DNA of 64,000 bases from a virus. Taxonomy: Duplodnaviria; Caudoviricetes. A program made the translations under genes and the position numbers. The stretch is from positions 32,001 to 96,000 of IMG/VR virus record IMGVR_UViG_3300032038_009890; one strand, written 5' to 3'. Under the pieces are notes generated by a model that was not told where the DNA came from, searched no databases, and saw only the letters and a list, made by a program, of their open reading frames with translations. This document shows positions 1 to 64,000 of the stretch, in pieces (the first letter of the stretch is position 1; the number at the start of each line of letters is the position of its first letter).

Positions 1-1620
1 ATGTCAAATGATACCCGAAATGATAAAATAGCAGATGGTGCGTATGTTGATCGTTCTAACAATGATGAAATTACTCTTGATGATAGAAAAAGAACTGGTT
101 CATACAATAATGTGCCAGAAGGATTTGCGCCACCAGAACCAACTAATAACGCGAATTACAATCAGCCAACTCCCACAATAACTTCACAGCAAGTAAATGG
201 AGGCACAAAAATAACTATCAATCTGCGCGGAAACAGTGGTGGTGACAATACATTAAAAGCTATCGCAGATGTTAATGGATATAATACCAGTCTTAATTCA
301 GTAGCTCCCAAAATTGATAGAAGGTTAATGAATGCCTTTAATGCGGCCGGATTGAAGGTAACAGTTACTGATGATAATTTTGGTGGCGAGGGAGTATTTA
401 GCAGGAAAGATGGTGGTTTGGTTCTTAGATCAGAACATACAAATGATGGTACAGCATATCATGAACTTGGGCATTTCCTTGCTGATATTGCAGGTGTCAC
501 TCGAAGTGATATGAAAGATGTATACGACAAAGAAAGAGAGAAATTCTTTGGAACATTTTATATGTATGCAAACTCTAGTGCATCAGAATTTTTTGGCGAG
601 TCTATGAAACTTTTCACAGAGAACAACGATAGGATGAAGAAAGAGATGCCGCAAACATATGCATTGATTGAAAAGGCATTGAATTCTATCAATGAAGAGA
701 AAATCAAATCTTATAAAGCTAAAGTTGCAGGTGGCTATGCAAGTGGTACATCTCGTGCGTCTAGGGGTGTTCATAAAGTAAATGAGAATGGTCTAGAAAC
801 ATTCGTAACCAAGTCTGGAACCTATATGCCATTTAGTGGTGGCGAGGGTGTAATTCCCGCAAAGGAAACCGCAAGATTAACCTCTCTTGTTGAAATGATT
901 AATTCTTATGCATTCTCGGATGATATTCAAGGAATGTCGCAAGATGTCGAAACTCTTAAGAAGGCCCAGATCATGCAGATAGAACAGCTTAAGATGGGAT
1001 TATAGAATTCTGATATAACGATGGATGAAATCGCTGAAATACAAAGTAGTATAATTGATCTTGAAAAAGCGGTTGATCAAACACTTAAGAATCTGGCGGA
1101 CGCACAAGAACGTCAATACGCCGAAGAGGCACTCGCGCGACATACTAGTCTTATGAATCAGATCGAAAGTGATGCTCGTACTATTAAATATATGAATGCA
1201 ATATTTGTTCCGCTTGAAGTATTATCTGATTATGCGAATTAGGAAAAAGATATTCAATTAAAAGAGCTTGATGTAAACTATCAAATTCTTGGTCAAATCA
1301 CAGAAAGCGTCAAGTAGATACAAGAAATAAATAGTTCTTTTGAGCAAGGGTTATTTAAGCCACAAATGCCTGATATGAGTGGATATTTGATTCCAGAGAC
1401 TTTATCTGACTCTTCTGCTTCAAGCAATAGTGGTGATATATATATTGATTCCTTAATCACCATTAATGGTAAAGTTGATGATTCGGTAGTAGGGGATATT
1501 AAAGATATTGCTCAATAGCTTGTCCAATATAGAAAATTCCAAGAAAACATTACTGCAATAGTGAGTAAGAGGCAAGCACAAGATCGCAAAATGGCGGGAG
1601 AACGGGTGCTTGTTAAGTAA
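1..1620 (+). CDS. Tail tape measure protein, C-terminal part (probably 5'-truncated by the window), with an ATLF-like HExxH zinc peptidase domain; 4 in-frame TAG read as Gln
   Basis: Track ORFs 1..1005 and 1021..1242 are the same frame, broken only by TAG, and the frame runs to TAA at 1618-1620. Motifs: AYHELGHFL...SEFFGE...PQTY, then GYASGT...VNENGLE typical of TMP C-termini. Lies directly before a Dit-like gene. Confidence 0.8.
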
Positions 1621-1628
1621 TAATTATG

Positions 1629-1659
1629 TGGGGGGTCTCTTAGGAGGCTCCCTATTTTT
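1629..1659 (+). terminator. Putative intrinsic terminator
   Basis: GGGGGTCTC-TTAG-GAGGCTCCC hairpin followed by TATTTTT, just after the TMP stop. Confidence 0.55.
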
Positions 1660-1680
1660 AAAGAAAGGGGGAAATAAAAC

Positions 1681-2649
1681 TTGGCATATTTTGAATATAA
1701 CGGAAAGACAACTGATAATATAATCTCAACCCCACTTATATTAGTTGTTCAAGATGGATTAGATGAAATAGTAACTACCAGAAGTAAAATAGAGGGGGAG
1801 AGAACCATATCCCGATATGTGACAAATGAGTATGGCACTATATATGACTCTCTTTCTTTTCAGATAACTTTAATGAAAGACCAATTTAAGCCACCAGCAA
1901 TGACCGAATAGATCACAGAAGATATGACACAAGAACAAATTCAAGAGGTATATAGACGCTATAATGAACGGGTTGATCGATTATACGAGCAATTTTAGGA
2001 TACGTTTACAACTGACGAACAAATTACCATAGAACGGTGGTTACTATCTCCAAAGTATTCGCAAGAATTAATGATGGTGAATTGTGATAATGAATATTAT
2101 TGGTATTTAGGATTGTTTACTAGCGTAGAATGGGATATTGCAAATAATGGATATATGTTCTGCAAAGCCACATTTTAGGTTAATGGTGCTTATCCATTTA
2201 AACATAATTCTTGGGGTTTTTAGAGTGAAAACACTGGTACTGAAACAACTAGCGAACATACTTTGACTTGTGACTCTCATGAAATAGAAGAATATATTTA
2301 TCCTTATATTAGAATTATACCATATGAATCCACTGGTTCGAACGATCAAACAATTACTATTGTAAATTTGACTGATGATGCGAATAGAGTATTTAAAGTA
2401 TAGAATCATGGCACAAATATTATGGAGATCGACTGCAATGGTTGTGGTATTTATCAATCTTATGAAGATGGTGGCAATTATAAGATAACAAAACAATATA
2501 AATTCTCCGAAGTTGGTTTAGGAACAAATAATACAATATACTGGCCTAGGATTGTAAGTGGAAAGAATACCATTAGGATCACAGCAAATGCTAGAATATA
2601 CTTCTTATTTAATACTCCGTTTAAAAAGGCAGGTGGTTGGTTAGCATGA
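1681..2649 (+). CDS. Distal tail (Dit)-like protein; about 5 in-frame TAG
   Basis: TTG start after an AAGGGGG SD. Fragments 1681..1911 and 2422..2649 share a frame. MAYFEYNG start, IERWLLSPK and WPRIVSGKNTIRIT resemble siphophage Dit proteins; ends TGA. Confidence 0.75.
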
Positions 2650-5600
2650 TACCTGAAAACAAACATATTTATTTAGTCTAGCCCGATTTAACCAACAGAT
2701 GTATTTTAAATGGCGTTTAGGTTGAATCAGTGGATTTCCATGCACAAGTAAAAGGATATTCAGAATTATCATTTGTCGTAGATGAATACGTATTGGTTAA
2801 CGGATAGTTAATTAAATCAAGCGGATATGATGATCTGAAGCCTTCAATGTATTTGTATCTTGAAGACATTGGATATTTTATTATGGAAACGCCAGAAATA
2901 GAAAATGATGGTAATAGAGAAACGAAATCTATAGTTGCATATTCTGCTGAAAAGGAATTTGAATATAAGGATTGGCGTGGAATTAAGATTAATTGCGGTA
3001 CAACTGATTCTCTTGAATATTCAAATACAGATGATTCGAATAAGGACGATACGTATTTTCATTATGCAATTGAATATGTTTCTATGCTAGATACTCAACA
3101 TCCAGAATTGTCGTTCCTACACTTAATATTAGACAAGGTTTCTTCTAAATGGAATATTCAATATGTTTCACCTAAACTAACTGCACATACTGTGGAAAGC
3201 ATTGAAAATTCACCTACTTTTGAATTAAGAAATGATGATACTGCAACAACGTAGATGAAACTTGCCGAGATTCGCTCCATTATCTATAACAACATACGCA
3301 CACATCGTGCAGAAGCGTTTCGAGTTATAGATGGTTATGATACTGGTGTGTTTGGAAATATTGATTTAAATAATCGACAGAAGATTATATGGACCTAGCA
3401 GAATCTTAATAAATATCCTTATGCGGCTTCATAGGCGAATGCTGAGCTAGGAATGGTTTCTACTGTTTGTGGATCGTGGCAAAACTATAGAAATTATGGG
3501 ATTTCAGTCGCTTTCTCTCCTCTTCTTTAGATAGAAAATGAATCCGAACCTGTATTACTAGAAAAAGCAAACGTATTTACTTATTTAGATCGATTAGTTG
3601 AAGAAGCTAGAAATCTTAATGAAGATGTTCTTTCAAATATCTTAGAACTTGATGTAAAAGGATTTCCTGATATAACAGATCAATTTGGTCATGTTATAAA
3701 GCAATTAATTGCCGGGGTTTCTGCAGACATTACGGCTGGTAATAGTGCAGACATTATAGCATCTGTAATGCATTATCGTGAAACAAGTGAAGATGATGTC
3801 GCGCTAAATGATTATATTTATCCATATATCTTAAATTGTTTTTCTTAGGAAAATATTGGGTATACTGATTATTCAAAACTTCCTGCAATTGATGTAGATA
3901 ATGAAAACCTTTATGCTATTATGACCAGCGAAGTTGCGCCAAGAATGTCGTGTATCTTTGTTTTTGACTATCTCAATTTTGGTATTCGCGTTTATTACAA
4001 AGACGAATTAGATTTTGATACTGGTATATTTGTAGGATTTCATAATCTTGAAAATAATTTGAGTGTGTCAGTAGATACGGATTCTATATTTACTAGATTT
4101 ACTGTAGAAGGGGATGGAGGATTAGAATTCCGAGATTATAACTACGGTGATAATACAATTATAAATTTAGATTATTTCTTAAATGAGCCGTATATGGAAG
4201 AATCTACAGTAAATAAAATTGAATCATGGTTACGAATGCGGGATACATATCGAACTGATTATACAAATCTTGCTTTGAAATATGACAGTCTATTAGAAAA
4301 GAGAGATGAACGCCAAACAAGGGAACCTTCAGACGCTTCTTACTGGACCACTTGGGATAATATGAATGTGGACTAGTTAGATAAATATTTAAAATATTTT
4401 GAAGATGAATTAACTTTGTTGCAGTAGTCCGTTGATGATAGAGACCCAAGTGAATGGTATGATACAGATGGCAATTATATTCCTATTACAAAAAATGGCG
4501 AGGTTGATCACGAGTTATATAAGAATAGATTATATCTGCGAGTAAATAGGTATGGTGGTTATTATACATATTGTGAAATCATTGAATATATTATTCCATA
4601 TATAAAATTAGCAAAGAAGAATGCTTATGTTATAGATGATGAAAAGCTTAAACCAGATACAGAAATAAATGAAAATTGGGAAATGTATGGACTATACTGG
4701 CTAGAAGGGACTCCAGAAGGAACCAAGGGATTTCTTGAGTAGTATCAACAAGAGATGGAAACACTCAGTAAATATTCAAAAAGTTGGACGGAAATGTCTC
4801 TTGATGAGAAAAAGGAAGCGGGACTAAACAATATAATCGATATAACTGCCCCATTAGCCGATCAGATAGCGCAATACGAAGAAATTCCGGAGCGTAAGAA
4901 ATATGTTCACTTAAAAGAGCAGGTCGGCGACGAGGATACTCCCGGCACGATTGTCTATCAGATCAAAAAACTTACAGAAGAGATAAAGGAAATTAATCAA
5001 CAATTAGATGAATTATTAGAACATACAAATGAATATGCAACACTGATGAGATATAATGTCACAGAAGATGAACTCGATGCTCTTTATATTCTTCCTTCTA
5101 TATTAATATAGGAGAGGAAATAGCAACTGCTAAACGAAACAGAGTTATTGGCATTTGAGACATTAATTAAAGATACAGATTATCAGAATTCAAATATTGT
5201 TTATACTAGTATTATGTCTATATCTGATAAGTTTTATCAAGAAAAATATCTATATGATGATGCGACAGACAAATTATCAGAAGTTTCACAACCACAATAT
5301 TAGTTTTCTGTGCAATTAGATAACTTTTTCAGATTACCTGATTATGCAATGTGGGTCGAAGAATTTCTTCCAGATGCATATGACCCTGTGCCGATTGGCC
5401 TTCTTAAGTTTATCCGTGTCGAAGTGCGCAGAGATTATAATGTAAAGCTTCGCGTTATAGGATATAGGTGGAACCCGTGCGAGGTAACACCAGAACTTAC
5501 TTTGGAATTTAGTAATTTCATAGTTGGTAGGTCTGGGCGTAGTGACCTGACAGAACTTTTAGAACTATCGAATTATCGTGGCTCAAAGAATAGTATCAAG

Positions 5601-7127
5601 ATAGGTAATGGTGGCACATAGAGCGAAGAAGAATATGTCATGGCCTTAATGGATATTCTTAAAGGTAATAGCCTGTTTCAGCGGACAGTCGCGAACATCG
5701 CAGGAGGAGTTACAGGCGGAACGAATGTCGAAATCGTAAGATCAATTATTGGAGATTATCTTGGTAATTATACTATTCAAACAGGCGGAACAGCTTCGTT
5801 AGATGATGTAACAGATGAAGAACTAGCAGGAAGAATCGCAGATTTTGAGAAGGGCTATTTTGATCAGATCGTTGCAAATTATATAACTACTCAGGATATC
5901 CATGCAGAGTCTGGTTCATTCAAAGACTTATCTGCTATGATTATCTAGGCACAGAAAGGATATTTTGATAGTCTTACAGCTAAGAGCGTGACAGCAGACG
6001 CAGTAAGGACTGTTCTACTTGAGGCAACTAAAGCTGAGATTGAAACATTGGTCAGTGATGACATTATAGCAAATACTCTTAATACTTTTGCGTCAAATGC
6101 TGTAACAAGCACGGTGAATACGCAATTCGTAAAAGACTTAATCGCGGGACAAATCTCTGTCGGTGATCTTGCGGCAGGTGATATTATTATTTCAGAGAAT
6201 CTCAGGATTATCTCTGATAATGGACGGATGATAATGGACGGAACCGCCCTTCAAATCATGGGCAAAACAGCATCTGGAGAAGAATATACAGGAATATAGC
6301 TTGGATATGATACGAATAATAACCCAAGCTTGATAATTAGGAACGAAAACAATGCTGTTATTCTTGACCCGAATGGAATTACAGAGAATGCAATCGCAGA
6401 TCAGCTTATTAGGAACAGTATGATAAAGGACGGAACATTGGGAAAAGAGAAACTAGGGTTTACGATTATTGAGCCAAATGACCAAGGCGGCATTGATATT
6501 ACTCAATTATATGATGGAGAAGGAAATTTATGGGGTCAGTAGTACGCGTCTTTTAAGAATGAAGTGACCCAGTTTATTGAAGATATGGCGTATGTTGGCG
6601 CGTCTGTTGAGCTTCACGGTCAGCAAGTGTTTGTTGAAAGAGAGGGGACGATTTCGCCAGATAATATTACTCTTAAGGCGGAAGTAAAACATGCAACGAT
6701 AGACAAGTGGTTTATAGATGATGTAGAAGATACGATTCATTTGAATGCTTCTAAAGATTAGATTACTATCCCCTCTTCTCTGATTGATGGCAAGAAAACT
6801 CTTACTGTTAGAGTGCAATGTGCAGAGAACAATGTGTATGACATTATGACTCTTTACAGAGTGAGCGATGGAGAATCCACGTATACAATTATTTTATCAT
6901 CATCTAAAGGAGAGTTATTCAAAGAAGATGATACAACTTCAGTAACTTGTACGGTTTATTATGGTTCCAATATTGTCACGGCAAAGAAGTATTATTGGAC
7001 AATAACTGTTACAAATGGTGATGAAGAAATTATTCACACAGAAGAAACAACTACGAACGTTCTTGAAAACATCCCAATCAATTCACAAAACCTAATTGTA
7101 AATGTGCAATGTGATGTGGAAATCTAA
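2646..7127 (+). CDS. Large tail/baseplate hub-spike (Tal-like) protein, about 1493 aa; about 19 in-frame TAG
   Basis: ATGA overlap with the Dit stop. Nine track fragments (2847, 3921, 4755, 5310, 5640, 5988, 6330, 6564, 6813) share one frame; all end in TAG except the last (TAA 7125-7127). Canonical TMP-Dit-Tal order. Confidence 0.8.
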
Positions 7128-7139
7128 GGAGGTGATATA

Positions 7140-8228
7140 TTGCGTATTAGTTCAACACCGCTAACATTGGCGCGAATTAACGATGGTTAGCAAGGTATTC
7201 CGGGCGAAAATTCCTATATATGGATAAAATTTGCCACATAGGATGATTATTCAGATATTACGGATAACCCAACAAACGCCATATATATGGGTACTGCATA
7301 CGGAAAATCAGAGGAACAAGAGTCAAATAATCCGAATGATTACAAATGGGTAAAAATTCGGGGAGATGACGGAGAACCATCTTACACTGTAATCTTGGAT
7401 AATGAAAACGTAACATTTGTTACGGACGAAGGAAATATGCCGATTGAGGATTAGGCCTACCCTCTTAACTTTATAATTTTTAAAGGCACTGAACAAATAA
7501 CAGATTATAAGATATTATATAACAAAATTACTGTTCCGGATGGATTGTTTTTAAAAGAGCAGAGCGAAGAAGGATAGATGACTGTCTATTGCACACTCGG
7601 CACTCGTATATTAAATAACTACGGTACTATTGAAATACCGCTACTTTTGTTTGATACTATCCCAATAACTAAGGTATTTTCTTATACGATTAGCAGATCA
7701 TCTGAAGTAGTCAAATATACTTGGTTTAAATATTCTAAGTATAATAATCCATCTAAAGAAGAGATGTTTGATGAAACATCGCCAGAGATGCAATATATTG
7801 GTGTTGCTTATAATAAGGACATTTTCACACCTTCTGATGATCCCGATGACTACGAATGGCTCCCAATGAACAACAAGGGAGATTATGGTGTAAAGGTTGA
7901 TATACTTTATTATATGTCTTTATATAATACTGTAGACAATATTCCATTACCACAAGATGAGTATGAACTACTTAATGTTCAATCAGGCGTAGTCTCTGTT
8001 CTTTAGGGAAACATTGCATTTGGTCATATTGGATGGAGTACGACAAAACCAGAACAAGAAGATGGATATTATTTGTGGTGTGCTATTTGTGTAACTATGA
8101 ATGATGGTCAATATTACTTATTTGGTTAGCCGGTTCTTCTTAATGAGTGGCAACAGCGCAAAATTGGCGGAACACAATTAATTAGGAATTCTAAGACATT
8201 GATAGATTCTAGAATCTATTGGTTTTAA
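7140..8228 (+). CDS. Minor tail/fibre protein; about 6 in-frame TAG
   Basis: GGAGGTG SD plus TTG start. NDG(TAG)QGIPGENSYIWIKFA, YMGTAYGK...NPNDYKW (motif repeated at YIGVAYNK...DPDDYEW) and WSTTKPEQEDGYYLW are typical Firmicutes phage tail-fibre motifs; ends TAA. Confidence 0.75.
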
Positions 8229-8257
8229 ATTATTTATGAGAAAAAGGAGAATTAATT

Positions 8258-8662
8258 ATGAAAGCAACTATATCTTATTATGTAGCAATTAGTCTGTTAA
8301 ACGAATTAAATAAGTATTCATTCATTACTGGTAAACTTGGGTTTGCCATTTCAAGGACCAAGAATGTATTAAGGAACGAAGTCTAGATTTTTAATGAAGA
8401 AAGAAATAAATTATTGCAGAAATACGGTAAACTAGACGAAAACGGTAATTATTTTGTTGACGAAAAAGATGAAAACTTTGCTGCATTTAATGATGAAATT
8501 ATTCCTCTTGTAGAAACAAAATTTGAAATGAATATATATCAGGTTACGCAAGAAGAATTTGATAAAGCAGATATTTATAATGAGTCGTTGTCTGTCGAGG
8601 ATTATGATAGATTACAGGCTTTATTTATAGAACGAGTAGTAAAATAGGAAGAGACGGTCTAA
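8258..8662 (+). CDS. Phage tail-region protein (DUF1617-like); 2 TAG
   Basis: AAGGAG SD, ATG at 8258 in frame with 8414..8647; ERNKLLQKYG motif; TAA at 8660-8662. Confidence 0.6.
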
Positions 8663-8693
8663 GTCAGTTGCCTAAAAGTGAGGTGAGTTGACA

Positions 8694-8903
8694 ATGGCAG
8701 AAATTTTTAATCCGCAAAATGCGAATCAGCTTTCATAGCTAACTGAGATAGATAACACCAAAAGTTTTATCGTTGTAGACAAAGCAGATAACAAAGGATA
8801 TCTTTTGGATTATAACAAATTAGCTGATGTGCTGTTTAGTAAATTATTTAGCAACACAATGCAAGAAGATTCTTTAAAATTTTATTTTATAGAAGACGAG
8901 TGA
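8694..8903 (+). CDS. Hypothetical protein, 69 aa, 1 TAG (absent from the ORF track)
   Basis: GAGGTG SD; MAEIFNPQNANQLS(TAG)LTEID...FIEDE-TGA fills the intergenic gap. Confidence 0.6.
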
Positions 8904-8925
8904 TTATGAAGGGAGGTGAATTTTA

Positions 8926-11900
8926 TTGGCGAATAAAATAACATCAGAGACAGTGCTGAATCCTTCTGGTGTTTTTGATATTAGTTCGTGCATAGTCACC
9001 GAAACTAAGAGTGATCTAATTATTTCTGACTGTATGTCTTAGATTACTAAATATGTATTTTAGTTCTGGATCAGATCTGAGAACTATAATTATAATATAA
9101 TTTTTAATTGTGACACAACATCCAAAGTAATTGCCGTCACACCAGAGTGGCAATACTTTTTCATAGTATTTGACGTAGAGAATATATCAAATATTATTCT
9201 GACATTTCCAAAAGGAAAGTTTTATGTCTATAACACTAAGCTAGAAATAGGTTCCTAGCCTACTGATTGGTCCCCGCATCCAGAAGACGGAAACTAGTTA
9301 TACAGAGAATTAAATGGAAAAGTTGAGCAAATGCTCATACAAAACACGTCTACTATTGATAGAATGACGAATCTTGTTGATAAAGTAAATATGACAATCG
9401 AGAATTCCATGTCTAGAACGGAGTACCAGACTTCGATCAATGGCATCTTATCTTCAATTGATGAAGACATGGAGAATCTAAAAGATGGAGAAAATAAATG
9501 GTATGTTACCATATATAATAAAGCCGACTTCAATAAGTTGACAAAACTACCAGATGAAGAGACTGACTGGAGTGATATTGATAATCCTAATCAATCTGAT
9601 GACGAGCCAGATGATCCATCTCCCACAGAAGAACCAGATGATATAGATACTTTGGAAGCCGATGATCGTGATAGATATGACATGAAGATATTTATGCTAG
9701 AAAATGGCGATCTTAATCCTGTAGATGAATATGCAGTTGATGATAATAACATTGCCATGCGTATAGACGGCAAAGGTAGAGTAATATATTATTACACGTT
9801 CGTAAAGTTCGGCAAAGATTATAAGGCAACTTTGAGTTGTTCTTTCAGGAAAGCTACTTGTTATCTAAATGGAACGCAACTTATCAGTGAAAGCATTATA
9901 GACACGATGGATGTTATATTTGATTTCAAAGCTGGCTGGAATTTAATAGAGATTATATCTAATGAAGGTAATTTCTCGTTCAAAAACCCTATATCTAAAA
10001 TGGCCGAATGTCTGCGGATGAATTACGCAGTTGCTGTACCTACTAGCAGAAACGTAAAGATGCAGGTAAAAGGATCTGGTATATATCAGAACCTAGATAG
10101 GATATTATCAGAAGTATATAAATACGAAATAGAATACTATACTGATTCTAATGGATAGCGTAAATCTCGTAAAGTAATGAAACAAAGTCGTATTAAATAG
10201 ACGGCTGATATGATTCAACTTTTGGTTAAGGATATTTTTGGTAATTACTCCGAGTTTACACTTACTCCACAGTTTATTCAAGCCATCACACAGCAATTTA
10301 TTGTGACAGATCCGATAACTGGAGAAAGAGTAATTATCTAGAATGGATAGATTTAGGCAAACAGTATAGATTCTACCCTATTATCTACTGATGCTATCAG
10401 GTCAAGAAACTTTGATGGTGGTGTAGTAAAACAACGAGAAGCAATAGATCCAGATACTGGTGAAACTGTTATGGAGGATTATATAGATCTAGATGATATT
10501 GATTTTGATCCAGAAAAAAATAGAATCTTTCCTGCTCATGGTACTTTTTTAGACTTGGCAAATGGGAACTACTATTCTCCAAGTCTTGTCGTGATAAACG
10601 AATACAAAAAGCAAGTTGAAGACGAAGAAGCTACTGGTGGCGTGAGAGTTATAGATGTGACAAATAAAGCCTACTTTAAAGGAGACGTCTACGCAGATAC
10701 TTTTACCACTAACTCTGGTAACATTGGGCCTTGGCATATAACTGATACTGCGCTTTATAGAGGTATCGATGCTCTTGGACAAAGAGATATTACTTCTCAG
10801 GATCGTTCCTATAATGCTTATATGGGAGACCTAGGATTTTCGATAAGTGATGCTATTGTCTATGATGCAAATACGAATTCTTTGACGCTTAGGCCAAACT
10901 CGTTAGAACTAAGCGCTCCAGATGTTTAGGCTATAACTTTCTAGGCAGTCAACGGGAATACTATATATTATCGTTAGAGTGGCGTTCCTGTTGCGGGAAA
11001 TAATCCAAATGAACCCGCGATGTACTGGAATGAGGGCGAATACTCCTCTCATCTGGATGAATTGTGCTATAGAATTGATACTGGTGAGTTATATCGCTTT
11101 GAGAAACTAAAGAATTCTCAAGGTAATTCGGTATTATATGTGATCAATTTTAATTCAAACAGTAAGCTTCGCGTTGGTTCATCTTCTCCCATTGATTACG
11201 TAGAAATATATTATGTTTATAATAAAAAGACATATAGAGTCGCAACACGTCTTGCTTCTCAAAATAGTTTTTAGAATGCGCCAATCATTATTCCTACTGA
11301 TGATTTTTATGTATATCTTCACATCGAGGATTATGCTTCATCTGGTCTAATAGATTACTATGGTTTTAAAATTGATTCAGTTACTACGACAACAGGAACA
11401 GCAACAGCGACGGTTTCGATTGTGGATTCTGAAAAGCGTTAGACAATCAACACAGAAGATGCAGAGCATTCTGGTAATGTTACATTGGCAATTAATTCTA
11501 ATCTTCCTTATTGTTCTATGGAGAGACTAGAAACCGGAATATTCCCGTAGACAACGCACCCATATGCACAGAAGTCGTTTGATAAGGTATGGCATGTTAA
11601 ATCAGGAATTAGTAGCTTAGAATCTTATCAGTGGGTAAAGATAGAGAATGCTGAGCTAATTGAAGCGGCGGCAAATGCAAGAAAAGCTTTAAGTTTTATG
11701 CATTACGATGCAACGAATGGGCTTATTTTTCATAATGGGGTTGCAAAGAATATGCCTAATGATACATGGACAGTCAATGATTTGCAGAAACTAGACGGTG
11801 GGAATGCACGACTTACTACTTCTGGAATGGATATATATAATGGCAATACACTTCTTGCACATTATGGAAATACAACAGAATTCTATAAATATACGAATGG

Positions 11901-14184
11901 GAACAAATATACTGCCGCAACGCTTGGAGCCAATGGTTTTTCTATTTATGACGGTACTATTTCACTTGGTACTTTAACATCTCTTAACTTTGGTAATACT
12001 AATCAAAAAGGTTTATATATTAATAACAATGGGTTATTTACTGTTGGCAATAAGTAGTCATACATTAAGTATGATGGAGAAAATATTATTATTAATGCCA
12101 GTAGTATTTCTTTTGGTGACGATAGTCAAGAGATTATGACGGTTATAAATGATTTACAATCTCAAGTTGATGACAATTCTGTATCTTTGGATCATAATAT
12201 GCGCTTCCATGGAAATGGTGTTCCTACTAATTCGAATTATCCAGAAGAAGATTGGCAAACTGGAGCAGATAAAGATAAATATGTCGGAAGCCTATACTAT
12301 GATTTGTTAACAGGAAAGAAATATTATTATCTAAAGACTGATAATTTATAGCTTAATTTTACGTTATCAGTTCAAGAAGGTAATATTTCTGGTGACTATA
12401 TTGGAATATTTTATGATTTGGATGGTGTTACATATTCAAAAAGAATAAACGTTTCCGATATTGCGAATTCGGATAAAAGTGCTATCGTTGGTTCCACTAG
12501 ATTTAAGGTTGTATATTATTCATCTTATTCGACTACTTCCTCGCATAAGTGTACAATCATGATGCGGGAAGAAAAAACAAAAAATAATGCTTTTGAAACT
12601 ACCGATTTAGAATTTCCAAGTGATGTTATATTTGATGGACAATCAAATTATACAATAGCTTTAAGCGGATCATATCTAAACAATGATTTGAACGGTAATA
12701 CTAGATATCGTATTTATGATACAATTGATGATGATATTTATGAATGGATAGAGCTATAGGATGAGGATATTGCAACTGCGAATACGAATGCTACAAATGC
12801 GCTAAATTTAGCTAATCAAGTTGATGCTAATAATTATTTCTTTATGTCTACTTATGGTCTTGCAGTTACTCCAGTACGCATTAGGAACGTAAATCAATTA
12901 AACGAACTGTTGGCCCCTTACGTAAATCTGACCAATAGTGCGTTGTAGATTATTTAGGACGGTCATATGATCGCTTCGTATGGAGAAACCACTACTTTTT
13001 ATAACTCTAGCGGAACTGTGTCTGCGACGTTGGGTAGTAATGGGTTTAGTATAAGTAATGGGAATGCCGGTGGTATACATATTATTAATGATAGAATATA
13101 TTCTGGTAGTCATTTGAATATAAATGATACTGCCAATGGATTCTGCTTTTTGGACGATGGGTCAATTAGCATTGGTAATTCAAGTAATTATATAAAGTTT
13201 GTAAATGGAAATCTTTCTATATCGATAGGTAATTAGGATATAAATGCTGTGCTTTCTGAGGCTTCGAATGCAGGTAAAACGGCTACTAATTATCTATTTG
13301 AAAGTAATGGATTGATTGTCGCACCTAATGCAAATTATTCATCTTCTTCTTATTTACATATAGGTTCCAGTAGTATTGATATATATTCTAATGGTAATAA
13401 AGCTGTTACATATGGAACGAATATTTAGTTCTTTTCCAAAGGAAGCATTGACTTCTTAGAGTATTATCCAGATTTAAACGTTTCCGAGGAGCTATTATGG
13501 ATAGATTCTAATGGTATAAACTTTGCAAATAATTATAACATAAATATAGATGGAATCTATTACGGGAATGATTTAATATTAAATAGGCTTACATCTACTG
13601 TTACATGTAGGTCTGTTAGCATGTATTTAAATACAACCAATACGTCAGAGGTATTATCTCTTTCTGCATCAAACGGGCTTTCCTATACCAATGGTGCATA
13701 TTATAGAATGACTGGATTTCATCTATCAAATTCATTATATGGAAATGGAACGTCAGGAGAATTAAGTTGTACCACTTTATATGCCGATAATATTTATTAT
13801 AACAATGTGGTTGAAAAGTTAGAAGGAGAAGATCTTTCTGATGAACGTTTTAAAAATATAGTAAACTATGATAATGATAAATACAAACAATTATTCATGT
13901 CTATAAATCCTATTGAATTTACATGGATTGATTCTCATGATGAAGATATACATATTGGTGTTGGCGCACAAACCATATTATATAGTTTGAATAAATTGCA
14001 AATTGAGAATTCATCTTTTGTTAAGTATTCTGGCGTCATTGATAGGTATAGTGTTAATTATAAGGAATTAATGTTCATGTCTATTCCAATAGTACAAGAA
14101 CATGAATTAGAAATATAGTCTCTTAAATCAGAAATCGAGTCACTTAAAGGTGAAATCAAACGCCTAAGAGAGAAGGTGAAATAA
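8926..14184 (+). CDS. Long tail fibre/receptor-binding protein, about 1752 aa, with C-terminal intramolecular chaperone (peptidase S74); about 23 in-frame TAG
   Basis: GGAGGTG SD plus TTG. Eight track fragments (9331 to 13621) share a frame and each ends in TAG. KLEIGS(TAG)PTDWSPHPED motif; LSDERFKNIV S74 autocleavage signature; terminal coiled coil EI(TAG)SLKSEIESLK; TAA 14182-14184. Confidence 0.85.
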
Positions 14185-14381
14185 TGAACTGGACAAGAAT
14201 TAAGAATGATACTCCCCTACTCTTTTCTTTGGGCGATGACGCTGATGTGATTGGTGTGTTGTAGCATACCTATGGCGTGAAGATTTTGGAGGATTGTGGC
14301 GAGTTGTATTATGTATTCTCGCCGGATTTTAATAGGAATGGATATGTTTTAAAAGAAGATGTGATAGAAACACATTTGTGA
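14184..14381 (+). CDS. Small SH3b-like protein, 65 aa, 1 TAG
   Basis: TAATG coupling to the fibre gene; VIGVL(TAG)HTYGVKILEDCGELYYV...GYVLKEDV resembles an SH3b fold. Confidence 0.5.
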
Positions 14382-14395
14382 ATATAGGGAGAATT

Positions 14396-15331
14396 ATGGA
14401 AAATAATTATAAAATTTATGCTTATGTAAATAAAATAAACGGAAAGATTTATATTGGTCAAACAAAACAATCTTTAAATGCTAGAGCTGGGAAAGAAGGA
14501 AAAGGATATAGGTAGTGTGTACTATTTTATAACGCTATTTCGAAATATGGATTTACCAATTTTATACCTATAGTACTAATAGAAGGATTAAATAAAGATA
14601 CAGCTGATTATTTAGAAATATCATTAATCGAAGAATTTAATTCAACTAATCCAGATTATGGATATAATATCTCAAAAGGAGGTCAATACTCTACAAACGG
14701 AATTGATATAAGTGGTCAAAGATTTGGAAAATTAATTGCTAGACACATAGTTGATGATCCAAGAAGAGGAAGATATTGGTATTGTGATTGTGATTGTGGA
14801 GGACATTCTATTGTTAGATAGGAACATTTGCGAGATGGCACAACTACTGCATGCACAGATTGCACGTTAAATAGTTTACATGTTATTCCTAACAAAATCG
14901 AAATAATTGATGATAATACTATTAAAGTTTTAATGACAGATGGGTCTTTTTTAATCGATTCAGAAACATATAATAATATAAAGTAGTACAGATGGTATAG
15001 GTCGGGTGAATATGGAGTTTCTTCAACTACGGAGGAAAGAAAATTGTTGTTGAAATATTTATTTCCAAGCATAAATAGGAATAATATTTCCAGATATGTT
15101 AAATTTAAAGATAATAACAGATTTAATTATTGCAAGGATAATTTATATGTAGAAATACCAAAAAATGCTTCGAAAAATGATTGGTATTTATTTTTGAACG
15201 AAAATAATACTTATATTCATTTTATTAGGCATTCGTCAAACAGACCTTGGCGTAATGTTAAATTAAACCAATCGTTTCATACTTATAATGAAGCAAAATT
15301 AGCTAGAAAGGAGTGTGATATAGATGGCTAA
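14396..15331 (+). CDS. Free-standing GIY-YIG homing endonuclease with a CxCxC module; 3 TAG
   Basis: YKIYAYVNKINGKIYIGQT...FYNAISKYG...YGYNI, then DISGQRFGKL...WYCDCDCG; in frame with 15044..15331 (TAA). Confidence 0.8.
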
Positions 15332-16880
15332 TATTTCAGCTGAACAATGGCAAATATTATTAAATATCTTAGGAGCCGTAGAAACTGGCGGACAGATTTA
15401 TGGTCAAAGAGATTATGGTGATTATACCGAAGCTTATACGAATAATATTGCAGAGAACTCTATTACTATCGGTGCTTATTAGGAATTTAGTTCTCTTGCT
15501 AAAGGACTTCTTTAGGAAATTAAAGATAAATATCCAGATGTTTTTGTTCAATATGATAATGCAGGTATTGCTAATGATTTACAAAAGTTTTCTTGGGTTG
15601 GTTATAATCCAAGCAAATCTTCTGCAAAAGCAAAAGCAATCGTTAATATAATTAACTCTACTGAAGGGCGCAAGGTACAAGATGATAGATTCATCCGATA
15701 GATGAAAGAACATATTGCGCTAGGCGAAAAGTTAGGTGTAAATGATGTGGATGCTCTCTTTGAAATCTGTAATATTTCACACTAGGGCGGTGATGGTGCT
15801 GTTAAGCGAATTATCTCCAAAACTTAGAAGCCTTATACTTTAGACCATATTTATCAAGCACTTTGTACGGATAATGTTCCAAATCAAGTTGGAACCTACA
15901 AAAATCGTCAATCAAAAGTTTATCAGTGGCTCAAGTAGTATATGCCAAAGCAATAGACTCGGCAGACTGTCGTATACAACATCAATCGTGGAACTAGCGT
16001 AGATGATGCACTTAACGTGGCTCGTGGATGGCTTGGACTTTCAAAAGCAAATGGTTCTCATCGAGTAATTATAGATACTTATAACTCTTATCTTCCACAT
16101 CCAAGATCCTACGCTGTAACCTATACAGACGACTATTGTGCTACAACCATCAGTGCAATCTTCGTAAAACTCAATGCTGTCAATTTAATAGGTAATATCG
16201 AATGTTCTGTAGAACGCATGATTGAAGATTGCTTTAAGCCAATCGGGATTTGGATAGAAGATGAATCTAAAAATCTTCCGCAAAAGGGAGACATTATTTG
16301 TTTCAATTGGGACAGCAATTAGCCAAACTCAGATAATTAGGGTTGGGCAGATCATGTTGGTATCATTGAGGATGTTTCTAATGGAATTATCACTACTATA
16401 GAAGGCAATACTTCTGGTGGTGTCGTTGCTCGTAAGCAATATCCTATAAACTACAGTTTTATCAGGGGTTTCGCTCGTCCGAAATATGGCTCAGATTCCT
16501 CGACAACTCCTACCATAGAAGACATGCCTGTATAGCCCACTATAGAGATCTTAGACCCGGTTCCCACTCCTACTCAACAAACTGTCCGGCCCACTCCCGC
16601 AACGCCGTCTCAGACCCCTTCTGGCTCGTCTACGGTGACTTCTAGTGGCCTGAGTAAGGAGAGGAAATTTTGGGGAGTATGCGTGGCAGATGCACTTAAT
16701 GTGAGGAAATATGCGGGGAAAGAATATTCAATTCTTCAGAGTATTCCTATGATTTATTATGGTCAAGAAGTTGAAGTACTAGATACCGTAAAAGCAAATG
16801 ATGGAAAGGAATGGTACTATATTCGGATTAACGGGACAACTTACGGCTTCGCATCTGCCGAGTACATCGTAAAGAAATGA
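15324..16880 (+). CDS. Endolysin: N-terminal lysozyme-like domain, CHAP amidase and SH3b, 518 aa; about 10 TAG
   Basis: AAGGAG SD. AVETGGQIYG...ITIGAY(TAG); CHAP YCATTISA...GDIICFNW...DHVGIIE...IEGNT; Pro/Thr linker; SH3b ALNVRKYAG...WYYIRINGTTYGFASAEYI; ends TGA. Confidence 0.85.
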
Positions 16881-16941
16881 CAAAGAAGAAAGTATGAAAA
16901 AGAAAAGGTAACTATGTCATAACGAAGAAGGTGGTGATGGA

Positions 16942-17493
16942 ATGCAGGAAGTCGAAGAGGTCGTTGAAATGGCGACTACTCAAGGTAACAATAATATTAT
17001 TGTAACTATTATAGTATTGCTTATAGCAATTGTATTTGTTGCTGAACACATAATGAAATTTAGAGAGATTTTTGGAATTCGTACCAAATGGGATGATCAT
17101 GAACAATAGCAAACAAAAGAAATATTAGAGCTTAAATAGGAAGTCGTAAAAATTAAGCAAGAGGTTGAAGATATCAAAAGCACTAATAAACATGATACAA
17201 ATAAACGAATTGAATTTGAAGAATGCGTGACTAAGTCACTGAATACAATAAAAAATGATATGCTTGACGAAAAGATTTAGCGCATGAGGTCTGAAATACT
17301 AGACTTTGCGGCAGGTCTGAAGATAAAAGATTACAACGAAGAAAGCTTCTCACATATTTTTGATGTTTATTCTAGGTATAACAAGGTTATCCGTGAGAAT
17401 AATATGACTAATGGGTATGTTGATCTTAATATGGATAAAATTAGAAATGACTATGCTCTAAGACATAATAACACCCAATATGTGGAAGAGTGA
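16942..17493 (+). CDS. Lysis-module membrane protein (one TM helix plus coiled coil; holin-associated); 3 TAG
   Basis: ATG 16942 in frame with 17284..17493; IIVTIIVLLIAIVFVA TM segment; RSEILDFA...NGY C-terminal region. Confidence 0.65.
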
Positions 17494-17496
17494 TAA

Positions 17497-17522
17497 AGGG
17501 GGCAGTAGTAATACTGTCCCTT
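17497..17522 (+). terminator. Stem-loop, possible terminator or RNA stability hairpin
   Basis: AGGGGGCAGTA-GTAA-TACTGTCCCTT; the U-tract is weak. Confidence 0.4.
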
Positions 17523-17543
17523 GATATAAAGGATGTGATATAA

Positions 17544-17789
17544 ATGAGTGAAAAGAAAAAGATAAAGTTTACCTCACTGATTGTCGCCCTTGTTCTTATT
17601 GAGGCGGCAATTCTTACGGGTATATATGTCTGGGTATTCTGTACTTATGGACATGTTCCAGACACACTTATAGTCGCAACTTTTGGATTCCTTGGCACAG
17701 AATTAGGGATTTGCGGGGGTGTAACCATGAATGGAAACAAGTATGATTATTTAAATAATAGTATTCCACCACAAGGAGGTGTTGGATAA
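17544..17789 (+). CDS. Small two-TM membrane protein, holin-like
   Basis: Basic N-terminus, two hydrophobic segments around VPDTLI, located in the lysis module. Confidence 0.55.
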   Translation: MSEKKKIKFTSLIVALVLIEAAILTGIYVWVFCTYGHVPDTLIVATFGFLGTELGICGGVTMNGNKYDYLNNSIPPQGGVG

Positions 17790-18098
17790 ATGGAAAATGG
17801 TATGATTCTCTTAGCAATTACAACTGCACTTACTTCTCTCGCTACGGAAGGCGTAAAAAAGACCTTACATCTTTCTTCTGATAAGGTTTCGTACAATATT
17901 CTTGTACTTGTAATTTCAGTCATCAGTGCTTTGCTTGTTGGATTTGGATATATTATTTTAGCAGATATTGTGATTACTGCTAAAGTCGTAGTTTATCTTG
18001 TTGCTTTGACGCTTATGTCCGCACTTGCTGCAAGTACGAGTTACGACAAATTAATACAAACGCTTAAACAATTAGATTTTTTGAAGAATCAAAAATAA
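17790..18098 (+). CDS. Putative holin (three TM helices)
   Basis: 102 aa; TSLATEGVKK...SYDKLIQTLKQ pattern; follows the endolysin. Confidence 0.65.
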   Translation: MENGMILLAITTALTSLATEGVKKTLHLSSDKVSYNILVLVISVISALLVGFGYIILADIVITAKVVVYLVALTLMSALAASTSYDKLIQTLKQLDFLKNQK

Positions 18099-18154
18099 AG
18101 GAGATAAAATGGATAAACAGATTTTTAACGGAACAACCAATTAGAGATCATATT

Positions 18155-19450
18155 ATGAATAAATATTTGATTGAAAATGTAAATAGTGACGATGTTGATT
18201 TTGATCATGTGAATGATGATTTACCGAGGTATGGTGAAGGGTTTGATTATAATGGAGAGAAGTCGAATTGGTGTGTATATGCACATATAAATAAGACAAA
18301 TGAAAAAATATATATTGGGATTAGTTCAAATTTAAAACATAGATGGAGTAATGGTGGAAACAAATATTGTGGCTGTGATGCGTTTTATAACGCTATACAA
18401 AAATATGGATTTGATGGGTTTAAACATATTGTCATAATAAATGGACTAACAGAATCTATGGCTCGTCTTATAGAGGATGATTTAATCAAAAAGTATAATA
18501 CTCTGGTTTGGAAAGAAGATGGCAATGGATATAATATAAGCTTTGAATATTTGTTTGGTCGTAAAAAAGAAAAAGGAATGGAATTACATAGGTACAAATA
18601 TTATCAATACGATTTAAATGGTATTTATATTCAATCATTTGATAGTTTAGTATAGATTAATAATTTATTTAATGTTAGTTTTGGAAATAAATGCGTTAAG
18701 CGTTGCTTAGAAAGAGAACATCATTTTGCTTTTGGTTTTTTATGGTCAACTACATTTTATGAATAGCTTGATCCTTTCAGGCCAACTGATATAAAATTCT
18801 GCGATGAATATCATAAACCAACGCATGATAAATACGGTCAAATTGTACAGTTATCTATTGATGGTAATTTAGTAAAAACATATAATAATGTATATCATTA
18901 TACTTTCGATTCTATAATCATGGATTCAGTTTTAAAATGTTGCAGAAATATTAAGCATACATATAATGGTTATATATGGATGTTTATAAGCGATTATTCA
19001 AATCAAGATATTCTGTTTAATAGAATTTAGTTAGCTAGTGATGAATATAAAAAATTTTCCAATAATCTTGTACGTTCTCAATCAAAAGCTGTTTTAGCCA
19101 GAAATATAAGCAACAATAACACTATTCAATTTGATAGTATATCTGATGCGTCTAGACAAACCGGATATCCTCAACAGTCTATTTCAAATGCATGTAAAAA
19201 CAACTCAATTTATAAAGGATATTCTTGGTCGTTTTTAAATAATTCATCGTCAAAGATATCAAAAAGGCGTGTAGTTCAAATTGATATTCGCAGTAATGAA
19301 ATAATTAATATATTTGATAGTATTACTGATGCTAATAATTACATAAAAGTTAGCAAAGCTTCCTCTGAAATAAGTGCTTGTTGTAGAGGAAAGCGAAAAA
19401 CATCATATGGATATATATGGAAATATTATGAAGATATTATAAAGGAGTGA
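18155..19450 (+). CDS. GIY-YIG homing endonuclease with four NUMOD1/IENR1-like repeats, 431 aa; 3 TAG
   Basis: WCVYAHINKTNEKIYIGIS; repeats YQYDLNG..FDSL, VQLSIDG, FDSISDASRQTG and VVQID..FDSITDA..ISACCRGKRKTSYGYIW; TGA 19448-19450. Confidence 0.85.
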
Positions 19451-19455
19451 TAAGT

Positions 19456-19977
19456 ATGAAACTTAAAGCAACCCCCAATATTAAAGGGAGCATTGTAGAA
19501 ACTACAGTGTCCATAGATGATTTTGGTTCTTCAGAATATTCCGCAGAGGAAGAAAAGGAATTGTTCGAAGACTACTCGATGATATTAGACTACGGAAAGT
19601 TGCTGTTTTCTAGGTGGGTAACCGTAGATGGCCACAAAAACCCAGTAATCGTAGAAGCTCCTCAAGAGCAAGAGCCAACTAACGAACCTCCAACGGAACC
19701 CACAGAAGAAACTACTGGGCCAGATAACATTGTACTTGCAATGCCGATTGGTGAATCTTACGAACTTGATGCAGATTTTGAACTTCATTACGCTGTAGAT
19801 GTGCGCGCTCTTGGTGACCAGTATAAGATGTTTAAAAATATCAAGGATAACGTATGTTTAGCTAAGGCTATGTGTTTAGTTTTTGAAGATTGTATTATTT
19901 CCTATATCAAAGATCAGTTTGAAATTGCCAAGACTCATAAAGACGATTTTGAAACTGTTCGTTATTATGAGATTTAA
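19456..19977 (+). CDS. Hypothetical acidic protein, probably virion-associated
   Basis: AAGGAG SD; open frame with an EPTNEPPTEPTEE linker; ends TAA. Confidence 0.6.
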   Translation: MKLKATPNIKGSIVETTVSIDDFGSSEYSAEEEKELFEDYSMILDYGKLLFSRWVTVDGHKNPVIVEAPQEQEPTNEPPTEPTEETTGPDNIVLAMPIGESYELDADFELHYAVDVRALGDQYKMFKNIKDNVCLAKAMCLVFEDCIISYIKDQFEIAKTHKDDFETVRYYEI

Positions 19978-20010
19978 TTACCCTTATGTATCAGAAAGAA
20001 GGTGATATAA

Positions 20011-20988
20011 TTGGATTACCATTACACAGATTATATAATTACCCAAGAAGGAACAAACTTAACTACGGATTCAGCCATCAAACTTTAGAAGATGGAGAAT
20101 AAAGTCACCCGTTTCATTTTTAAGCTAGAGGATTGGCTTCCTGAAACTGCACGTCTTTATGTTGCATTTCTCAATCCAGAAACAAAGCGCTATCATTATG
20201 AGCCTTTGCTTAATAATGGAGAGGATTACTACTATGTTGTAGGAACGAAGCTATCTTATTATCCTAGTAAACACAAAATGTTGCTTATTGGCGTAACTCC
20301 TTCGTTTATTTTAGATGACAATGTTATTTTGGATATAACGAATACTGTATATGTATCAAGAGAATTCAATAAAATAGTTGTCATTGATAATTTCATTTCC
20401 GATGAAGCAAGAGAGCTTTCATATCCAAATATAGAGTATGCCCTCGATGATTTTATGAGCATTTACAATACAAATATAATGCTTTCTATTTAGACGGCAG
20501 ATGATGCGACTAAATGTGATGAAGACATTAAACGTTGCGAGGAAATTCTTGTTACATGCACCGAAATTCAAGAAGAATGCGATGCTGATGTAGGAACATG
20601 CTCTAACGCTGTAATCACTTGTACAGAGTTAGAAGAACAGTGCCGACAAGATAATGAAGAAGCCAGTGAGATACTTGCATAGAATAGAGAAACATTAGTT
20701 TCTTGTAATACCATTCTTAATTAGGCACAACAGAGTTTTGATTCATGTATTGTTCAGGCTCAAAACGCAGCTAACTCGGCATCTTCAGCCAATGCTGCTT
20801 CTAACAATGCTAGTTCTACACTTACACAATGCAGAAATATGCTTACTCAATGCCAACAAGTTTTAACACAAGTAAATCAAATGGTGGCTACTCTACAAAC
20901 GAATTATGACACATATCTTTCTCAAATGAGATAGGAATATGAAACTATGATGGAAAATCTTAGAAATGCTGGAGGAGGTGAGCCGTAA
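20011..20988 (+). CDS. BppU-like baseplate/fibre protein with a Cys-heptad coiled coil; 5 TAG
   Basis: AAGGTG SD plus TTG, in frame with 20092..20493; continues to TAA 20986-20988 (TAATG overlap). Confidence 0.7.
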
Positions 20989-21326
20989 TGTATGTTATCA
21001 ATGAAATATCTAAACATCAAACTGATATCTCAATTATTAAAGGAGATACATTTAGAGAATTAATTCGTATTTCTGACGAAGCTAGGCTCACCTATGTTCC
21101 TGAAGCCGCAGATAAAATCATTTTCTATGTATATAATAAATATACTGACGAAAAACCTTTGTTTGAAAAAGAAATACCATATAATTCAATGGTGTTATAG
21201 TTATCAGCAAAGGAAACTAGTAAGATGAAATTAGGTAAGTATGTGTATAAAATTATACTAAACAGAAGAAATGGTGATAAAGATACGTATTTACATGGTA
21301 GTTTTAACGTTGAGGGGGTGATTTAA
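20988..21326 (+). CDS. Small BppU N-domain-like structural protein; 1 TAG
   Basis: ISIIKGDTF...D.IIFYV...ETSKMKLGKYVY...GDKDT...GSFNVE pattern; TAA 21324-21326. Confidence 0.65.
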
Positions 21327-21902
21327 TTGGTAAATTCTGTAATAACTGGTAATAAGACACTAGGTGGCACTACTATGGGAGCATGGAATTAGGGCCTAGA
21401 TGCCTACAGTTTGGCAGTGCGCTATCAAAATTATAAGGGAACACTGCTTGAATGGTTGGATTCTCTCAAAGCCATCTCTCCCACATTCTCAGAACCAGTC
21501 ATAGATACCGAAAACGGCACAACGAGCTTCACCATGAATGACGAAAATGGGGGACATACTATCACTCTCCGCAACGGTCTAGATATCAAAGTAGAATCCA
21601 CAGAAGTCACAGAAGATGGTACTCTAGTAACCTTTAACGATGGCACGACAGTCCTTGTCGGCAACGGTCAAAAGGGTGATCAAGGCGATCCCGGCAGAGA
21701 AATAATCTTCCGCAACGTAGATAACACTCTCTACTGGCGTTACGCAACAGATGATCCAGAGTGGAAACAACTTGCAGACCTCATGCAAATTATGGAGTCA
21801 GTATATACTGCTCATCCGCCTTTTATCTATGTGGATGAACTACCAGACCCTGCGGATGCAATAGAGGGTGTAGAATACAGATTAAGGAATGGAGGTGATT
21901 AA
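21327..21902 (+). CDS. Collagen-like fibre protein; 1 TAG
   Basis: GLDAYSLAV...GTLLEWLDSLK motif, GQKGDQGDPGRE triplets, LYWRY...W. Confidence 0.7.
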
Positions 21903-21904
21903 TC

Positions 21905-23449
21905 TTGGCAAAATCTTATAAATCATATATGCTCTCAGCGGATAAAAAGTCATGGGTCCCGCTGTTTGATGGTGAAAGCTATAATACTCTGAGCGACACT
22001 CCTATTAAGAATCTTTACGGGCAAGCCGAAGAAGTTTATGTAGATATCGGTGCTCTGAACGAGGGCAAGTATCGTATTTCTGGTTACTATAAAGTAGATG
22101 ATAATTCCGAACTGCAAAACGCAGAGGATGTCCCTGTTTTTGTAAATGTCTATACTGATAGTACAACTCCTGAGAAAAAATATGCGGTCTTTGAGAATGT
22201 TAGTTCTGATAGTTTCGGGCAGACTATATATACTATTGAAAATTCCGCCATTACAGATACTCATCATGTCGGCGCAGATGATACTGCCATCCCTGAGATT
22301 CATGAAGATATAAATAGTTTAGATACGCATCTGAGCGAACTAAATAATAATTTTAATAGTTCTGTGGCAGATATTAACAGTACTATCGCAAGTAACTATC
22401 AAGAACTTTCTAGTGAGATAGAACAGTCTGCATCAGAAATCAACGAAATATTAGATAGTCAAGTTACTAGACTGAATGGAAAAATAGAAAGTGAAACCTT
22501 TTCTGTATCAGAAGCATTAAGCAGTGAAGTTACCAGATTAGAAGATAAAATAGATAGCGAAACATCTTTCGTAAGTGATATGCTTACTAGCGAAGTTACC
22601 AGACTTGATAGCACTCTCACAGATCATTCTGAGTCACTTTCAGATATAGATAGTGAAATAGCTGTAATTGACTCTCGTCTTGATGGGCATGATACATCTA
22701 TCTCAGAAATCAATGAGGATATAGCCCTGCTCAATAATACCGAAGAAACAGAAGGTTCTGTTCGCTAGATTGCAAAATCCTACGCCGATGATACAGTAGA
22801 AACCACAACAATCACTCTGGCAGTCGCTGACCAACCTGATCTCAATGACTCTACCACATATGTCCTTTCTCAAGGCGGGGCCGAAATAGGTCGTGTACAT
22901 ATTGCAAAAGACCTCGTAGCTACTTAGGGCGAGTTAGTTACAGAAGATGCAAGTGGTAATTCTGGTATGTTTATCAGGATGACCGTAGCTAATGGAACGC
23001 CTTTTTATATCCCTGTTGATGAGTTAATTGACACTTATCAAGGTTCTGGTGATGTAGGTACTGTATCCAGTGGCATCAGTATTAACGTAACCAATGGTGT
23101 TGTCTCTGCAACTATTGTTTCTTTAGACGGTACTAAACTTGATGCGGGAAGTGTAGGTTTTGATAAGCTTGCACAGGCCGTATAGAGTAAAATCAATAGC
23201 ATTGATGATGTTTATGACGAGTTAATGGGAAATGCATAGACAGATACTGTAACCTCAAAAACAATAGAAGGTCTGGTAAAGAAAACAGATATGACTAGCA
23301 ACACGCTCTCTAATTTGGATACTTATGTTGGAACAATTCCGCAAGAAAGTGATGCTACTACTGTAGTTGATTACATAGATGAAAAGAAAAATGAAACTAT
23401 AGATAATCTTAAACAATATTTGGTTTGGCATAGGTTCACAGAATCTTAA
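21905..23449 (+). CDS. Fibre-like coiled-coil structural protein, 514 aa; 4 TAG
   Basis: Fragments 21905..22768 and 22967..23185 are in frame; 22-aa repeats (S[QE]VTRL..KI.SET); VGTIPQESDATTVVDYIDEK; TAA 23447-23449. Confidence 0.75.
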
Positions 23450-23455
23450 TTAACA

Positions 23456-23490
23456 GGGGATGGTCCTTTCGGGGATAATCCCCTTTTTTT
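23456..23490 (+). terminator. Intrinsic terminator closing the late arm
   Basis: GGGGATGGTCCT-TTCG-GGGATAATCCC followed by T8. Confidence 0.8.
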
Positions 23491-23639
23491 ACGCTTTGCT
23501 GTATGATATACTGATTTTATCAAGATGAAAGGATAGGAATACATGATGACTGATGACCACATAAGAAATGTTTTCTTCGAGATACAAGATCTGGCCTAAT
23601 TAAGCAGATATCAGGCTAGAAACTATGTTTATGTGCTAC

Positions 23640-23815
23640 ATCTATGTAAACAGTGGTGTTAACACTGGTGTTAAGGCTAATAATCAGGCCCCACAAAGCC
23701 CTGATATCAATAAGGTTTATTATTTACTCTCCATTCTTCTCATGGCGGAGATTTTGCCTGAAATTCAATCAGCATCGAGCATTTAAGAATTCGCAAGGTA
23801 TTAATATGTGTTAAT
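23640..23815. other. Candidate attP region with arm-type repeats
   Basis: Non-coding gap just downstream of the integrase; TGGTGTTAA at 23654 and 23666, variants GGTATTAA at 23797 and TGTGTTAA at 23807. Confidence 0.5.
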
Positions 23816-25007
23816 CCTTATTAAATACATTGTTAACGCATTCTGATTTTTCAGATATACTCGACTTATCCTTATTGTACACTGTGGTCGTAATATAAGA
23901 ATTACTATGCCCCATTAATTTAGCAACTATTTTAGGATTCACACCGCTGTCCAGCAAAGTAGTACTATACGTTTTGCGGATTTTATGTAGTGGTTTATAA
24001 GTTATATTACAATTTCTGCAAATAATTTCCAATGACCTTCGAATAGATGCGGCAAACTTACAAAAGATATAGCCATCATCACTTTTGTATTCAAATAACT
24101 TATCTACAATCCACCAATAGTTTTTTGGAATCGGAATATCTCTTAATCCATTCTCTGTCTTTGGAGTGTCTTTAATATATACAACTTTCTTATCATCGAC
24201 CAACTGATAAGATGCTGTTCCTCTGACATGAATAACATAATCGTCAGAAATACTATCACGCTTCAGTGCGCACAACTCTCCAATTCTTAAGCCAGAAACA
24301 AAAATAAGTAAAATCCCAAGATAATTCTTATGCGGATTTTCGCAAATATACTTCTGAATCTTTTTAAATTCTTCATCTGTATAAACTTCATCGGAGTCAT
24401 CGTGCTTAATAACCTTAAATTGTGAACTAGAAATATCTAGTGTTTCAAATATCTCAGAAACAGAATATGATATATATCCCATCTTTTTAGCCCTAATTAA
24501 TGTCCCCTTAATTAATGCCCTGAGATTCCCAAATTGAGGCTTACACACTCCACTACAAGATTTTTCTAAAAATTCCTGCCATTCAAATACAGTAGTTTTA
24601 GATAAATCTTTTGTTCTTAATTTATTATCCTTAAAAAATCTTTTAAATATTTCAACATAAGCTACATGGGTTTTCGGCGCAATTATCTTGCTGTCAAGTC
24701 GATGGTTATTCCACTCCGTAAATACTTCTTCGAACGTATGCACGTTTTCAGTTTCTTCGTATGCGTCAACGATCGTATCTTCCAGAGCTTTTCTCGTAGT
24801 CTTGCACACAAGTTTCAAATTCTTCGGATATCCTTCGGCATGGATATAAGTGCGCCACTTCCCATCCTTACCCTGCCAGACTTTATTTGTATGCTTGCCT
24901 AATATTTCCTCTCGTCTAGTCATATCTACACCAGACCTGATATCTGCTAGATCGATGATACCATGTTCTAGTGCGTATTTCAATAAGTCATTTTCGTCAC
25001 GTTTCAT
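23811..25007 (-). CDS. int: Tyrosine recombinase (integrase)
   Basis: SGLRIGELCAL, TPKTENGLR, LHKIRKTY and LMGHS...TTTVY give the R-K-H-R-H-Y catalytic set; no TAG. Confidence 0.92.
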   Translation of the reverse strand: MKRDENDLLKYALEHGIIDLADIRSGVDMTRREEILGKHTNKVWQGKDGKWRTYIHAEGYPKNLKLVCKTTRKALEDTIVDAYEETENVHTFEEVFTEWNNHRLDSKIIAPKTHVAYVEIFKRFFKDNKLRTKDLSKTTVFEWQEFLEKSCSGVCKPQFGNLRALIKGTLIRAKKMGYISYSVSEIFETLDISSSQFKVIKHDDSDEVYTDEEFKKIQKYICENPHKNYLGILLIFVSGLRIGELCALKRDSISDDYVIHVRGTASYQLVDDKKVVYIKDTPKTENGLRDIPIPKNYWWIVDKLFEYKSDDGYIFCKFAASIRRSLEIICRNCNITYKPLHKIRKTYSTTLLDSGVNPKIVAKLMGHSNSYITTTVYNKDKSSISEKSECVNNVFNKD

Positions 25008-25022
25008 ATAATATTCTCATTT

Positions 25023-25049
25023 AAAAAGGAGCGGTTTCCCGCCCCTTTA
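25023..25049 (-). terminator. Intrinsic terminator between the early operon and the integrase
   Basis: Minus strand AAAGGGGCGG-GAAA-CCGCTCC followed by TTTTT. Confidence 0.75.
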
Positions 25050-25052
25050 GTT

Positions 25053-25253
25053 TTAACTAGTTATTAATTTACATATATACTCTATCAATACCACAGGCCA
25101 GATAAGATCATGCGAATACCCATAAGCCAAAACAAGTAAGTAGCTTTCAATAGGTTCGTCTGAATCGAATCCTATTAGTTTGCATATCTCATACTGTTTC
25201 ACAAGACTTGCCCAAAAATAAAACGCCCAGTATATTATAAGCATATTTTTCAT
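25053..25253 (-). CDS. Small hydrophobic hypothetical protein
   Basis: ATGA overlap with the gmk stop. Confidence 0.5.
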   Translation of the reverse strand: MKNMLIIYWAFYFWASLVKQYEICKLIGFDSDEPIESYLLVLAYGYSHDLIWPVVLIEYICKLITS

Positions 25254-25783
25254 GATATTAATTTAATTATATCCTCAACGATTTCTTCTGGCGTTAAATT
25301 ATCAGTAGTAATTGCATAATCATAGTAGGAATCAATATTTTGAAAATCAGCTTTGTCTGCTTTAATTCTTCTAAGGGCCTCATCCGAGTCTTGTCCACGC
25401 TTCCTAAGACGGTCCCAAGCAACACCCTCGGTTACGTTAAGGTAAATAATTATAGGATTAATCTCATCCCCTACCATATGGCGAATTTTTTGCATCCCTT
25501 CAGGATTCATAACAATGCAACAGTCATCACATAATCCCTGCTTAGAAGTGCCGTAATACCATACATCACCAGAGGCCACATTGTATGACGTGGTCTCAAA
25601 AAAGAAATCTGCGCCGCGCAATTGCAAAAACTCAGCAGGAGTAAGATAATTGTATTCTTTATCCTCGCCCTCACGCTTTGGTCTAGTAGTATAAGTCCTT
25701 ATGCGCGTTATCCCGTGTAACTCTTCTAGTAGATTAGCCACAGTAGATTTACCGCTACAGGTCTTACCAACTAATATAATCAA
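25250..25783 (-). CDS. gmk: Guanylate kinase
   Basis: GKTCSGKST P-loop, YTTRPKREGE, WYYGTS. Confidence 0.88.
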   Translation of the reverse strand: MIILVGKTCSGKSTVANLLEELHGITRIRTYTTRPKREGEDKEYNYLTPAEFLQLRGADFFFETTSYNVASGDVWYYGTSKQGLCDDCCIVMNPEGMQKIRHMVGDEINPIIIYLNVTEGVAWDRLRKRGQDSDEALRRIKADKADFQNIDSYYDYAITTDNLTPEEIVEDIIKLIS

Positions 25784-26179
25784 TCAATCACCTTCTTGTT
25801 CTTCAACGCTTTTGGCGTCAACGATTATATATGGATACTCCATTTCTAAAATGGTATAGTGTTCTTTAACATATGATAGTGGTACAGTATCAGATATAGC
25901 AATTTTATATGCTTCTACACCTTTACAACGCGGAATATTAATAGCGGCATATATTGATGTTAAAGCAAGAATAATCATAAATACTAATTTCGCAATATCC
26001 CCCTGTTCCAATCCAACTACAATTAAAAGATATGTGAACACCAATAGAAACAAGATTGAACATATAGTGCTTATAATAGCAACACCATGTAACATTTCCC
26101 ACGTAGAATCAATCCATCGAATTTTATCTAATATTACAACGTTCATAGTTCTTCTTCCATTAATAAGAATCCAGGCCAA
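25784..26179 (-). CDS. Membrane hypothetical protein
   Basis: Two hydrophobic segments; operon packing (true start probably the second Met). Confidence 0.5.
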   Translation of the reverse strand: MAWILINGRRTMNVVILDKIRWIDSTWEMLHGVAIISTICSILFLLVFTYLLIVVGLEQGDIAKLVFMIILALTSIYAAINIPRCKGVEAYKIAISDTVPLSYVKEHYTILEMEYPYIIVDAKSVEEQEGD

Positions 26180-26418
26180 ACACTACAGGTCCTGTGTAGT
26201 AATTCTTCCAATACTTTGTCACTTTCTCCATCAACCGTCGGATGATCATATAATCGCAATTTATAGTTATGTTGCAGATAGTTAAGCCTCATAATAATGG
26301 CCCTAATCGTTGAACCATCTATGTCGGAGGAGTACTTATCATAATCTAATTCTTTCTCTGATTTAAGAAAAACTTCGGCCTGTCTCTTGATTTCTTCTTT
26401 GATCTCTTCTTTCTTCAT
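26143..26418 (-). CDS. Hypothetical protein
   Basis: Open frame with overlap coupling. Confidence 0.5.
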   Translation of the reverse strand: MKKEEIKEEIKRQAEVFLKSEKELDYDKYSSDIDGSTIRAIIMRLNYLQHNYKLRLYDHPTVDGESDKVLEELLHRTCSVWPGFLLMEEEL

Positions 26419-26660
26419 TTTAGCACCTCACAAGATGTAATATTATTCTTATAAATCATAAAAGCTTCATTGTAATCGCGTCCTGCATAAGCCCAGTTAT
26501 CATCTACCCAGACATGGTAAGTTACTTCGTTGCAATAATTGTTCTTTAGTAAATATGATTTACATAGCTTAAACAAGTGTACTGCATTGTTTTCTTCTAG
26601 AAGCCATGGATAATTACCTTCTTTTGCAAGGCTATTTAACCAAAGATGATATTTATCCAT
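26415..26660 (-). CDS. Hypothetical protein
   Basis: TAATG coupling to the dUTPase gene. Confidence 0.55.
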   Translation of the reverse strand: MDKYHLWLNSLAKEGNYPWLLEENNAVHLFKLCKSYLLKNNYCNEVTYHVWVDDNWAYAGRDYNEAFMIYKNNITSCEVLK

Positions 26661-27241
26661 TATGCCCCCGTAGAACCAAAACCACCATTGCGAATACCAT
26701 CTGCGTGATCATTATTTGTGATACCATAAATCTCGAAACTTGCTTGCACAAATTTGTCGCCCTTTTTAATATCAATCCTCTTATCGCCTTCATTCCTGAT
26801 TCTGATAAAAATATGTCCTTCGTTATCACTATAAAAATAATCGCTATCAATTTGAGGAATAGTGTTTGCTATACGCATAAAATATTTCGACCCAAGCCCG
26901 CTCCTAGGATAAAACGCAAGCTTAAATCCAGGAATCATCTTAGCCCTAATTCCTGTAGGAATCATAATAGATTCATTTGGGTCAAGCTTAAATGATAAAG
27001 GACTAAAGAAATCATAATCTCCAGAGCCAGTAGTACTTCGAATAGGCAAATTAAGATTATCATAAATCTCGCTTATGATTCTTTCGTTATACAGATACTC
27101 ATCTTGAGGTTTGGTAAATGTTATCAGCCAATCTTCTCGAAACTGCACATAAGATACTTTATAAAATTCTCCCACTCTCAGAGGCCATTCGCCAAAAATA
27201 TTTTTAAGTGTTTCAACATTCATAATTAAAATTCCCTCCAA
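26660..27241 (-). CDS. dut: Trimeric dUTPase
   Basis: SGDYDFF, YPRSGLG, IDSDYF and RNGGFGSTG motifs. Confidence 0.92.
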   Translation of the reverse strand: MEGILIMNVETLKNIFGEWPLRVGEFYKVSYVQFREDWLITFTKPQDEYLYNERIISEIYDNLNLPIRSTTGSGDYDFFSPLSFKLDPNESIMIPTGIRAKMIPGFKLAFYPRSGLGSKYFMRIANTIPQIDSDYFYSDNEGHIFIRIRNEGDKRIDIKKGDKFVQASFEIYGITNNDHADGIRNGGFGSTGA

Positions 27242-27789
27242 CCCTGAATAATCTCTTTAATTCTTTCTTTTTCAAATCCTTCGGCCTGTAAATAAACGAT
27301 ATACGCTTTAAGATCATATAAGGCGCGCGTTATCTTATTTTTCCGCTCATCAAAAATTGACGGATCGTTCTGAATCTTGCGCTTTATAACAATAGCATTA
27401 CTCCCATCATAATTCTGATAATATTCTTGAAATTCTTTCACTTCATATTCTACGGACGTTTCTCCACAATAAGAATCCAAATCGGAGCAAATTTTTTTCC
27501 ATTCTTTCGTTGATTCGTTATATTCATATACATTTGAAGGACAGAAAGGATCGTCCTCAACAGTTATACGTACGTCTACTGATTCATTTGTGGACCAAAT
27601 AATTTGCCCTCGTATATAAAGTCTATTGTCTATCACGGCATCAATAACATCATCAGATGTTTCATATTCTTCTACATTATTTGCATCGTGCAACACTTCA
27701 GCATACTTATATGCCTTTTCTTTCTCAATAAAAATCCTATTAATACACCAATCGGAATAGCTACCAGTAGATACAATATATACTTTCAT
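27226..27789 (-). CDS. Hypothetical protein (MKVYIV..G.YSD family)
   Basis: N-terminal motif common in phage accessory genes; resembles 28197..28661. Confidence 0.55.
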   Translation of the reverse strand: MKVYIVSTGSYSDWCINRIFIEKEKAYKYAEVLHDANNVEEYETSDDVIDAVIDNRLYIRGQIIWSTNESVDVRITVEDDPFCPSNVYEYNESTKEWKKICSDLDSYCGETSVEYEVKEFQEYYQNYDGSNAIVIKRKIQNDPSIFDERKNKITRALYDLKAYIVYLQAEGFEKERIKEIIQGWREF

Positions 27790-27798
27790 ATATTCTCC

Positions 27799-28200
27799 TT
27801 ATTTGCAGGCGGCAAAAACAATGATGTAATAGCTCGAAGCAATTTGCATCATGTGTGCCATTTGATCACATATTAAATTAATCGATCTCTTATTTGCTTT
27901 CATATCATCTATATAAGAATGCAGTAAAGCATGAAACGGAATAAGGAATAAACACATCATAAACCCATTAACATTCATTATTCTATATGAATAAAATAAG
28001 AGCGGCAAATGCACCATAAAAGCCCAACTAAATCCATGCATGATCAGAGCAACGATATAATCATACTTATACATCTTATCAGGCGCATGTTCACTCCACC
28101 ACTTCTTCTGCTTCATACTTGCCAAAACACCTTGCAGATAATAATCGTCTACAATATGGCAAAAGATCATGCAAAGCAGAATAAATATTTTGATACTCAT
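27799..28200 (-). CDS. DUF3307-like membrane protein
   Basis: HIVDDYYLQ...H...HSYIDDMK...DQMAH. Confidence 0.7.
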   Translation of the reverse strand: MSIKIFILLCMIFCHIVDDYYLQGVLASMKQKKWWSEHAPDKMYKYDYIVALIMHGFSWAFMVHLPLLFYSYRIMNVNGFMMCLFLIPFHALLHSYIDDMKANKRSINLICDQMAHMMQIASSYYIIVFAACK

Positions 28201-28661
28201 ATCTCACCTTCTCCTCGCTCTTTTTTAATTGCCTCTGTTATTTCTTCGTCTGTCATTCCCCTGCTAACCATATCCTTAACCTTTACCATCCAAGCGGTCA
28301 GCACGGCTTTGATACTTTTTTCAAGTATATCCATATCTTCGCCCCTATATTCCCTAACATATTGTATAATCCAATACTCTCCACACATAAAACCATGGCC
28401 ATACTCCATGCCAGTAAATGTAGTTACTTCATGACAATAAAGGTCTATTTTTACTTCTATTACTTTATCATTATCCCATAATATATGCGCTCCAACATAT
28501 TGTTTTGTGAGAATGTCTATATGATTATCTTCCAATTCCCAAGTAATATAAGTAAAATATTCTGGGTCAGTAGCATTTATATATCTTTCAGCATTCTTTT
28601 TTTCTGCAAAAATATGCGCGGTTCCTGTGTCTTTACCAGATACTATATAAACACATTTCAT
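28197..28661 (-). CDS. Hypothetical protein
   Basis: ATGA coupling; similar to 27226..27789. Confidence 0.55.
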   Translation of the reverse strand: MKCVYIVSGKDTGTAHIFAEKKNAERYINATDPEYFTYITWELEDNHIDILTKQYVGAHILWDNDKVIEVKIDLYCHEVTTFTGMEYGHGFMCGEYWIIQYVREYRGEDMDILEKSIKAVLTAWMVKVKDMVSRGMTDEEITEAIKKERGEGEI

Positions 28662-29354
28662 TCTTCGTCCTCTATTTGTATCTTACCATTTTCCCATGCA
28701 TCTGAAATAGTTTTTACTGCCAAACGCCAAGCAGAGCCGTCAAATATTCTTCCGACTTCTTTTGCTTGTGTTTTCTGATTAGAATATAGATCGTTTTGCA
28801 GGCAGTCATTCATACCACGATTTACAAGTATTTTAAACGCATCAGATAGTTTCATTCGTCATCACCAGTGTACACAGTCAATTCCTTTTTACGTTTTTCG
28901 GCCTCTTTAACCACGGCGACTGCTAAAGCCCTATCATCAAAAACACTCACGTCGCACTCATCGTAAGAAATAATAAATGCTTGGCGAGAATCCTTGTCTA
29001 CCCCTACAAAACTATTCTCGTATACTGTGCGTACCTTTAATTCACACACCTCATATATACCAGTATTGTGATGGATACGACTCCAATATACGGTTTCACC
29101 AAGACCTATTACCTTCATTACTCACTGTCTCCAAATTGTGGAGAAAGATTATACGGGAACTGCGATTCTATATATTCTTGTAATAGGCTCAACATTTCAT
29201 CTTCCTCGGGAAAGAATATATCACGTCTTTTAACAGATTGCACCCATCCAAGGAAATTTGACATAAATTGCCCAAAACGTTGGCTTACAAAGTATCTCTT
29301 ATGGGCCGCACAAAGTTCTGCATAAAATTTATCTAATCTATTTGGGTCTCTCAC
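28658..29354 (-). CDS. Three small coupled hypothetical ORFs (28658-28855, 28852-29118, 29118-29354)
   Basis: ATGA/TAATG overlaps; MRDPNRL...RFGQ is a familiar small phage protein pattern. Confidence 0.55.
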
Positions 29355-30190
29355 AATCTAAACCTCGTCTTGCTATCCTTTTTATTTTCTAATTTATCCA
29401 ACAATATGGCCGCAAGTTCAACATCACCATTATGATTTGCCATGTCCAATAGTTTTTTCATTGTTGGCGCTTTGATATAATCATCTTTCACCAACTGTAT
29501 AACAATATCTCTACAATACGGATAATAATTCAACGCTATGTCTTTTGCATGCTTCGCAATATATTCTTTTGATTCGTTATACATTGGATCATCTTCAGAA
29601 GCAAGCGGCAAGAAATTAAGAAATGTTACGACTTTTTCCATTATTGATTGGCTTTTATGCACAGGCGGAAAGATAGTTGGCTTAATTGTTTTCTTGTGCT
29701 GAGCATATAGCCAAATACGATGTTTTATTCCCTCTACATATTGAATATCCATCATGCATTCATTAACTGGATTATATACTGCTCTTGTTAGTTTATTATT
29801 TCCTTTAAGCTTGCGGAAATAATCTTCACACCATCGACTGGTTTTAAGATAGTCTTGTCTAAGGAATTCTTCTCGTCTCTGATATTCTGAAAGAGTGTGG
29901 CATGGAGAAAGTAATTCTTCCTCAGAAAAAATATGTTTATCTAGATATGCAAATACCTTTTTTAATATTTCATCTTTCTTTGTATCGTACATATAAAATC
30001 CATAGCATGAATATTCATATACTTCGTAGTGCATTTTGTCAAATAAATTAAAGTATAAATAGCCGTCACCGTTTGATCGGACATATATCTTATATCCTTT
30101 ATAGTCAAATTGATCTATTGCCCAACTTTTTGCAAGCTCCTCATCACTAAGTTGATCATTCTTATATATTCCAGTGCAATCATATCCCAT
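29351..30190 (-). CDS. Hypothetical protein, 279 aa
   Basis: Long open frame in operon context. Confidence 0.6.
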   Translation of the reverse strand: MGYDCTGIYKNDQLSDEELAKSWAIDQFDYKGYKIYVRSNGDGYLYFNLFDKMHYEVYEYSCYGFYMYDTKKDEILKKVFAYLDKHIFSEEELLSPCHTLSEYQRREEFLRQDYLKTSRWCEDYFRKLKGNNKLTRAVYNPVNECMMDIQYVEGIKHRIWLYAQHKKTIKPTIFPPVHKSQSIMEKVVTFLNFLPLASEDDPMYNESKEYIAKHAKDIALNYYPYCRDIVIQLVKDDYIKAPTMKKLLDMANHNGDVELAAILLDKLENKKDSKTRFRL

Positions 30191-30191
30191 C

Positions 30192-30767
30192 TTATTGCCT
30201 CATATTATTAGTTATTCTTATGAGTTGTCCTCCAATTAAATTTCCAATTACTACTTTGCACAAAAACACAATATCATATGGATTAAATTTTCTTGCTACT
30301 CCAAAATACACCATGTCAGCAATACTATGCTCAAAACCGCAAACAATAAAAGCCATCACACCCATTATAAGCAAAATAGGTTGATTGTTTTTATATCCTT
30401 CAACTGCAATATAAATAAAAATATTACAAAGCACTGCCAATATAATTGTTTGTAATGATGTTTCAGATAGCTTTGTATTACAAACCGCAATGGCATTTTC
30501 ATAAAGATTAGGCTTAACAAAGCTGATAATAAGTCCTCCTATATACGCGCCAATGAAATTGCCAAAAAGAATACTTGTTAACTCATAAATATCTTTTGAA
30601 TAAGATGCTTTACCAGTAAATAGTAATTGTCCAGTACAACATATAGCGTATAATCCAACGGCAAATAAAAATGCACCAATTATTTTATTGTCAACCGAGA
30701 GGGAACACGTCCCTCCCAGTGCAATAAACAATCCACCAATTATGGATTTAATTAATCGTTGTTCCAT
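30192..30767 (-). CDS. Formate/nitrite transporter (FNT, FocA-like), short form
   Basis: GGLFIALGG, LLFTGK, GNFIG, LCNIFI, GFEHSIADM and GNLIGG signature segments. Confidence 0.88.
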   Translation of the reverse strand: MEQRLIKSIIGGLFIALGGTCSLSVDNKIIGAFLFAVGLYAICCTGQLLFTGKASYSKDIYELTSILFGNFIGAYIGGLIISFVKPNLYENAIAVCNTKLSETSLQTIILAVLCNIFIYIAVEGYKNNQPILLIMGVMAFIVCGFEHSIADMVYFGVARKFNPYDIVFLCKVVIGNLIGGQLIRITNNMRQ

Positions 30768-31297
30768 AAAATAATCTCTTCGTTTTCATCAAATTTCTTC
30801 ATAGTGTTTTTTATATCAATGATTCTTTGATTCGCACTTCCACGAAAAGCTAAAGTCAAATCACGTTTATCGTATTCAAATTGACCATCAATCAGAACAT
30901 CTATATTTGATAATAGATTATATCTTGATAATGTTTGCTCACTGTTTGAATATTCAACAGAAAGAATAATATCTTCAAATTTAAAGCCTGTATAAACCCA
31001 GACTTGTTTATTTGGATACAATTTTCTTATTCTTTGAATCAAATGATATATTGTAGTTACATTTTGTTCAGCCAGAGGCTCTCCACCAAGAAATGAAACT
31101 CGCTTAATGTAATCACGTCCGACCAATTTTAAGAATCGTTCTTCTGTTTCTTCTGTCCATTCTTTGCCCCCATTAAAATCCCAAGTTTGCTGATTAAAAC
31201 ATCCTTTGCAATGAAAGGGACAGCCTTGAACAAACAGACTTACGCCAACGCTATTCCCATTACAAATATCGCATTCATAAAAATCTGCATATCTCAT
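30752..31297 (-). CDS. nrdG: Anaerobic ribonucleotide reductase activase
   Basis: GCPFHCKGCFN radical-SAM motif, LGGEP, FRGSANQRII. Confidence 0.95.
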   Translation of the reverse strand: MRYADFYECDICNGNSVGVSLFVQGCPFHCKGCFNQQTWDFNGGKEWTEETEERFLKLVGRDYIKRVSFLGGEPLAEQNVTTIYHLIQRIRKLYPNKQVWVYTGFKFEDIILSVEYSNSEQTLSRYNLLSNIDVLIDGQFEYDKRDLTLAFRGSANQRIIDIKNTMKKFDENEEIILWNND

Positions 31298-31301
31298 TAT
31301 A

Positions 31302-32580
31302 TCACTCTCCTAAACTAGAGGAGATATCAGTATGATGTGTACGCATCTCTACCTCTTGCTGTTTGCCAAGGTTAAATGCTTCTTTGTAATCGTTTGTTAA
31401 GTATCCTGTAACTCTACGCAGTCGTTTGATGTTAGATGAACCACATTTTGGACAAGTATCAGAAATCTCATCTATATAACCACAGTCCATACATTGATCA
31501 TTGGGTAAATTAATCGCAAAATACGGAACATCTTTATCCATAGCATAATCTACAATTTCTTCAAGTGCATCAATATTATTCTTTGCACTGTCAGACAGCT
31601 CTGTATATGTAATACAACCTGCTGAACTATAACCAGTTAACTGGGATTCGATATCAATCTTATCAAAAGGATTCATCTTATGCCATACAGGAACATGAAT
31701 TGAATTAGTAAAATACTCATTTTCAGAAACATTAAGAATCTTACCATACTTAGCTTGGAATTTCTTCATTGCCGTATAGCATAAATTCTCTGCCGGAGAA
31801 TAGTAAACTCCAAAATTCAGCTTATATTCCTGTTTAAATTCTGCGCATCTATCTTTAAATAACTGCTCAATCTTTTTTGCTAATTCCATACCTTCGTTAG
31901 TTGTATGATCACAGCCGATAAGAATCTGAAGAGTTTCTGCTAGGCCCAACTGCCCAAGCGCAAGCGTCCCATGTTTTAAAGCAGATCGAATTCCTTCTTC
32001 AGGAATATATCCCTCCATAGTCCCATTCTCATACATAAACTTAGCAGAATCAGGAGACTGAGAACAAATCCACTCAAAACGCTCAAGTAACATATCTTTT
32101 GCTTCATGAATCTTCTTATCAAGAAGTCCCATAAATTCATCAATATTCTTTGCACCAACTTCACCAGATACTTCCATAGCAAGAGTTGGCATGATTACAG
32201 TCACAGGGCAAATATTCCCACGACCATCTTTGAGTTGTCCAAAACCGTTAATATCATAGCCATTTGCTGTCCTACAACCCATAGTACTAAAGTATGTCTT
32301 AGGATCATTGCGATCATACCCGGCATTTCCTGACCAATCTACATTTGCATAGTTTGGATAAAGTCTTCTCGCTGTTGATTTTAACGCAAGTCTTTTTAAA
32401 TCATAATTTGGCGTTCCAGGCTTATCATTTACATCTTTCATATATTGGAAAATGCCACAAGGAAATACAGATGTTCTGTCAAGTTTACCAATACCTTTTA
32501 TAGATACTTCTAAAATTGCCTTAGTTACCATGCGTCCTTCTAGAAGAGTGCATGTACCATAATTAATTGAAGTGAAAGGT
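31302..32580 (-). CDS. nrdD: Class III ribonucleotide reductase, exon 2
   Basis: PFTSINYGT, STMGCRT, YFTNS, CxxC...CPKCG and the RRVTGYL glycyl-radical motif. Confidence 0.95.
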
Positions 32581-33695
32581 CAATCATGTTATCCTATGAG
32601 CTTTTTATCTCGTAGTTCTTACAATTTCTTGTAAGTTCAGCATATATATTCATACTCAATTATTTGAATATGTTGAACACTCGTGGGCGAATTATTCTAT
32701 TCGTCATCGCCTATGCGTTACGATTTCATATCACCTTTTATTTTGATATGATTATCTCGGTATTACCATATTTATAAACTATAATATTCTTTAAAATCTT
32801 CGTATAGATTTTTCTTTCTAATCAAACATATATTCGAATTATTGTATATCCATTCTCCGATTTCAAAAATATCTTTTGTTGCTCCCCATTTTATCTCACT
32901 CAAATTTCTATCGGCATAATCGTATATTTTGGGGATTCTTATCTTTAAATGCTCTCCTAAATATTCGCCAATATCTTTCATCAATTTATGTATGCCACAA
33001 AACGAAAGTGAATGTAAATATCTTCCGCTATCAATTTTATGTGCTGTAATATTTCCATCACCGTCAAGAATTCCTCTTATCAAATGTGACATCAAATTAT
33101 CATTAATAATAGGTAGGTAAGTATTTAATGTTTTGTTTTGCTCTATCCCATATTTTTTTAAATCTTTTGCCATAATATCACTTCGAACAGCCACTTGAGC
33201 GCATCCTCTTCCATCATATCCAACAGACGTATTAGAATGAACATCTTCAAGAAATCGTTTCAAAATATATTCATCGTCTTCTTTTTGTGTTATTGAGATA
33301 GATGACTGTCTTCCATCTTTTGGCACAAATACATTCCCATCAGTTATAATCATTCCTAAATAGTATGCTTTAAACTCTGTATCTATTATCTCGAAATAAT
33401 GTTCATCCATATTGGGGTTATATACTTGTGCTTTTTTATATCTTTCAATATTATTCTGATTGAATATTTTAATTACTGTTGGATTACTTAGTTCAAACAT
33501 TGTTCCAACATCTTTTATGGTCATTGGCCTACTTTTATAAAAGGCAATTACTTCCTACTCTAGTTCTATTGTAATCGGTTTACCAGTTGGCATTATCATA
33601 CTCCTTTATTTTTATTTAGGGATATAAATTTAGGCTTTACCGATATTGCTCAATTCATTTAATCGTACTATATACAATTAACAGCCACTACTTAT
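32581..33695 (-). mobile_element. Group I intron in nrdD (1115 nt)
   Basis: 5' junction CAGCT^ATAAGTAGTGGCTG forms P1 with a U.G pair; terminal G at ...CATGATTG^ACCT. Removal restores SGNQ-L-PFTSINYG and a 734-aa NrdD. Complementary core elements ATCGGT/ACCGAG and GCATA/TATGC. Confidence 0.9.
32772..33593 (-). CDS. Intron-encoded LAGLIDADG homing endonuclease; 1 TAG at codon 13
   Basis: YYLGMIITDG and LIRGILDGDG motifs; AAGGAG SD before ATG 33593; MPTGKPITIELE(TAG)EVIAFY is in frame with track ORF 32772..33524. Confidence 0.85.
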
Positions 33696-34621
33696 AGCTG
33701 GTTTCCACTTCGTGATTGTAATGTATTTAAATTGTGATACATTCCTTCTACACCCTGATAGATTTCACGATCAGTCATATCCAAAGCATACTGATAAGCC
33801 TTTGAATAATGCTTATATACCGTATCCTCAATGGACCAATCTTCTGGTGAAACTATATTCTCAGGAATGCAATTTTCAATATATTTACATCCATCTTTCC
33901 AATGTTTATAGAAGCTTTTCCTAACATAAGGAACCATTGTCCAATCAAGATGAGTAGAACTTACACCGCCAAATTGTTGTAAGCTTTGCAACTGAAACAA
34001 AACAGCCACAAGTTGAAACGCAGTATTAACACTCTGAGCAGGTCTTACATCTGTCTGCCTAGTATTAAATCCATTCTTAAGTAACTTATCAAACGGAACA
34101 CTTAAACAATTATGACACCCAACAACATAGTTATCCAGATCGTGAATATATACTTCATTATTCAGATGATTGTTTCTACTCACTTCAGACATATAATCAT
34201 CGAGAGCCAATTTACGCATCAACTCAGCATCTGCTTCGCCTTTTCTCCCGCCAAAACTGTGCTCATCCACATTAGCATTTTGATTCTGCACATTACTGGC
34301 GGAGACCTTTTCCTTAATTGCTCTCATCCAGGCAGTATTACGTTCACGCACTCTACTACGAGTACTCCTGTAAACAATATAAGCTCTGGCGACATCTTTA
34401 CGATTACTTGCCATGAGCTTATCTTCCACAATATTTTGTATTTCTTCTACATTTAAATCTCTTTTTAGTGACTCAACATATCTAGCAATTTCAGAAGCTT
34501 TATCTTTTGCATGAGAATCGAGTTTGTCGCCGTCTATTTCATAATATGCTTTTAATACGGATTCTTTTATCTTACTTTTATCAAATTCAACAAGTCTTCC
34601 ATCGCGCTTAATTACATTCAC
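33696..34621 (-). CDS. nrdD: Class III ribonucleotide reductase, exon 1 (ATP cone)
   Basis: VIKRDGR ATP cone, NANVDE, YIHDLD...HNC, LQQFGG. Confidence 0.95.
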
Positions 34622-34625
34622 ATTA

Positions 34626-35012
34626 TTACTTCCTTTCCAACTTATAATACTCCCTCATATCCTTCTTAATCCTCTCACCTTTCCTGTAGTGATACACACC
34701 TACATCCAAAAGAGCGTCATTAAATTTGGATACCTTACTATACATCCGATTCAGCGCAGACATGATCTTCTGATGCTTAATCGAATAAATCTTTGCCTCG
34801 ACCAGACCCATGCCATACTGTTCATTAAACTCATCACCATCTTGACACACAGCATGTGCCTTTATAGTCACAATATCTTCTTCTGGTAATAAAGCCGCGG
34901 CAATATAATCATTATCTGTATTACTTAGCTTATCAACAATATAGGCCCTGCGGTCAAACACATAGGTCCCAGATACTGTCTTTTTCTCTGCATCAATATC
35001 ATACGTAATCAT
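34626..35012 (-). CDS. Hypothetical protein
   Basis: AVCQDGDEFNEQYG resembles a common phage C...D.F...G motif. Confidence 0.55.
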   Translation of the reverse strand: MITYDIDAEKKTVSGTYVFDRRAYIVDKLSNTDNDYIAAALLPEEDIVTIKAHAVCQDGDEFNEQYGMGLVEAKIYSIKHQKIMSALNRMYSKVSKFNDALLDVGVYHYRKGERIKKDMREYYKLERK

Positions 35013-35014
35013 AT

Positions 35015-36147
35015 TTATTTTTTCTTCCTCTTAAATCTTGGAATTCTTATCTCGGGTAACATGCCGATATGCACCCTGATTACATCCCTACAGGGATAAA
35101 TCCTAGGCCAGAGCATCTTGATTCTCTCCCACATCTCTACCACCCCCTTTCAAAGCAAAACCCTAACTATTTCTCAAATCTATAGGATACGGATCAGATT
35201 CCCATTCTGCTCCACAAGTATGGCATCTATAACTATCTATGCGCCAATTATGCCAACGCGAAGGTAAAAACCGACCCCAAAAATCTCCTCTAGCAGGTCC
35301 ATAATAACCTTTACTGGGAACAAGATATTCTAATTCAATTCCTCCAGTAATATAAGGATAAAAATGACTTCTGCTCTCTCCACAGCAGGGACAAACAGCA
35401 AACTTCTTACGGGATTCTTCCTGTACCATCAGATTGGCATCGCAATTATCAGGTAACTTCGTCAGTTTCATTAAATTCTCTCCCGCAATAAGGACAATAT
35501 TGGAGATGGTCTAAATAAGTACCACTATAGTAATAATCGTCAACTCTACAAATCAACGAAATACTATTATCTTTTTCTTTAACTAATCCAGTATTCCAGT
35601 ATAATGGATTCTTACTAACAACTTCTTCAATATCAACAATCTTTTTACAGAAATCACACATCTAACTACCTCAATATATCAAAACAGCTTTCTTCCGCAG
35701 ACCATACACCTGTGCAATGTAAAAGTAGATCCCTTCTCATCCCTGATAAAATATTTGCCCTGATTCGTGACACAAAAATCAATTCCGCCGGGAGTAAGAG
35801 GACGATAGATCATGTTTTCCTGACGTGTTGTTTCCTTCCATTTCTCAGGTTCACATAAAGAACACATGGTCCACCTCTTATTCCAACTTGTCTACGCCTT
35901 TAAGATAATAAAAACTATTTAAGGTTTCAACAATCGTGACATCTCCATCAACAATGATGCTTCTGATCTTTGTAGTAACCATATCCTTATTAGCATTGGG
36001 CCAAACACAGCGGAAGATTCCTCGACTTCCCACAGAGATTGCTGACTGCACATCGTCAATTATGCGCCCAATGCGACTGGTTGCTTTATCATCATATAAC
36101 TTATCTGCGCCAACTTTGTCTGTGATTTTAACAATTTTCCTAAACAT
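35015..36147 (-). CDS. Run of small ORFs, several with Zn-ribbon CxxC pairs (35015-35134, 35163-35471, 35449-35661, 35679-35867, 35878-36147)
   Basis: CPCCG/CHTCG, MCDFC...CPYCG, MCSLC...CMVCG; 35163..35471 ends in TAG. Confidence 0.55.
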
Positions 36148-36149
36148 CC

Positions 36150-38543
36150 TTATAGCCTCATTAAAACATAATGTGCAATCAGTGCAACAAATATTAAGAA
36201 TATATTATAAAGAACACTTGCCTCTTCTTTGAGGAATCCATCAGAATCTATAGGCGAATTAGCCATATAAAAGATTAAGGACCCCGCAAACATACAAATG
36301 GTAAATACAGTGAAATATATAAGCGGATTGATTATGCTAAATATCTTCACGGTAATAAATATAGTAGTCATAGACAATGCGCCTAAGCCCCACCTGTATA
36401 TGTTATTGCCCTTATATTCGACAATTTCCTGCACAAAAATATGATTTCCTAACATTATAATAGCAAGTACGCAACTGAGTAGAAAAATCATCTTGTCATA
36501 TCAGTCCTCTACAACCATAGTTAACGAACAAATCAATGTAAACACATTAATAGGAACAATCCAATAATTATGTGTAATAAATACATTTAAAATTAAACAG
36601 CAGATATTACATAAAGATAATATTACTCCCAATACTCTAGTCATTTCTTTTCACCCTTATATGGCTCTGGCATCTCAATCTCCATCCATGCTGTAGCCTC
36701 ATCATAGGCCACGGTCTTACTATTATTCAAAAAATGCCAACGAGGTTCAGCGCCTCCGTCCAGATATGCCTCCCGCGTCTTGTTTTTGCGCGTAATCCAG
36801 ACGCTTTGAAAACGCTTTGGCATTTTATCATTTATTGGAATCCACCTGCCCATTTTCCACCATTTTCTTGTACTTTTCCTCAGTGTAGATACTGGCACTA
36901 CTGAACACTCTTGGTATAATAGTTCCATCTTCACTGATCATATCAACTTCATACTCAATCCATGCCCATCCTCCACCATGGAAGTTGTGTATGCCTTTAA
37001 GAATACCTTTTTTATAGGTATCAACATGCCGCGCAAGAGATTGCACAACACCCGTGCCCTCACAGGTTTTACACGTCAGAATCCAAGGACTCAACCTCTC
37101 ATCTTCTTTGCGATAATACATTTTTCTGGGATAATCAATCTGCATCAACCCTGTATCACGGGTAACATCTCCATGACAAAAAGGGCATTCGATCTCATGA
37201 TACTCATCCTTGGTTTCATGAATATAAACAGTGTCCCCAATAGAAAAAGGGCAATCAATCGTAGTCTCAATCATTTTTCTCTTCCTGCATCTTTTCAAAA
37301 ATATAATCCACAACTTTTTTGCCATAATCCGTGGCGGCAGTCACATTATCTGTCGTTATATATGAGCTTGCTACCATACCAAAACACGTTTCTCTGTCGG
37401 GAACAAAAATCGTTATTAACAAGAAGACGATAATTACTTTCGCAATTCTCGACAAAGCCCTCTTATACGATTTTTCATCTTCCTCGCTAATCTTACAGTC
37501 ATCAATATGCGCGGCAACATATACGCCAAATGCAATGACAAATACAACAGTGCTAATTGTCAGCACAACATAAGAAACTTCTTGCAAGCCATTAAAGACC
37601 CGCCCCAAATACACAATCCAAGGACTAATAATATAATTCATCACTCTACCTTAACTTTCTCAATCCATCTGTGGAAGCCAAAGCACCATTTATAAGCGTC
37701 ATCATCATTCCATCCACAAGCAACCATTTCCTTATAAAGATTTGTTCTGTACCTATCCCAACTCTCCGTATGGATTCCATCAATCGTAGCCTTGTCTCCT
37801 AACTCAACTACTCTTTTTGCAATCTCTACCAGATGGTCAGTATAAGGTGAAAATCCCCATGCAATATGGTTTGCTACATCCATGACATTAAGTGGACGTT
37901 TGGCCCTGCGAATGTAACTTTTAGCAGAATCCAAATCAAACTGGAGATATTCACGTTCGTGCTTATCTATGTAGGATTCCTCGCTAAGTCGAATAATATT
38001 GCCAAACTGCGCGACAACAATGTACGGATAGTAGGGGACGAGATCACGAGAAGTACCAATATGAAAAGGAAGGACATTACCTCCCTGATAAATCTTATAT
38101 TTATCGATGATCTCATCCATTCCAGTCATAATAATTACATCATAAAAATCACATACAGGTGAATATACGCTAATGTCGGCCGCCCCCTTTCTAGCGAGTC
38201 TTTATGGACGGAAACTTAACTTTAATAACCATCTGAATACTTTCGCAAGAATCTCCATACTCAGTAGAGCTTTTTACATTCACAATAGAAACATTCTCGA
38301 TATTTCTTTGAAGGAAATTCACGAGATGATTCCTCTTGAAATACTCCTTAAGATACTCGTAATTCATTTGTATTTCCTCTCAGTGTAATAGCCAAGGCAG
38401 ACGGTGACAATACTAAAACACAGAAGCAATGCGGAGCTAAGATGTAAGCCCCGCAAACGCAAATATTCTGCGCCAACACCAAAAGAGAAAACTCCAAAGC
38501 TCGTCAGACAGCGTGCAAATATAAATAGTCGCCTGTTCCTCAT
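36150..38543 (-). CDS. Accessory ORF cluster (membrane proteins, a DUF551-like ORF, a Zn-finger protein and hypotheticals)
   Basis: Tightly coupled ORFs at 36150, 36641, 36828, 37267 and 37641, plus sub-60-aa ORFs 38191-38367 and 38364-38543. Confidence 0.5.
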
Positions 38544-39040
38544 ATTACTTCCTCCACAATATCTGGATTCATAATAAGAATCGTATCACAGTCCCATCCA
38601 TAAAGCTTATAATAAAGGTTCTTAATTCTTACATCAATCGCATCAATACCATCTGCCATCATTCGCTCAAAGTCTAGATAAACATTGGTAAAAGGATCGT
38701 CATCGAGACCATTTGCTCTCATAACAGGGTCTGTAAATATCCAGTCGCGATTCTCATCCATTGTTCTTATCATGTCATCAAGGCTGTAAAGATTTAAAAC
38801 ATTTGCGCTCTCACTGATATCAAACTGGAATGACTCACTCCCCCTAAACAAATCCCATTCTTCGTCGAAACACCAGTCGCGCCAACTTCTTTCGCAACAA
38901 ACGGGCGAGGCCCAAAGACCACATCCTCTTTCTGGCTTATTCCATGAATAGCTTCGATTTTTTACAGGAATAAATTTGTCTTTGTCAAAATGATCAGAAC
39001 CATAATGAATGTATCTCATATAATCCCTCCAAAACACCAA
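38540..39040 (-). CDS. Conserved-looking phage hypothetical protein
   Basis: YIHYG...NKP...GLWASP...W.DWC...LYGWDCD; first gene after a consensus promoter. Confidence 0.6.
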   Translation of the reverse strand: MVFWRDYMRYIHYGSDHFDKDKFIPVKNRSYSWNKPERGCGLWASPVCCERSWRDWCFDEEWDLFRGSESFQFDISESANVLNLYSLDDMIRTMDENRDWIFTDPVMRANGLDDDPFTNVYLDFERMMADGIDAIDVRIKNLYYKLYGWDCDTILIMNPDIVEEVI

Positions 39041-39050
39041 ACTAGAGAAT

Positions 39051-39079
39051 ATTATATGACTTTCCTATGTGTTTGTCAA
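39051..39079 (-). promoter_or_regulatory. Consensus sigma-70/sigma-A promoter
   Basis: TTGACA-17 nt-TATAAT on the minus strand. Confidence 0.85.
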
Positions 39080-42000
39080 TAGTTTTCGCCTGTAAACTCT
39101 GTTCCACTATTCTTTGCTTCGTAATCCCTTACAAGTTCATGTATGGCAAAAACATTGATCATCTTGGCTCCACAATGATAGCAATAATAATTATTTGAAT
39201 ATTTTAGTTGATCTCCTTCTAAAATTGCTTTACAGTGGTCACAATAAGCCACCCAATCATCTCTTAATATCCAATCTGCCATCATTGTTCCTCAATCAGC
39301 ATCTGTATGGATTCCAACATACGGGCAGAAGATAAAGGTAGTCAAAAAATTCTTATTAAAGAATGTATCATCGTTGATAACATAATTGTACATCCCCGGC
39401 AAAGACTGATGATCAAGATAAGGCTCATTTGGGTTAGAACCTATTTTTAATCCCTTGGTTCCGCAATAGTCCACAATTACTTCTTCCAATATACGAAATT
39501 CATCACTATCATATAAATCTTCGATATTATCAAACATATAATACAAGTAAGATACTAGATAACTTAGTTTTTGAGATTGTTCGTAATAATCATCTACAGT
39601 TTTATCAAACCAACCATATCTAGCAACTGTATAACCGTCCTTATCTGTTTCTAAATCTGGATGCTCCATTTTCTTTCCAAAAGTAAGTGAGTGAACACTA
39701 CTTGAATTAGTTTCAAATACATTATAGCGTACTGTATATTTCATTTATCATCCCTCTTTTCGCCCCAAGCACAAAAATGATCTCCGTCCATATATTCCTT
39801 TTCGTCAGGCCACCAAATATCACAATATTGACACTCTCCATTAATAGTCATATGAGAATATTTACATTCTTTACAATGAATTATTTCTATTCCCTGCATG
39901 TCCAATATTTTATCAAGAGTATTTCTATCACACGTTCCAGACGTATATAATAATGCATATACCGATGCACTATCTAAGTATTTCGACATTATTTGCCCTC
40001 CTATATTGAATTTCTCATCTTCTACTTTTAAATTATTTTCTATTGCTGTGCGATTTAACTGTGAAAGAATAGTTGCTCCGATAGATAAATAAGGTTCATC
40101 ATTAATAATTTCACATCCACCATATGCAATTATAACTTTTTTAGTATTAGGATTATTGGCTATCATGTCCAATGCATTATATTTTAGTAAGATTTCTTCT
40201 AATTCACTTATATCCATTGAATAAGAAAGCCTGTACTTGTCATAGGGAATGCTATATTCTTTTAAGTCATATTCTTCATCATCAAAAGAATTATCATCAC
40301 CCAGTGGCTCATACACAACTTCACTGATACCTGCGATGGATTTTAAGTTGTTAATAAAATAATCATCAACAAATTTTGTAAATAAGTTAAACCTCATAAA
40401 ATCTCCTTATTCCATGCAAATGTCTTCCAACCATTCAATCAAATAATCTTCTAGGAGATTAATCGTATTAATTTTATCCCAATGATATTCCTTGTCGAAT
40501 GATTCTTTATAAATATCAATCAACTCAGCTATTTTAAGAATCTGGTCTTCAGTAAAGACTACTTCATCCATATTAATCTTCTTTATACGGCTTCGGCTCT
40601 TCATAAGGCATCCAAGCAATAACTTGATCAAAATTATAAACAGGAGTTCCTTGAATATTATATTCAAATACAGCAATTATTCCATTCTCCAATGGATAAA
40701 AATTACATACAGTTACAAAAACATCATTAAGAAATTCTTGGTCATCTCTCGGTTTTAAAGTAACCCAAACTGGATTTTCATATCCAAATGGTGGCATCTT
40801 TTCCGAGATAGGCATCCACGCTTCTTCTCTCATATTTGCACCGCAATTAGGACAATAGTCAGGAAAATACGAATCTGCTTTATAATTCTGAATTGCATTA
40901 AATTGGTCTTGAGTATATAATGCTCCGCATTTCACGCAGCAAAATATATTGTTTCCAATAAAATCCCATTTACCCAAATTTTTCATTACGATTCTCCTTC
41001 ATATGGCTCAGGAAACGGCATCCATGCAATATCTGTTTTCAAATATCCTTTACCACTGCCTTTATACCATCCGTCACACCAATCTTGATAGTAGGCAGTT
41101 GATACGCCTCTATTTTTGTTATCATATGTTACTAAATATTTGTCGTTTTCATCTGGTTTTCTTTCGGAACAAGGTATCCACTGAGATGTTCTCATATTAA
41201 GACGGCATAACCTTTCAATTATTTTCTGATTCGTCATTCTGATATTTCCCCAAAAGATAATTCACATCACAAAATATATTACGCATATACCTCTTCCAAT
41301 TATCAGAATTCATCATAAATGTATATGAGCAAAATCTTTTATCAACATCTTCATATAGTATTGCAGAAAACCATTCTTCGTCGTCATCAATAGATATATA
41401 CATTGTTATTTGTACTTTATCTGTTATATATCTTGATATGATGTATATCTCACCATCTTGTTCTCTATCTATAGTGTGGAACTTAGGAAAGTTCTTTTTA
41501 TTAGATAATTCAGCCAACGGAATCATTTCAAATTCATATTCGATTTTATCTATCACTTTGCGAATATTTTTATCTTCTAAGAAATCGGGCACATCATCAA
41601 ACAGTTCCATTACTAACTTTTCTCCTTATTCACATGGTCAATGATTTTACCCATTTAATCCCCTTTTGCAATCCATCCACTAAGTAAAATCGCATATACT
41701 AGCATCATAACATCGTGATTAATTGGGATATGATTTAAATTGTATTCAAATATCGAATCAATCATAATTAGCACAAATGCAACAATTATTTTCATTCTAT
41801 CTTTCCTTTATATACTTCGGGCGTAAAATACGGCATCCAAGCTACGCATTTATCTAAATCATGATACGTTTTACTACAAACATTATACACTCCTACCCCC
41901 ACATAGTTTTTCTCAACAGAATCCTCAAATAAAAAACCGTCTATTACTTTTAATTCATCAACCCCGAATCTTTTTATAGATATCCAAAGTGGAGTATAGG

Positions 42001-42220
42001 GTGAAGGCGTTTCTTCAGAAAAAAGTTTCCACTGAGTAGGAGACTCTTTATCCTCTGTATTATCCATATGATTTCCACAATTAGGGCAATAATCAGGATA
42101 ATAAAATTCTGCTTTATGGTTTTGTATTGTTTTAAACTGTGTCTGATCATACATTTCTCCGCACTTAGGACACATAAACATGTTATAACCAATATAATCC
42201 CATTTCCCTAGATTTTGCAT
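39076..42220 (-). CDS. Accessory cluster: Zn-ribbon and DUF551-like proteins and an FETNSSS-motif protein (39292-39744)
   Basis: CDHC...CYHCG, VFETNSSSVHS, CKECKY; paralogs 40573..40986 and 41792..42220; WIPCSERKP...WMPFPEPY. Confidence 0.55.
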
Positions 42221-42765
42221 TAATCGATCCTCTCAAGATACTGTACAGGTACTTGTTTAATAAGCCAAACACCATTTTCAGACATATAAAATTTATATCC
42301 ATTATCATACATCTCTTTTGCCGCAACTTTAAAAACAACAGGCTTACCATGTCTTTGGCCAACAACTTTGGCAGTTTCGATGTCTTTAGAAAGATGTACA
42401 TATAACCGTGACTTAGGAATCAATCCCATCTGCATGATCGACTCAATAAACTTTTCGCCAGTACCATGAAAGAGGATTTTCGGTGGCACACATTCTTTAA
42501 GCTCTACATCAACAGGAATAAAGTGACCTTGGTTAGCACGAATCATTGTATGGTCCTCATTAAATGAAAAGCGCTTCTTATTATTGTCTCGCACGATTTC
42601 CTCCAGAGAGTCAAGATTAAACCACGGTTCCTGCTTCTGGATGCCAGAAATTAATTCACTGACTTTGGCCCACCCGTGTTCATCCAAGGTAATCCCAATT
42701 GTCTCAGGTTTATGTCGAAGAATCAGTGAAATAAACTTACTGCAATTAGTTAATTCTTTTGTCAT
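42220..42765 (-). CDS. kptA: RNA 2'-phosphotransferase (Tpt1/KptA family)
   Basis: SKFISLILRHKP, KKRF, IRANQGH, LFHGT, RLYVHLS, NGVWL. Confidence 0.92.
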   Translation of the reverse strand: MTKELTNCSKFISLILRHKPETIGITLDEHGWAKVSELISGIQKQEPWFNLDSLEEIVRDNNKKRFSFNEDHTMIRANQGHFIPVDVELKECVPPKILFHGTGEKFIESIMQMGLIPKSRLYVHLSKDIETAKVVGQRHGKPVVFKVAAKEMYDNGYKFYMSENGVWLIKQVPVQYLERID

Positions 42766-42900
42766 CTTTAATCTTCTCCAAATAATATTAGGCTCTTTTA
42801 ATCTTATAATAATTATTGTTCTTTCTTCGGCTTTCTACCACAACTTTTTTTCTCTGGGCAATATTCAATTAAACCTGCTTAGCTCTCGGGTCATCTAATT

Positions 42901-43524
42901 TCATCCTATAATCAACTCCTTATTTCTATTGCTATAAAAATATTCATTATACGCCTCATACCTCTGATGAATATTTGTCATATCATAGTCATGACTAAGC
43001 GCCCATTCCTTAAATCTTACAAAGAATCCGCAAGCAGAAAACTCAGGACAACCACATCTATAGATACAGTTCGGAACCATCACATCAGACAACTCTTCCT
43101 GCCCCACATTTTTAATTGCAATCTTAACGTCTTCCATATGCTGTCGTGTTTCTGGCGAAGCCTGATAACACAACCTATACCGACTTACATTAATCAAAGC
43201 TTGTGCATTTGCATTGATATCCATATTCACTGGAGTATCTTGTGGAGATTCATCACGATTCTTACCAGTACGATCAGTCCTCTGAGTAGAAACCCATTTG
43301 TCCCAACCTAGCCAATGTCTCGCAAAATGAACAGAAACCCAAGATTTTATCTGCTCAAAACGCCAATGTATCTGGATCAGGCGAATTGGTGAATGTTCTG
43401 ATATCAGGAGATTATGAATAAAAGTAGATGAAGGTTCGTTGTCTGTAGGCTCTTTATTCACCGTATTACGACACTCATTTTTTGCCAGTTTCCAATTAGC
43501 ATTGATGTTGATTATTTTAATCAT
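42901..43524 (-). CDS. thyX: Flavin-dependent thymidylate synthase-like protein
   Basis: SEHSPIR, VHFARH, VSTQR, RYRLCYQA..E, VPNCIYRCGCPE. Confidence 0.8.
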   Translation of the reverse strand: MIKIININANWKLAKNECRNTVNKEPTDNEPSSTFIHNLLISEHSPIRLIQIHWRFEQIKSWVSVHFARHWLGWDKWVSTQRTDRTGKNRDESPQDTPVNMDINANAQALINVSRYRLCYQASPETRQHMEDVKIAIKNVGQEELSDVMVPNCIYRCGCPEFSACGFFVRFKEWALSHDYDMTNIHQRYEAYNEYFYSNRNKELIIG

Positions 43525-44756
43525 ATAATATCACCGTCCTTAATCATCTTTAGATATGGCAATTTAATTAAATCTATATAAATTTGTTTCCACCTATCAT
43601 CATCTGAGTTTGCAGCATATTTTATAATAGGTATTAACTGGTTATAGTTCAAATTAATTATATATTTGAATTTCATGTTATTGGGAATATAATTGATTAA
43701 AGATACTAAATCGTATCCATTCTTATTATATTCATTTAAAATTGAATTCAAATATATTAATGTATATTCCCAGCAATAACATTTCTCAAATAATTTATGC
43801 TCTTCGCTTGTAAATGAATCACCATAAATTACATTTTGCAAACCGCTTAAACTTCTATTTGTTATTTCTATCAGTTCTTTATAGGTGAGCCCTTCTTTTC
43901 TAAGTGCTTTAACTTTTTCATTATCCAAAGGACTATATTTCATGCTATTTTTATATGCGATGTAGCGTGTTTCTAACGTAATTCCGTCTAGATCATTTCG
44001 ATGTTTATGTAATTCGTTTTCACTTCGAGTGACCCATTCCAGATTTTCCAAGCTATTGTTACCTTTATTCCCATCTATATGATTTACTTCAAGTCCTTCA
44101 TTAGACCTATCCCCAAGCCACGCTTCTGCAACTAATCTATGTACCAATATTCTTTTTTTATATTTTCTACCTCCCATATTCATGTACCAATATCCATGTT
44201 CATCTTGTGTAGTTTCAATTTGTTTTCTTGAAAAATGCTTTATTCTTGTTCCAACAGAATCTGCTCTATCAAATGCCTTAGAGAACACTCGCCCATTTCT
44301 ATAAACTTCGTATTCTCTATCCCCTACTTTATAGATTTTATATTCATCCGTTTCGTAAGGAAATATTCTATCATGACTTCTTTTAACTTTTTTTGGATAA
44401 AAAACTTTTTCCATATCATTTGAAAGATAAAAGTCATCTACTGTATATTTTTCAATATTCTTTCCAATATTATAAGCGATATCAATTTTAAATAGGTCGG
44501 ATATATCATTTATCCATTTTAATGAACTCACTCCATTTAATTCAAATAATATAAAATCAGATAGCTTATTTATACAATTCGTCAATTTAGCATTAGTCAG
44601 AAATTCTTCTGTTGAATTCAATCCCTGAATAATATCATTTTCTTCATCACTACATTGTACTTCCGCAATATTCTTAATTACATCAATTCTTGTCAAGATT
44701 TTTAAGTTGATTGTATCATTAATATCTTCAAACATTTTAAATATCTGTTCTCGCAT
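43521..44756 (-). CDS. HNH (NUMOD4-type) endonuclease within ThyX-like flanks
   Basis: YEVYRNGRVFS...VHRLVAEAW...VNHIDGNKGNNSLENLEW. Confidence 0.8.
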   Translation of the reverse strand: MREQIFKMFEDINDTINLKILTRIDVIKNIAEVQCSDEENDIIQGLNSTEEFLTNAKLTNCINKLSDFILFELNGVSSLKWINDISDLFKIDIAYNIGKNIEKYTVDDFYLSNDMEKVFYPKKVKRSHDRIFPYETDEYKIYKVGDREYEVYRNGRVFSKAFDRADSVGTRIKHFSRKQIETTQDEHGYWYMNMGGRKYKKRILVHRLVAEAWLGDRSNEGLEVNHIDGNKGNNSLENLEWVTRSENELHKHRNDLDGITLETRYIAYKNSMKYSPLDNEKVKALRKEGLTYKELIEITNRSLSGLQNVIYGDSFTSEEHKLFEKCYCWEYTLIYLNSILNEYNKNGYDLVSLINYIPNNMKFKYIINLNYNQLIPIIKYAANSDDDRWKQIYIDLIKLPYLKMIKDGDII

Positions 44757-44758
44757 AT

Positions 44759-47700
44759 TTATTCTTTTACTCCAACCTTTCTCATATCCGGCCTAGTACT
44801 AAAGTGGTCAACCTCTTTCCACAACTCCTCATTCCCAGTCTTCTTCGACAGTGCGTCCAGAAACATATAGATACCGTCAAACGCATATCCCATATCAGTC
44901 CTATACTCCGTATCTCCGTAGATCAAATAACTTTCACCGCCCGGACTCCTGTCTAGTTCCACGCCAAATTCCACAAGTTCATTAAAACCAAAATATTTCT
45001 TATTCATCTTCATTACCTTGCATTTTTTCAAAAATATAGTCTACAACATCCTTGCCGTAGTTCGTCACTGCGGTTACGTTATCAGTTGTAATATAGCTAC
45101 TTGCTATCATTCCATAATATGTCTCTTTACTAGGAATTAACATTGTTCCAAGCAGTCCAATAATAGTAACAGGAATAAATATCTTTACAAATAGCTTGGA
45201 GTATTTGTATTCGTTACTTTTTGGACCATAATAATCATCGACTGCATAATTGATATACAGCCCCACAGATATGATTGTCACAATCGCTCCTATAGCAAGC
45301 GCTGTTATACAAACAATACTCAAGCCATCAAATACCTGTCCCAAATACACAATCCACGGACTTAAAATAGGATTCATCACTTCTCCTCATTCATTTAATT
45401 AAAAATTATTCAATATATAACAACATCATAAGAACATCTAAACTGTGGTTCTTCATCACCATACAGATACACCTCTAATGTTTTCTTATAAGCTTGTTCA
45501 AAATTATATTCGAAATTCTCTAGCCACTGATCATGCTTTAGAAAATATTCAAGCACTACAATTGCGCATTGAAGGCATCTGTGAACGTGCCATTCATTGC
45601 TATTTATTGGTTCCTCCATGCTTTCAAGAAGCTGATAATCATGATTCTTTAATATTTCTAAACATTTCTCAATTCTATGAATCTTAATTGTGTCTTTTAT
45701 ATCATTCGAACAAAATGCTATAAACAGCAATATAAATAACGTGCTAGATATAACTAAGATTCCAGTTCCAGAAATCATCGTTATTTCCTTAATTAATCAA
45801 TGTAGTCTTTTATAACCTGAATATCATCCGCATATTCTCCAGAAAAATAATCAAGCATATAAACAGTTCTTCCATCTGAAGTAAAATTGAACTGCTGATA
45901 TATTGGCACGCCACGGTAATACTCTACTATATGTCTTTTTATATACTCATCTCGATGTTCTTCGCAACAAAAGCGCAATTTATATAATCCTAAAGGATAG
46001 CGTACCAGATAAGAGTATCTATCACCGTCAAATTTATTTTTACAAATATGACAAGTGCAGTTTATATTCATCTTACTAATATCTCCCCAAATTCAAGCTT
46101 ATCATCAATTAGAGTTTTGCCATCAGTCAAATCCACCTCAATAAGCCTTTTCATAATATCAAAACTACTAGTATGCTTTTCTATAAAATCAGAAGTTTTT
46201 TGACTCATTATTAAATATGGTACTTTATTAAATATTCTGTAAAAGCTATTAATTTCTTTTGCTAATTCTTCTGCTTTAATCTCAACTGCTTTCATTACTG
46301 CAACTCCTCATATTTTGGCACAAATTGCAATTCAAGTTCTTCTGTTTCAAATTCGTTTTCTAACACATCTATATTAGTATTGATCCAATTCCTGATTTCA
46401 ATCATAACATCTTCTCTGTAATGGTTGAATACGCTTTCATCTCTCCATGGTTGCTCATCATACATATATTCCAACATGGCAAACAAACATATACGTTCCC
46501 AGATTGACAATTCCATCAAATACTCAAGTATTGCCTTTGCTAGATACTTTTCTATTCCTTTATAAAGATCATCTTTTCCAGATATTATATCGTCATATAT
46601 AATATTAATTGCAGATGTGTAAATATTATCATCGTCAACTATTACATGAAGCATTCCACCAACAGCGCAGCCAGAAATGTCATATAATAACCCAATTAGT
46701 TCTGCAAGAATATTATATCTTTCATTATATTCAATAGTGATTGCAATTTTGTTCATAATCACCTCGTCTCCTCATACGCAAACTTAGGCTCTAAATTCTT
46801 ATCTAGTCTGTCAAATCCACTCTTCAACCGCATCCCCATCACTTCCATCAGCGCATCACAGGCGTTCCGTTTATGCTCTAGGCGAGGTTCTTTTCTAGCG
46901 CAGATTTTTTCGGCAACTTCAGGTTTATAACTACTCTTTGGTTCACCATTATTACGAAGCGTAGTATATTCAATCCGCCAAAAGTTCAGTAATCTACAGC
47001 AGATTTCTTTATATGCCAGAGGAGGATCCCATCCTTTTTCAGCAATCTTATTATAGTCGATATATTTTTCTAGCCACTCAGGTACAAAGTACATAAAGTC
47101 ATCCGGCACAAAATAATGCCAAGTGTTAATATAAGACGTATCTTTAGAAAGCGGCAAATTCCGCATCCAGTTACCTTTTGGTAGTTTCTTTCCCATTATT
47201 TCTCTCACATTCTGTTATAAATATAATCTGTCACATATGATAGCTCTTTTATTTTTTGAATAGTAGCCGTTAATATTTGCGTAATAATATATTCAAACAT
47301 CATAGATGTATCGCTAGTAAGTAGTTCTCCAGTAGCATCAACAATTGTCACGTTGCCTACATCTATAGACAAGTCATCGTTAACAACTCCAATAGTCACA
47401 TAATGAGAATCCGACACATCATCTGGTATCAGCAACGAAATATTCAGTTCCTTATCATCAGCATTCAACCAGAGCAATAAGTCGCCAAATTCTTCTTTGT
47501 TGTTCTCCCAGTAATAGTAAAGTTCTTTAAGTTTTTCCATACATCTCCGTTCTCTTACAACTCCACCTTTTCGCCCAGAATATCAACATATTCTTTCTTT
47601 GTACCAAACAACTCTTTTACACTGTCCCTGTTCACAAAGCTGCGCAGATACTCATAACTCTCGCCCTCATCATGCACAGCTATAGAAGCTAACTGCAACA

Positions 47701-49975
47701 GAACCTCTCCGCAAAGTTCCACAGGCGCATTGTTTACATCTAATACATCGGACCCATTATGCCTAAACCTATACAATTCCTCAATAAGTTCCGCAAAATT
47801 TTCCTTTACAGGGCCGTTAAGCGTATCAACTACTCCACTCTTATCTAACGTAATCAGCTTATATGTATGGTCGCAATCTGAGAATATCAGTCCTATCTTG
47901 TCATCACGCTTGCCGACAAAAATATGCATCTCGGCCAACTTATCTCGCAGAGTATCTAAATAGCCATAAATTCTTTTGGTATCAATCATTTCATTACCTC
48001 ACGTAAATTTCACCAAAAGACAGGTCATTATCAATCAAAATTTTATTCCCACGCCACCTATTAATATCCCCGATATATTCATTATCAATATCAAATAGTG
48101 GTACATTTTCAGACGACAGAATACTTTGCGCCGTTTCTTTGTTGCAGATAATATATGCTTTCATCTCAACAAGCGCTTCGAATCTATCTATTTCGTTCTT
48201 TAATGCGTCTAAGTTTAGTTGTGCATAGTTCATCCTTTCTCCTCCTTATACGGCACTGGAACTTCTATCTCCATCCAAGCGGTCGCTTTCTCATATGCAA
48301 TGTTCTTCTTGTTGTTAATATTGTGGCTATTACAGCAACTATAACACTATAATGCACTTTCATTTAATTCCCATCTTTTCTAGTTCTTCGTCGATAACTT
48401 TACAATATTCAAAGTCATCGCAATCTTTACGATTTATATCAAGAAGATTATAAAATTCCTCCCTACTCAGAAGAAATTCTCCGTACTTATCTCCAAGCAT
48501 GATGCCAATCATAAACTCTATAAGGACATCATAGTCAATAATGTCACTATAATCCTTATCCCAATCGTATTCTGTAGCATTCCTAACTATTTCATTTTGT
48601 AACAAAGCGCCATATACAACGTTCTGCCCATTAAAATAGCCATTTGATTCAAGTGCGCCAATACGATCATATTTAAATACATCATCCGATGTCTTTATAT
48701 AGATATATAATCTATCTTCATACTCATTGACCTTTAAGCAGATATCTTTAAACTTTCCTTGAATAATTTGCGCAGACCAATAATCATATACTCTTTGTAA
48801 ATTTATCATATCAGGCTTTTGCTCCAATCATAACTTATCCCGCTAGTTTTTATTGCTCTAGATATCATCAGATATTTCAACTTGATTTCATCATAATCTA
48901 ACACAATAGAGGTTAACATCCAATCCAACATTTCTGTAATCAAATCATCATAATATTCTCTTGAAAGTAATTCATTCAAACTATAATCGCGCCAATCATT
49001 TATTACTCCTCTATTTATGAGTATCTGACGCACTATATTAAAGCCAAAGAAATATCCATAATCATCAAGGAAATATTCACGATCAAATGTTTCATCAATT
49101 TTAACCAGTAATGTTTTTGTTACTATTTTATAATTGTCATCTATCAATTCAATGCTTATTCCATTGAACATATGCTGTTTGAGTTTCTCATTCCAGTAAT
49201 TATAAAAATCGACAAGGTTTACCACTTATGACTCTCCAAACATAATTTTCATAATAATTTTATTTAGAATACCCAATCTTTTTCTTACTATTATCTTGTC
49301 CAGATCATCACCTATATCTGTAATCTTACATTTCTCAATTGTGATATTATATGTTCCATCATTATTCGCAGTTATTTTGTAATCTGCATATTTATTTGCT
49401 ATATATAAATCATCGTTGTTTGCAATAATTACTCCATAATTCAACGGTGAATTAATATCAAAGTCTTTTTTATTCATGTTTTCCTCCATAAATTTATATT
49501 ATGTGCAATAGTCTTCGCTTGTATAACTAATCCATCCATAATCAAAATTTTTGCAAACTATTACATAATAATTATTCTCATTGATGTTGTTAAAAATACA
49601 TATAAATGTATTCCCTGATTCAATATAATAAAAACAATTCTCTGGATATCTGTGAAGATGATCTATTCCACGACGTATATATCTTACTATTTCATCATCT
49701 TCAATATTTATACCATTTACGCTACTTCTAAAATGATTTGGATATTCAAGATTATCATATGTTGTCTTGAATTGTATTTCATCGCACTTAATGCGTTGTT
49801 TTTGATTGCACACCGGACATGTTATATATGGATATTCTATATCATCTTCATATTTGCGGAATGAAAAATCATAACTCAAATCTTCTTGCTCTATCTCTAG
49901 TTCGGAATCACAATGCTCACAACTAATTCTCATCGGAAATAATTGTTTCTTATTTTTTTCTTTAATGATTTTCAT
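44759..49975 (-). CDS. Array of about 14 small, coupled hypothetical genes
   Basis: Consecutive minus-strand ORFs with ATGA/TAATG overlaps, all ending TAA/TGA; includes paralog pairs. Confidence 0.55.
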
Positions 49976-50071
49976 ATATCTTTGCCATTCTTTTTAAGAA
50001 ATCAAAAATTGCCCCGCTTTGATATTCTCTCCACGGGACAATGCTATTATTAAGATGTTTGCTTAACTATA

Positions 50072-50100
50072 ATTATACGAATAATTTGGCAATTTGTCAA
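50072..50100 (-). promoter_or_regulatory. Consensus sigma-70/sigma-A promoter
   Basis: TTGACA-17 nt-TATAAT on the minus strand. Confidence 0.85.
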
Positions 50101-50133
50101 GCAGTTTTATTCTATAGTTACTTTACGCCTATC

Positions 50134-50514
50134 TTATTTATAAGTCTCTCTATAGGACTCATCGTAAAGTGGGTCAGTAACATGATCGTATGTGCTTAAA
50201 AGCGTATTGATCATAAGATCGATTACAAAATTATCGTATTTCTTCTTCGGATATTCGTCATAATACTGATAAAACTTATCTTCAAGATCAGCTTCACTCA
50301 TATTAGCGACCTCATCGTTATTTACGTTATCCTTAAGGAACTGGCAGAAAATCTGTACCACTTCGTCAATTCTATCTCTGATCTCAAAAGTAATATCATC
50401 AATATGCTTATGATATTTTTTGAGATAAGTCTGCCAAACAGGGTCTTTCTCAATAGCTTCCGCATGGTTATCAATATAATCCATCAGTTCTTGATTGCTA
50501 AAATACGCTTTCAT
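50134..50514 (-). CDS. Hypothetical protein
   Basis: TAATG coupling to the ligase C-half gene. Confidence 0.6.
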   Translation of the reverse strand: MKAYFSNQELMDYIDNHAEAIEKDPVWQTYLKKYHKHIDDITFEIRDRIDEVVQIFCQFLKDNVNNDEVANMSEADLEDKFYQYYDEYPKKKYDNFVIDLMINTLLSTYDHVTDPLYDESYRETYK

Positions 50515-52348
50515 TATTTTTCCCCTATCATGTGCAAGAAATCAACCTCAGAAATAATTGGAATACCAAGGTCCTGCGCCTTTTTATTCTTACTAGATGT
50601 GCTATTGATATCATTATTTATCAGGTAGCTTGTATTTTTACTTACTGAACTAGCCACCTTTCCTCCGAGAGCAGTAATCTTATTTACATACATATCACGG
50701 TTCCCACCATTAAGCTTTCCAGTGATTACAAAATTTTTGCCTACCAAAGAAACTCCCCGTAAATCCATTTCGCTAGAAGAATCAGTAGGATTAGTGGAGA
50801 GAATATCACCAGAAGTGCTATTGCCACCAATCCGAAGACAAGAAACAAGAGAACAAAGCTGATCACTATTATCACGGAACCAATTGTGGATATTATCGCT
50901 GATAACTCTTCCAAATCCATCTATCTCCTTAAAATCATATTTATTAGTTGCCGCCTTATCGAATGCCTCCCATTTCTTAAATTTATTGGCTAGGACTTTA
51001 CTCTGGGCAGGACCAATGCCGGGGATACTTAAAGCACAAATAAAATGCGCCAGATCAACATCACGGGACTTTTCGATGGCAGAGAGAAGCTTGTCAATTG
51101 ATCTTTTACCAAATCCAGGAACGGTCTCCAACCTTGCGCGATGGTCTTTTAAATTGTAGATGTCACTAAATCTATTGATGATTCCAAGGTTAATGAATAC
51201 CTCTAGATTCTTCTCGGAAAGCCCGTCAATATCCATGCCACGCTTGGAGACGAAGTGGACAAATCTTCCAAGGAGCTTGCCTGAGCAGTTGGGATTAGTA
51301 CAATAAAGCACTTCGCTATCATCTGTAAATTTTATAATTGTATTTTCGCCGCAATTTGGGCATTTTCGAGGTATATTAAAATAATCCAACATTTCTTCTT
51401 CATTCCTTATCAAGTATTCAGTGGTTTCAAGTTGCAGATCTTCTAATTTTAATAAATCTCTATGTTTATAAGGTATTCTTATGATCGGAATATTATTACG
51501 CAAACAATATAATGTTTTATATAGATCGTTATATCTGATCTTTTTATATTTTCGTTCAGCATCATCTTCGTCTGCCGCAAAATATAATTCCTGTTTAAAA
51601 TGTTGTCTGCCATCAAATTCTATTATATATTGTTTATTAACATAAAAATCAAAATATCCATAATATCCACTATCAGGGAATCTACATCCTTCAAAATATT
51701 TGCCCGTTTCATATTCTATATTCTTTTCATTAAATATTTCTTTTATTTTCTTTTCTCCATAAGACCCCTATAAACATCCACATGATATTTTTTTTGATTG
51801 TAATAAATCGTCACTTGTTGCTTCAATTTTTCTTCCACATTCGCATAAACAAAGCCACGTTGGTCTACAATTCTCATCTTGTTTTATTCTTTTTATTACT
51901 TTTAGCATTCCAAATGTTTGTCCAGTCAAATCAAATGCTCGGTTTTTGTTATTTTTTATAAGTATTTCTTTAGAAAGGCATCCACAAGAAGTCGTATTTC
52001 CACTTTTCAATCTTTCACTTGAAACATATATTTCATTATGTTCGTCACAACTACACCTACACTTCCATATCATTGTCCTTCTCTTATCATCTCTTCCTGC
52101 AAGATTTAAAACAGTTAATCTACCAAATACCTATCCAGTAAGATCCTCGTAACTATGATTTAAACATCCACATGATTTTTTTCTTCCACTCTTTAATTCA
52201 TATGTGCAAGCATAAACAATTGAATTTTCACTACCGCAATCACATATACATTTCCATATTATTTGTCCATCTTTACTTCTATCATTTGTTTTTTCTATTA
52301 CAGTTAGATTGCCAAATTTCTATCCAATTAAATTATATCCTTTTGCCA

Positions 52349-52349
<1 letters not shown>
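50514..52349 (-). CDS. Fusion of a Vsr/DUF559-like endonuclease (three CxCxC repeats) and the C-terminal half of NAD-dependent DNA ligase (Zn finger, HhH, BRCT), 611 aa; 3 TAG
   Basis: ATG 52349 overlaps the N-half stop (TAATG) with a GAGGAG SD. One frame with TAG at 52322, 52133 and 51770. GEKKIKE...FDFY...IEFDGRQH...NNIPIIRIPY, then IPRKCPNCG...YCTNPNC, MDIDGLSEK, LSIPGIG, FVITGKL...VASSVSKNT. Confidence 0.85.
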
Positions 52350-53455
<1,106 letters not shown>

Positions 53456-53460
53456 TCACC

Positions 53461-55487
53461 TCAAAAATAAGCAGTTCTCGTTTCATTAGTGTCGTGATTA
53501 ATAATAGTAACTCTTCGTTCCTTACCACTGAAGTCAACATCATAATTATCTTCCGACATTATTCTAACATATTCATCATAATTAATTTCGCCAGAATCAA
53601 GACGATTTCCCGCATCAATCCATTTATTGTACAGATAATCACCCATAGCTTCTTTAAAAGCTAAACTCATATTTTCGTCCATATTACCCCTCTCTTACGA
53701 ACAGATATGTGCCTTTATGCTTGCCACGATTTTCATATATAAATTCGCCGCCGGGCATAAATCTTCTCACATAGTAATTAATACTATGCTTTTCTCCCCA
53801 TATCTCTTGTAACTTTCCTACGATTTCATCAACTTTAGTTTTTGTATAATGTCTGCCAGATTTTATATTCTCATTGCGAAACAGATTGACGCTTCTTCTA
53901 TATATTTCCTCGCTTGTCATAATCTAAATTTCCCATCCTTATCACGGCGAATCCCCGGAAGTAAATTCAGACTCTTTACTTCTTGCAGATCAAACGTATC
54001 ATCATCCACGTCTACAAACTTCTGGCCTAATCCACTCAGAGTCAGCGCATAAATCTCAAGAAACTTCTCCGTAATCCCTTCAGTGATCGTTGCTGTATTC
54101 TTCATACGTCCATCATCATTTTCCCAGAGTCAACCGTGATAAGGCGCTTCGCTCTGCCAGTAATCGAGATAGAAGATGTTCTTCTCGTAGAATTCTTCTA
54201 ACTTAGTTTTCAGATCGACAAGTTCGTTAAATAATCCCACCATTGGCACTGGGCGGAGATCATATTCCTCGATTAGCTTGTTGATTTCTTCATGCGAATA
54301 CTCAAAATTGCCATGCTTAGTAAGACATGATTTGAATTTCATAGGCTTAATGTCCTCCAAGTTTTAAATCTTTCCCACAACGAAGGATGCTCTTCGTCAT
54401 ACGCCTTTTGAATTTCATTCATTAGGTGTAGAAAAATTGCCGTTTCGGTATATCCACCGATAGGAATCCCAGAGTTAACCTTTGTATGCATATCTACGAA
54501 TTCCTCGACATATTCTTCGCCGAACTCTCTCCTGACGTATTCTTTGCCAAAGTCGAGAAGGGATTTCTTTTTTCTAAAAAACATATTCACACCTCACGGA
54601 CAGCCATCAAGCGCCCAATTCAAAACCCTGATTAGATTCTTAATATCTCTTTCCTCAAATATCAAAAAGCACGAATCTTCATCATAATCATAATCACAGG
54701 TGTCAACTGTTTCAAAGAAACCGTTATATCTTCCATCTCCTCCATCATCATTGATAACGCCACAAGATGCATCTGTACCGTTATCATCTAATTCTATCTG
54801 CATATTATTGCATCGTTCATCACCAAGAACATGACAAACACCATTAAATCCTAGGTTATCATATTTTCCATCACATGAACCGCAGATAACATTCAACCCA
54901 TAATATTCCATGTCACCATTATTGTATTTTGGATTACACTCTTGTGCAAACTCTGCAAACACAGTGCCATTCGGCATCTTAGCCAGTTCAGGCTGAGTAA
55001 CTATTTTCATTTTATTCCCCCTTTCTTATCATCCAGCTTCTCCGATTAATAATCAAAATAGCCAACTCTCGTTTCATTTTTATCACGATCAACAAAAGTA
55101 ATCTTACTTCTCTTAACATCAAATATAAGAGTATGATTTCCTGATACCATCCTCTCATACTCCTCGTAATTTATCTCATTACGCTCAAGCTTATCACCAG
55201 CCTCGACCCACTTATTATAAAACTCTTCACCCATAGCCAACTTAAATGCCTTTGCTAATTTTTCATTCATCTTTATTTGCCCTTTCATTAATCTCGTCCC
55301 AGATTCTGGGAGTAATCTCATAGTATCTCTCAGGCGGAGCATACGGGTCTTTTTCCTCTACATACTGCATAGCGAAAAAATCGTAGTACCCATGCTTACC
55401 TTTCTTTTCTAGTTCCTTAAATGTGCGCTCGATTATATCTGCGTTATAATCGAGCGCTGCACAGTTCTCAACAACATCTTTATACAT
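53461..55487 (-). CDS. Eight small hypothetical genes
   Basis: Coupled ORFs; 53461..53682 and 55046..55342 are paralogs. Confidence 0.55.
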
Positions 55488-55505
55488 TTTTTCTCTCTTC
55501 TAATA

Positions 55506-55532
55506 CAAAGGGCGCATCCGAAGATACGCCCT
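55506..55532 (-). terminator. C(UUCG)G hairpin/terminator
   Basis: Minus strand GGGCGTATC-TTCG-GATGCGCCC-TTT. Confidence 0.6.
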
Positions 55533-55542
55533 GTAGTTTTCA

Positions 55543-55923
55543 TCAGTCCTTCAACAACTTCTCCAGTTCCTCTACGCTCATGCTCTCCAGAGCATTATCC
55601 TTCTTCTTCTCGATAATATCCATAATCTTCTGGTTCCTAGCCCTCTTCTCCACAGCATCCTTAGCCCTCTGCTGTTCGGCAAGCTTATCCTCTACGATCT
55701 CCTTAACAATCGCAATCTTCTCGCTAAGAACCGTATCCTCAGCATTTGCCTGAGTTAAGAGGGATTCCTCACTCTTCTGGCGCTCAATCTGCTTCAGCTT
55801 CTTATATACGGTGTCAAGGTCCCTAACATTCAGGTCCCAGAGATCCTCGACAGTAATCGCTCCCCGAAAATCAAAGCGATACTTCTTCCTCACAGCATTC
55901 TTAAAAAGATTCACATCAGCCAT
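55543..55923 (-). CDS. Coiled-coil protein, partner of the upstream 684-aa gene
   Basis: LFKNAVRKKYRF..RGAITVEDLWDL; strong AAG/GAG codon bias. Confidence 0.7.
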   Translation of the reverse strand: MADVNLFKNAVRKKYRFDFRGAITVEDLWDLNVRDLDTVYKKLKQIERQKSEESLLTQANAEDTVLSEKIAIVKEIVEDKLAEQQRAKDAVEKRARNQKIMDIIEKKKDNALESMSVEELEKLLKD

Positions 55924-55936
55924 TTTCTTTTCTCCT

Positions 55937-57991
55937 TTAAAACTTAATCTTCATAGTGCGCTCGGTTGCGCCACAAACTTTGACAACAAGCTCCGCCCTC
56001 TTAGTAGTGCTGAAACCAAGTCCAGATAACTGATCATCACAGTCCTCAACGTGTACTTTCGTGCCCATAGCTTCCATAACCTTGCGATGCGCAGGATAAA
56101 GCTCTGCGTTAAGGTACTCGTTATAGAACCCATTCGGGGCTTCAGGATTCACGCAGTCCTTCAGCATAAAGAAATAATGCTTATTTCCGCTAGGATTCTC
56201 GCCCCAATAGTTAGGAGACAAACAAATCACACTCACAGGAACAAAATCGTTAGTGGTAACTCCCCAGATATCCTTGGAAGACAAGTCAGACGACAGATAT
56301 TCCTTAATAGAGAACTGACCATTCTTATCAAGAGTCACGTCTGCAACCTTAACATCCGCACCTCCACGAGTATCCCGAGTGTAGTTGTACTGCCTAATCT
56401 CTCCGTTGTACTCAATCTCTGCCCTGAATCCGCCGTGACCACCACGCCCAGTATAGGTATTTACAAAGAACTGATAGGTTCCAATGGGCATCCTACTTAA
56501 GTCAGGCCAAGTGATATTCTCCACGGCAGGAACACCTTTACTAGGATTAATGATATCAATATCCAGATTGCCACCAGTACGGCTAAGCTTATGACCGTAG
56601 TAAATGTGCGTTCCGCCCTTCGGCTCAATACAGTGCGCATCTTCATCATTCTTATTCCATCCAGTAGGGTCATCATTCCACTGGATAGAAAATCTCAGAA
56701 CGCCGTCAACCTTACCTCCGGCAGACTTCACATTCCGCTTAATAACAGAGTCCGTTACATTTCCAGAGTAAGCCCACGAGAAGTTGTTGTTCCACTTAAA
56801 CATCGTCTTGCTCTCGGCAACAACAGGTGCAATCAGAGAGACAAAGTTCTGCTCATGCTTACTCTCAACATAAGCAAATACCTCAGTAGCAGTAGGTAAA
56901 ACATTCGCAATGAAATCCTCGATGCCAATCTCCTCAACCTTAGAAAACTTTTTGGCGGAGGTCTTAACATCTTTTGCCATACTAGCAAAGATATCATTAG
57001 CATCGGCAACTCTCTTTGCCGTGTCCCTGTTAATAAAGAGAATATCCCTGACACTGATATCATCAGCACGAGCAAATCTTCTCCTCAGAGAGTCGAGATA
57101 GCCAAGCTCCGTAATCTTCTTCTGAGCATCCTCAAGCATTCTCTTCGTAAAGATAGGCTTAGAACGCTTGTAGTTCTGCGGAGCAACAACAGCTTCGTAC
57201 TTGCGTACAGCTTCGTCTAACTCAGTCCCAGAAGAAATATCAAGAAGCAAAGTACCGATTGCCGTGTTCTTAATCCTTGCTACACTTACAGGAGTCTTGA
57301 TATTCTCCCAGACAAAATAGTTCTTCTCGGCATCAGTGGTCAGTGCATCATACTTCTTCTTAAACTGAATGAATCCCTCAACAGCTTTCTGATACTCAAC
57401 TCCACGGTAAATAGAATCTTGCTTGATAAGTTCCAGTACCGTATAGAGAGAATCCAAGGTAATCTGTTCCAACGAATTCGAAAAAGCGATCTTGGTGTTA
57501 CTAAACTCTCCCATATAAGTTCCAATGTCAAATTTGTTAACATAGAACTTATCAGGAATCTTAACAAAGAAATGGTCATACCTTATCTGCTCTCCAGATT
57601 CAGTACGCTCAAAGTCATAGTTGCAGCCGTAGCTCGGCTCCGTCTTAGCAAAAACAGACTGGATAGGTCTGGAGTCCTTGATATATGCCGACATTTCAGC
57701 ACAAACAGCGTTCCAAATCTTGTCATCCATCTGAATATCCCAGACAGATTCCAGAACACCATCCTTGATTGCAACTACATTGCCGACTTCCTTAATAAAG
57801 TGCCGACATGTAGAGCAGTCATACTCACGATTCGTGCGGTAGATAGGATTCATCTGCGGAGGGATTGCATCGAGATACCTATTCCACATCTCATCCTTAT
57901 CTACGTTGACCAAGTAAAGAGTATCCCTCTTGTCAAACATAGTTTTGAGATGTTTCTCTACTTCCTGTTTAATCTTCTTAAAATCCAGCAT
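55937..57991 (-). CDS. 684-aa protein with a YfaP/DUF2135-like domain
   Basis: REYDCSTCRHFI; LRFSIQWN...DEDAHCIEP...IYYG...GNLDID...VENITW...GTYQFFV; AAGGAG SD. Confidence 0.7.
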   Translation of the reverse strand: MLDFKKIKQEVEKHLKTMFDKRDTLYLVNVDKDEMWNRYLDAIPPQMNPIYRTNREYDCSTCRHFIKEVGNVVAIKDGVLESVWDIQMDDKIWNAVCAEMSAYIKDSRPIQSVFAKTEPSYGCNYDFERTESGEQIRYDHFFVKIPDKFYVNKFDIGTYMGEFSNTKIAFSNSLEQITLDSLYTVLELIKQDSIYRGVEYQKAVEGFIQFKKKYDALTTDAEKNYFVWENIKTPVSVARIKNTAIGTLLLDISSGTELDEAVRKYEAVVAPQNYKRSKPIFTKRMLEDAQKKITELGYLDSLRRRFARADDISVRDILFINRDTAKRVADANDIFASMAKDVKTSAKKFSKVEEIGIEDFIANVLPTATEVFAYVESKHEQNFVSLIAPVVAESKTMFKWNNNFSWAYSGNVTDSVIKRNVKSAGGKVDGVLRFSIQWNDDPTGWNKNDEDAHCIEPKGGTHIYYGHKLSRTGGNLDIDIINPSKGVPAVENITWPDLSRMPIGTYQFFVNTYTGRGGHGGFRAEIEYNGEIRQYNYTRDTRGGADVKVADVTLDKNGQFSIKEYLSSDLSSKDIWGVTTNDFVPVSVICLSPNYWGENPSGNKHYFFMLKDCVNPEAPNGFYNEYLNAELYPAHRKVMEAMGTKVHVEDCDDQLSGLGFSTTKRAELVVKVCGATERTMKIKF

Positions 57992-58046
57992 AATTTCTCC
58001 TTAAGAGCGCATCATTTAAGATACGCCCTATTCTAGCCATCTCTGA

Positions 58047-58061
58047 AGTTTTCAAGGAACA
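58047..58061 (-). promoter_or_regulatory. boxA-like antitermination element
   Basis: TGTTCCTTGAAAACT, intergenic; resembles Firmicutes rrn boxA. Confidence 0.55.
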
Positions 58062-58072
58062 GATATAACTAA

Positions 58073-59077
58073 TCAGTGAATATTTACCGTGCATCCTTCA
58101 GGGCAAATCTCATACATCTCTTCGGCAAAGCACGGGTCAAGATTTACACAGCCAAGACTTCCGCTTGTTTCGTAGATGTCCCCGCCAAAATCAGAACGCC
58201 AATTCGCATCGTGGAATCCACAGCCTCCACAGAACGGCATCCAGTAATCCACTGGTCTTCGATAGTTTTCGCCAGTCAGAACTGTGTTTTGTTCCTTACT
58301 GTAGATCGTGTACTGCCCACACGGTGTATCAGTCATTCCCGCAGTTCCTGTTACGCAATCACCAGAAAGGATAACCGTGGTTCCGCAGTAGACGTTCACG
58401 ACTTGAGCGGAGATGTCAACGTCAACCCAGATTTCTCCCTCATCATAGAAAGAGAAATATCCTTCGCAATCCTCGTCGTCGTCATAGTACTCGGCGTCCT
58501 CATATACAGGATAGCCATCATACTCAAGACGATCACAGGCCCACGGCGTAGTCTCATCATACTGGGCAGGGATAATGTCTGGCTCATACTCATAAGCAGA
58601 TTCGTCGGGACAGGTCTCCTCAGAATCCTGTTCATAATAGTATTCGCCTTGACTTCCACATCCTCCATATTCTGTTGGATGTTCATATTCATAGCAGGTG
58701 CCGCCGTAAAGATAGACACTTGCTACAGTTCCATAACAGCCAGTGGTGTAGTCATAGATGATCGTCCTCGACGGGTTATCAGGGCATTGACCTAAAATCT
58801 GCACGGAACTACCCGCGTCAACGGTACCAATAACATTCCCGCAGTCATCACGCAGGTTAGCCCAGTGGGCCATCACTGATCCTCCATTACAGACCTGATA
58901 AGTCTGACGAGGGTAATCAGCAACGCAATAATCATAATCCTCCTCCCAGTCCTCATCCCAGTCCTCGTCAAGAGGATAGATGTATTCCGGGGCACACGGA
59001 TTGTAAACCTCGGTGCAACCAAACACAGATGTCCCAACCATCAATGCGCATAACGCGCCAACAACATATTTATTCAT
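58073..59077 (-). CDS. Lipoprotein L,D-transpeptidase (YkuD family) with an SH3-like domain
   Basis: Signal peptide and lipobox VFG-C; VDVDISAQ, CVTG...TPCG, YWMPF...GFHDANWR...GSLGCVNL. Confidence 0.85.
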   Translation of the reverse strand: MNKYVVGALCALMVGTSVFGCTEVYNPCAPEYIYPLDEDWDEDWEEDYDYCVADYPRQTYQVCNGGSVMAHWANLRDDCGNVIGTVDAGSSVQILGQCPDNPSRTIIYDYTTGCYGTVASVYLYGGTCYEYEHPTEYGGCGSQGEYYYEQDSEETCPDESAYEYEPDIIPAQYDETTPWACDRLEYDGYPVYEDAEYYDDDEDCEGYFSFYDEGEIWVDVDISAQVVNVYCGTTVILSGDCVTGTAGMTDTPCGQYTIYSKEQNTVLTGENYRRPVDYWMPFCGGCGFHDANWRSDFGGDIYETSGSLGCVNLDPCFAEEMYEICPEGCTVNIH

Positions 59078-59123
59078 GGTTTTTCCTCCTTGTGTAAAAG
59101 GTGATATTCACCTAACAATCTAA

Positions 59124-59151
59124 ATTATACGGATTTATCCCTATATGTCAA
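59124..59151 (-). promoter_or_regulatory. Consensus sigma-70/sigma-A promoter
   Basis: TTGACA-16 nt-TATAAT on the minus strand. Confidence 0.8.
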
Positions 59152-59175
59152 TAGTCTTCGCCTGTAAATGTTACT

Positions 59176-59728
59176 TCATTCATTAAGGTAACCTTCGTCA
59201 TCATCTTCCTCTTCATCATAATCATCTACATAGCGAATCGACCCATTAGGATATCTATATCCAACTATCATCCCTAGTTCTCGGACTGGATGAGAAGCGG
59301 CGTATTCGTCACAATACTCCCCATAATCCGCATCTATCTCATATAGAAAACTCATGTCTTTCCTCATGGATTATATAACAATCAAGGTCTAAGAGGTTCG
59401 CCGGGGCCTTTTGGCCCAAGTAATTCTTAATCGTTGTTGGTATATCATCCTGTTCCCAGTAGAGATAATTCTTTGGATCGATGTCTCTTATATCACACAG
59501 TAATGTTAAAGAAAAGTCTCCGCAATATCCATCACTGGTCATAATGTAATACTCTCCAACTCTTGCGATCAGACAGATATCAGGAATCATAACCTTGACA
59601 TTATCTATATCCAAGATATCATTCCCATACTCAATAATATACGGACAATATTCATATTCTATTGGCACATTTGCCAACTCTTCTTCGACATCACCTAGTC
59701 TTGTTTTAGCAATAAACGAAGTCAACAT
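59176..59728 (-). CDS. Two acidic hypothetical ORFs (59176-59367, 59339-59728)
   Basis: Overlapping, coupled ORFs. Confidence 0.5.
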
Positions 59729-60207
59729 TTAAACAATCCTCTGGCATAATAATAAAAATAGCCATATATAAACTGCCCAGTATATTTCTTATCTTCTAGA
59801 AAAATAACTGGGATACCATATTGATGCCACATACTAAATAGACTCGCCCAAAAAGCCTTTGGCGCGAAGCCTGTATTATAATCGCCGTCTACAAGCTTAC
59901 TATAGGAGGAATTCTCAATAAGCAGAATTTTGTTTTGTGGGGCGCGGGAGAATTCGCGCTTTATTCTACTTTTATCTATGGTTATGTTTCTAGATATTTC
60001 TTCTAAGTTAGCCTTGCGTTCTACAATAATCTCAGAAGATAGGTCAATATCTTCCATAATTCCATACTCGGGAGAATTCCTGATAAGCGGAGCATAATCC
60101 CCGGCATTCAACTTGCGCCTCTCCCAAGAGATTCCTTTTTTATCAAAATACGTCAGGATATGATCGTTCTTGCCCTGCTTCTCGCGTGTATCAACAAGAA
60201 TTGTCAT
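59722..60207 (-). CDS. ERCC4-domain structure-specific nuclease
   Basis: ILVDTREK, LNAGDY, IVERK, LLIE. Confidence 0.85.
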   Translation of the reverse strand: MTILVDTREKQGKNDHILTYFDKKGISWERRKLNAGDYAPLIRNSPEYGIMEDIDLSSEIIVERKANLEEISRNITIDKSRIKREFSRAPQNKILLIENSSYSKLVDGDYNTGFAPKAFWASLFSMWHQYGIPVIFLEDKKYTGQFIYGYFYYYARGLFKC

Positions 60208-60250
60208 ATTCTGAAGTATATTTTTTATCTATGTATCTGTATATCCTTTA

Positions 60251-60487
60251 TTAAATTTCATCTTTATACTCTCCTTGTAACCATTTCGAAATAGCAAGCG
60301 AACATTTTTTAGCGCTACATGATCTATTACTATTTTCTTTAATGTCACAATACTCACACTGAAAAGGCTCTTGATTATCAAACTTATAAAGTAGTTTTGC
60401 AAGCTCATAATGATTAGTTGCTAATTTAAACTTCTGGAAGTTTGTCATGTTATCTCCCCATCTAGAATATAATATCTTTCTAACCAA
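60251..60487 (-). CDS. Small Cys-rich hypothetical protein
   Basis: CEYC...C...C...WL; true start probably MTNFQK, coupled to the dnaE stop. Confidence 0.5.
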   Translation of the reverse strand: MVRKILYSRWGDNMTNFQKFKLATNHYELAKLLYKFDNQEPFQCEYCDIKENSNRSCSAKKCSLAISKWLQGEYKDEI

Positions 60488-63400
60488 TACTCAAATTGAT
60501 CTGGTATGTCACGATAAATTTTTTTGCCAGTTTTAGGATTGATTTCTCCTGTTGGTTCGCGCTTGGGTTTCTTGTTGATGCTTTTAATATAGATTTCTCC
60601 CCCTACTTTAAAATCTGTTTCAATCATCTGAGAATTCCATATATTTACTTCTCTAGTCTTTCCAGAATATGGCTCATATACTTTAAGCTTTGTAACTGCT
60701 CTATTTGAATTGATATCAGTTATAAAATACTTTCTCTTATTATATGATGAGTCTTTTGATGTCGGATACCCAAGTAATTCGATTTCGTATTTAATATGTT
60801 GAGCAATTGTAGTTTTAGGTTCATGTAATCCGGAAACTAATTCTGTAATAAGCCCAATAACATCCACATCCTTGTACAGCTTATCAGTTTCTTTGCCGAC
60901 ATATTTCAAAAGACGATCTTGAGGTATTCCATACTCGGAAAGTTGTTCTTTGTTAAATTGCCTTTTCCCAGAGTACTTATTATATATCTTAACAGTCTTC
61001 AGAAGCGTATTGATATCTCCAAATTCTGAAAAGAAATCCAATTTAATAAGTATATCCAGTTGTTTGCTATTAATCGTTGTTTGTTTTTTCAAGTCTTCTA
61101 ATAGATCAACAAACGAACCATACTTATTATCTTTCAGCGAATAAATTTCTTCCGGCACAGTCATGTTAATAAACTTAATCGAGCCAAGCCCTTTGTAGAT
61201 TGTTTTCGTACTCTTATCAAATGAGTACCCACTTCTGGAGAATCTGTATTTTATACCGCTCAGTGATATTCCAAAATATTTCAGCTCATTTCTAAGTTTG
61301 TTTGTTCGTATCTCATCGTCAAGATAGTTATTAAAGCAAACCGTGTAATATTCTAGCGGATAATTAACCTTCAAATATGCTCCATAACACATGTCTAAGC
61401 TAGTGCTCGCTGCATGTGATGAGCAAAATCCGTAGGAAATACACGATTGTATCATTTGCCATGTTTCTTCAAACTTATCTTTACTGCCAGTTTTTGCAAT
61501 CCAATTTTTTTCTAATCGTTCCTCAAGATTCGAAAAGTCTTCTGGTTTGATCTTCTTTTTAGAAATCTTTTTTATCAATCCGATTGACTCAGCAGGTGTT
61601 ACTCCAAGCCATTCGAAGTATTGCATCAAATTTTCTTGGAATAAAATGTACGACTTTGTGTTTGATAGTACGAGATCTAGGTCTTTTGATCCTGTCGAGT
61701 ATGGAGTCTTGCTCAAAAATTGCTCTCGCCAAGAATCAAAAGATGGTCTTATAGCAGCGGCAATAAAAGCACCTTCTTCAAACGATGAAATTCCGTATCT
61801 CTTAGCCTGATGCATTCCATTATCTGAATCCACCTGATTCAATGTGCAAGTTAAGCCTTCTTTAAATAAATTCCAGATTCTCTGATCATCTTTAATAGAA
61901 GCAAGTAGTTCACTGGCCTTAATAATAGGTTTATGTATCAGATCAAAGGTTTCACTGATAAGTTTCCAAACCTTGACAATCAGATAATCGTTTTTTAAAT
62001 ACTTATATTCATCGGCTTCCCCAGATGTTATCATAACACATAAGAATTCTCCCATTCTCACAACACCAAATTCATAGCGAAGATCGGTGTTATAAAGAAT
62101 ATGGGCGCATGGATGTACAGATGCGCTTACGATTGTACCCACATATTTCTGTGCTTCTTGAATTATGCTCTTCCACTTAGGATCTTCCTGATACCGCTCA
62201 AGATTCTTAGCAACTTCATTGAAAGAATCAAAATCCAAACCTTTTGATCTACATACATTTCTAAACGCTTCAGATAATTGCATGGTTCCATAAGCTATCA
62301 TAGGATAACATCCATATTCACCCAACAGTTCTCTAGATGCATCTACAAAAGGCTTTTGTGATACCACGTTATAATCGATATCTGGAAGTGCTTTGTTTTC
62401 CAGTAATCTTGCGGTACTTGCAAATCTATCAGGGAATATAGGGATATTAATCCTAAATCTATCAAGCTGAGTCATACCCAAGATTCTGTTTACATAGAAG
62501 CTACCCGCACTACCACGTCCGCCCCGAGTAAGAACACCATTATATTTATTAACAGCAAGATAAACATTTTTCTCATTAAATAGGAAGTAATCAGACGTAT
62601 GAATTTCGTCATTCGTATCTCTGATCGTTTTCAGTTCATATTTGATGCCATCAATATATTTTGGTAGTTCTTCTTCAGTAATCTTATCTTCGACTTTGAT
62701 TTGCTCAAATCTTTTCCACACTTCACTTTCAAGTAAATCCATTCTTTCTGGTAAAGTCAAATCGGGATAGATCGTAGGCATTTTAATAGTCTTATCCAGA
62801 TATATTTCTTCGCATTCATCAAAGATCAATGTATTTTCTAGCGAAGATTTTATTTGATCATCGGAGAATACCCCCTGTTTCTTAAATCGAGAAAACATCG
62901 TGTCATAATCTGGGTAATCTAAGATGAATTCATCCTCTTCTCCATAATTAATATGTTTTCCTTTAAGTAATTCCAGGCGTTCCTTTTGACCAGAAGAATC
63001 AATATAATGACTATCATTTGCCGCAATTAGTTCAAGACCGAACTTTCTATGAAATTCCAATGCTTTATTGTTTATGTCGATCTGAATCTGTACGTTATGG
63101 TTCTGAATCTCAAGGAAAAGATTGTGACCAAAATGTTTATATAATGGCATGAATAATTGTTCTATTGAAATTTCATCTCTTAAAAGCCCTGCGCAACAGG
63201 CGGTGGTAATATATACATCATCTGGATCCAGATCTAATAAATCTTGAATGAATATTCTTGGCTTGTAGTAATACCCAGATATATTTGCGTGGCTAGAAAC
63301 ATAGTTTACTTTTTTTCTACTCTTATCTGTCCTTGGAATTATAATAATATGGTAATTGCTCTTATCTTTTTCCAGAGGATTAGGTACAATATATCCTTCT

Positions 63401-63603
63401 AACCCCGCAAGACATCTTATTCCATATTTATCACAAAGAGTACGGGCTTCAAAAATGTCACCCATACTTCCATGGTTTGTTGTGAAATAGTTTGTATGGC
63501 CATACTCAAGTGCCTTAATTATGTATTCTTCTTGTTTTGTATTCGTATCTGGCGTAAAGATATTAGATAAATGATCATGTTTATGATAATTATTATATCT
63601 CAT
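60445..63603 (-). CDS. dnaE: DNA polymerase III alpha subunit (family C)
   Basis: PHP HKHDH, TNHG, ANDSHY; GRGSAG; LPDIDYN; LFQE; YGFCSSHA; YLKVNYPLEYY. 1052 aa with no TAG. Confidence 0.93.
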   Translation of the reverse strand: MRYNNYHKHDHLSNIFTPDTNTKQEEYIIKALEYGHTNYFTTNHGSMGDIFEARTLCDKYGIRCLAGLEGYIVPNPLEKDKSNYHIIIIPRTDKSRKKVNYVSSHANISGYYYKPRIFIQDLLDLDPDDVYITTACCAGLLRDEISIEQLFMPLYKHFGHNLFLEIQNHNVQIQIDINNKALEFHRKFGLELIAANDSHYIDSSGQKERLELLKGKHINYGEEDEFILDYPDYDTMFSRFKKQGVFSDDQIKSSLENTLIFDECEEIYLDKTIKMPTIYPDLTLPERMDLLESEVWKRFEQIKVEDKITEEELPKYIDGIKYELKTIRDTNDEIHTSDYFLFNEKNVYLAVNKYNGVLTRGGRGSAGSFYVNRILGMTQLDRFRINIPIFPDRFASTARLLENKALPDIDYNVVSQKPFVDASRELLGEYGCYPMIAYGTMQLSEAFRNVCRSKGLDFDSFNEVAKNLERYQEDPKWKSIIQEAQKYVGTIVSASVHPCAHILYNTDLRYEFGVVRMGEFLCVMITSGEADEYKYLKNDYLIVKVWKLISETFDLIHKPIIKASELLASIKDDQRIWNLFKEGLTCTLNQVDSDNGMHQAKRYGISSFEEGAFIAAAIRPSFDSWREQFLSKTPYSTGSKDLDLVLSNTKSYILFQENLMQYFEWLGVTPAESIGLIKKISKKKIKPEDFSNLEERLEKNWIAKTGSKDKFEETWQMIQSCISYGFCSSHAASTSLDMCYGAYLKVNYPLEYYTVCFNNYLDDEIRTNKLRNELKYFGISLSGIKYRFSRSGYSFDKSTKTIYKGLGSIKFINMTVPEEIYSLKDNKYGSFVDLLEDLKKQTTINSKQLDILIKLDFFSEFGDINTLLKTVKIYNKYSGKRQFNKEQLSEYGIPQDRLLKYVGKETDKLYKDVDVIGLITELVSGLHEPKTTIAQHIKYEIELLGYPTSKDSSYNKRKYFITDINSNRAVTKLKVYEPYSGKTREVNIWNSQMIETDFKVGGEIYIKSINKKPKREPTGEINPKTGKKIYRDIPDQFEYWLERYYILDGEIT

Positions 63604-63606
63604 TGA

Positions 63607-64000
63607 TCACTCCTTAATGTGCAGCCATTGTATTATTCCCATCAGCATAAATTTTCTTCCAATATAATTCGCCTGTAGTTCTACAACAGCTTCTAATTCA
63701 TACCCAAACATAGATGCATCATCAAGTTCTTCCCAATCTCCATTGAAGTTCCATTGGACAAGATTTAATCCGCAATCACCAATATCAATTACAAGATGTT
63801 TACCTTTAGACATATTTTTGATCTCATAATCGGTAATTCCATCAAGATAAACACGAACAGGTTTGAAACCATTTCCTGAGATTCTATCAATCTTTTCAAT
63901 AAAACTAATATAATCTCTCGTAATATCCTTGACATTTGCCCAAATGTCAGCATCCATAGTTTCTTCAAACTCACCAACTTCAGGCAAAACTTTCTCCATG
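63607..64000 (-). CDS. Probable C-terminus of a RecJ-like ssDNA exonuclease (truncated by the window)
   Basis: GNGFKPVRV...KGKHL...LQANY OB-like pattern, directly upstream of dnaE. Confidence 0.5.
   Translation of the reverse strand, partial: MEKVLPEVGEFEETMDADIWANVKDITRDYISFIEKIDRISGNGFKPVRVYLDGITDYEIKNMSKGKHLVIDIGDCGLNLVQWNFNGDWEELDDASMFGYELEAVVELQANYIGRKFMLMGIIQWLHIKE

Follow-up and report, generated by a model that had tools for sequence, protein, structure and literature searches.

Tail, fibre and lysis genes appear in pieces in the DNA studied here: a 64,000-nt stretch (positions 32,001 to 96,000 of IMG/VR record IMGVR_UViG_3300032038_009890; hereafter, the window) from the 217-kb genome of a gut-type phage with 35% GC, in a record classed as provirus. 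Read with translation table 11, the arm at window positions 1-23449 breaks up into about 30 short plus-strand ORFs. A preliminary description, made from the letters alone, had proposed that TAG is reassigned to glutamine across this arm.

With TAG taken as a sense codon, the short ORFs fuse into long ones. Our first count, over 7,567 codons, found 91 in-frame TAG, no TAA and no TGA, against some 90 TAG-only interruptions previously counted by hand; neither TAA nor TGA ever breaks the frames, and all merged ORFs terminate in one of these two. As TAG makes up 26% of the stop triplets in the three plus-strand frames of the arm, a set of 91 interruptions made up of nothing but TAG has a chance probability of about 1e-53. 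After refinement, in which the lysin start was shifted to ATG 15324 (removing two TAG) and the small ORFs at 8688-8903 and 14184-14381 were added (one TAG each), the arm holds 19 tightly packed plus-strand genes, again with 91 TAG, and its coding fraction is 98.6% with TAG as sense. GGAGGTG-type Shine-Dalgarno sequences stand ahead of most starts, and TAATG and GTGA overlaps occur at gene junctions. The features of the window discussed here are:

1..1620, plus strand: 3' end of an 815-aa ORF starting at genome position 31173, upstream of the window; 4 TAG in the window, ends with TAA
1681..2649, plus strand: 322-aa tail protein at the Dit position; 5 TAG, ends with TGA
2637..7127, plus strand: 1496-aa tail protein at the Tal position; 19 TAG, ends with TAA
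7140..8228, plus strand: 362-aa virion/tail protein with PHROG tail and virion structural matches; 6 TAG, including DG(TAG)QGIPG
8258-8662, plus strand: small ORF, 134 aa; 2 TAG
8688-8903, plus strand: small ORF, 71 aa; 1 TAG
8926..14184, plus strand: tail fibre, 1752 aa; C-terminal intramolecular chaperone domain (Pfam Peptidase_S74, residues 1638-1684); 23 TAG, ends with TAA
14184-14381, plus strand: 65-aa ORF; 1 TAG
14378-15331, plus strand: GIY-YIG homing endonuclease gene, 317 aa; 3 TAG, contains DISG(CAA)RFG
15324..16880, plus strand: endolysin (conserved N-terminal domain, CHAP, SH3); 10 TAG from ATG 15324
16942-17493, plus strand: small membrane protein with one TM-like segment, by hydropathy only; 3 TAG
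17544-17789 and 17790-18098, plus strand: two holin-like small membrane proteins, by hydropathy only; 0 TAG
18155..19450, plus strand: GIY-YIG/NUMOD homing endonuclease gene, 431 aa; 3 TAG
19447-19977, plus strand: late gene; 0 TAG
20011-20988, plus strand: late gene; 5 TAG
20988-21326, plus strand: late gene; 1 TAG
21327-21902, plus strand: late gene; 1 TAG
21905-23449, plus strand: late gene; 4 TAG
23811..25007, minus strand: tyrosine integrase (Pfam Phage_integrase, E 9e-15); 0 TAG
50514..52358, minus strand: nuclease-ligase ORF of the early block, 614 aa, with a triplicated module; 3 TAG

The order tape measure, Dit, Tal, fibre and lysis, read earlier from the merged genes, largely holds. 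Matches to phrog_4211 (TMP) lie on giant ORFs upstream of the window, the fibre has its Peptidase_S74 domain, and the endolysin its CHAP and SH3 domains. The weaker parts are the Dit assignment, with one weak match (Pfam DUF6558, 'phage tail protein N-terminal domain', E 0.002, below the cut-off), and the Tal position, whose gene has no family match, its C-terminus matching relative L028. No family match was found either for the ORF piece at 1..1620, downstream of the giant tape-measure ORFs, or for the three small membrane proteins downstream of the lysin (16942..18098). The protein at 7140..8228 is 41% identical to relative L028; the last five late genes (19447..23449) are of coiled-coil or structural type and syntenic with relatives L027 and L028, in which the synteny of the integrase is also kept. 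Among the window's large genes, TAG density is highest in the endolysin, whose start at ATG 15324 has a Shine-Dalgarno sequence. Lysin, reverse transcriptase (RT) and portal align full-length to homologs across their TAGs. The database's portal call for this phage is cut short to 424 of 523 aa, an instance of a known phenomenon that table-11 annotation misses, as had been claimed.

The reassignment proposed for the tail, lysis and fibre arm is found there and extends well beyond it. The arm is the 3' end of a late-gene block of about 96 kb, which occupies the plus strand from about 176.7 to 217 kb of the genome plus 1 to 55.4 kb. Taking TAG as sense lifts the coding density of the whole genome from 0.76 to 0.89, the comparison called for in the preliminary description; the gain is smaller with TGA or TAA as sense (0.78 and 0.83). 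Between 30 and 55 kb of the genome, the rise is from 0.5-0.6 to 0.94-1.0. TAG occurs in 44 of 55 late genes (249 TAG in 28,911 codons), with 36 in a single ORF of 6,327 aa. Of all Gln codons, about 19% are TAG in the late block as a whole, and in the window arm about 30%.

The early genes are different. CAG is frequent there (312 codons) and TAG nearly absent: 11 of 80 early ORFs contain it, in many cases at codons 3-15 and so probably ahead of the real start. Among early ORFs called with table 11 and 100 aa or longer, 43 end in TAA, 40 in TGA and 3 in TAG, and two of the three TAG ends are internal TAGs of nuclease genes. TAG thus practically never serves as a terminator; TAA and TGA terminate. 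At the integrase (23811..25007) the recoded block gives way to a minus-strand block in standard code.

Several comparisons bear on the amino acid read at TAG. In the endolysin, TAG columns 65, 138 and 166 (counted from a start at 15288) correspond to genuine CAG/CAA codons in 75, 69 and 60 of 80 bacterial genome loci, respectively. Across these 80 loci, Q makes up 41.5% of residues at the endolysin's TAG columns versus 39.3% at its own CAA/CAG columns; in 120 database homologs of the endolysin, Q is 3.9% of residues overall. Gln is enriched at TAG columns, contrary to the first of the refuting outcomes named in the preliminary description. One TAG column of the RT has Q in 120 of 120 homologs, although the RT and lysin protein-homolog counts are partly circular on their own, since some homologs in the large protein databases are themselves TAG=Q translations; the codon comparison with bacterial loci lifts this circularity for the lysin only.

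Two syntenic relatives from independent assemblies allowed codon exchange to be counted: this phage's TAG meets CAA, CAG or TAG at 23 of 77 sites, and its CAA/CAG at 44 of 154. In the independent assemblies Logan SRR30827636 and SRR16020867, TAG stands at some identical lysin columns and CAA/CAG at others. Within the phage itself, the triplicated module of the 614-aa nuclease-ligase sets TAG beside a Gln codon, reading NLIG(TAG)KFG, DLTG(TAG)VFG and DLTG(CAA)TFG; this repeat, like DISG(CAA)RFG (nt 14717) and the contexts DG(TAG)QGIPG and EI(TAG)SLK, is where the preliminary description had placed it or was found again. Taken together, these comparisons support TAG as a sense codon for glutamine in the late block.

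What decodes TAG? An ARAGORN default scan of the phage found no CUA tRNA. With introns allowed, it located a tRNA(CUA) gene where the recoded block begins, at genome positions 177847-178131, so that the CUA tRNA which the preliminary description had suggested searching for does exist; default tRNA finders miss it because a group I intron splits the gene. The tRNA has an anticodon loop CU-CUA-AA, a canonical T-loop, an intact cloverleaf and a 197-nt insert after U35, between anticodon positions 35 and 36. Its spliced form (88 nt) is recognised as a tRNA at the ARAGORN default threshold. A second, weaker CUA candidate at genome c[123565-123639] has an anticodon loop of 8 nt.

The insert scores 53.5 bits (E 1.6e-12) against Rfam Intron_gpI (RF00028), whose gathering score is 50, and matches model positions 1-253, core helices included. 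Exon 1 ends in ...CUCU and the insert in ...UAAG, so that the last base is U in the 5' exon and G in the intron. A GGA in the 5' part of the intron, read from the sequence, would be able to pair with the exon UCU. The Rfam match stops 23 nt short of the terminal G, the gap being a GNRA-capped hairpin. The insert is thus a group I intron that is predicted to self-splice. Group I introns occur in the anticodon loops of bacterial tRNAs, namely cyanobacterial and plastid tRNA-Leu(UAA) and Azoarcus tRNA-Ile. The present intron resembles these in its length of about 200 nt, its place within the anticodon loop, the U ending the 5' exon and its own terminal G; it differs in that its host gene is an amber suppressor, on which the code switch of a phage would depend. 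Our literature search found no published report of a group I intron in a phage amber suppressor tRNA used for a code switch.

The tRNA has a 21-nt variable arm (class II body) and A73, instead of a short variable loop and G73, and we accordingly do not class it with the derivatives of tRNA-Gln; long variable arms are found in Leu, Ser and Tyr tRNAs. It resembles none of the other phage tRNAs (52-64% identity) and is unlike the phage's own tRNA-Gln(UUG). In E. coli, GlnRS recognises a weak 1:72 pair, G2-C71, G3-C70, G10 and U35. The spliced tRNA(CUA) has an A1/C72 mismatch followed by the same G2-C71, G3-C70, G10 and U35, and so appears to carry the acceptor and anticodon determinants of GlnRS by the E. 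coli rule set. The gene has only insignificant short matches in five Lachnospiraceae genomes (best E 0.3); searches of IMG/VR and of JGI metagenomes with its 3' half gave no copy, and in four relatives the sequence up to 10 kb from the portal gene holds no CUA tRNA.

A phage GlnRS or release factor, for which the preliminary description had suggested looking, is not encoded: searches of the phage for RF-1, PCRF and class Ic synthetase domains were negative. A GlnRS-type domain (PF03950) is present in all five Lachnospiraceae genomes that hold lysin homologs. On the basis of lysin homologs alone, the host is most likely a member of the Lachnospiraceae or of another Clostridia group.

The observations are very probably explained as a whole by late-block TAG read as Gln, through the phage's intron-split tRNA(CUA) charged by host GlnRS, with the code switch as a proposed lock on late genes. 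Whether as a sense codon or as a stop, TAG is avoided in the integrase and in the early and replication genes on the other strand, which are therefore translatable by an unmodified host. The phage would produce its own amber suppressor from the gene heading the late block; with a group I intron in that gene, the RNA would have to self-splice before working. The spliced tRNA would then be charged with Gln by host GlnRS and compete with host RF1 at UAG. Before it builds up, tail, fibre, endolysin, homing-endonuclease and DGR reverse-transcriptase messages would stop at their first UAG, and the switch would thereby lock late and lytic functions at the level of translation. Borges et al. (10.1101/2021.08.26.457843) put forward this lock model and described the same architecture. 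As the two holin-like genes carry no TAG, the lock, if real, is not on every lysis gene.

Three other explanations have to be weighed. TAG could be read through as Leu, Ser, Tyr or a mixture, with the class II tRNA(CUA) charged by host LeuRS, SerRS or TyrRS, a reading to which the long variable arm, A73 and the dissimilarity to the phage tRNA-Gln(UUG) lend themselves, as do a few TAG columns where Y, S or L is the commonest homolog residue (RT 73 and 385) and lysin columns 138 and 166, where L comes second. We hold it to be very improbable: the conserved columns are Gln (120/120 in RT; 75, 69 and 60 of 80 bacterial loci in the lysin), TAG exchanges with CAA/CAG across relatives at the rate at which these do so themselves, and the tRNA has GlnRS-type acceptor features under E. 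coli rules (unpaired 1:72, G2-C71, G3-C70, with G10 and U35). At least as improbable is a phage with no decoder of its own, relying on a host near-cognate tRNA-Gln(CUG) or suppressor, perhaps with RF1 weakened by a phage factor, the split tRNA being a dead or irrelevant relic. Splicing of the tRNA is indeed a prediction, the gene was not found near the portals of four relatives or in IMG/VR and JGI metagenomes, and published surveys find no suppressor tRNA in about 60% of TAG-recoded phages. About 250 sense TAGs, 36 of them in one 6,327-aa ORF, nevertheless demand efficient decoding, for which near-cognate read-through is far too weak; and the cloverleaf is intact, the anticodon loop canonical, the intron above the Rfam gathering score and the gene at the head of the recoded block.

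To artefact or decay, with the TAGs arising as systematic C-to-T errors at CAG or, in a dead prophage, as nonsense mutations, we attach a virtually negligible probability, the provirus class of the record notwithstanding. Such processes do not account for 91 interruptions without a single TAA or TGA, nor for TAGs limited to one strand block next to early genes free of TAG with 312 CAG. Moreover, independent assemblies of relatives have TAG at identical lysin columns, and all portal relatives looked up translate only with TAG=Q.

TAG-to-Gln recoding of late genes is already known from other gut phages of code 15 type, the crAss-like, Lak and 'gemstone' clades (Borges et al., 10.1101/2021.08.26.457843; Yutin et al., PMC7886860), and Peters et al. 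(PMC9523058) give proteomic proof for crAss-like phages. Like these, the present phage concentrates TAG, not a terminator here, in structural and lysis genes, keeps replication genes and integrase in standard code with homing-endonuclease genes recoded, has a low GC content and no synthetase of its own, and places its suppressor tRNA beside the recoded block. Its lineage is a different one, an SPbeta-like siphovirus type of 217 kb whose host is likely one of the Lachnospiraceae, and the intron hides the suppressor tRNA from the default ARAGORN scan. Some Lak and Agate phages have RF2, whereas this phage lacks a release factor.

The Phassvirus group (phAss-1, 136 kb; PMC10607447) shares the TAG-recoded gut siphovirus type, a very long tape-measure protein, a suggested Clostridia or Eubacteriales host and the lack of an own synthetase; it differs in having three ordinary tRNA-Sup(CTA) genes, found by tRNAscan-SE, and a genome 80 kb smaller. 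No Phassvirus record is among the best 15 of 72 GenBank phage portal matches, and among these 15 portal identity to a GenBank phage does not exceed 28%. Recoding is also seen in relatives on 140-215-kb contigs.

The intron could be a regulator of the code switch or merely a tolerated parasite. A ribozyme gating the switch, such that self-removal of the intron from the anticodon of the one convincing UAG decoder, and whatever controls this step, times translation of about 96 kb of late genes, together with a class II body of that decoder whose acceptor end and U35 suffice for host GlnRS, is a speculative extension that we consider unlikely; if true, the decoder would provide a natural counterpart to the classical mischarged amber suppressor. 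Interruption by a self-splicing intron may also be one concrete reason why surveys detect a suppressor tRNA for no more than about 40% of TAG-recoded phages. Since table 11 fragments this phage's tail, fibre, lysin, portal, tape-measure and DGR genes, annotation, host-range analysis and endolysin mining in this lineage must use TAG = Gln. With this phage, a large SPbeta-like lineage that bears an integrase and probably infects Lachnospiraceae joins the code-switching phages.

Calling the + strand of window 1-23449 with the standard bacterial code (table 11) gives a string of short ORFs, which merge into long ones once TAG is taken as sense. In the 17 merged ORFs (7,567 codons) the in-frame stops are 91 TAG, 0 TAA and 0 TGA, and every merged frame terminates with TAA or TGA. 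With TAG making up 26% of stop triplets over the three + frames, the probability that 91 of 91 interruptions are TAG is about 1e-53. The preliminary description, in which TAG alone interrupts these frames, is thus confirmed; the repeated module and sequence contexts that it cited were found exactly as given. A GGAGGTG-type ribosome-binding site precedes most starts of the arm, TAATG and GTGA overlaps occur at the junctions, and the coding fraction with TAG as sense reaches 98.6%. The position of TAG within genes shows at most a weak 5' skew (KS p = 0.08).

The start of the endolysin (lysin) is placed at ATG 15324, which has an AAAGGAG Shine-Dalgarno sequence upstream and overlaps the TAA of the preceding GIY-YIG gene; 2 of its 12 TAGs therefore precede the start and 10 remain. 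A longer ORF from 15288, with the two extra TAGs (window 15288-15331), was rejected as an ORF-calling artefact. Two small ORFs, 8688-8903 and 14184-14381, contribute one TAG each, and the refined tally is still 91 TAG, now over 19 genes.

Protein-coding features of the late block and its border (genome coordinates refer to the whole record).
Genome 1711-10287 and 11734-30717: tape measure, giant ORFs upstream of the window with PHROG tape-measure family matches
Genome 183592-185163: portal, PHROG portal family match
Genome 214037-215284 (L022:18037-19281 in a locus of the same genome), + strand: DGR-type reverse transcriptase (RT), 13 TAG in 415 aa, second in TAG density among genes of 150 aa or more
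Window: tail fibre with a Peptidase_S74 chaperone domain
Window, from ATG 15324: endolysin with CHAP and SH3 domains, 10 TAG
Window: two GIY-YIG homing-endonuclease genes, 3 TAG apiece
Window, 3' of the lysin: three small membrane proteins, the two holin-like ones without TAG
Window 23811-25007, - strand: tyrosine integrase, TAG-free, closing the arm

The gene order TMP-Dit-Tal-fibre-lysis proposed earlier largely stands: tape measure, fibre and lysin are assigned by family, a single weak match supports Dit, and family profile searches returned nothing for the 1496-aa gene at the Tal position. A related-locus search of IMG/VR returned no relative of this 1496-aa tail protein and, with the lysin as query, two relatives only, both distant. 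Guanylate kinase and dUTPase genes follow the integrase, and the synteny is identical in both relatives.

Over the whole genome, coding density rises from 0.76 under table 11 to 0.89 with TAG as sense, against 0.78 for TGA and 0.83 for TAA. The gain is centred on genome 1-55 kb and 180-217 kb. In the gene list with TAG as sense this corresponds to a single + strand block that starts near 176.7 kb, runs to the record end and continues from base 1 to 55,449; of its 55 genes with 100 aa or more, 44 contain TAG (249 TAG in 28,911 codons). The window arm is its most heavily recoded part, TAG making up 1.23% of codons there versus 0.73% elsewhere in the late block. Among genes of 150 aa or more, TAG density is highest in a 183-aa ORF (genome 199914-200465, 9 TAG), the reverse transcriptase and the endolysin.

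The - strand block (55.8-136 kb) is nearly without TAG. Many of its few TAGs lie at codons 3-15, and therefore probably upstream of the true start; others are found in nuclease genes. Early-block ORFs of at least 100 aa called with table 11 end in TAA 43 times, in TGA 40 times and in TAG three times, and two of these three TAGs are internal to nuclease genes. Termination at TAG is thus practically absent from this phage genome.

Alignment of 120 database homologs gave Q as 33% of residues at TAG columns for the reverse transcriptase, one column of which has Q in 120/120 homologs, and as 52% for the lysin, whose database homologs contain 3.9% Q over all residues. The closest database homologs (P0121, P0122 and P0242-P0250 of a large protein collection) are themselves translated with TAG as Q, so these tallies are partly circular; any homolog tally on the meaning of TAG may be so unless the underlying DNA is checked. 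For the lysin we removed the circularity by reading codons in 80 homologous loci of GTDB species genomes, mostly from Blautia, Faecalicatena, Dorea, Butyrivibrio, Roseburia and other Clostridia. At TAG columns 65, 138 and 166, counted from the 15288 start, the bacterial genes carry true CAG or CAA in 75/80, 69/80 and 60/80 loci, respectively, and Q amounts to 41.5% over all lysin TAG columns, close to the 39.3% at the query's own CAA/CAG columns. The expected Gln enrichment of TAG columns is therefore found in bacterial DNA as well.

The comparison of codons was extended over the entire syntenic arm to two independently assembled relatives (Logan SRR30827636 and SRR16020867), whose proteins are 28-63% identical to those of the query. 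Query TAG stands opposite CAA, CAG or TAG of the relatives at 23/77 sites, the relatives' TAG opposite CAA, CAG or TAG of the query at 18/53, and the query's own CAA/CAG opposite such codons at 44/154. Systematic read errors could mimic the pattern, yet relatives from other samples have TAG in some of the same columns, which argues against them. By these alignments TAG acts as a third Gln codon, its columns matching Gln codons as the query's CAA/CAG columns do. The reading of TAG as Gln in window 1-23449 is thus borne out by the bacterial lysin codons and by TAG/CAA/CAG exchange with relatives.

A default ARAGORN scan of the phage genome gives ten tRNAs and no CUA anticodon. The CUA tRNA that the preliminary description would have sought genome-wide nonetheless has a candidate, split by a group I intron.

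Candidate tRNA genes with a CUA anticodon.
Genome 177847-178131 (L021:1847-2131 in a locus of the same genome), + strand: candidate amber-suppressor tRNA(CUA), found by ARAGORN with introns allowed
Genome 123565-123639 (L017:7565-7639, likewise), - strand: weak second CUA candidate, tRNA-like, found by ARAGORN at lowered thresholds only

In the first candidate a 5-bp anticodon stem carries the loop CU-CUA-AA; the T-loop, UUCGAAU, is canonical and the variable arm is long. The gene is interrupted after U35 by a 197-nt insert, the best of four group I matches genome-wide (Rfam group I intron model, 53.5 bits vs a gathering score of 50; E 1.6e-12). The last base of exon 1 is U and that of the insert is G, and by inspection a GGA in the 5' part of the intron is able to pair with exon UCU. 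Joined at genome 177880/178078, the exons make 88 nt, which ARAGORN calls as tRNA(CUA) at its default threshold. Placed at the head of the recoded block, the gene lies downstream of a 261-aa ORF and just upstream of the terminase/portal region. A promoter and terminator scan around it gave sites no more numerous than in shuffled sequence.

The A1/C72 mismatch, G2-C71, G3-C70, G10 and U35 of this tRNA are GlnRS-favouring features by the E. coli identity rules, but A73 and the class II variable arm are not; the mixture therefore makes it an amber suppressor of uncertain descent. It probably accepts Gln, a conclusion drawn from the codon comparisons and not from features of the tRNA. An exact-pattern search with its T-arm and acceptor found no copy in IMG/VR viral contigs or JGI metagenome contigs. 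When the spliced form was compared by BLAST with five Lachnospiraceae genomes, only insignificant short matches appeared, so that no host tRNA of origin can be named. No CUA tRNA was found either in the 20 kb around the portal gene of four relatives (L117, L119, L121 and L123; ENA ERZ12302817, ERZ12302819, ERZ28655269 and ERZ28653742) or in the lysin neighbourhoods of two (L027, L028), where group I introns occur within protein-coding regions. In the head-gene regions of relatives such introns lie at L117:8587-8910, L121:19348-19626 and L123:15288-15633, some adjoining GIY-YIG genes; the whole clade is intron-rich.

The second candidate has an 8-nt anticodon loop, AGUCUAAG, containing U-CUA-A, and an odd T-loop, AGCAUAA. 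It falls below the ARAGORN default, and relaxing the Rfam tRNA model to E 5 still gave no match; it may read UAG as a second decoder, read the quadruplet UAGA, or have no such role at all. Two further low-threshold 'Pyl(cta)' calls were dismissed as noise: c[85235-85329] sits within the ORF at genome 84349-85452, and c[118863-120621] would require an 'intron' of 1675 nt. Among the tRNA genes on the - strand at genome 124069-124208, 125265-125378, 127213-127331 and 127844-127905, some are interrupted at or close to the anticodon loop by about 50-67 nt, less than a group I intron needs, and one is tRNA-like without an anticodon arm. The tRNAs for Glu, Gln, Asp and Thr (127632-127705, 127997-128069, 176425-176500, 179030-179101) have in common a non-canonical AGCA-type T-loop, with AGCAUAA, AGCAUCA or AGCAAAG replacing UUCRAAU. 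tRNA-Lys(UUU), at genome 128141-128228, has a long variable arm.

Release factor and GlnRS were searched as well. Domain searches found neither an RF-1 domain nor a class Ic synthetase domain in the phage; a PCRF-like match inside a giant tape-measure ORF is sub-threshold (14 bits, E 0.004). In the host family, 5/5 Lachnospiraceae genomes holding lysin homologs encode a PF03950 protein of GlnRS type, about 560 aa long, and none was detected in the controls without GlnRS (Bacillus subtilis, Lactococcus lactis).

The window spans bases 32001-96000 of a 217,075-bp IMG/VR record, which is listed as a provirus, is 98% complete by CheckV estimate and has a GC content of 35%. The last ORF of the record (genome 215315-217075) exits its end exactly in frame with the first (1-219), so the ends reflect either circular permutation or an arbitrary cut. 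The same portal gene occurs on a 223,429-bp contig in the protein database. Contigs of 140-215 kb carry portal homologs that are 73-79% identical; every one inspected needs TAG=Q for translation, and their neighbourhoods contain the SPbeta-derived Pfam families YonJ, YonG, YonD, YonB, YomW and YomU. The best GenBank phage portal matches, at 25-28% identity, come from large Bacillota siphoviruses.

All main features of the present phage have already been described for the phages of Borges et al. (10.1101/2021.08.26.457843): recoding of late genes, an integrase free of TAG, heavy recoding of lysis and homing-endonuclease genes, and reliance on host synthetases. [quoted passage not shown] Yutin et al. 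(PMC7886860) give the same account for crAss-like phages, and Peters et al. (PMC9523058) used metaproteomics to prove TAG-to-Gln. phAss-1 (PMC10607447) is also a TAG-recoded siphovirus type, but smaller and with ordinary suppressor tRNAs. We found no paper describing a phage amber suppressor tRNA that is split by an intron.

Altogether, both the observation and the interpretation of the preliminary description stand, and the phage adds a clear, well-supported case of a phenomenon already known, from a lineage that has been little described. The intron-split candidate decoder is the one less ordinary detail, its regulatory meaning unproven. The two holin-like genes (window 17544-18098) have 0 TAG and the adjacent endolysin 10: if recoding locks lysis, the lock sits on the lysin and not on those two. 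If recoding is such a lock, DGR diversification too would be confined to the late, recoded phase.
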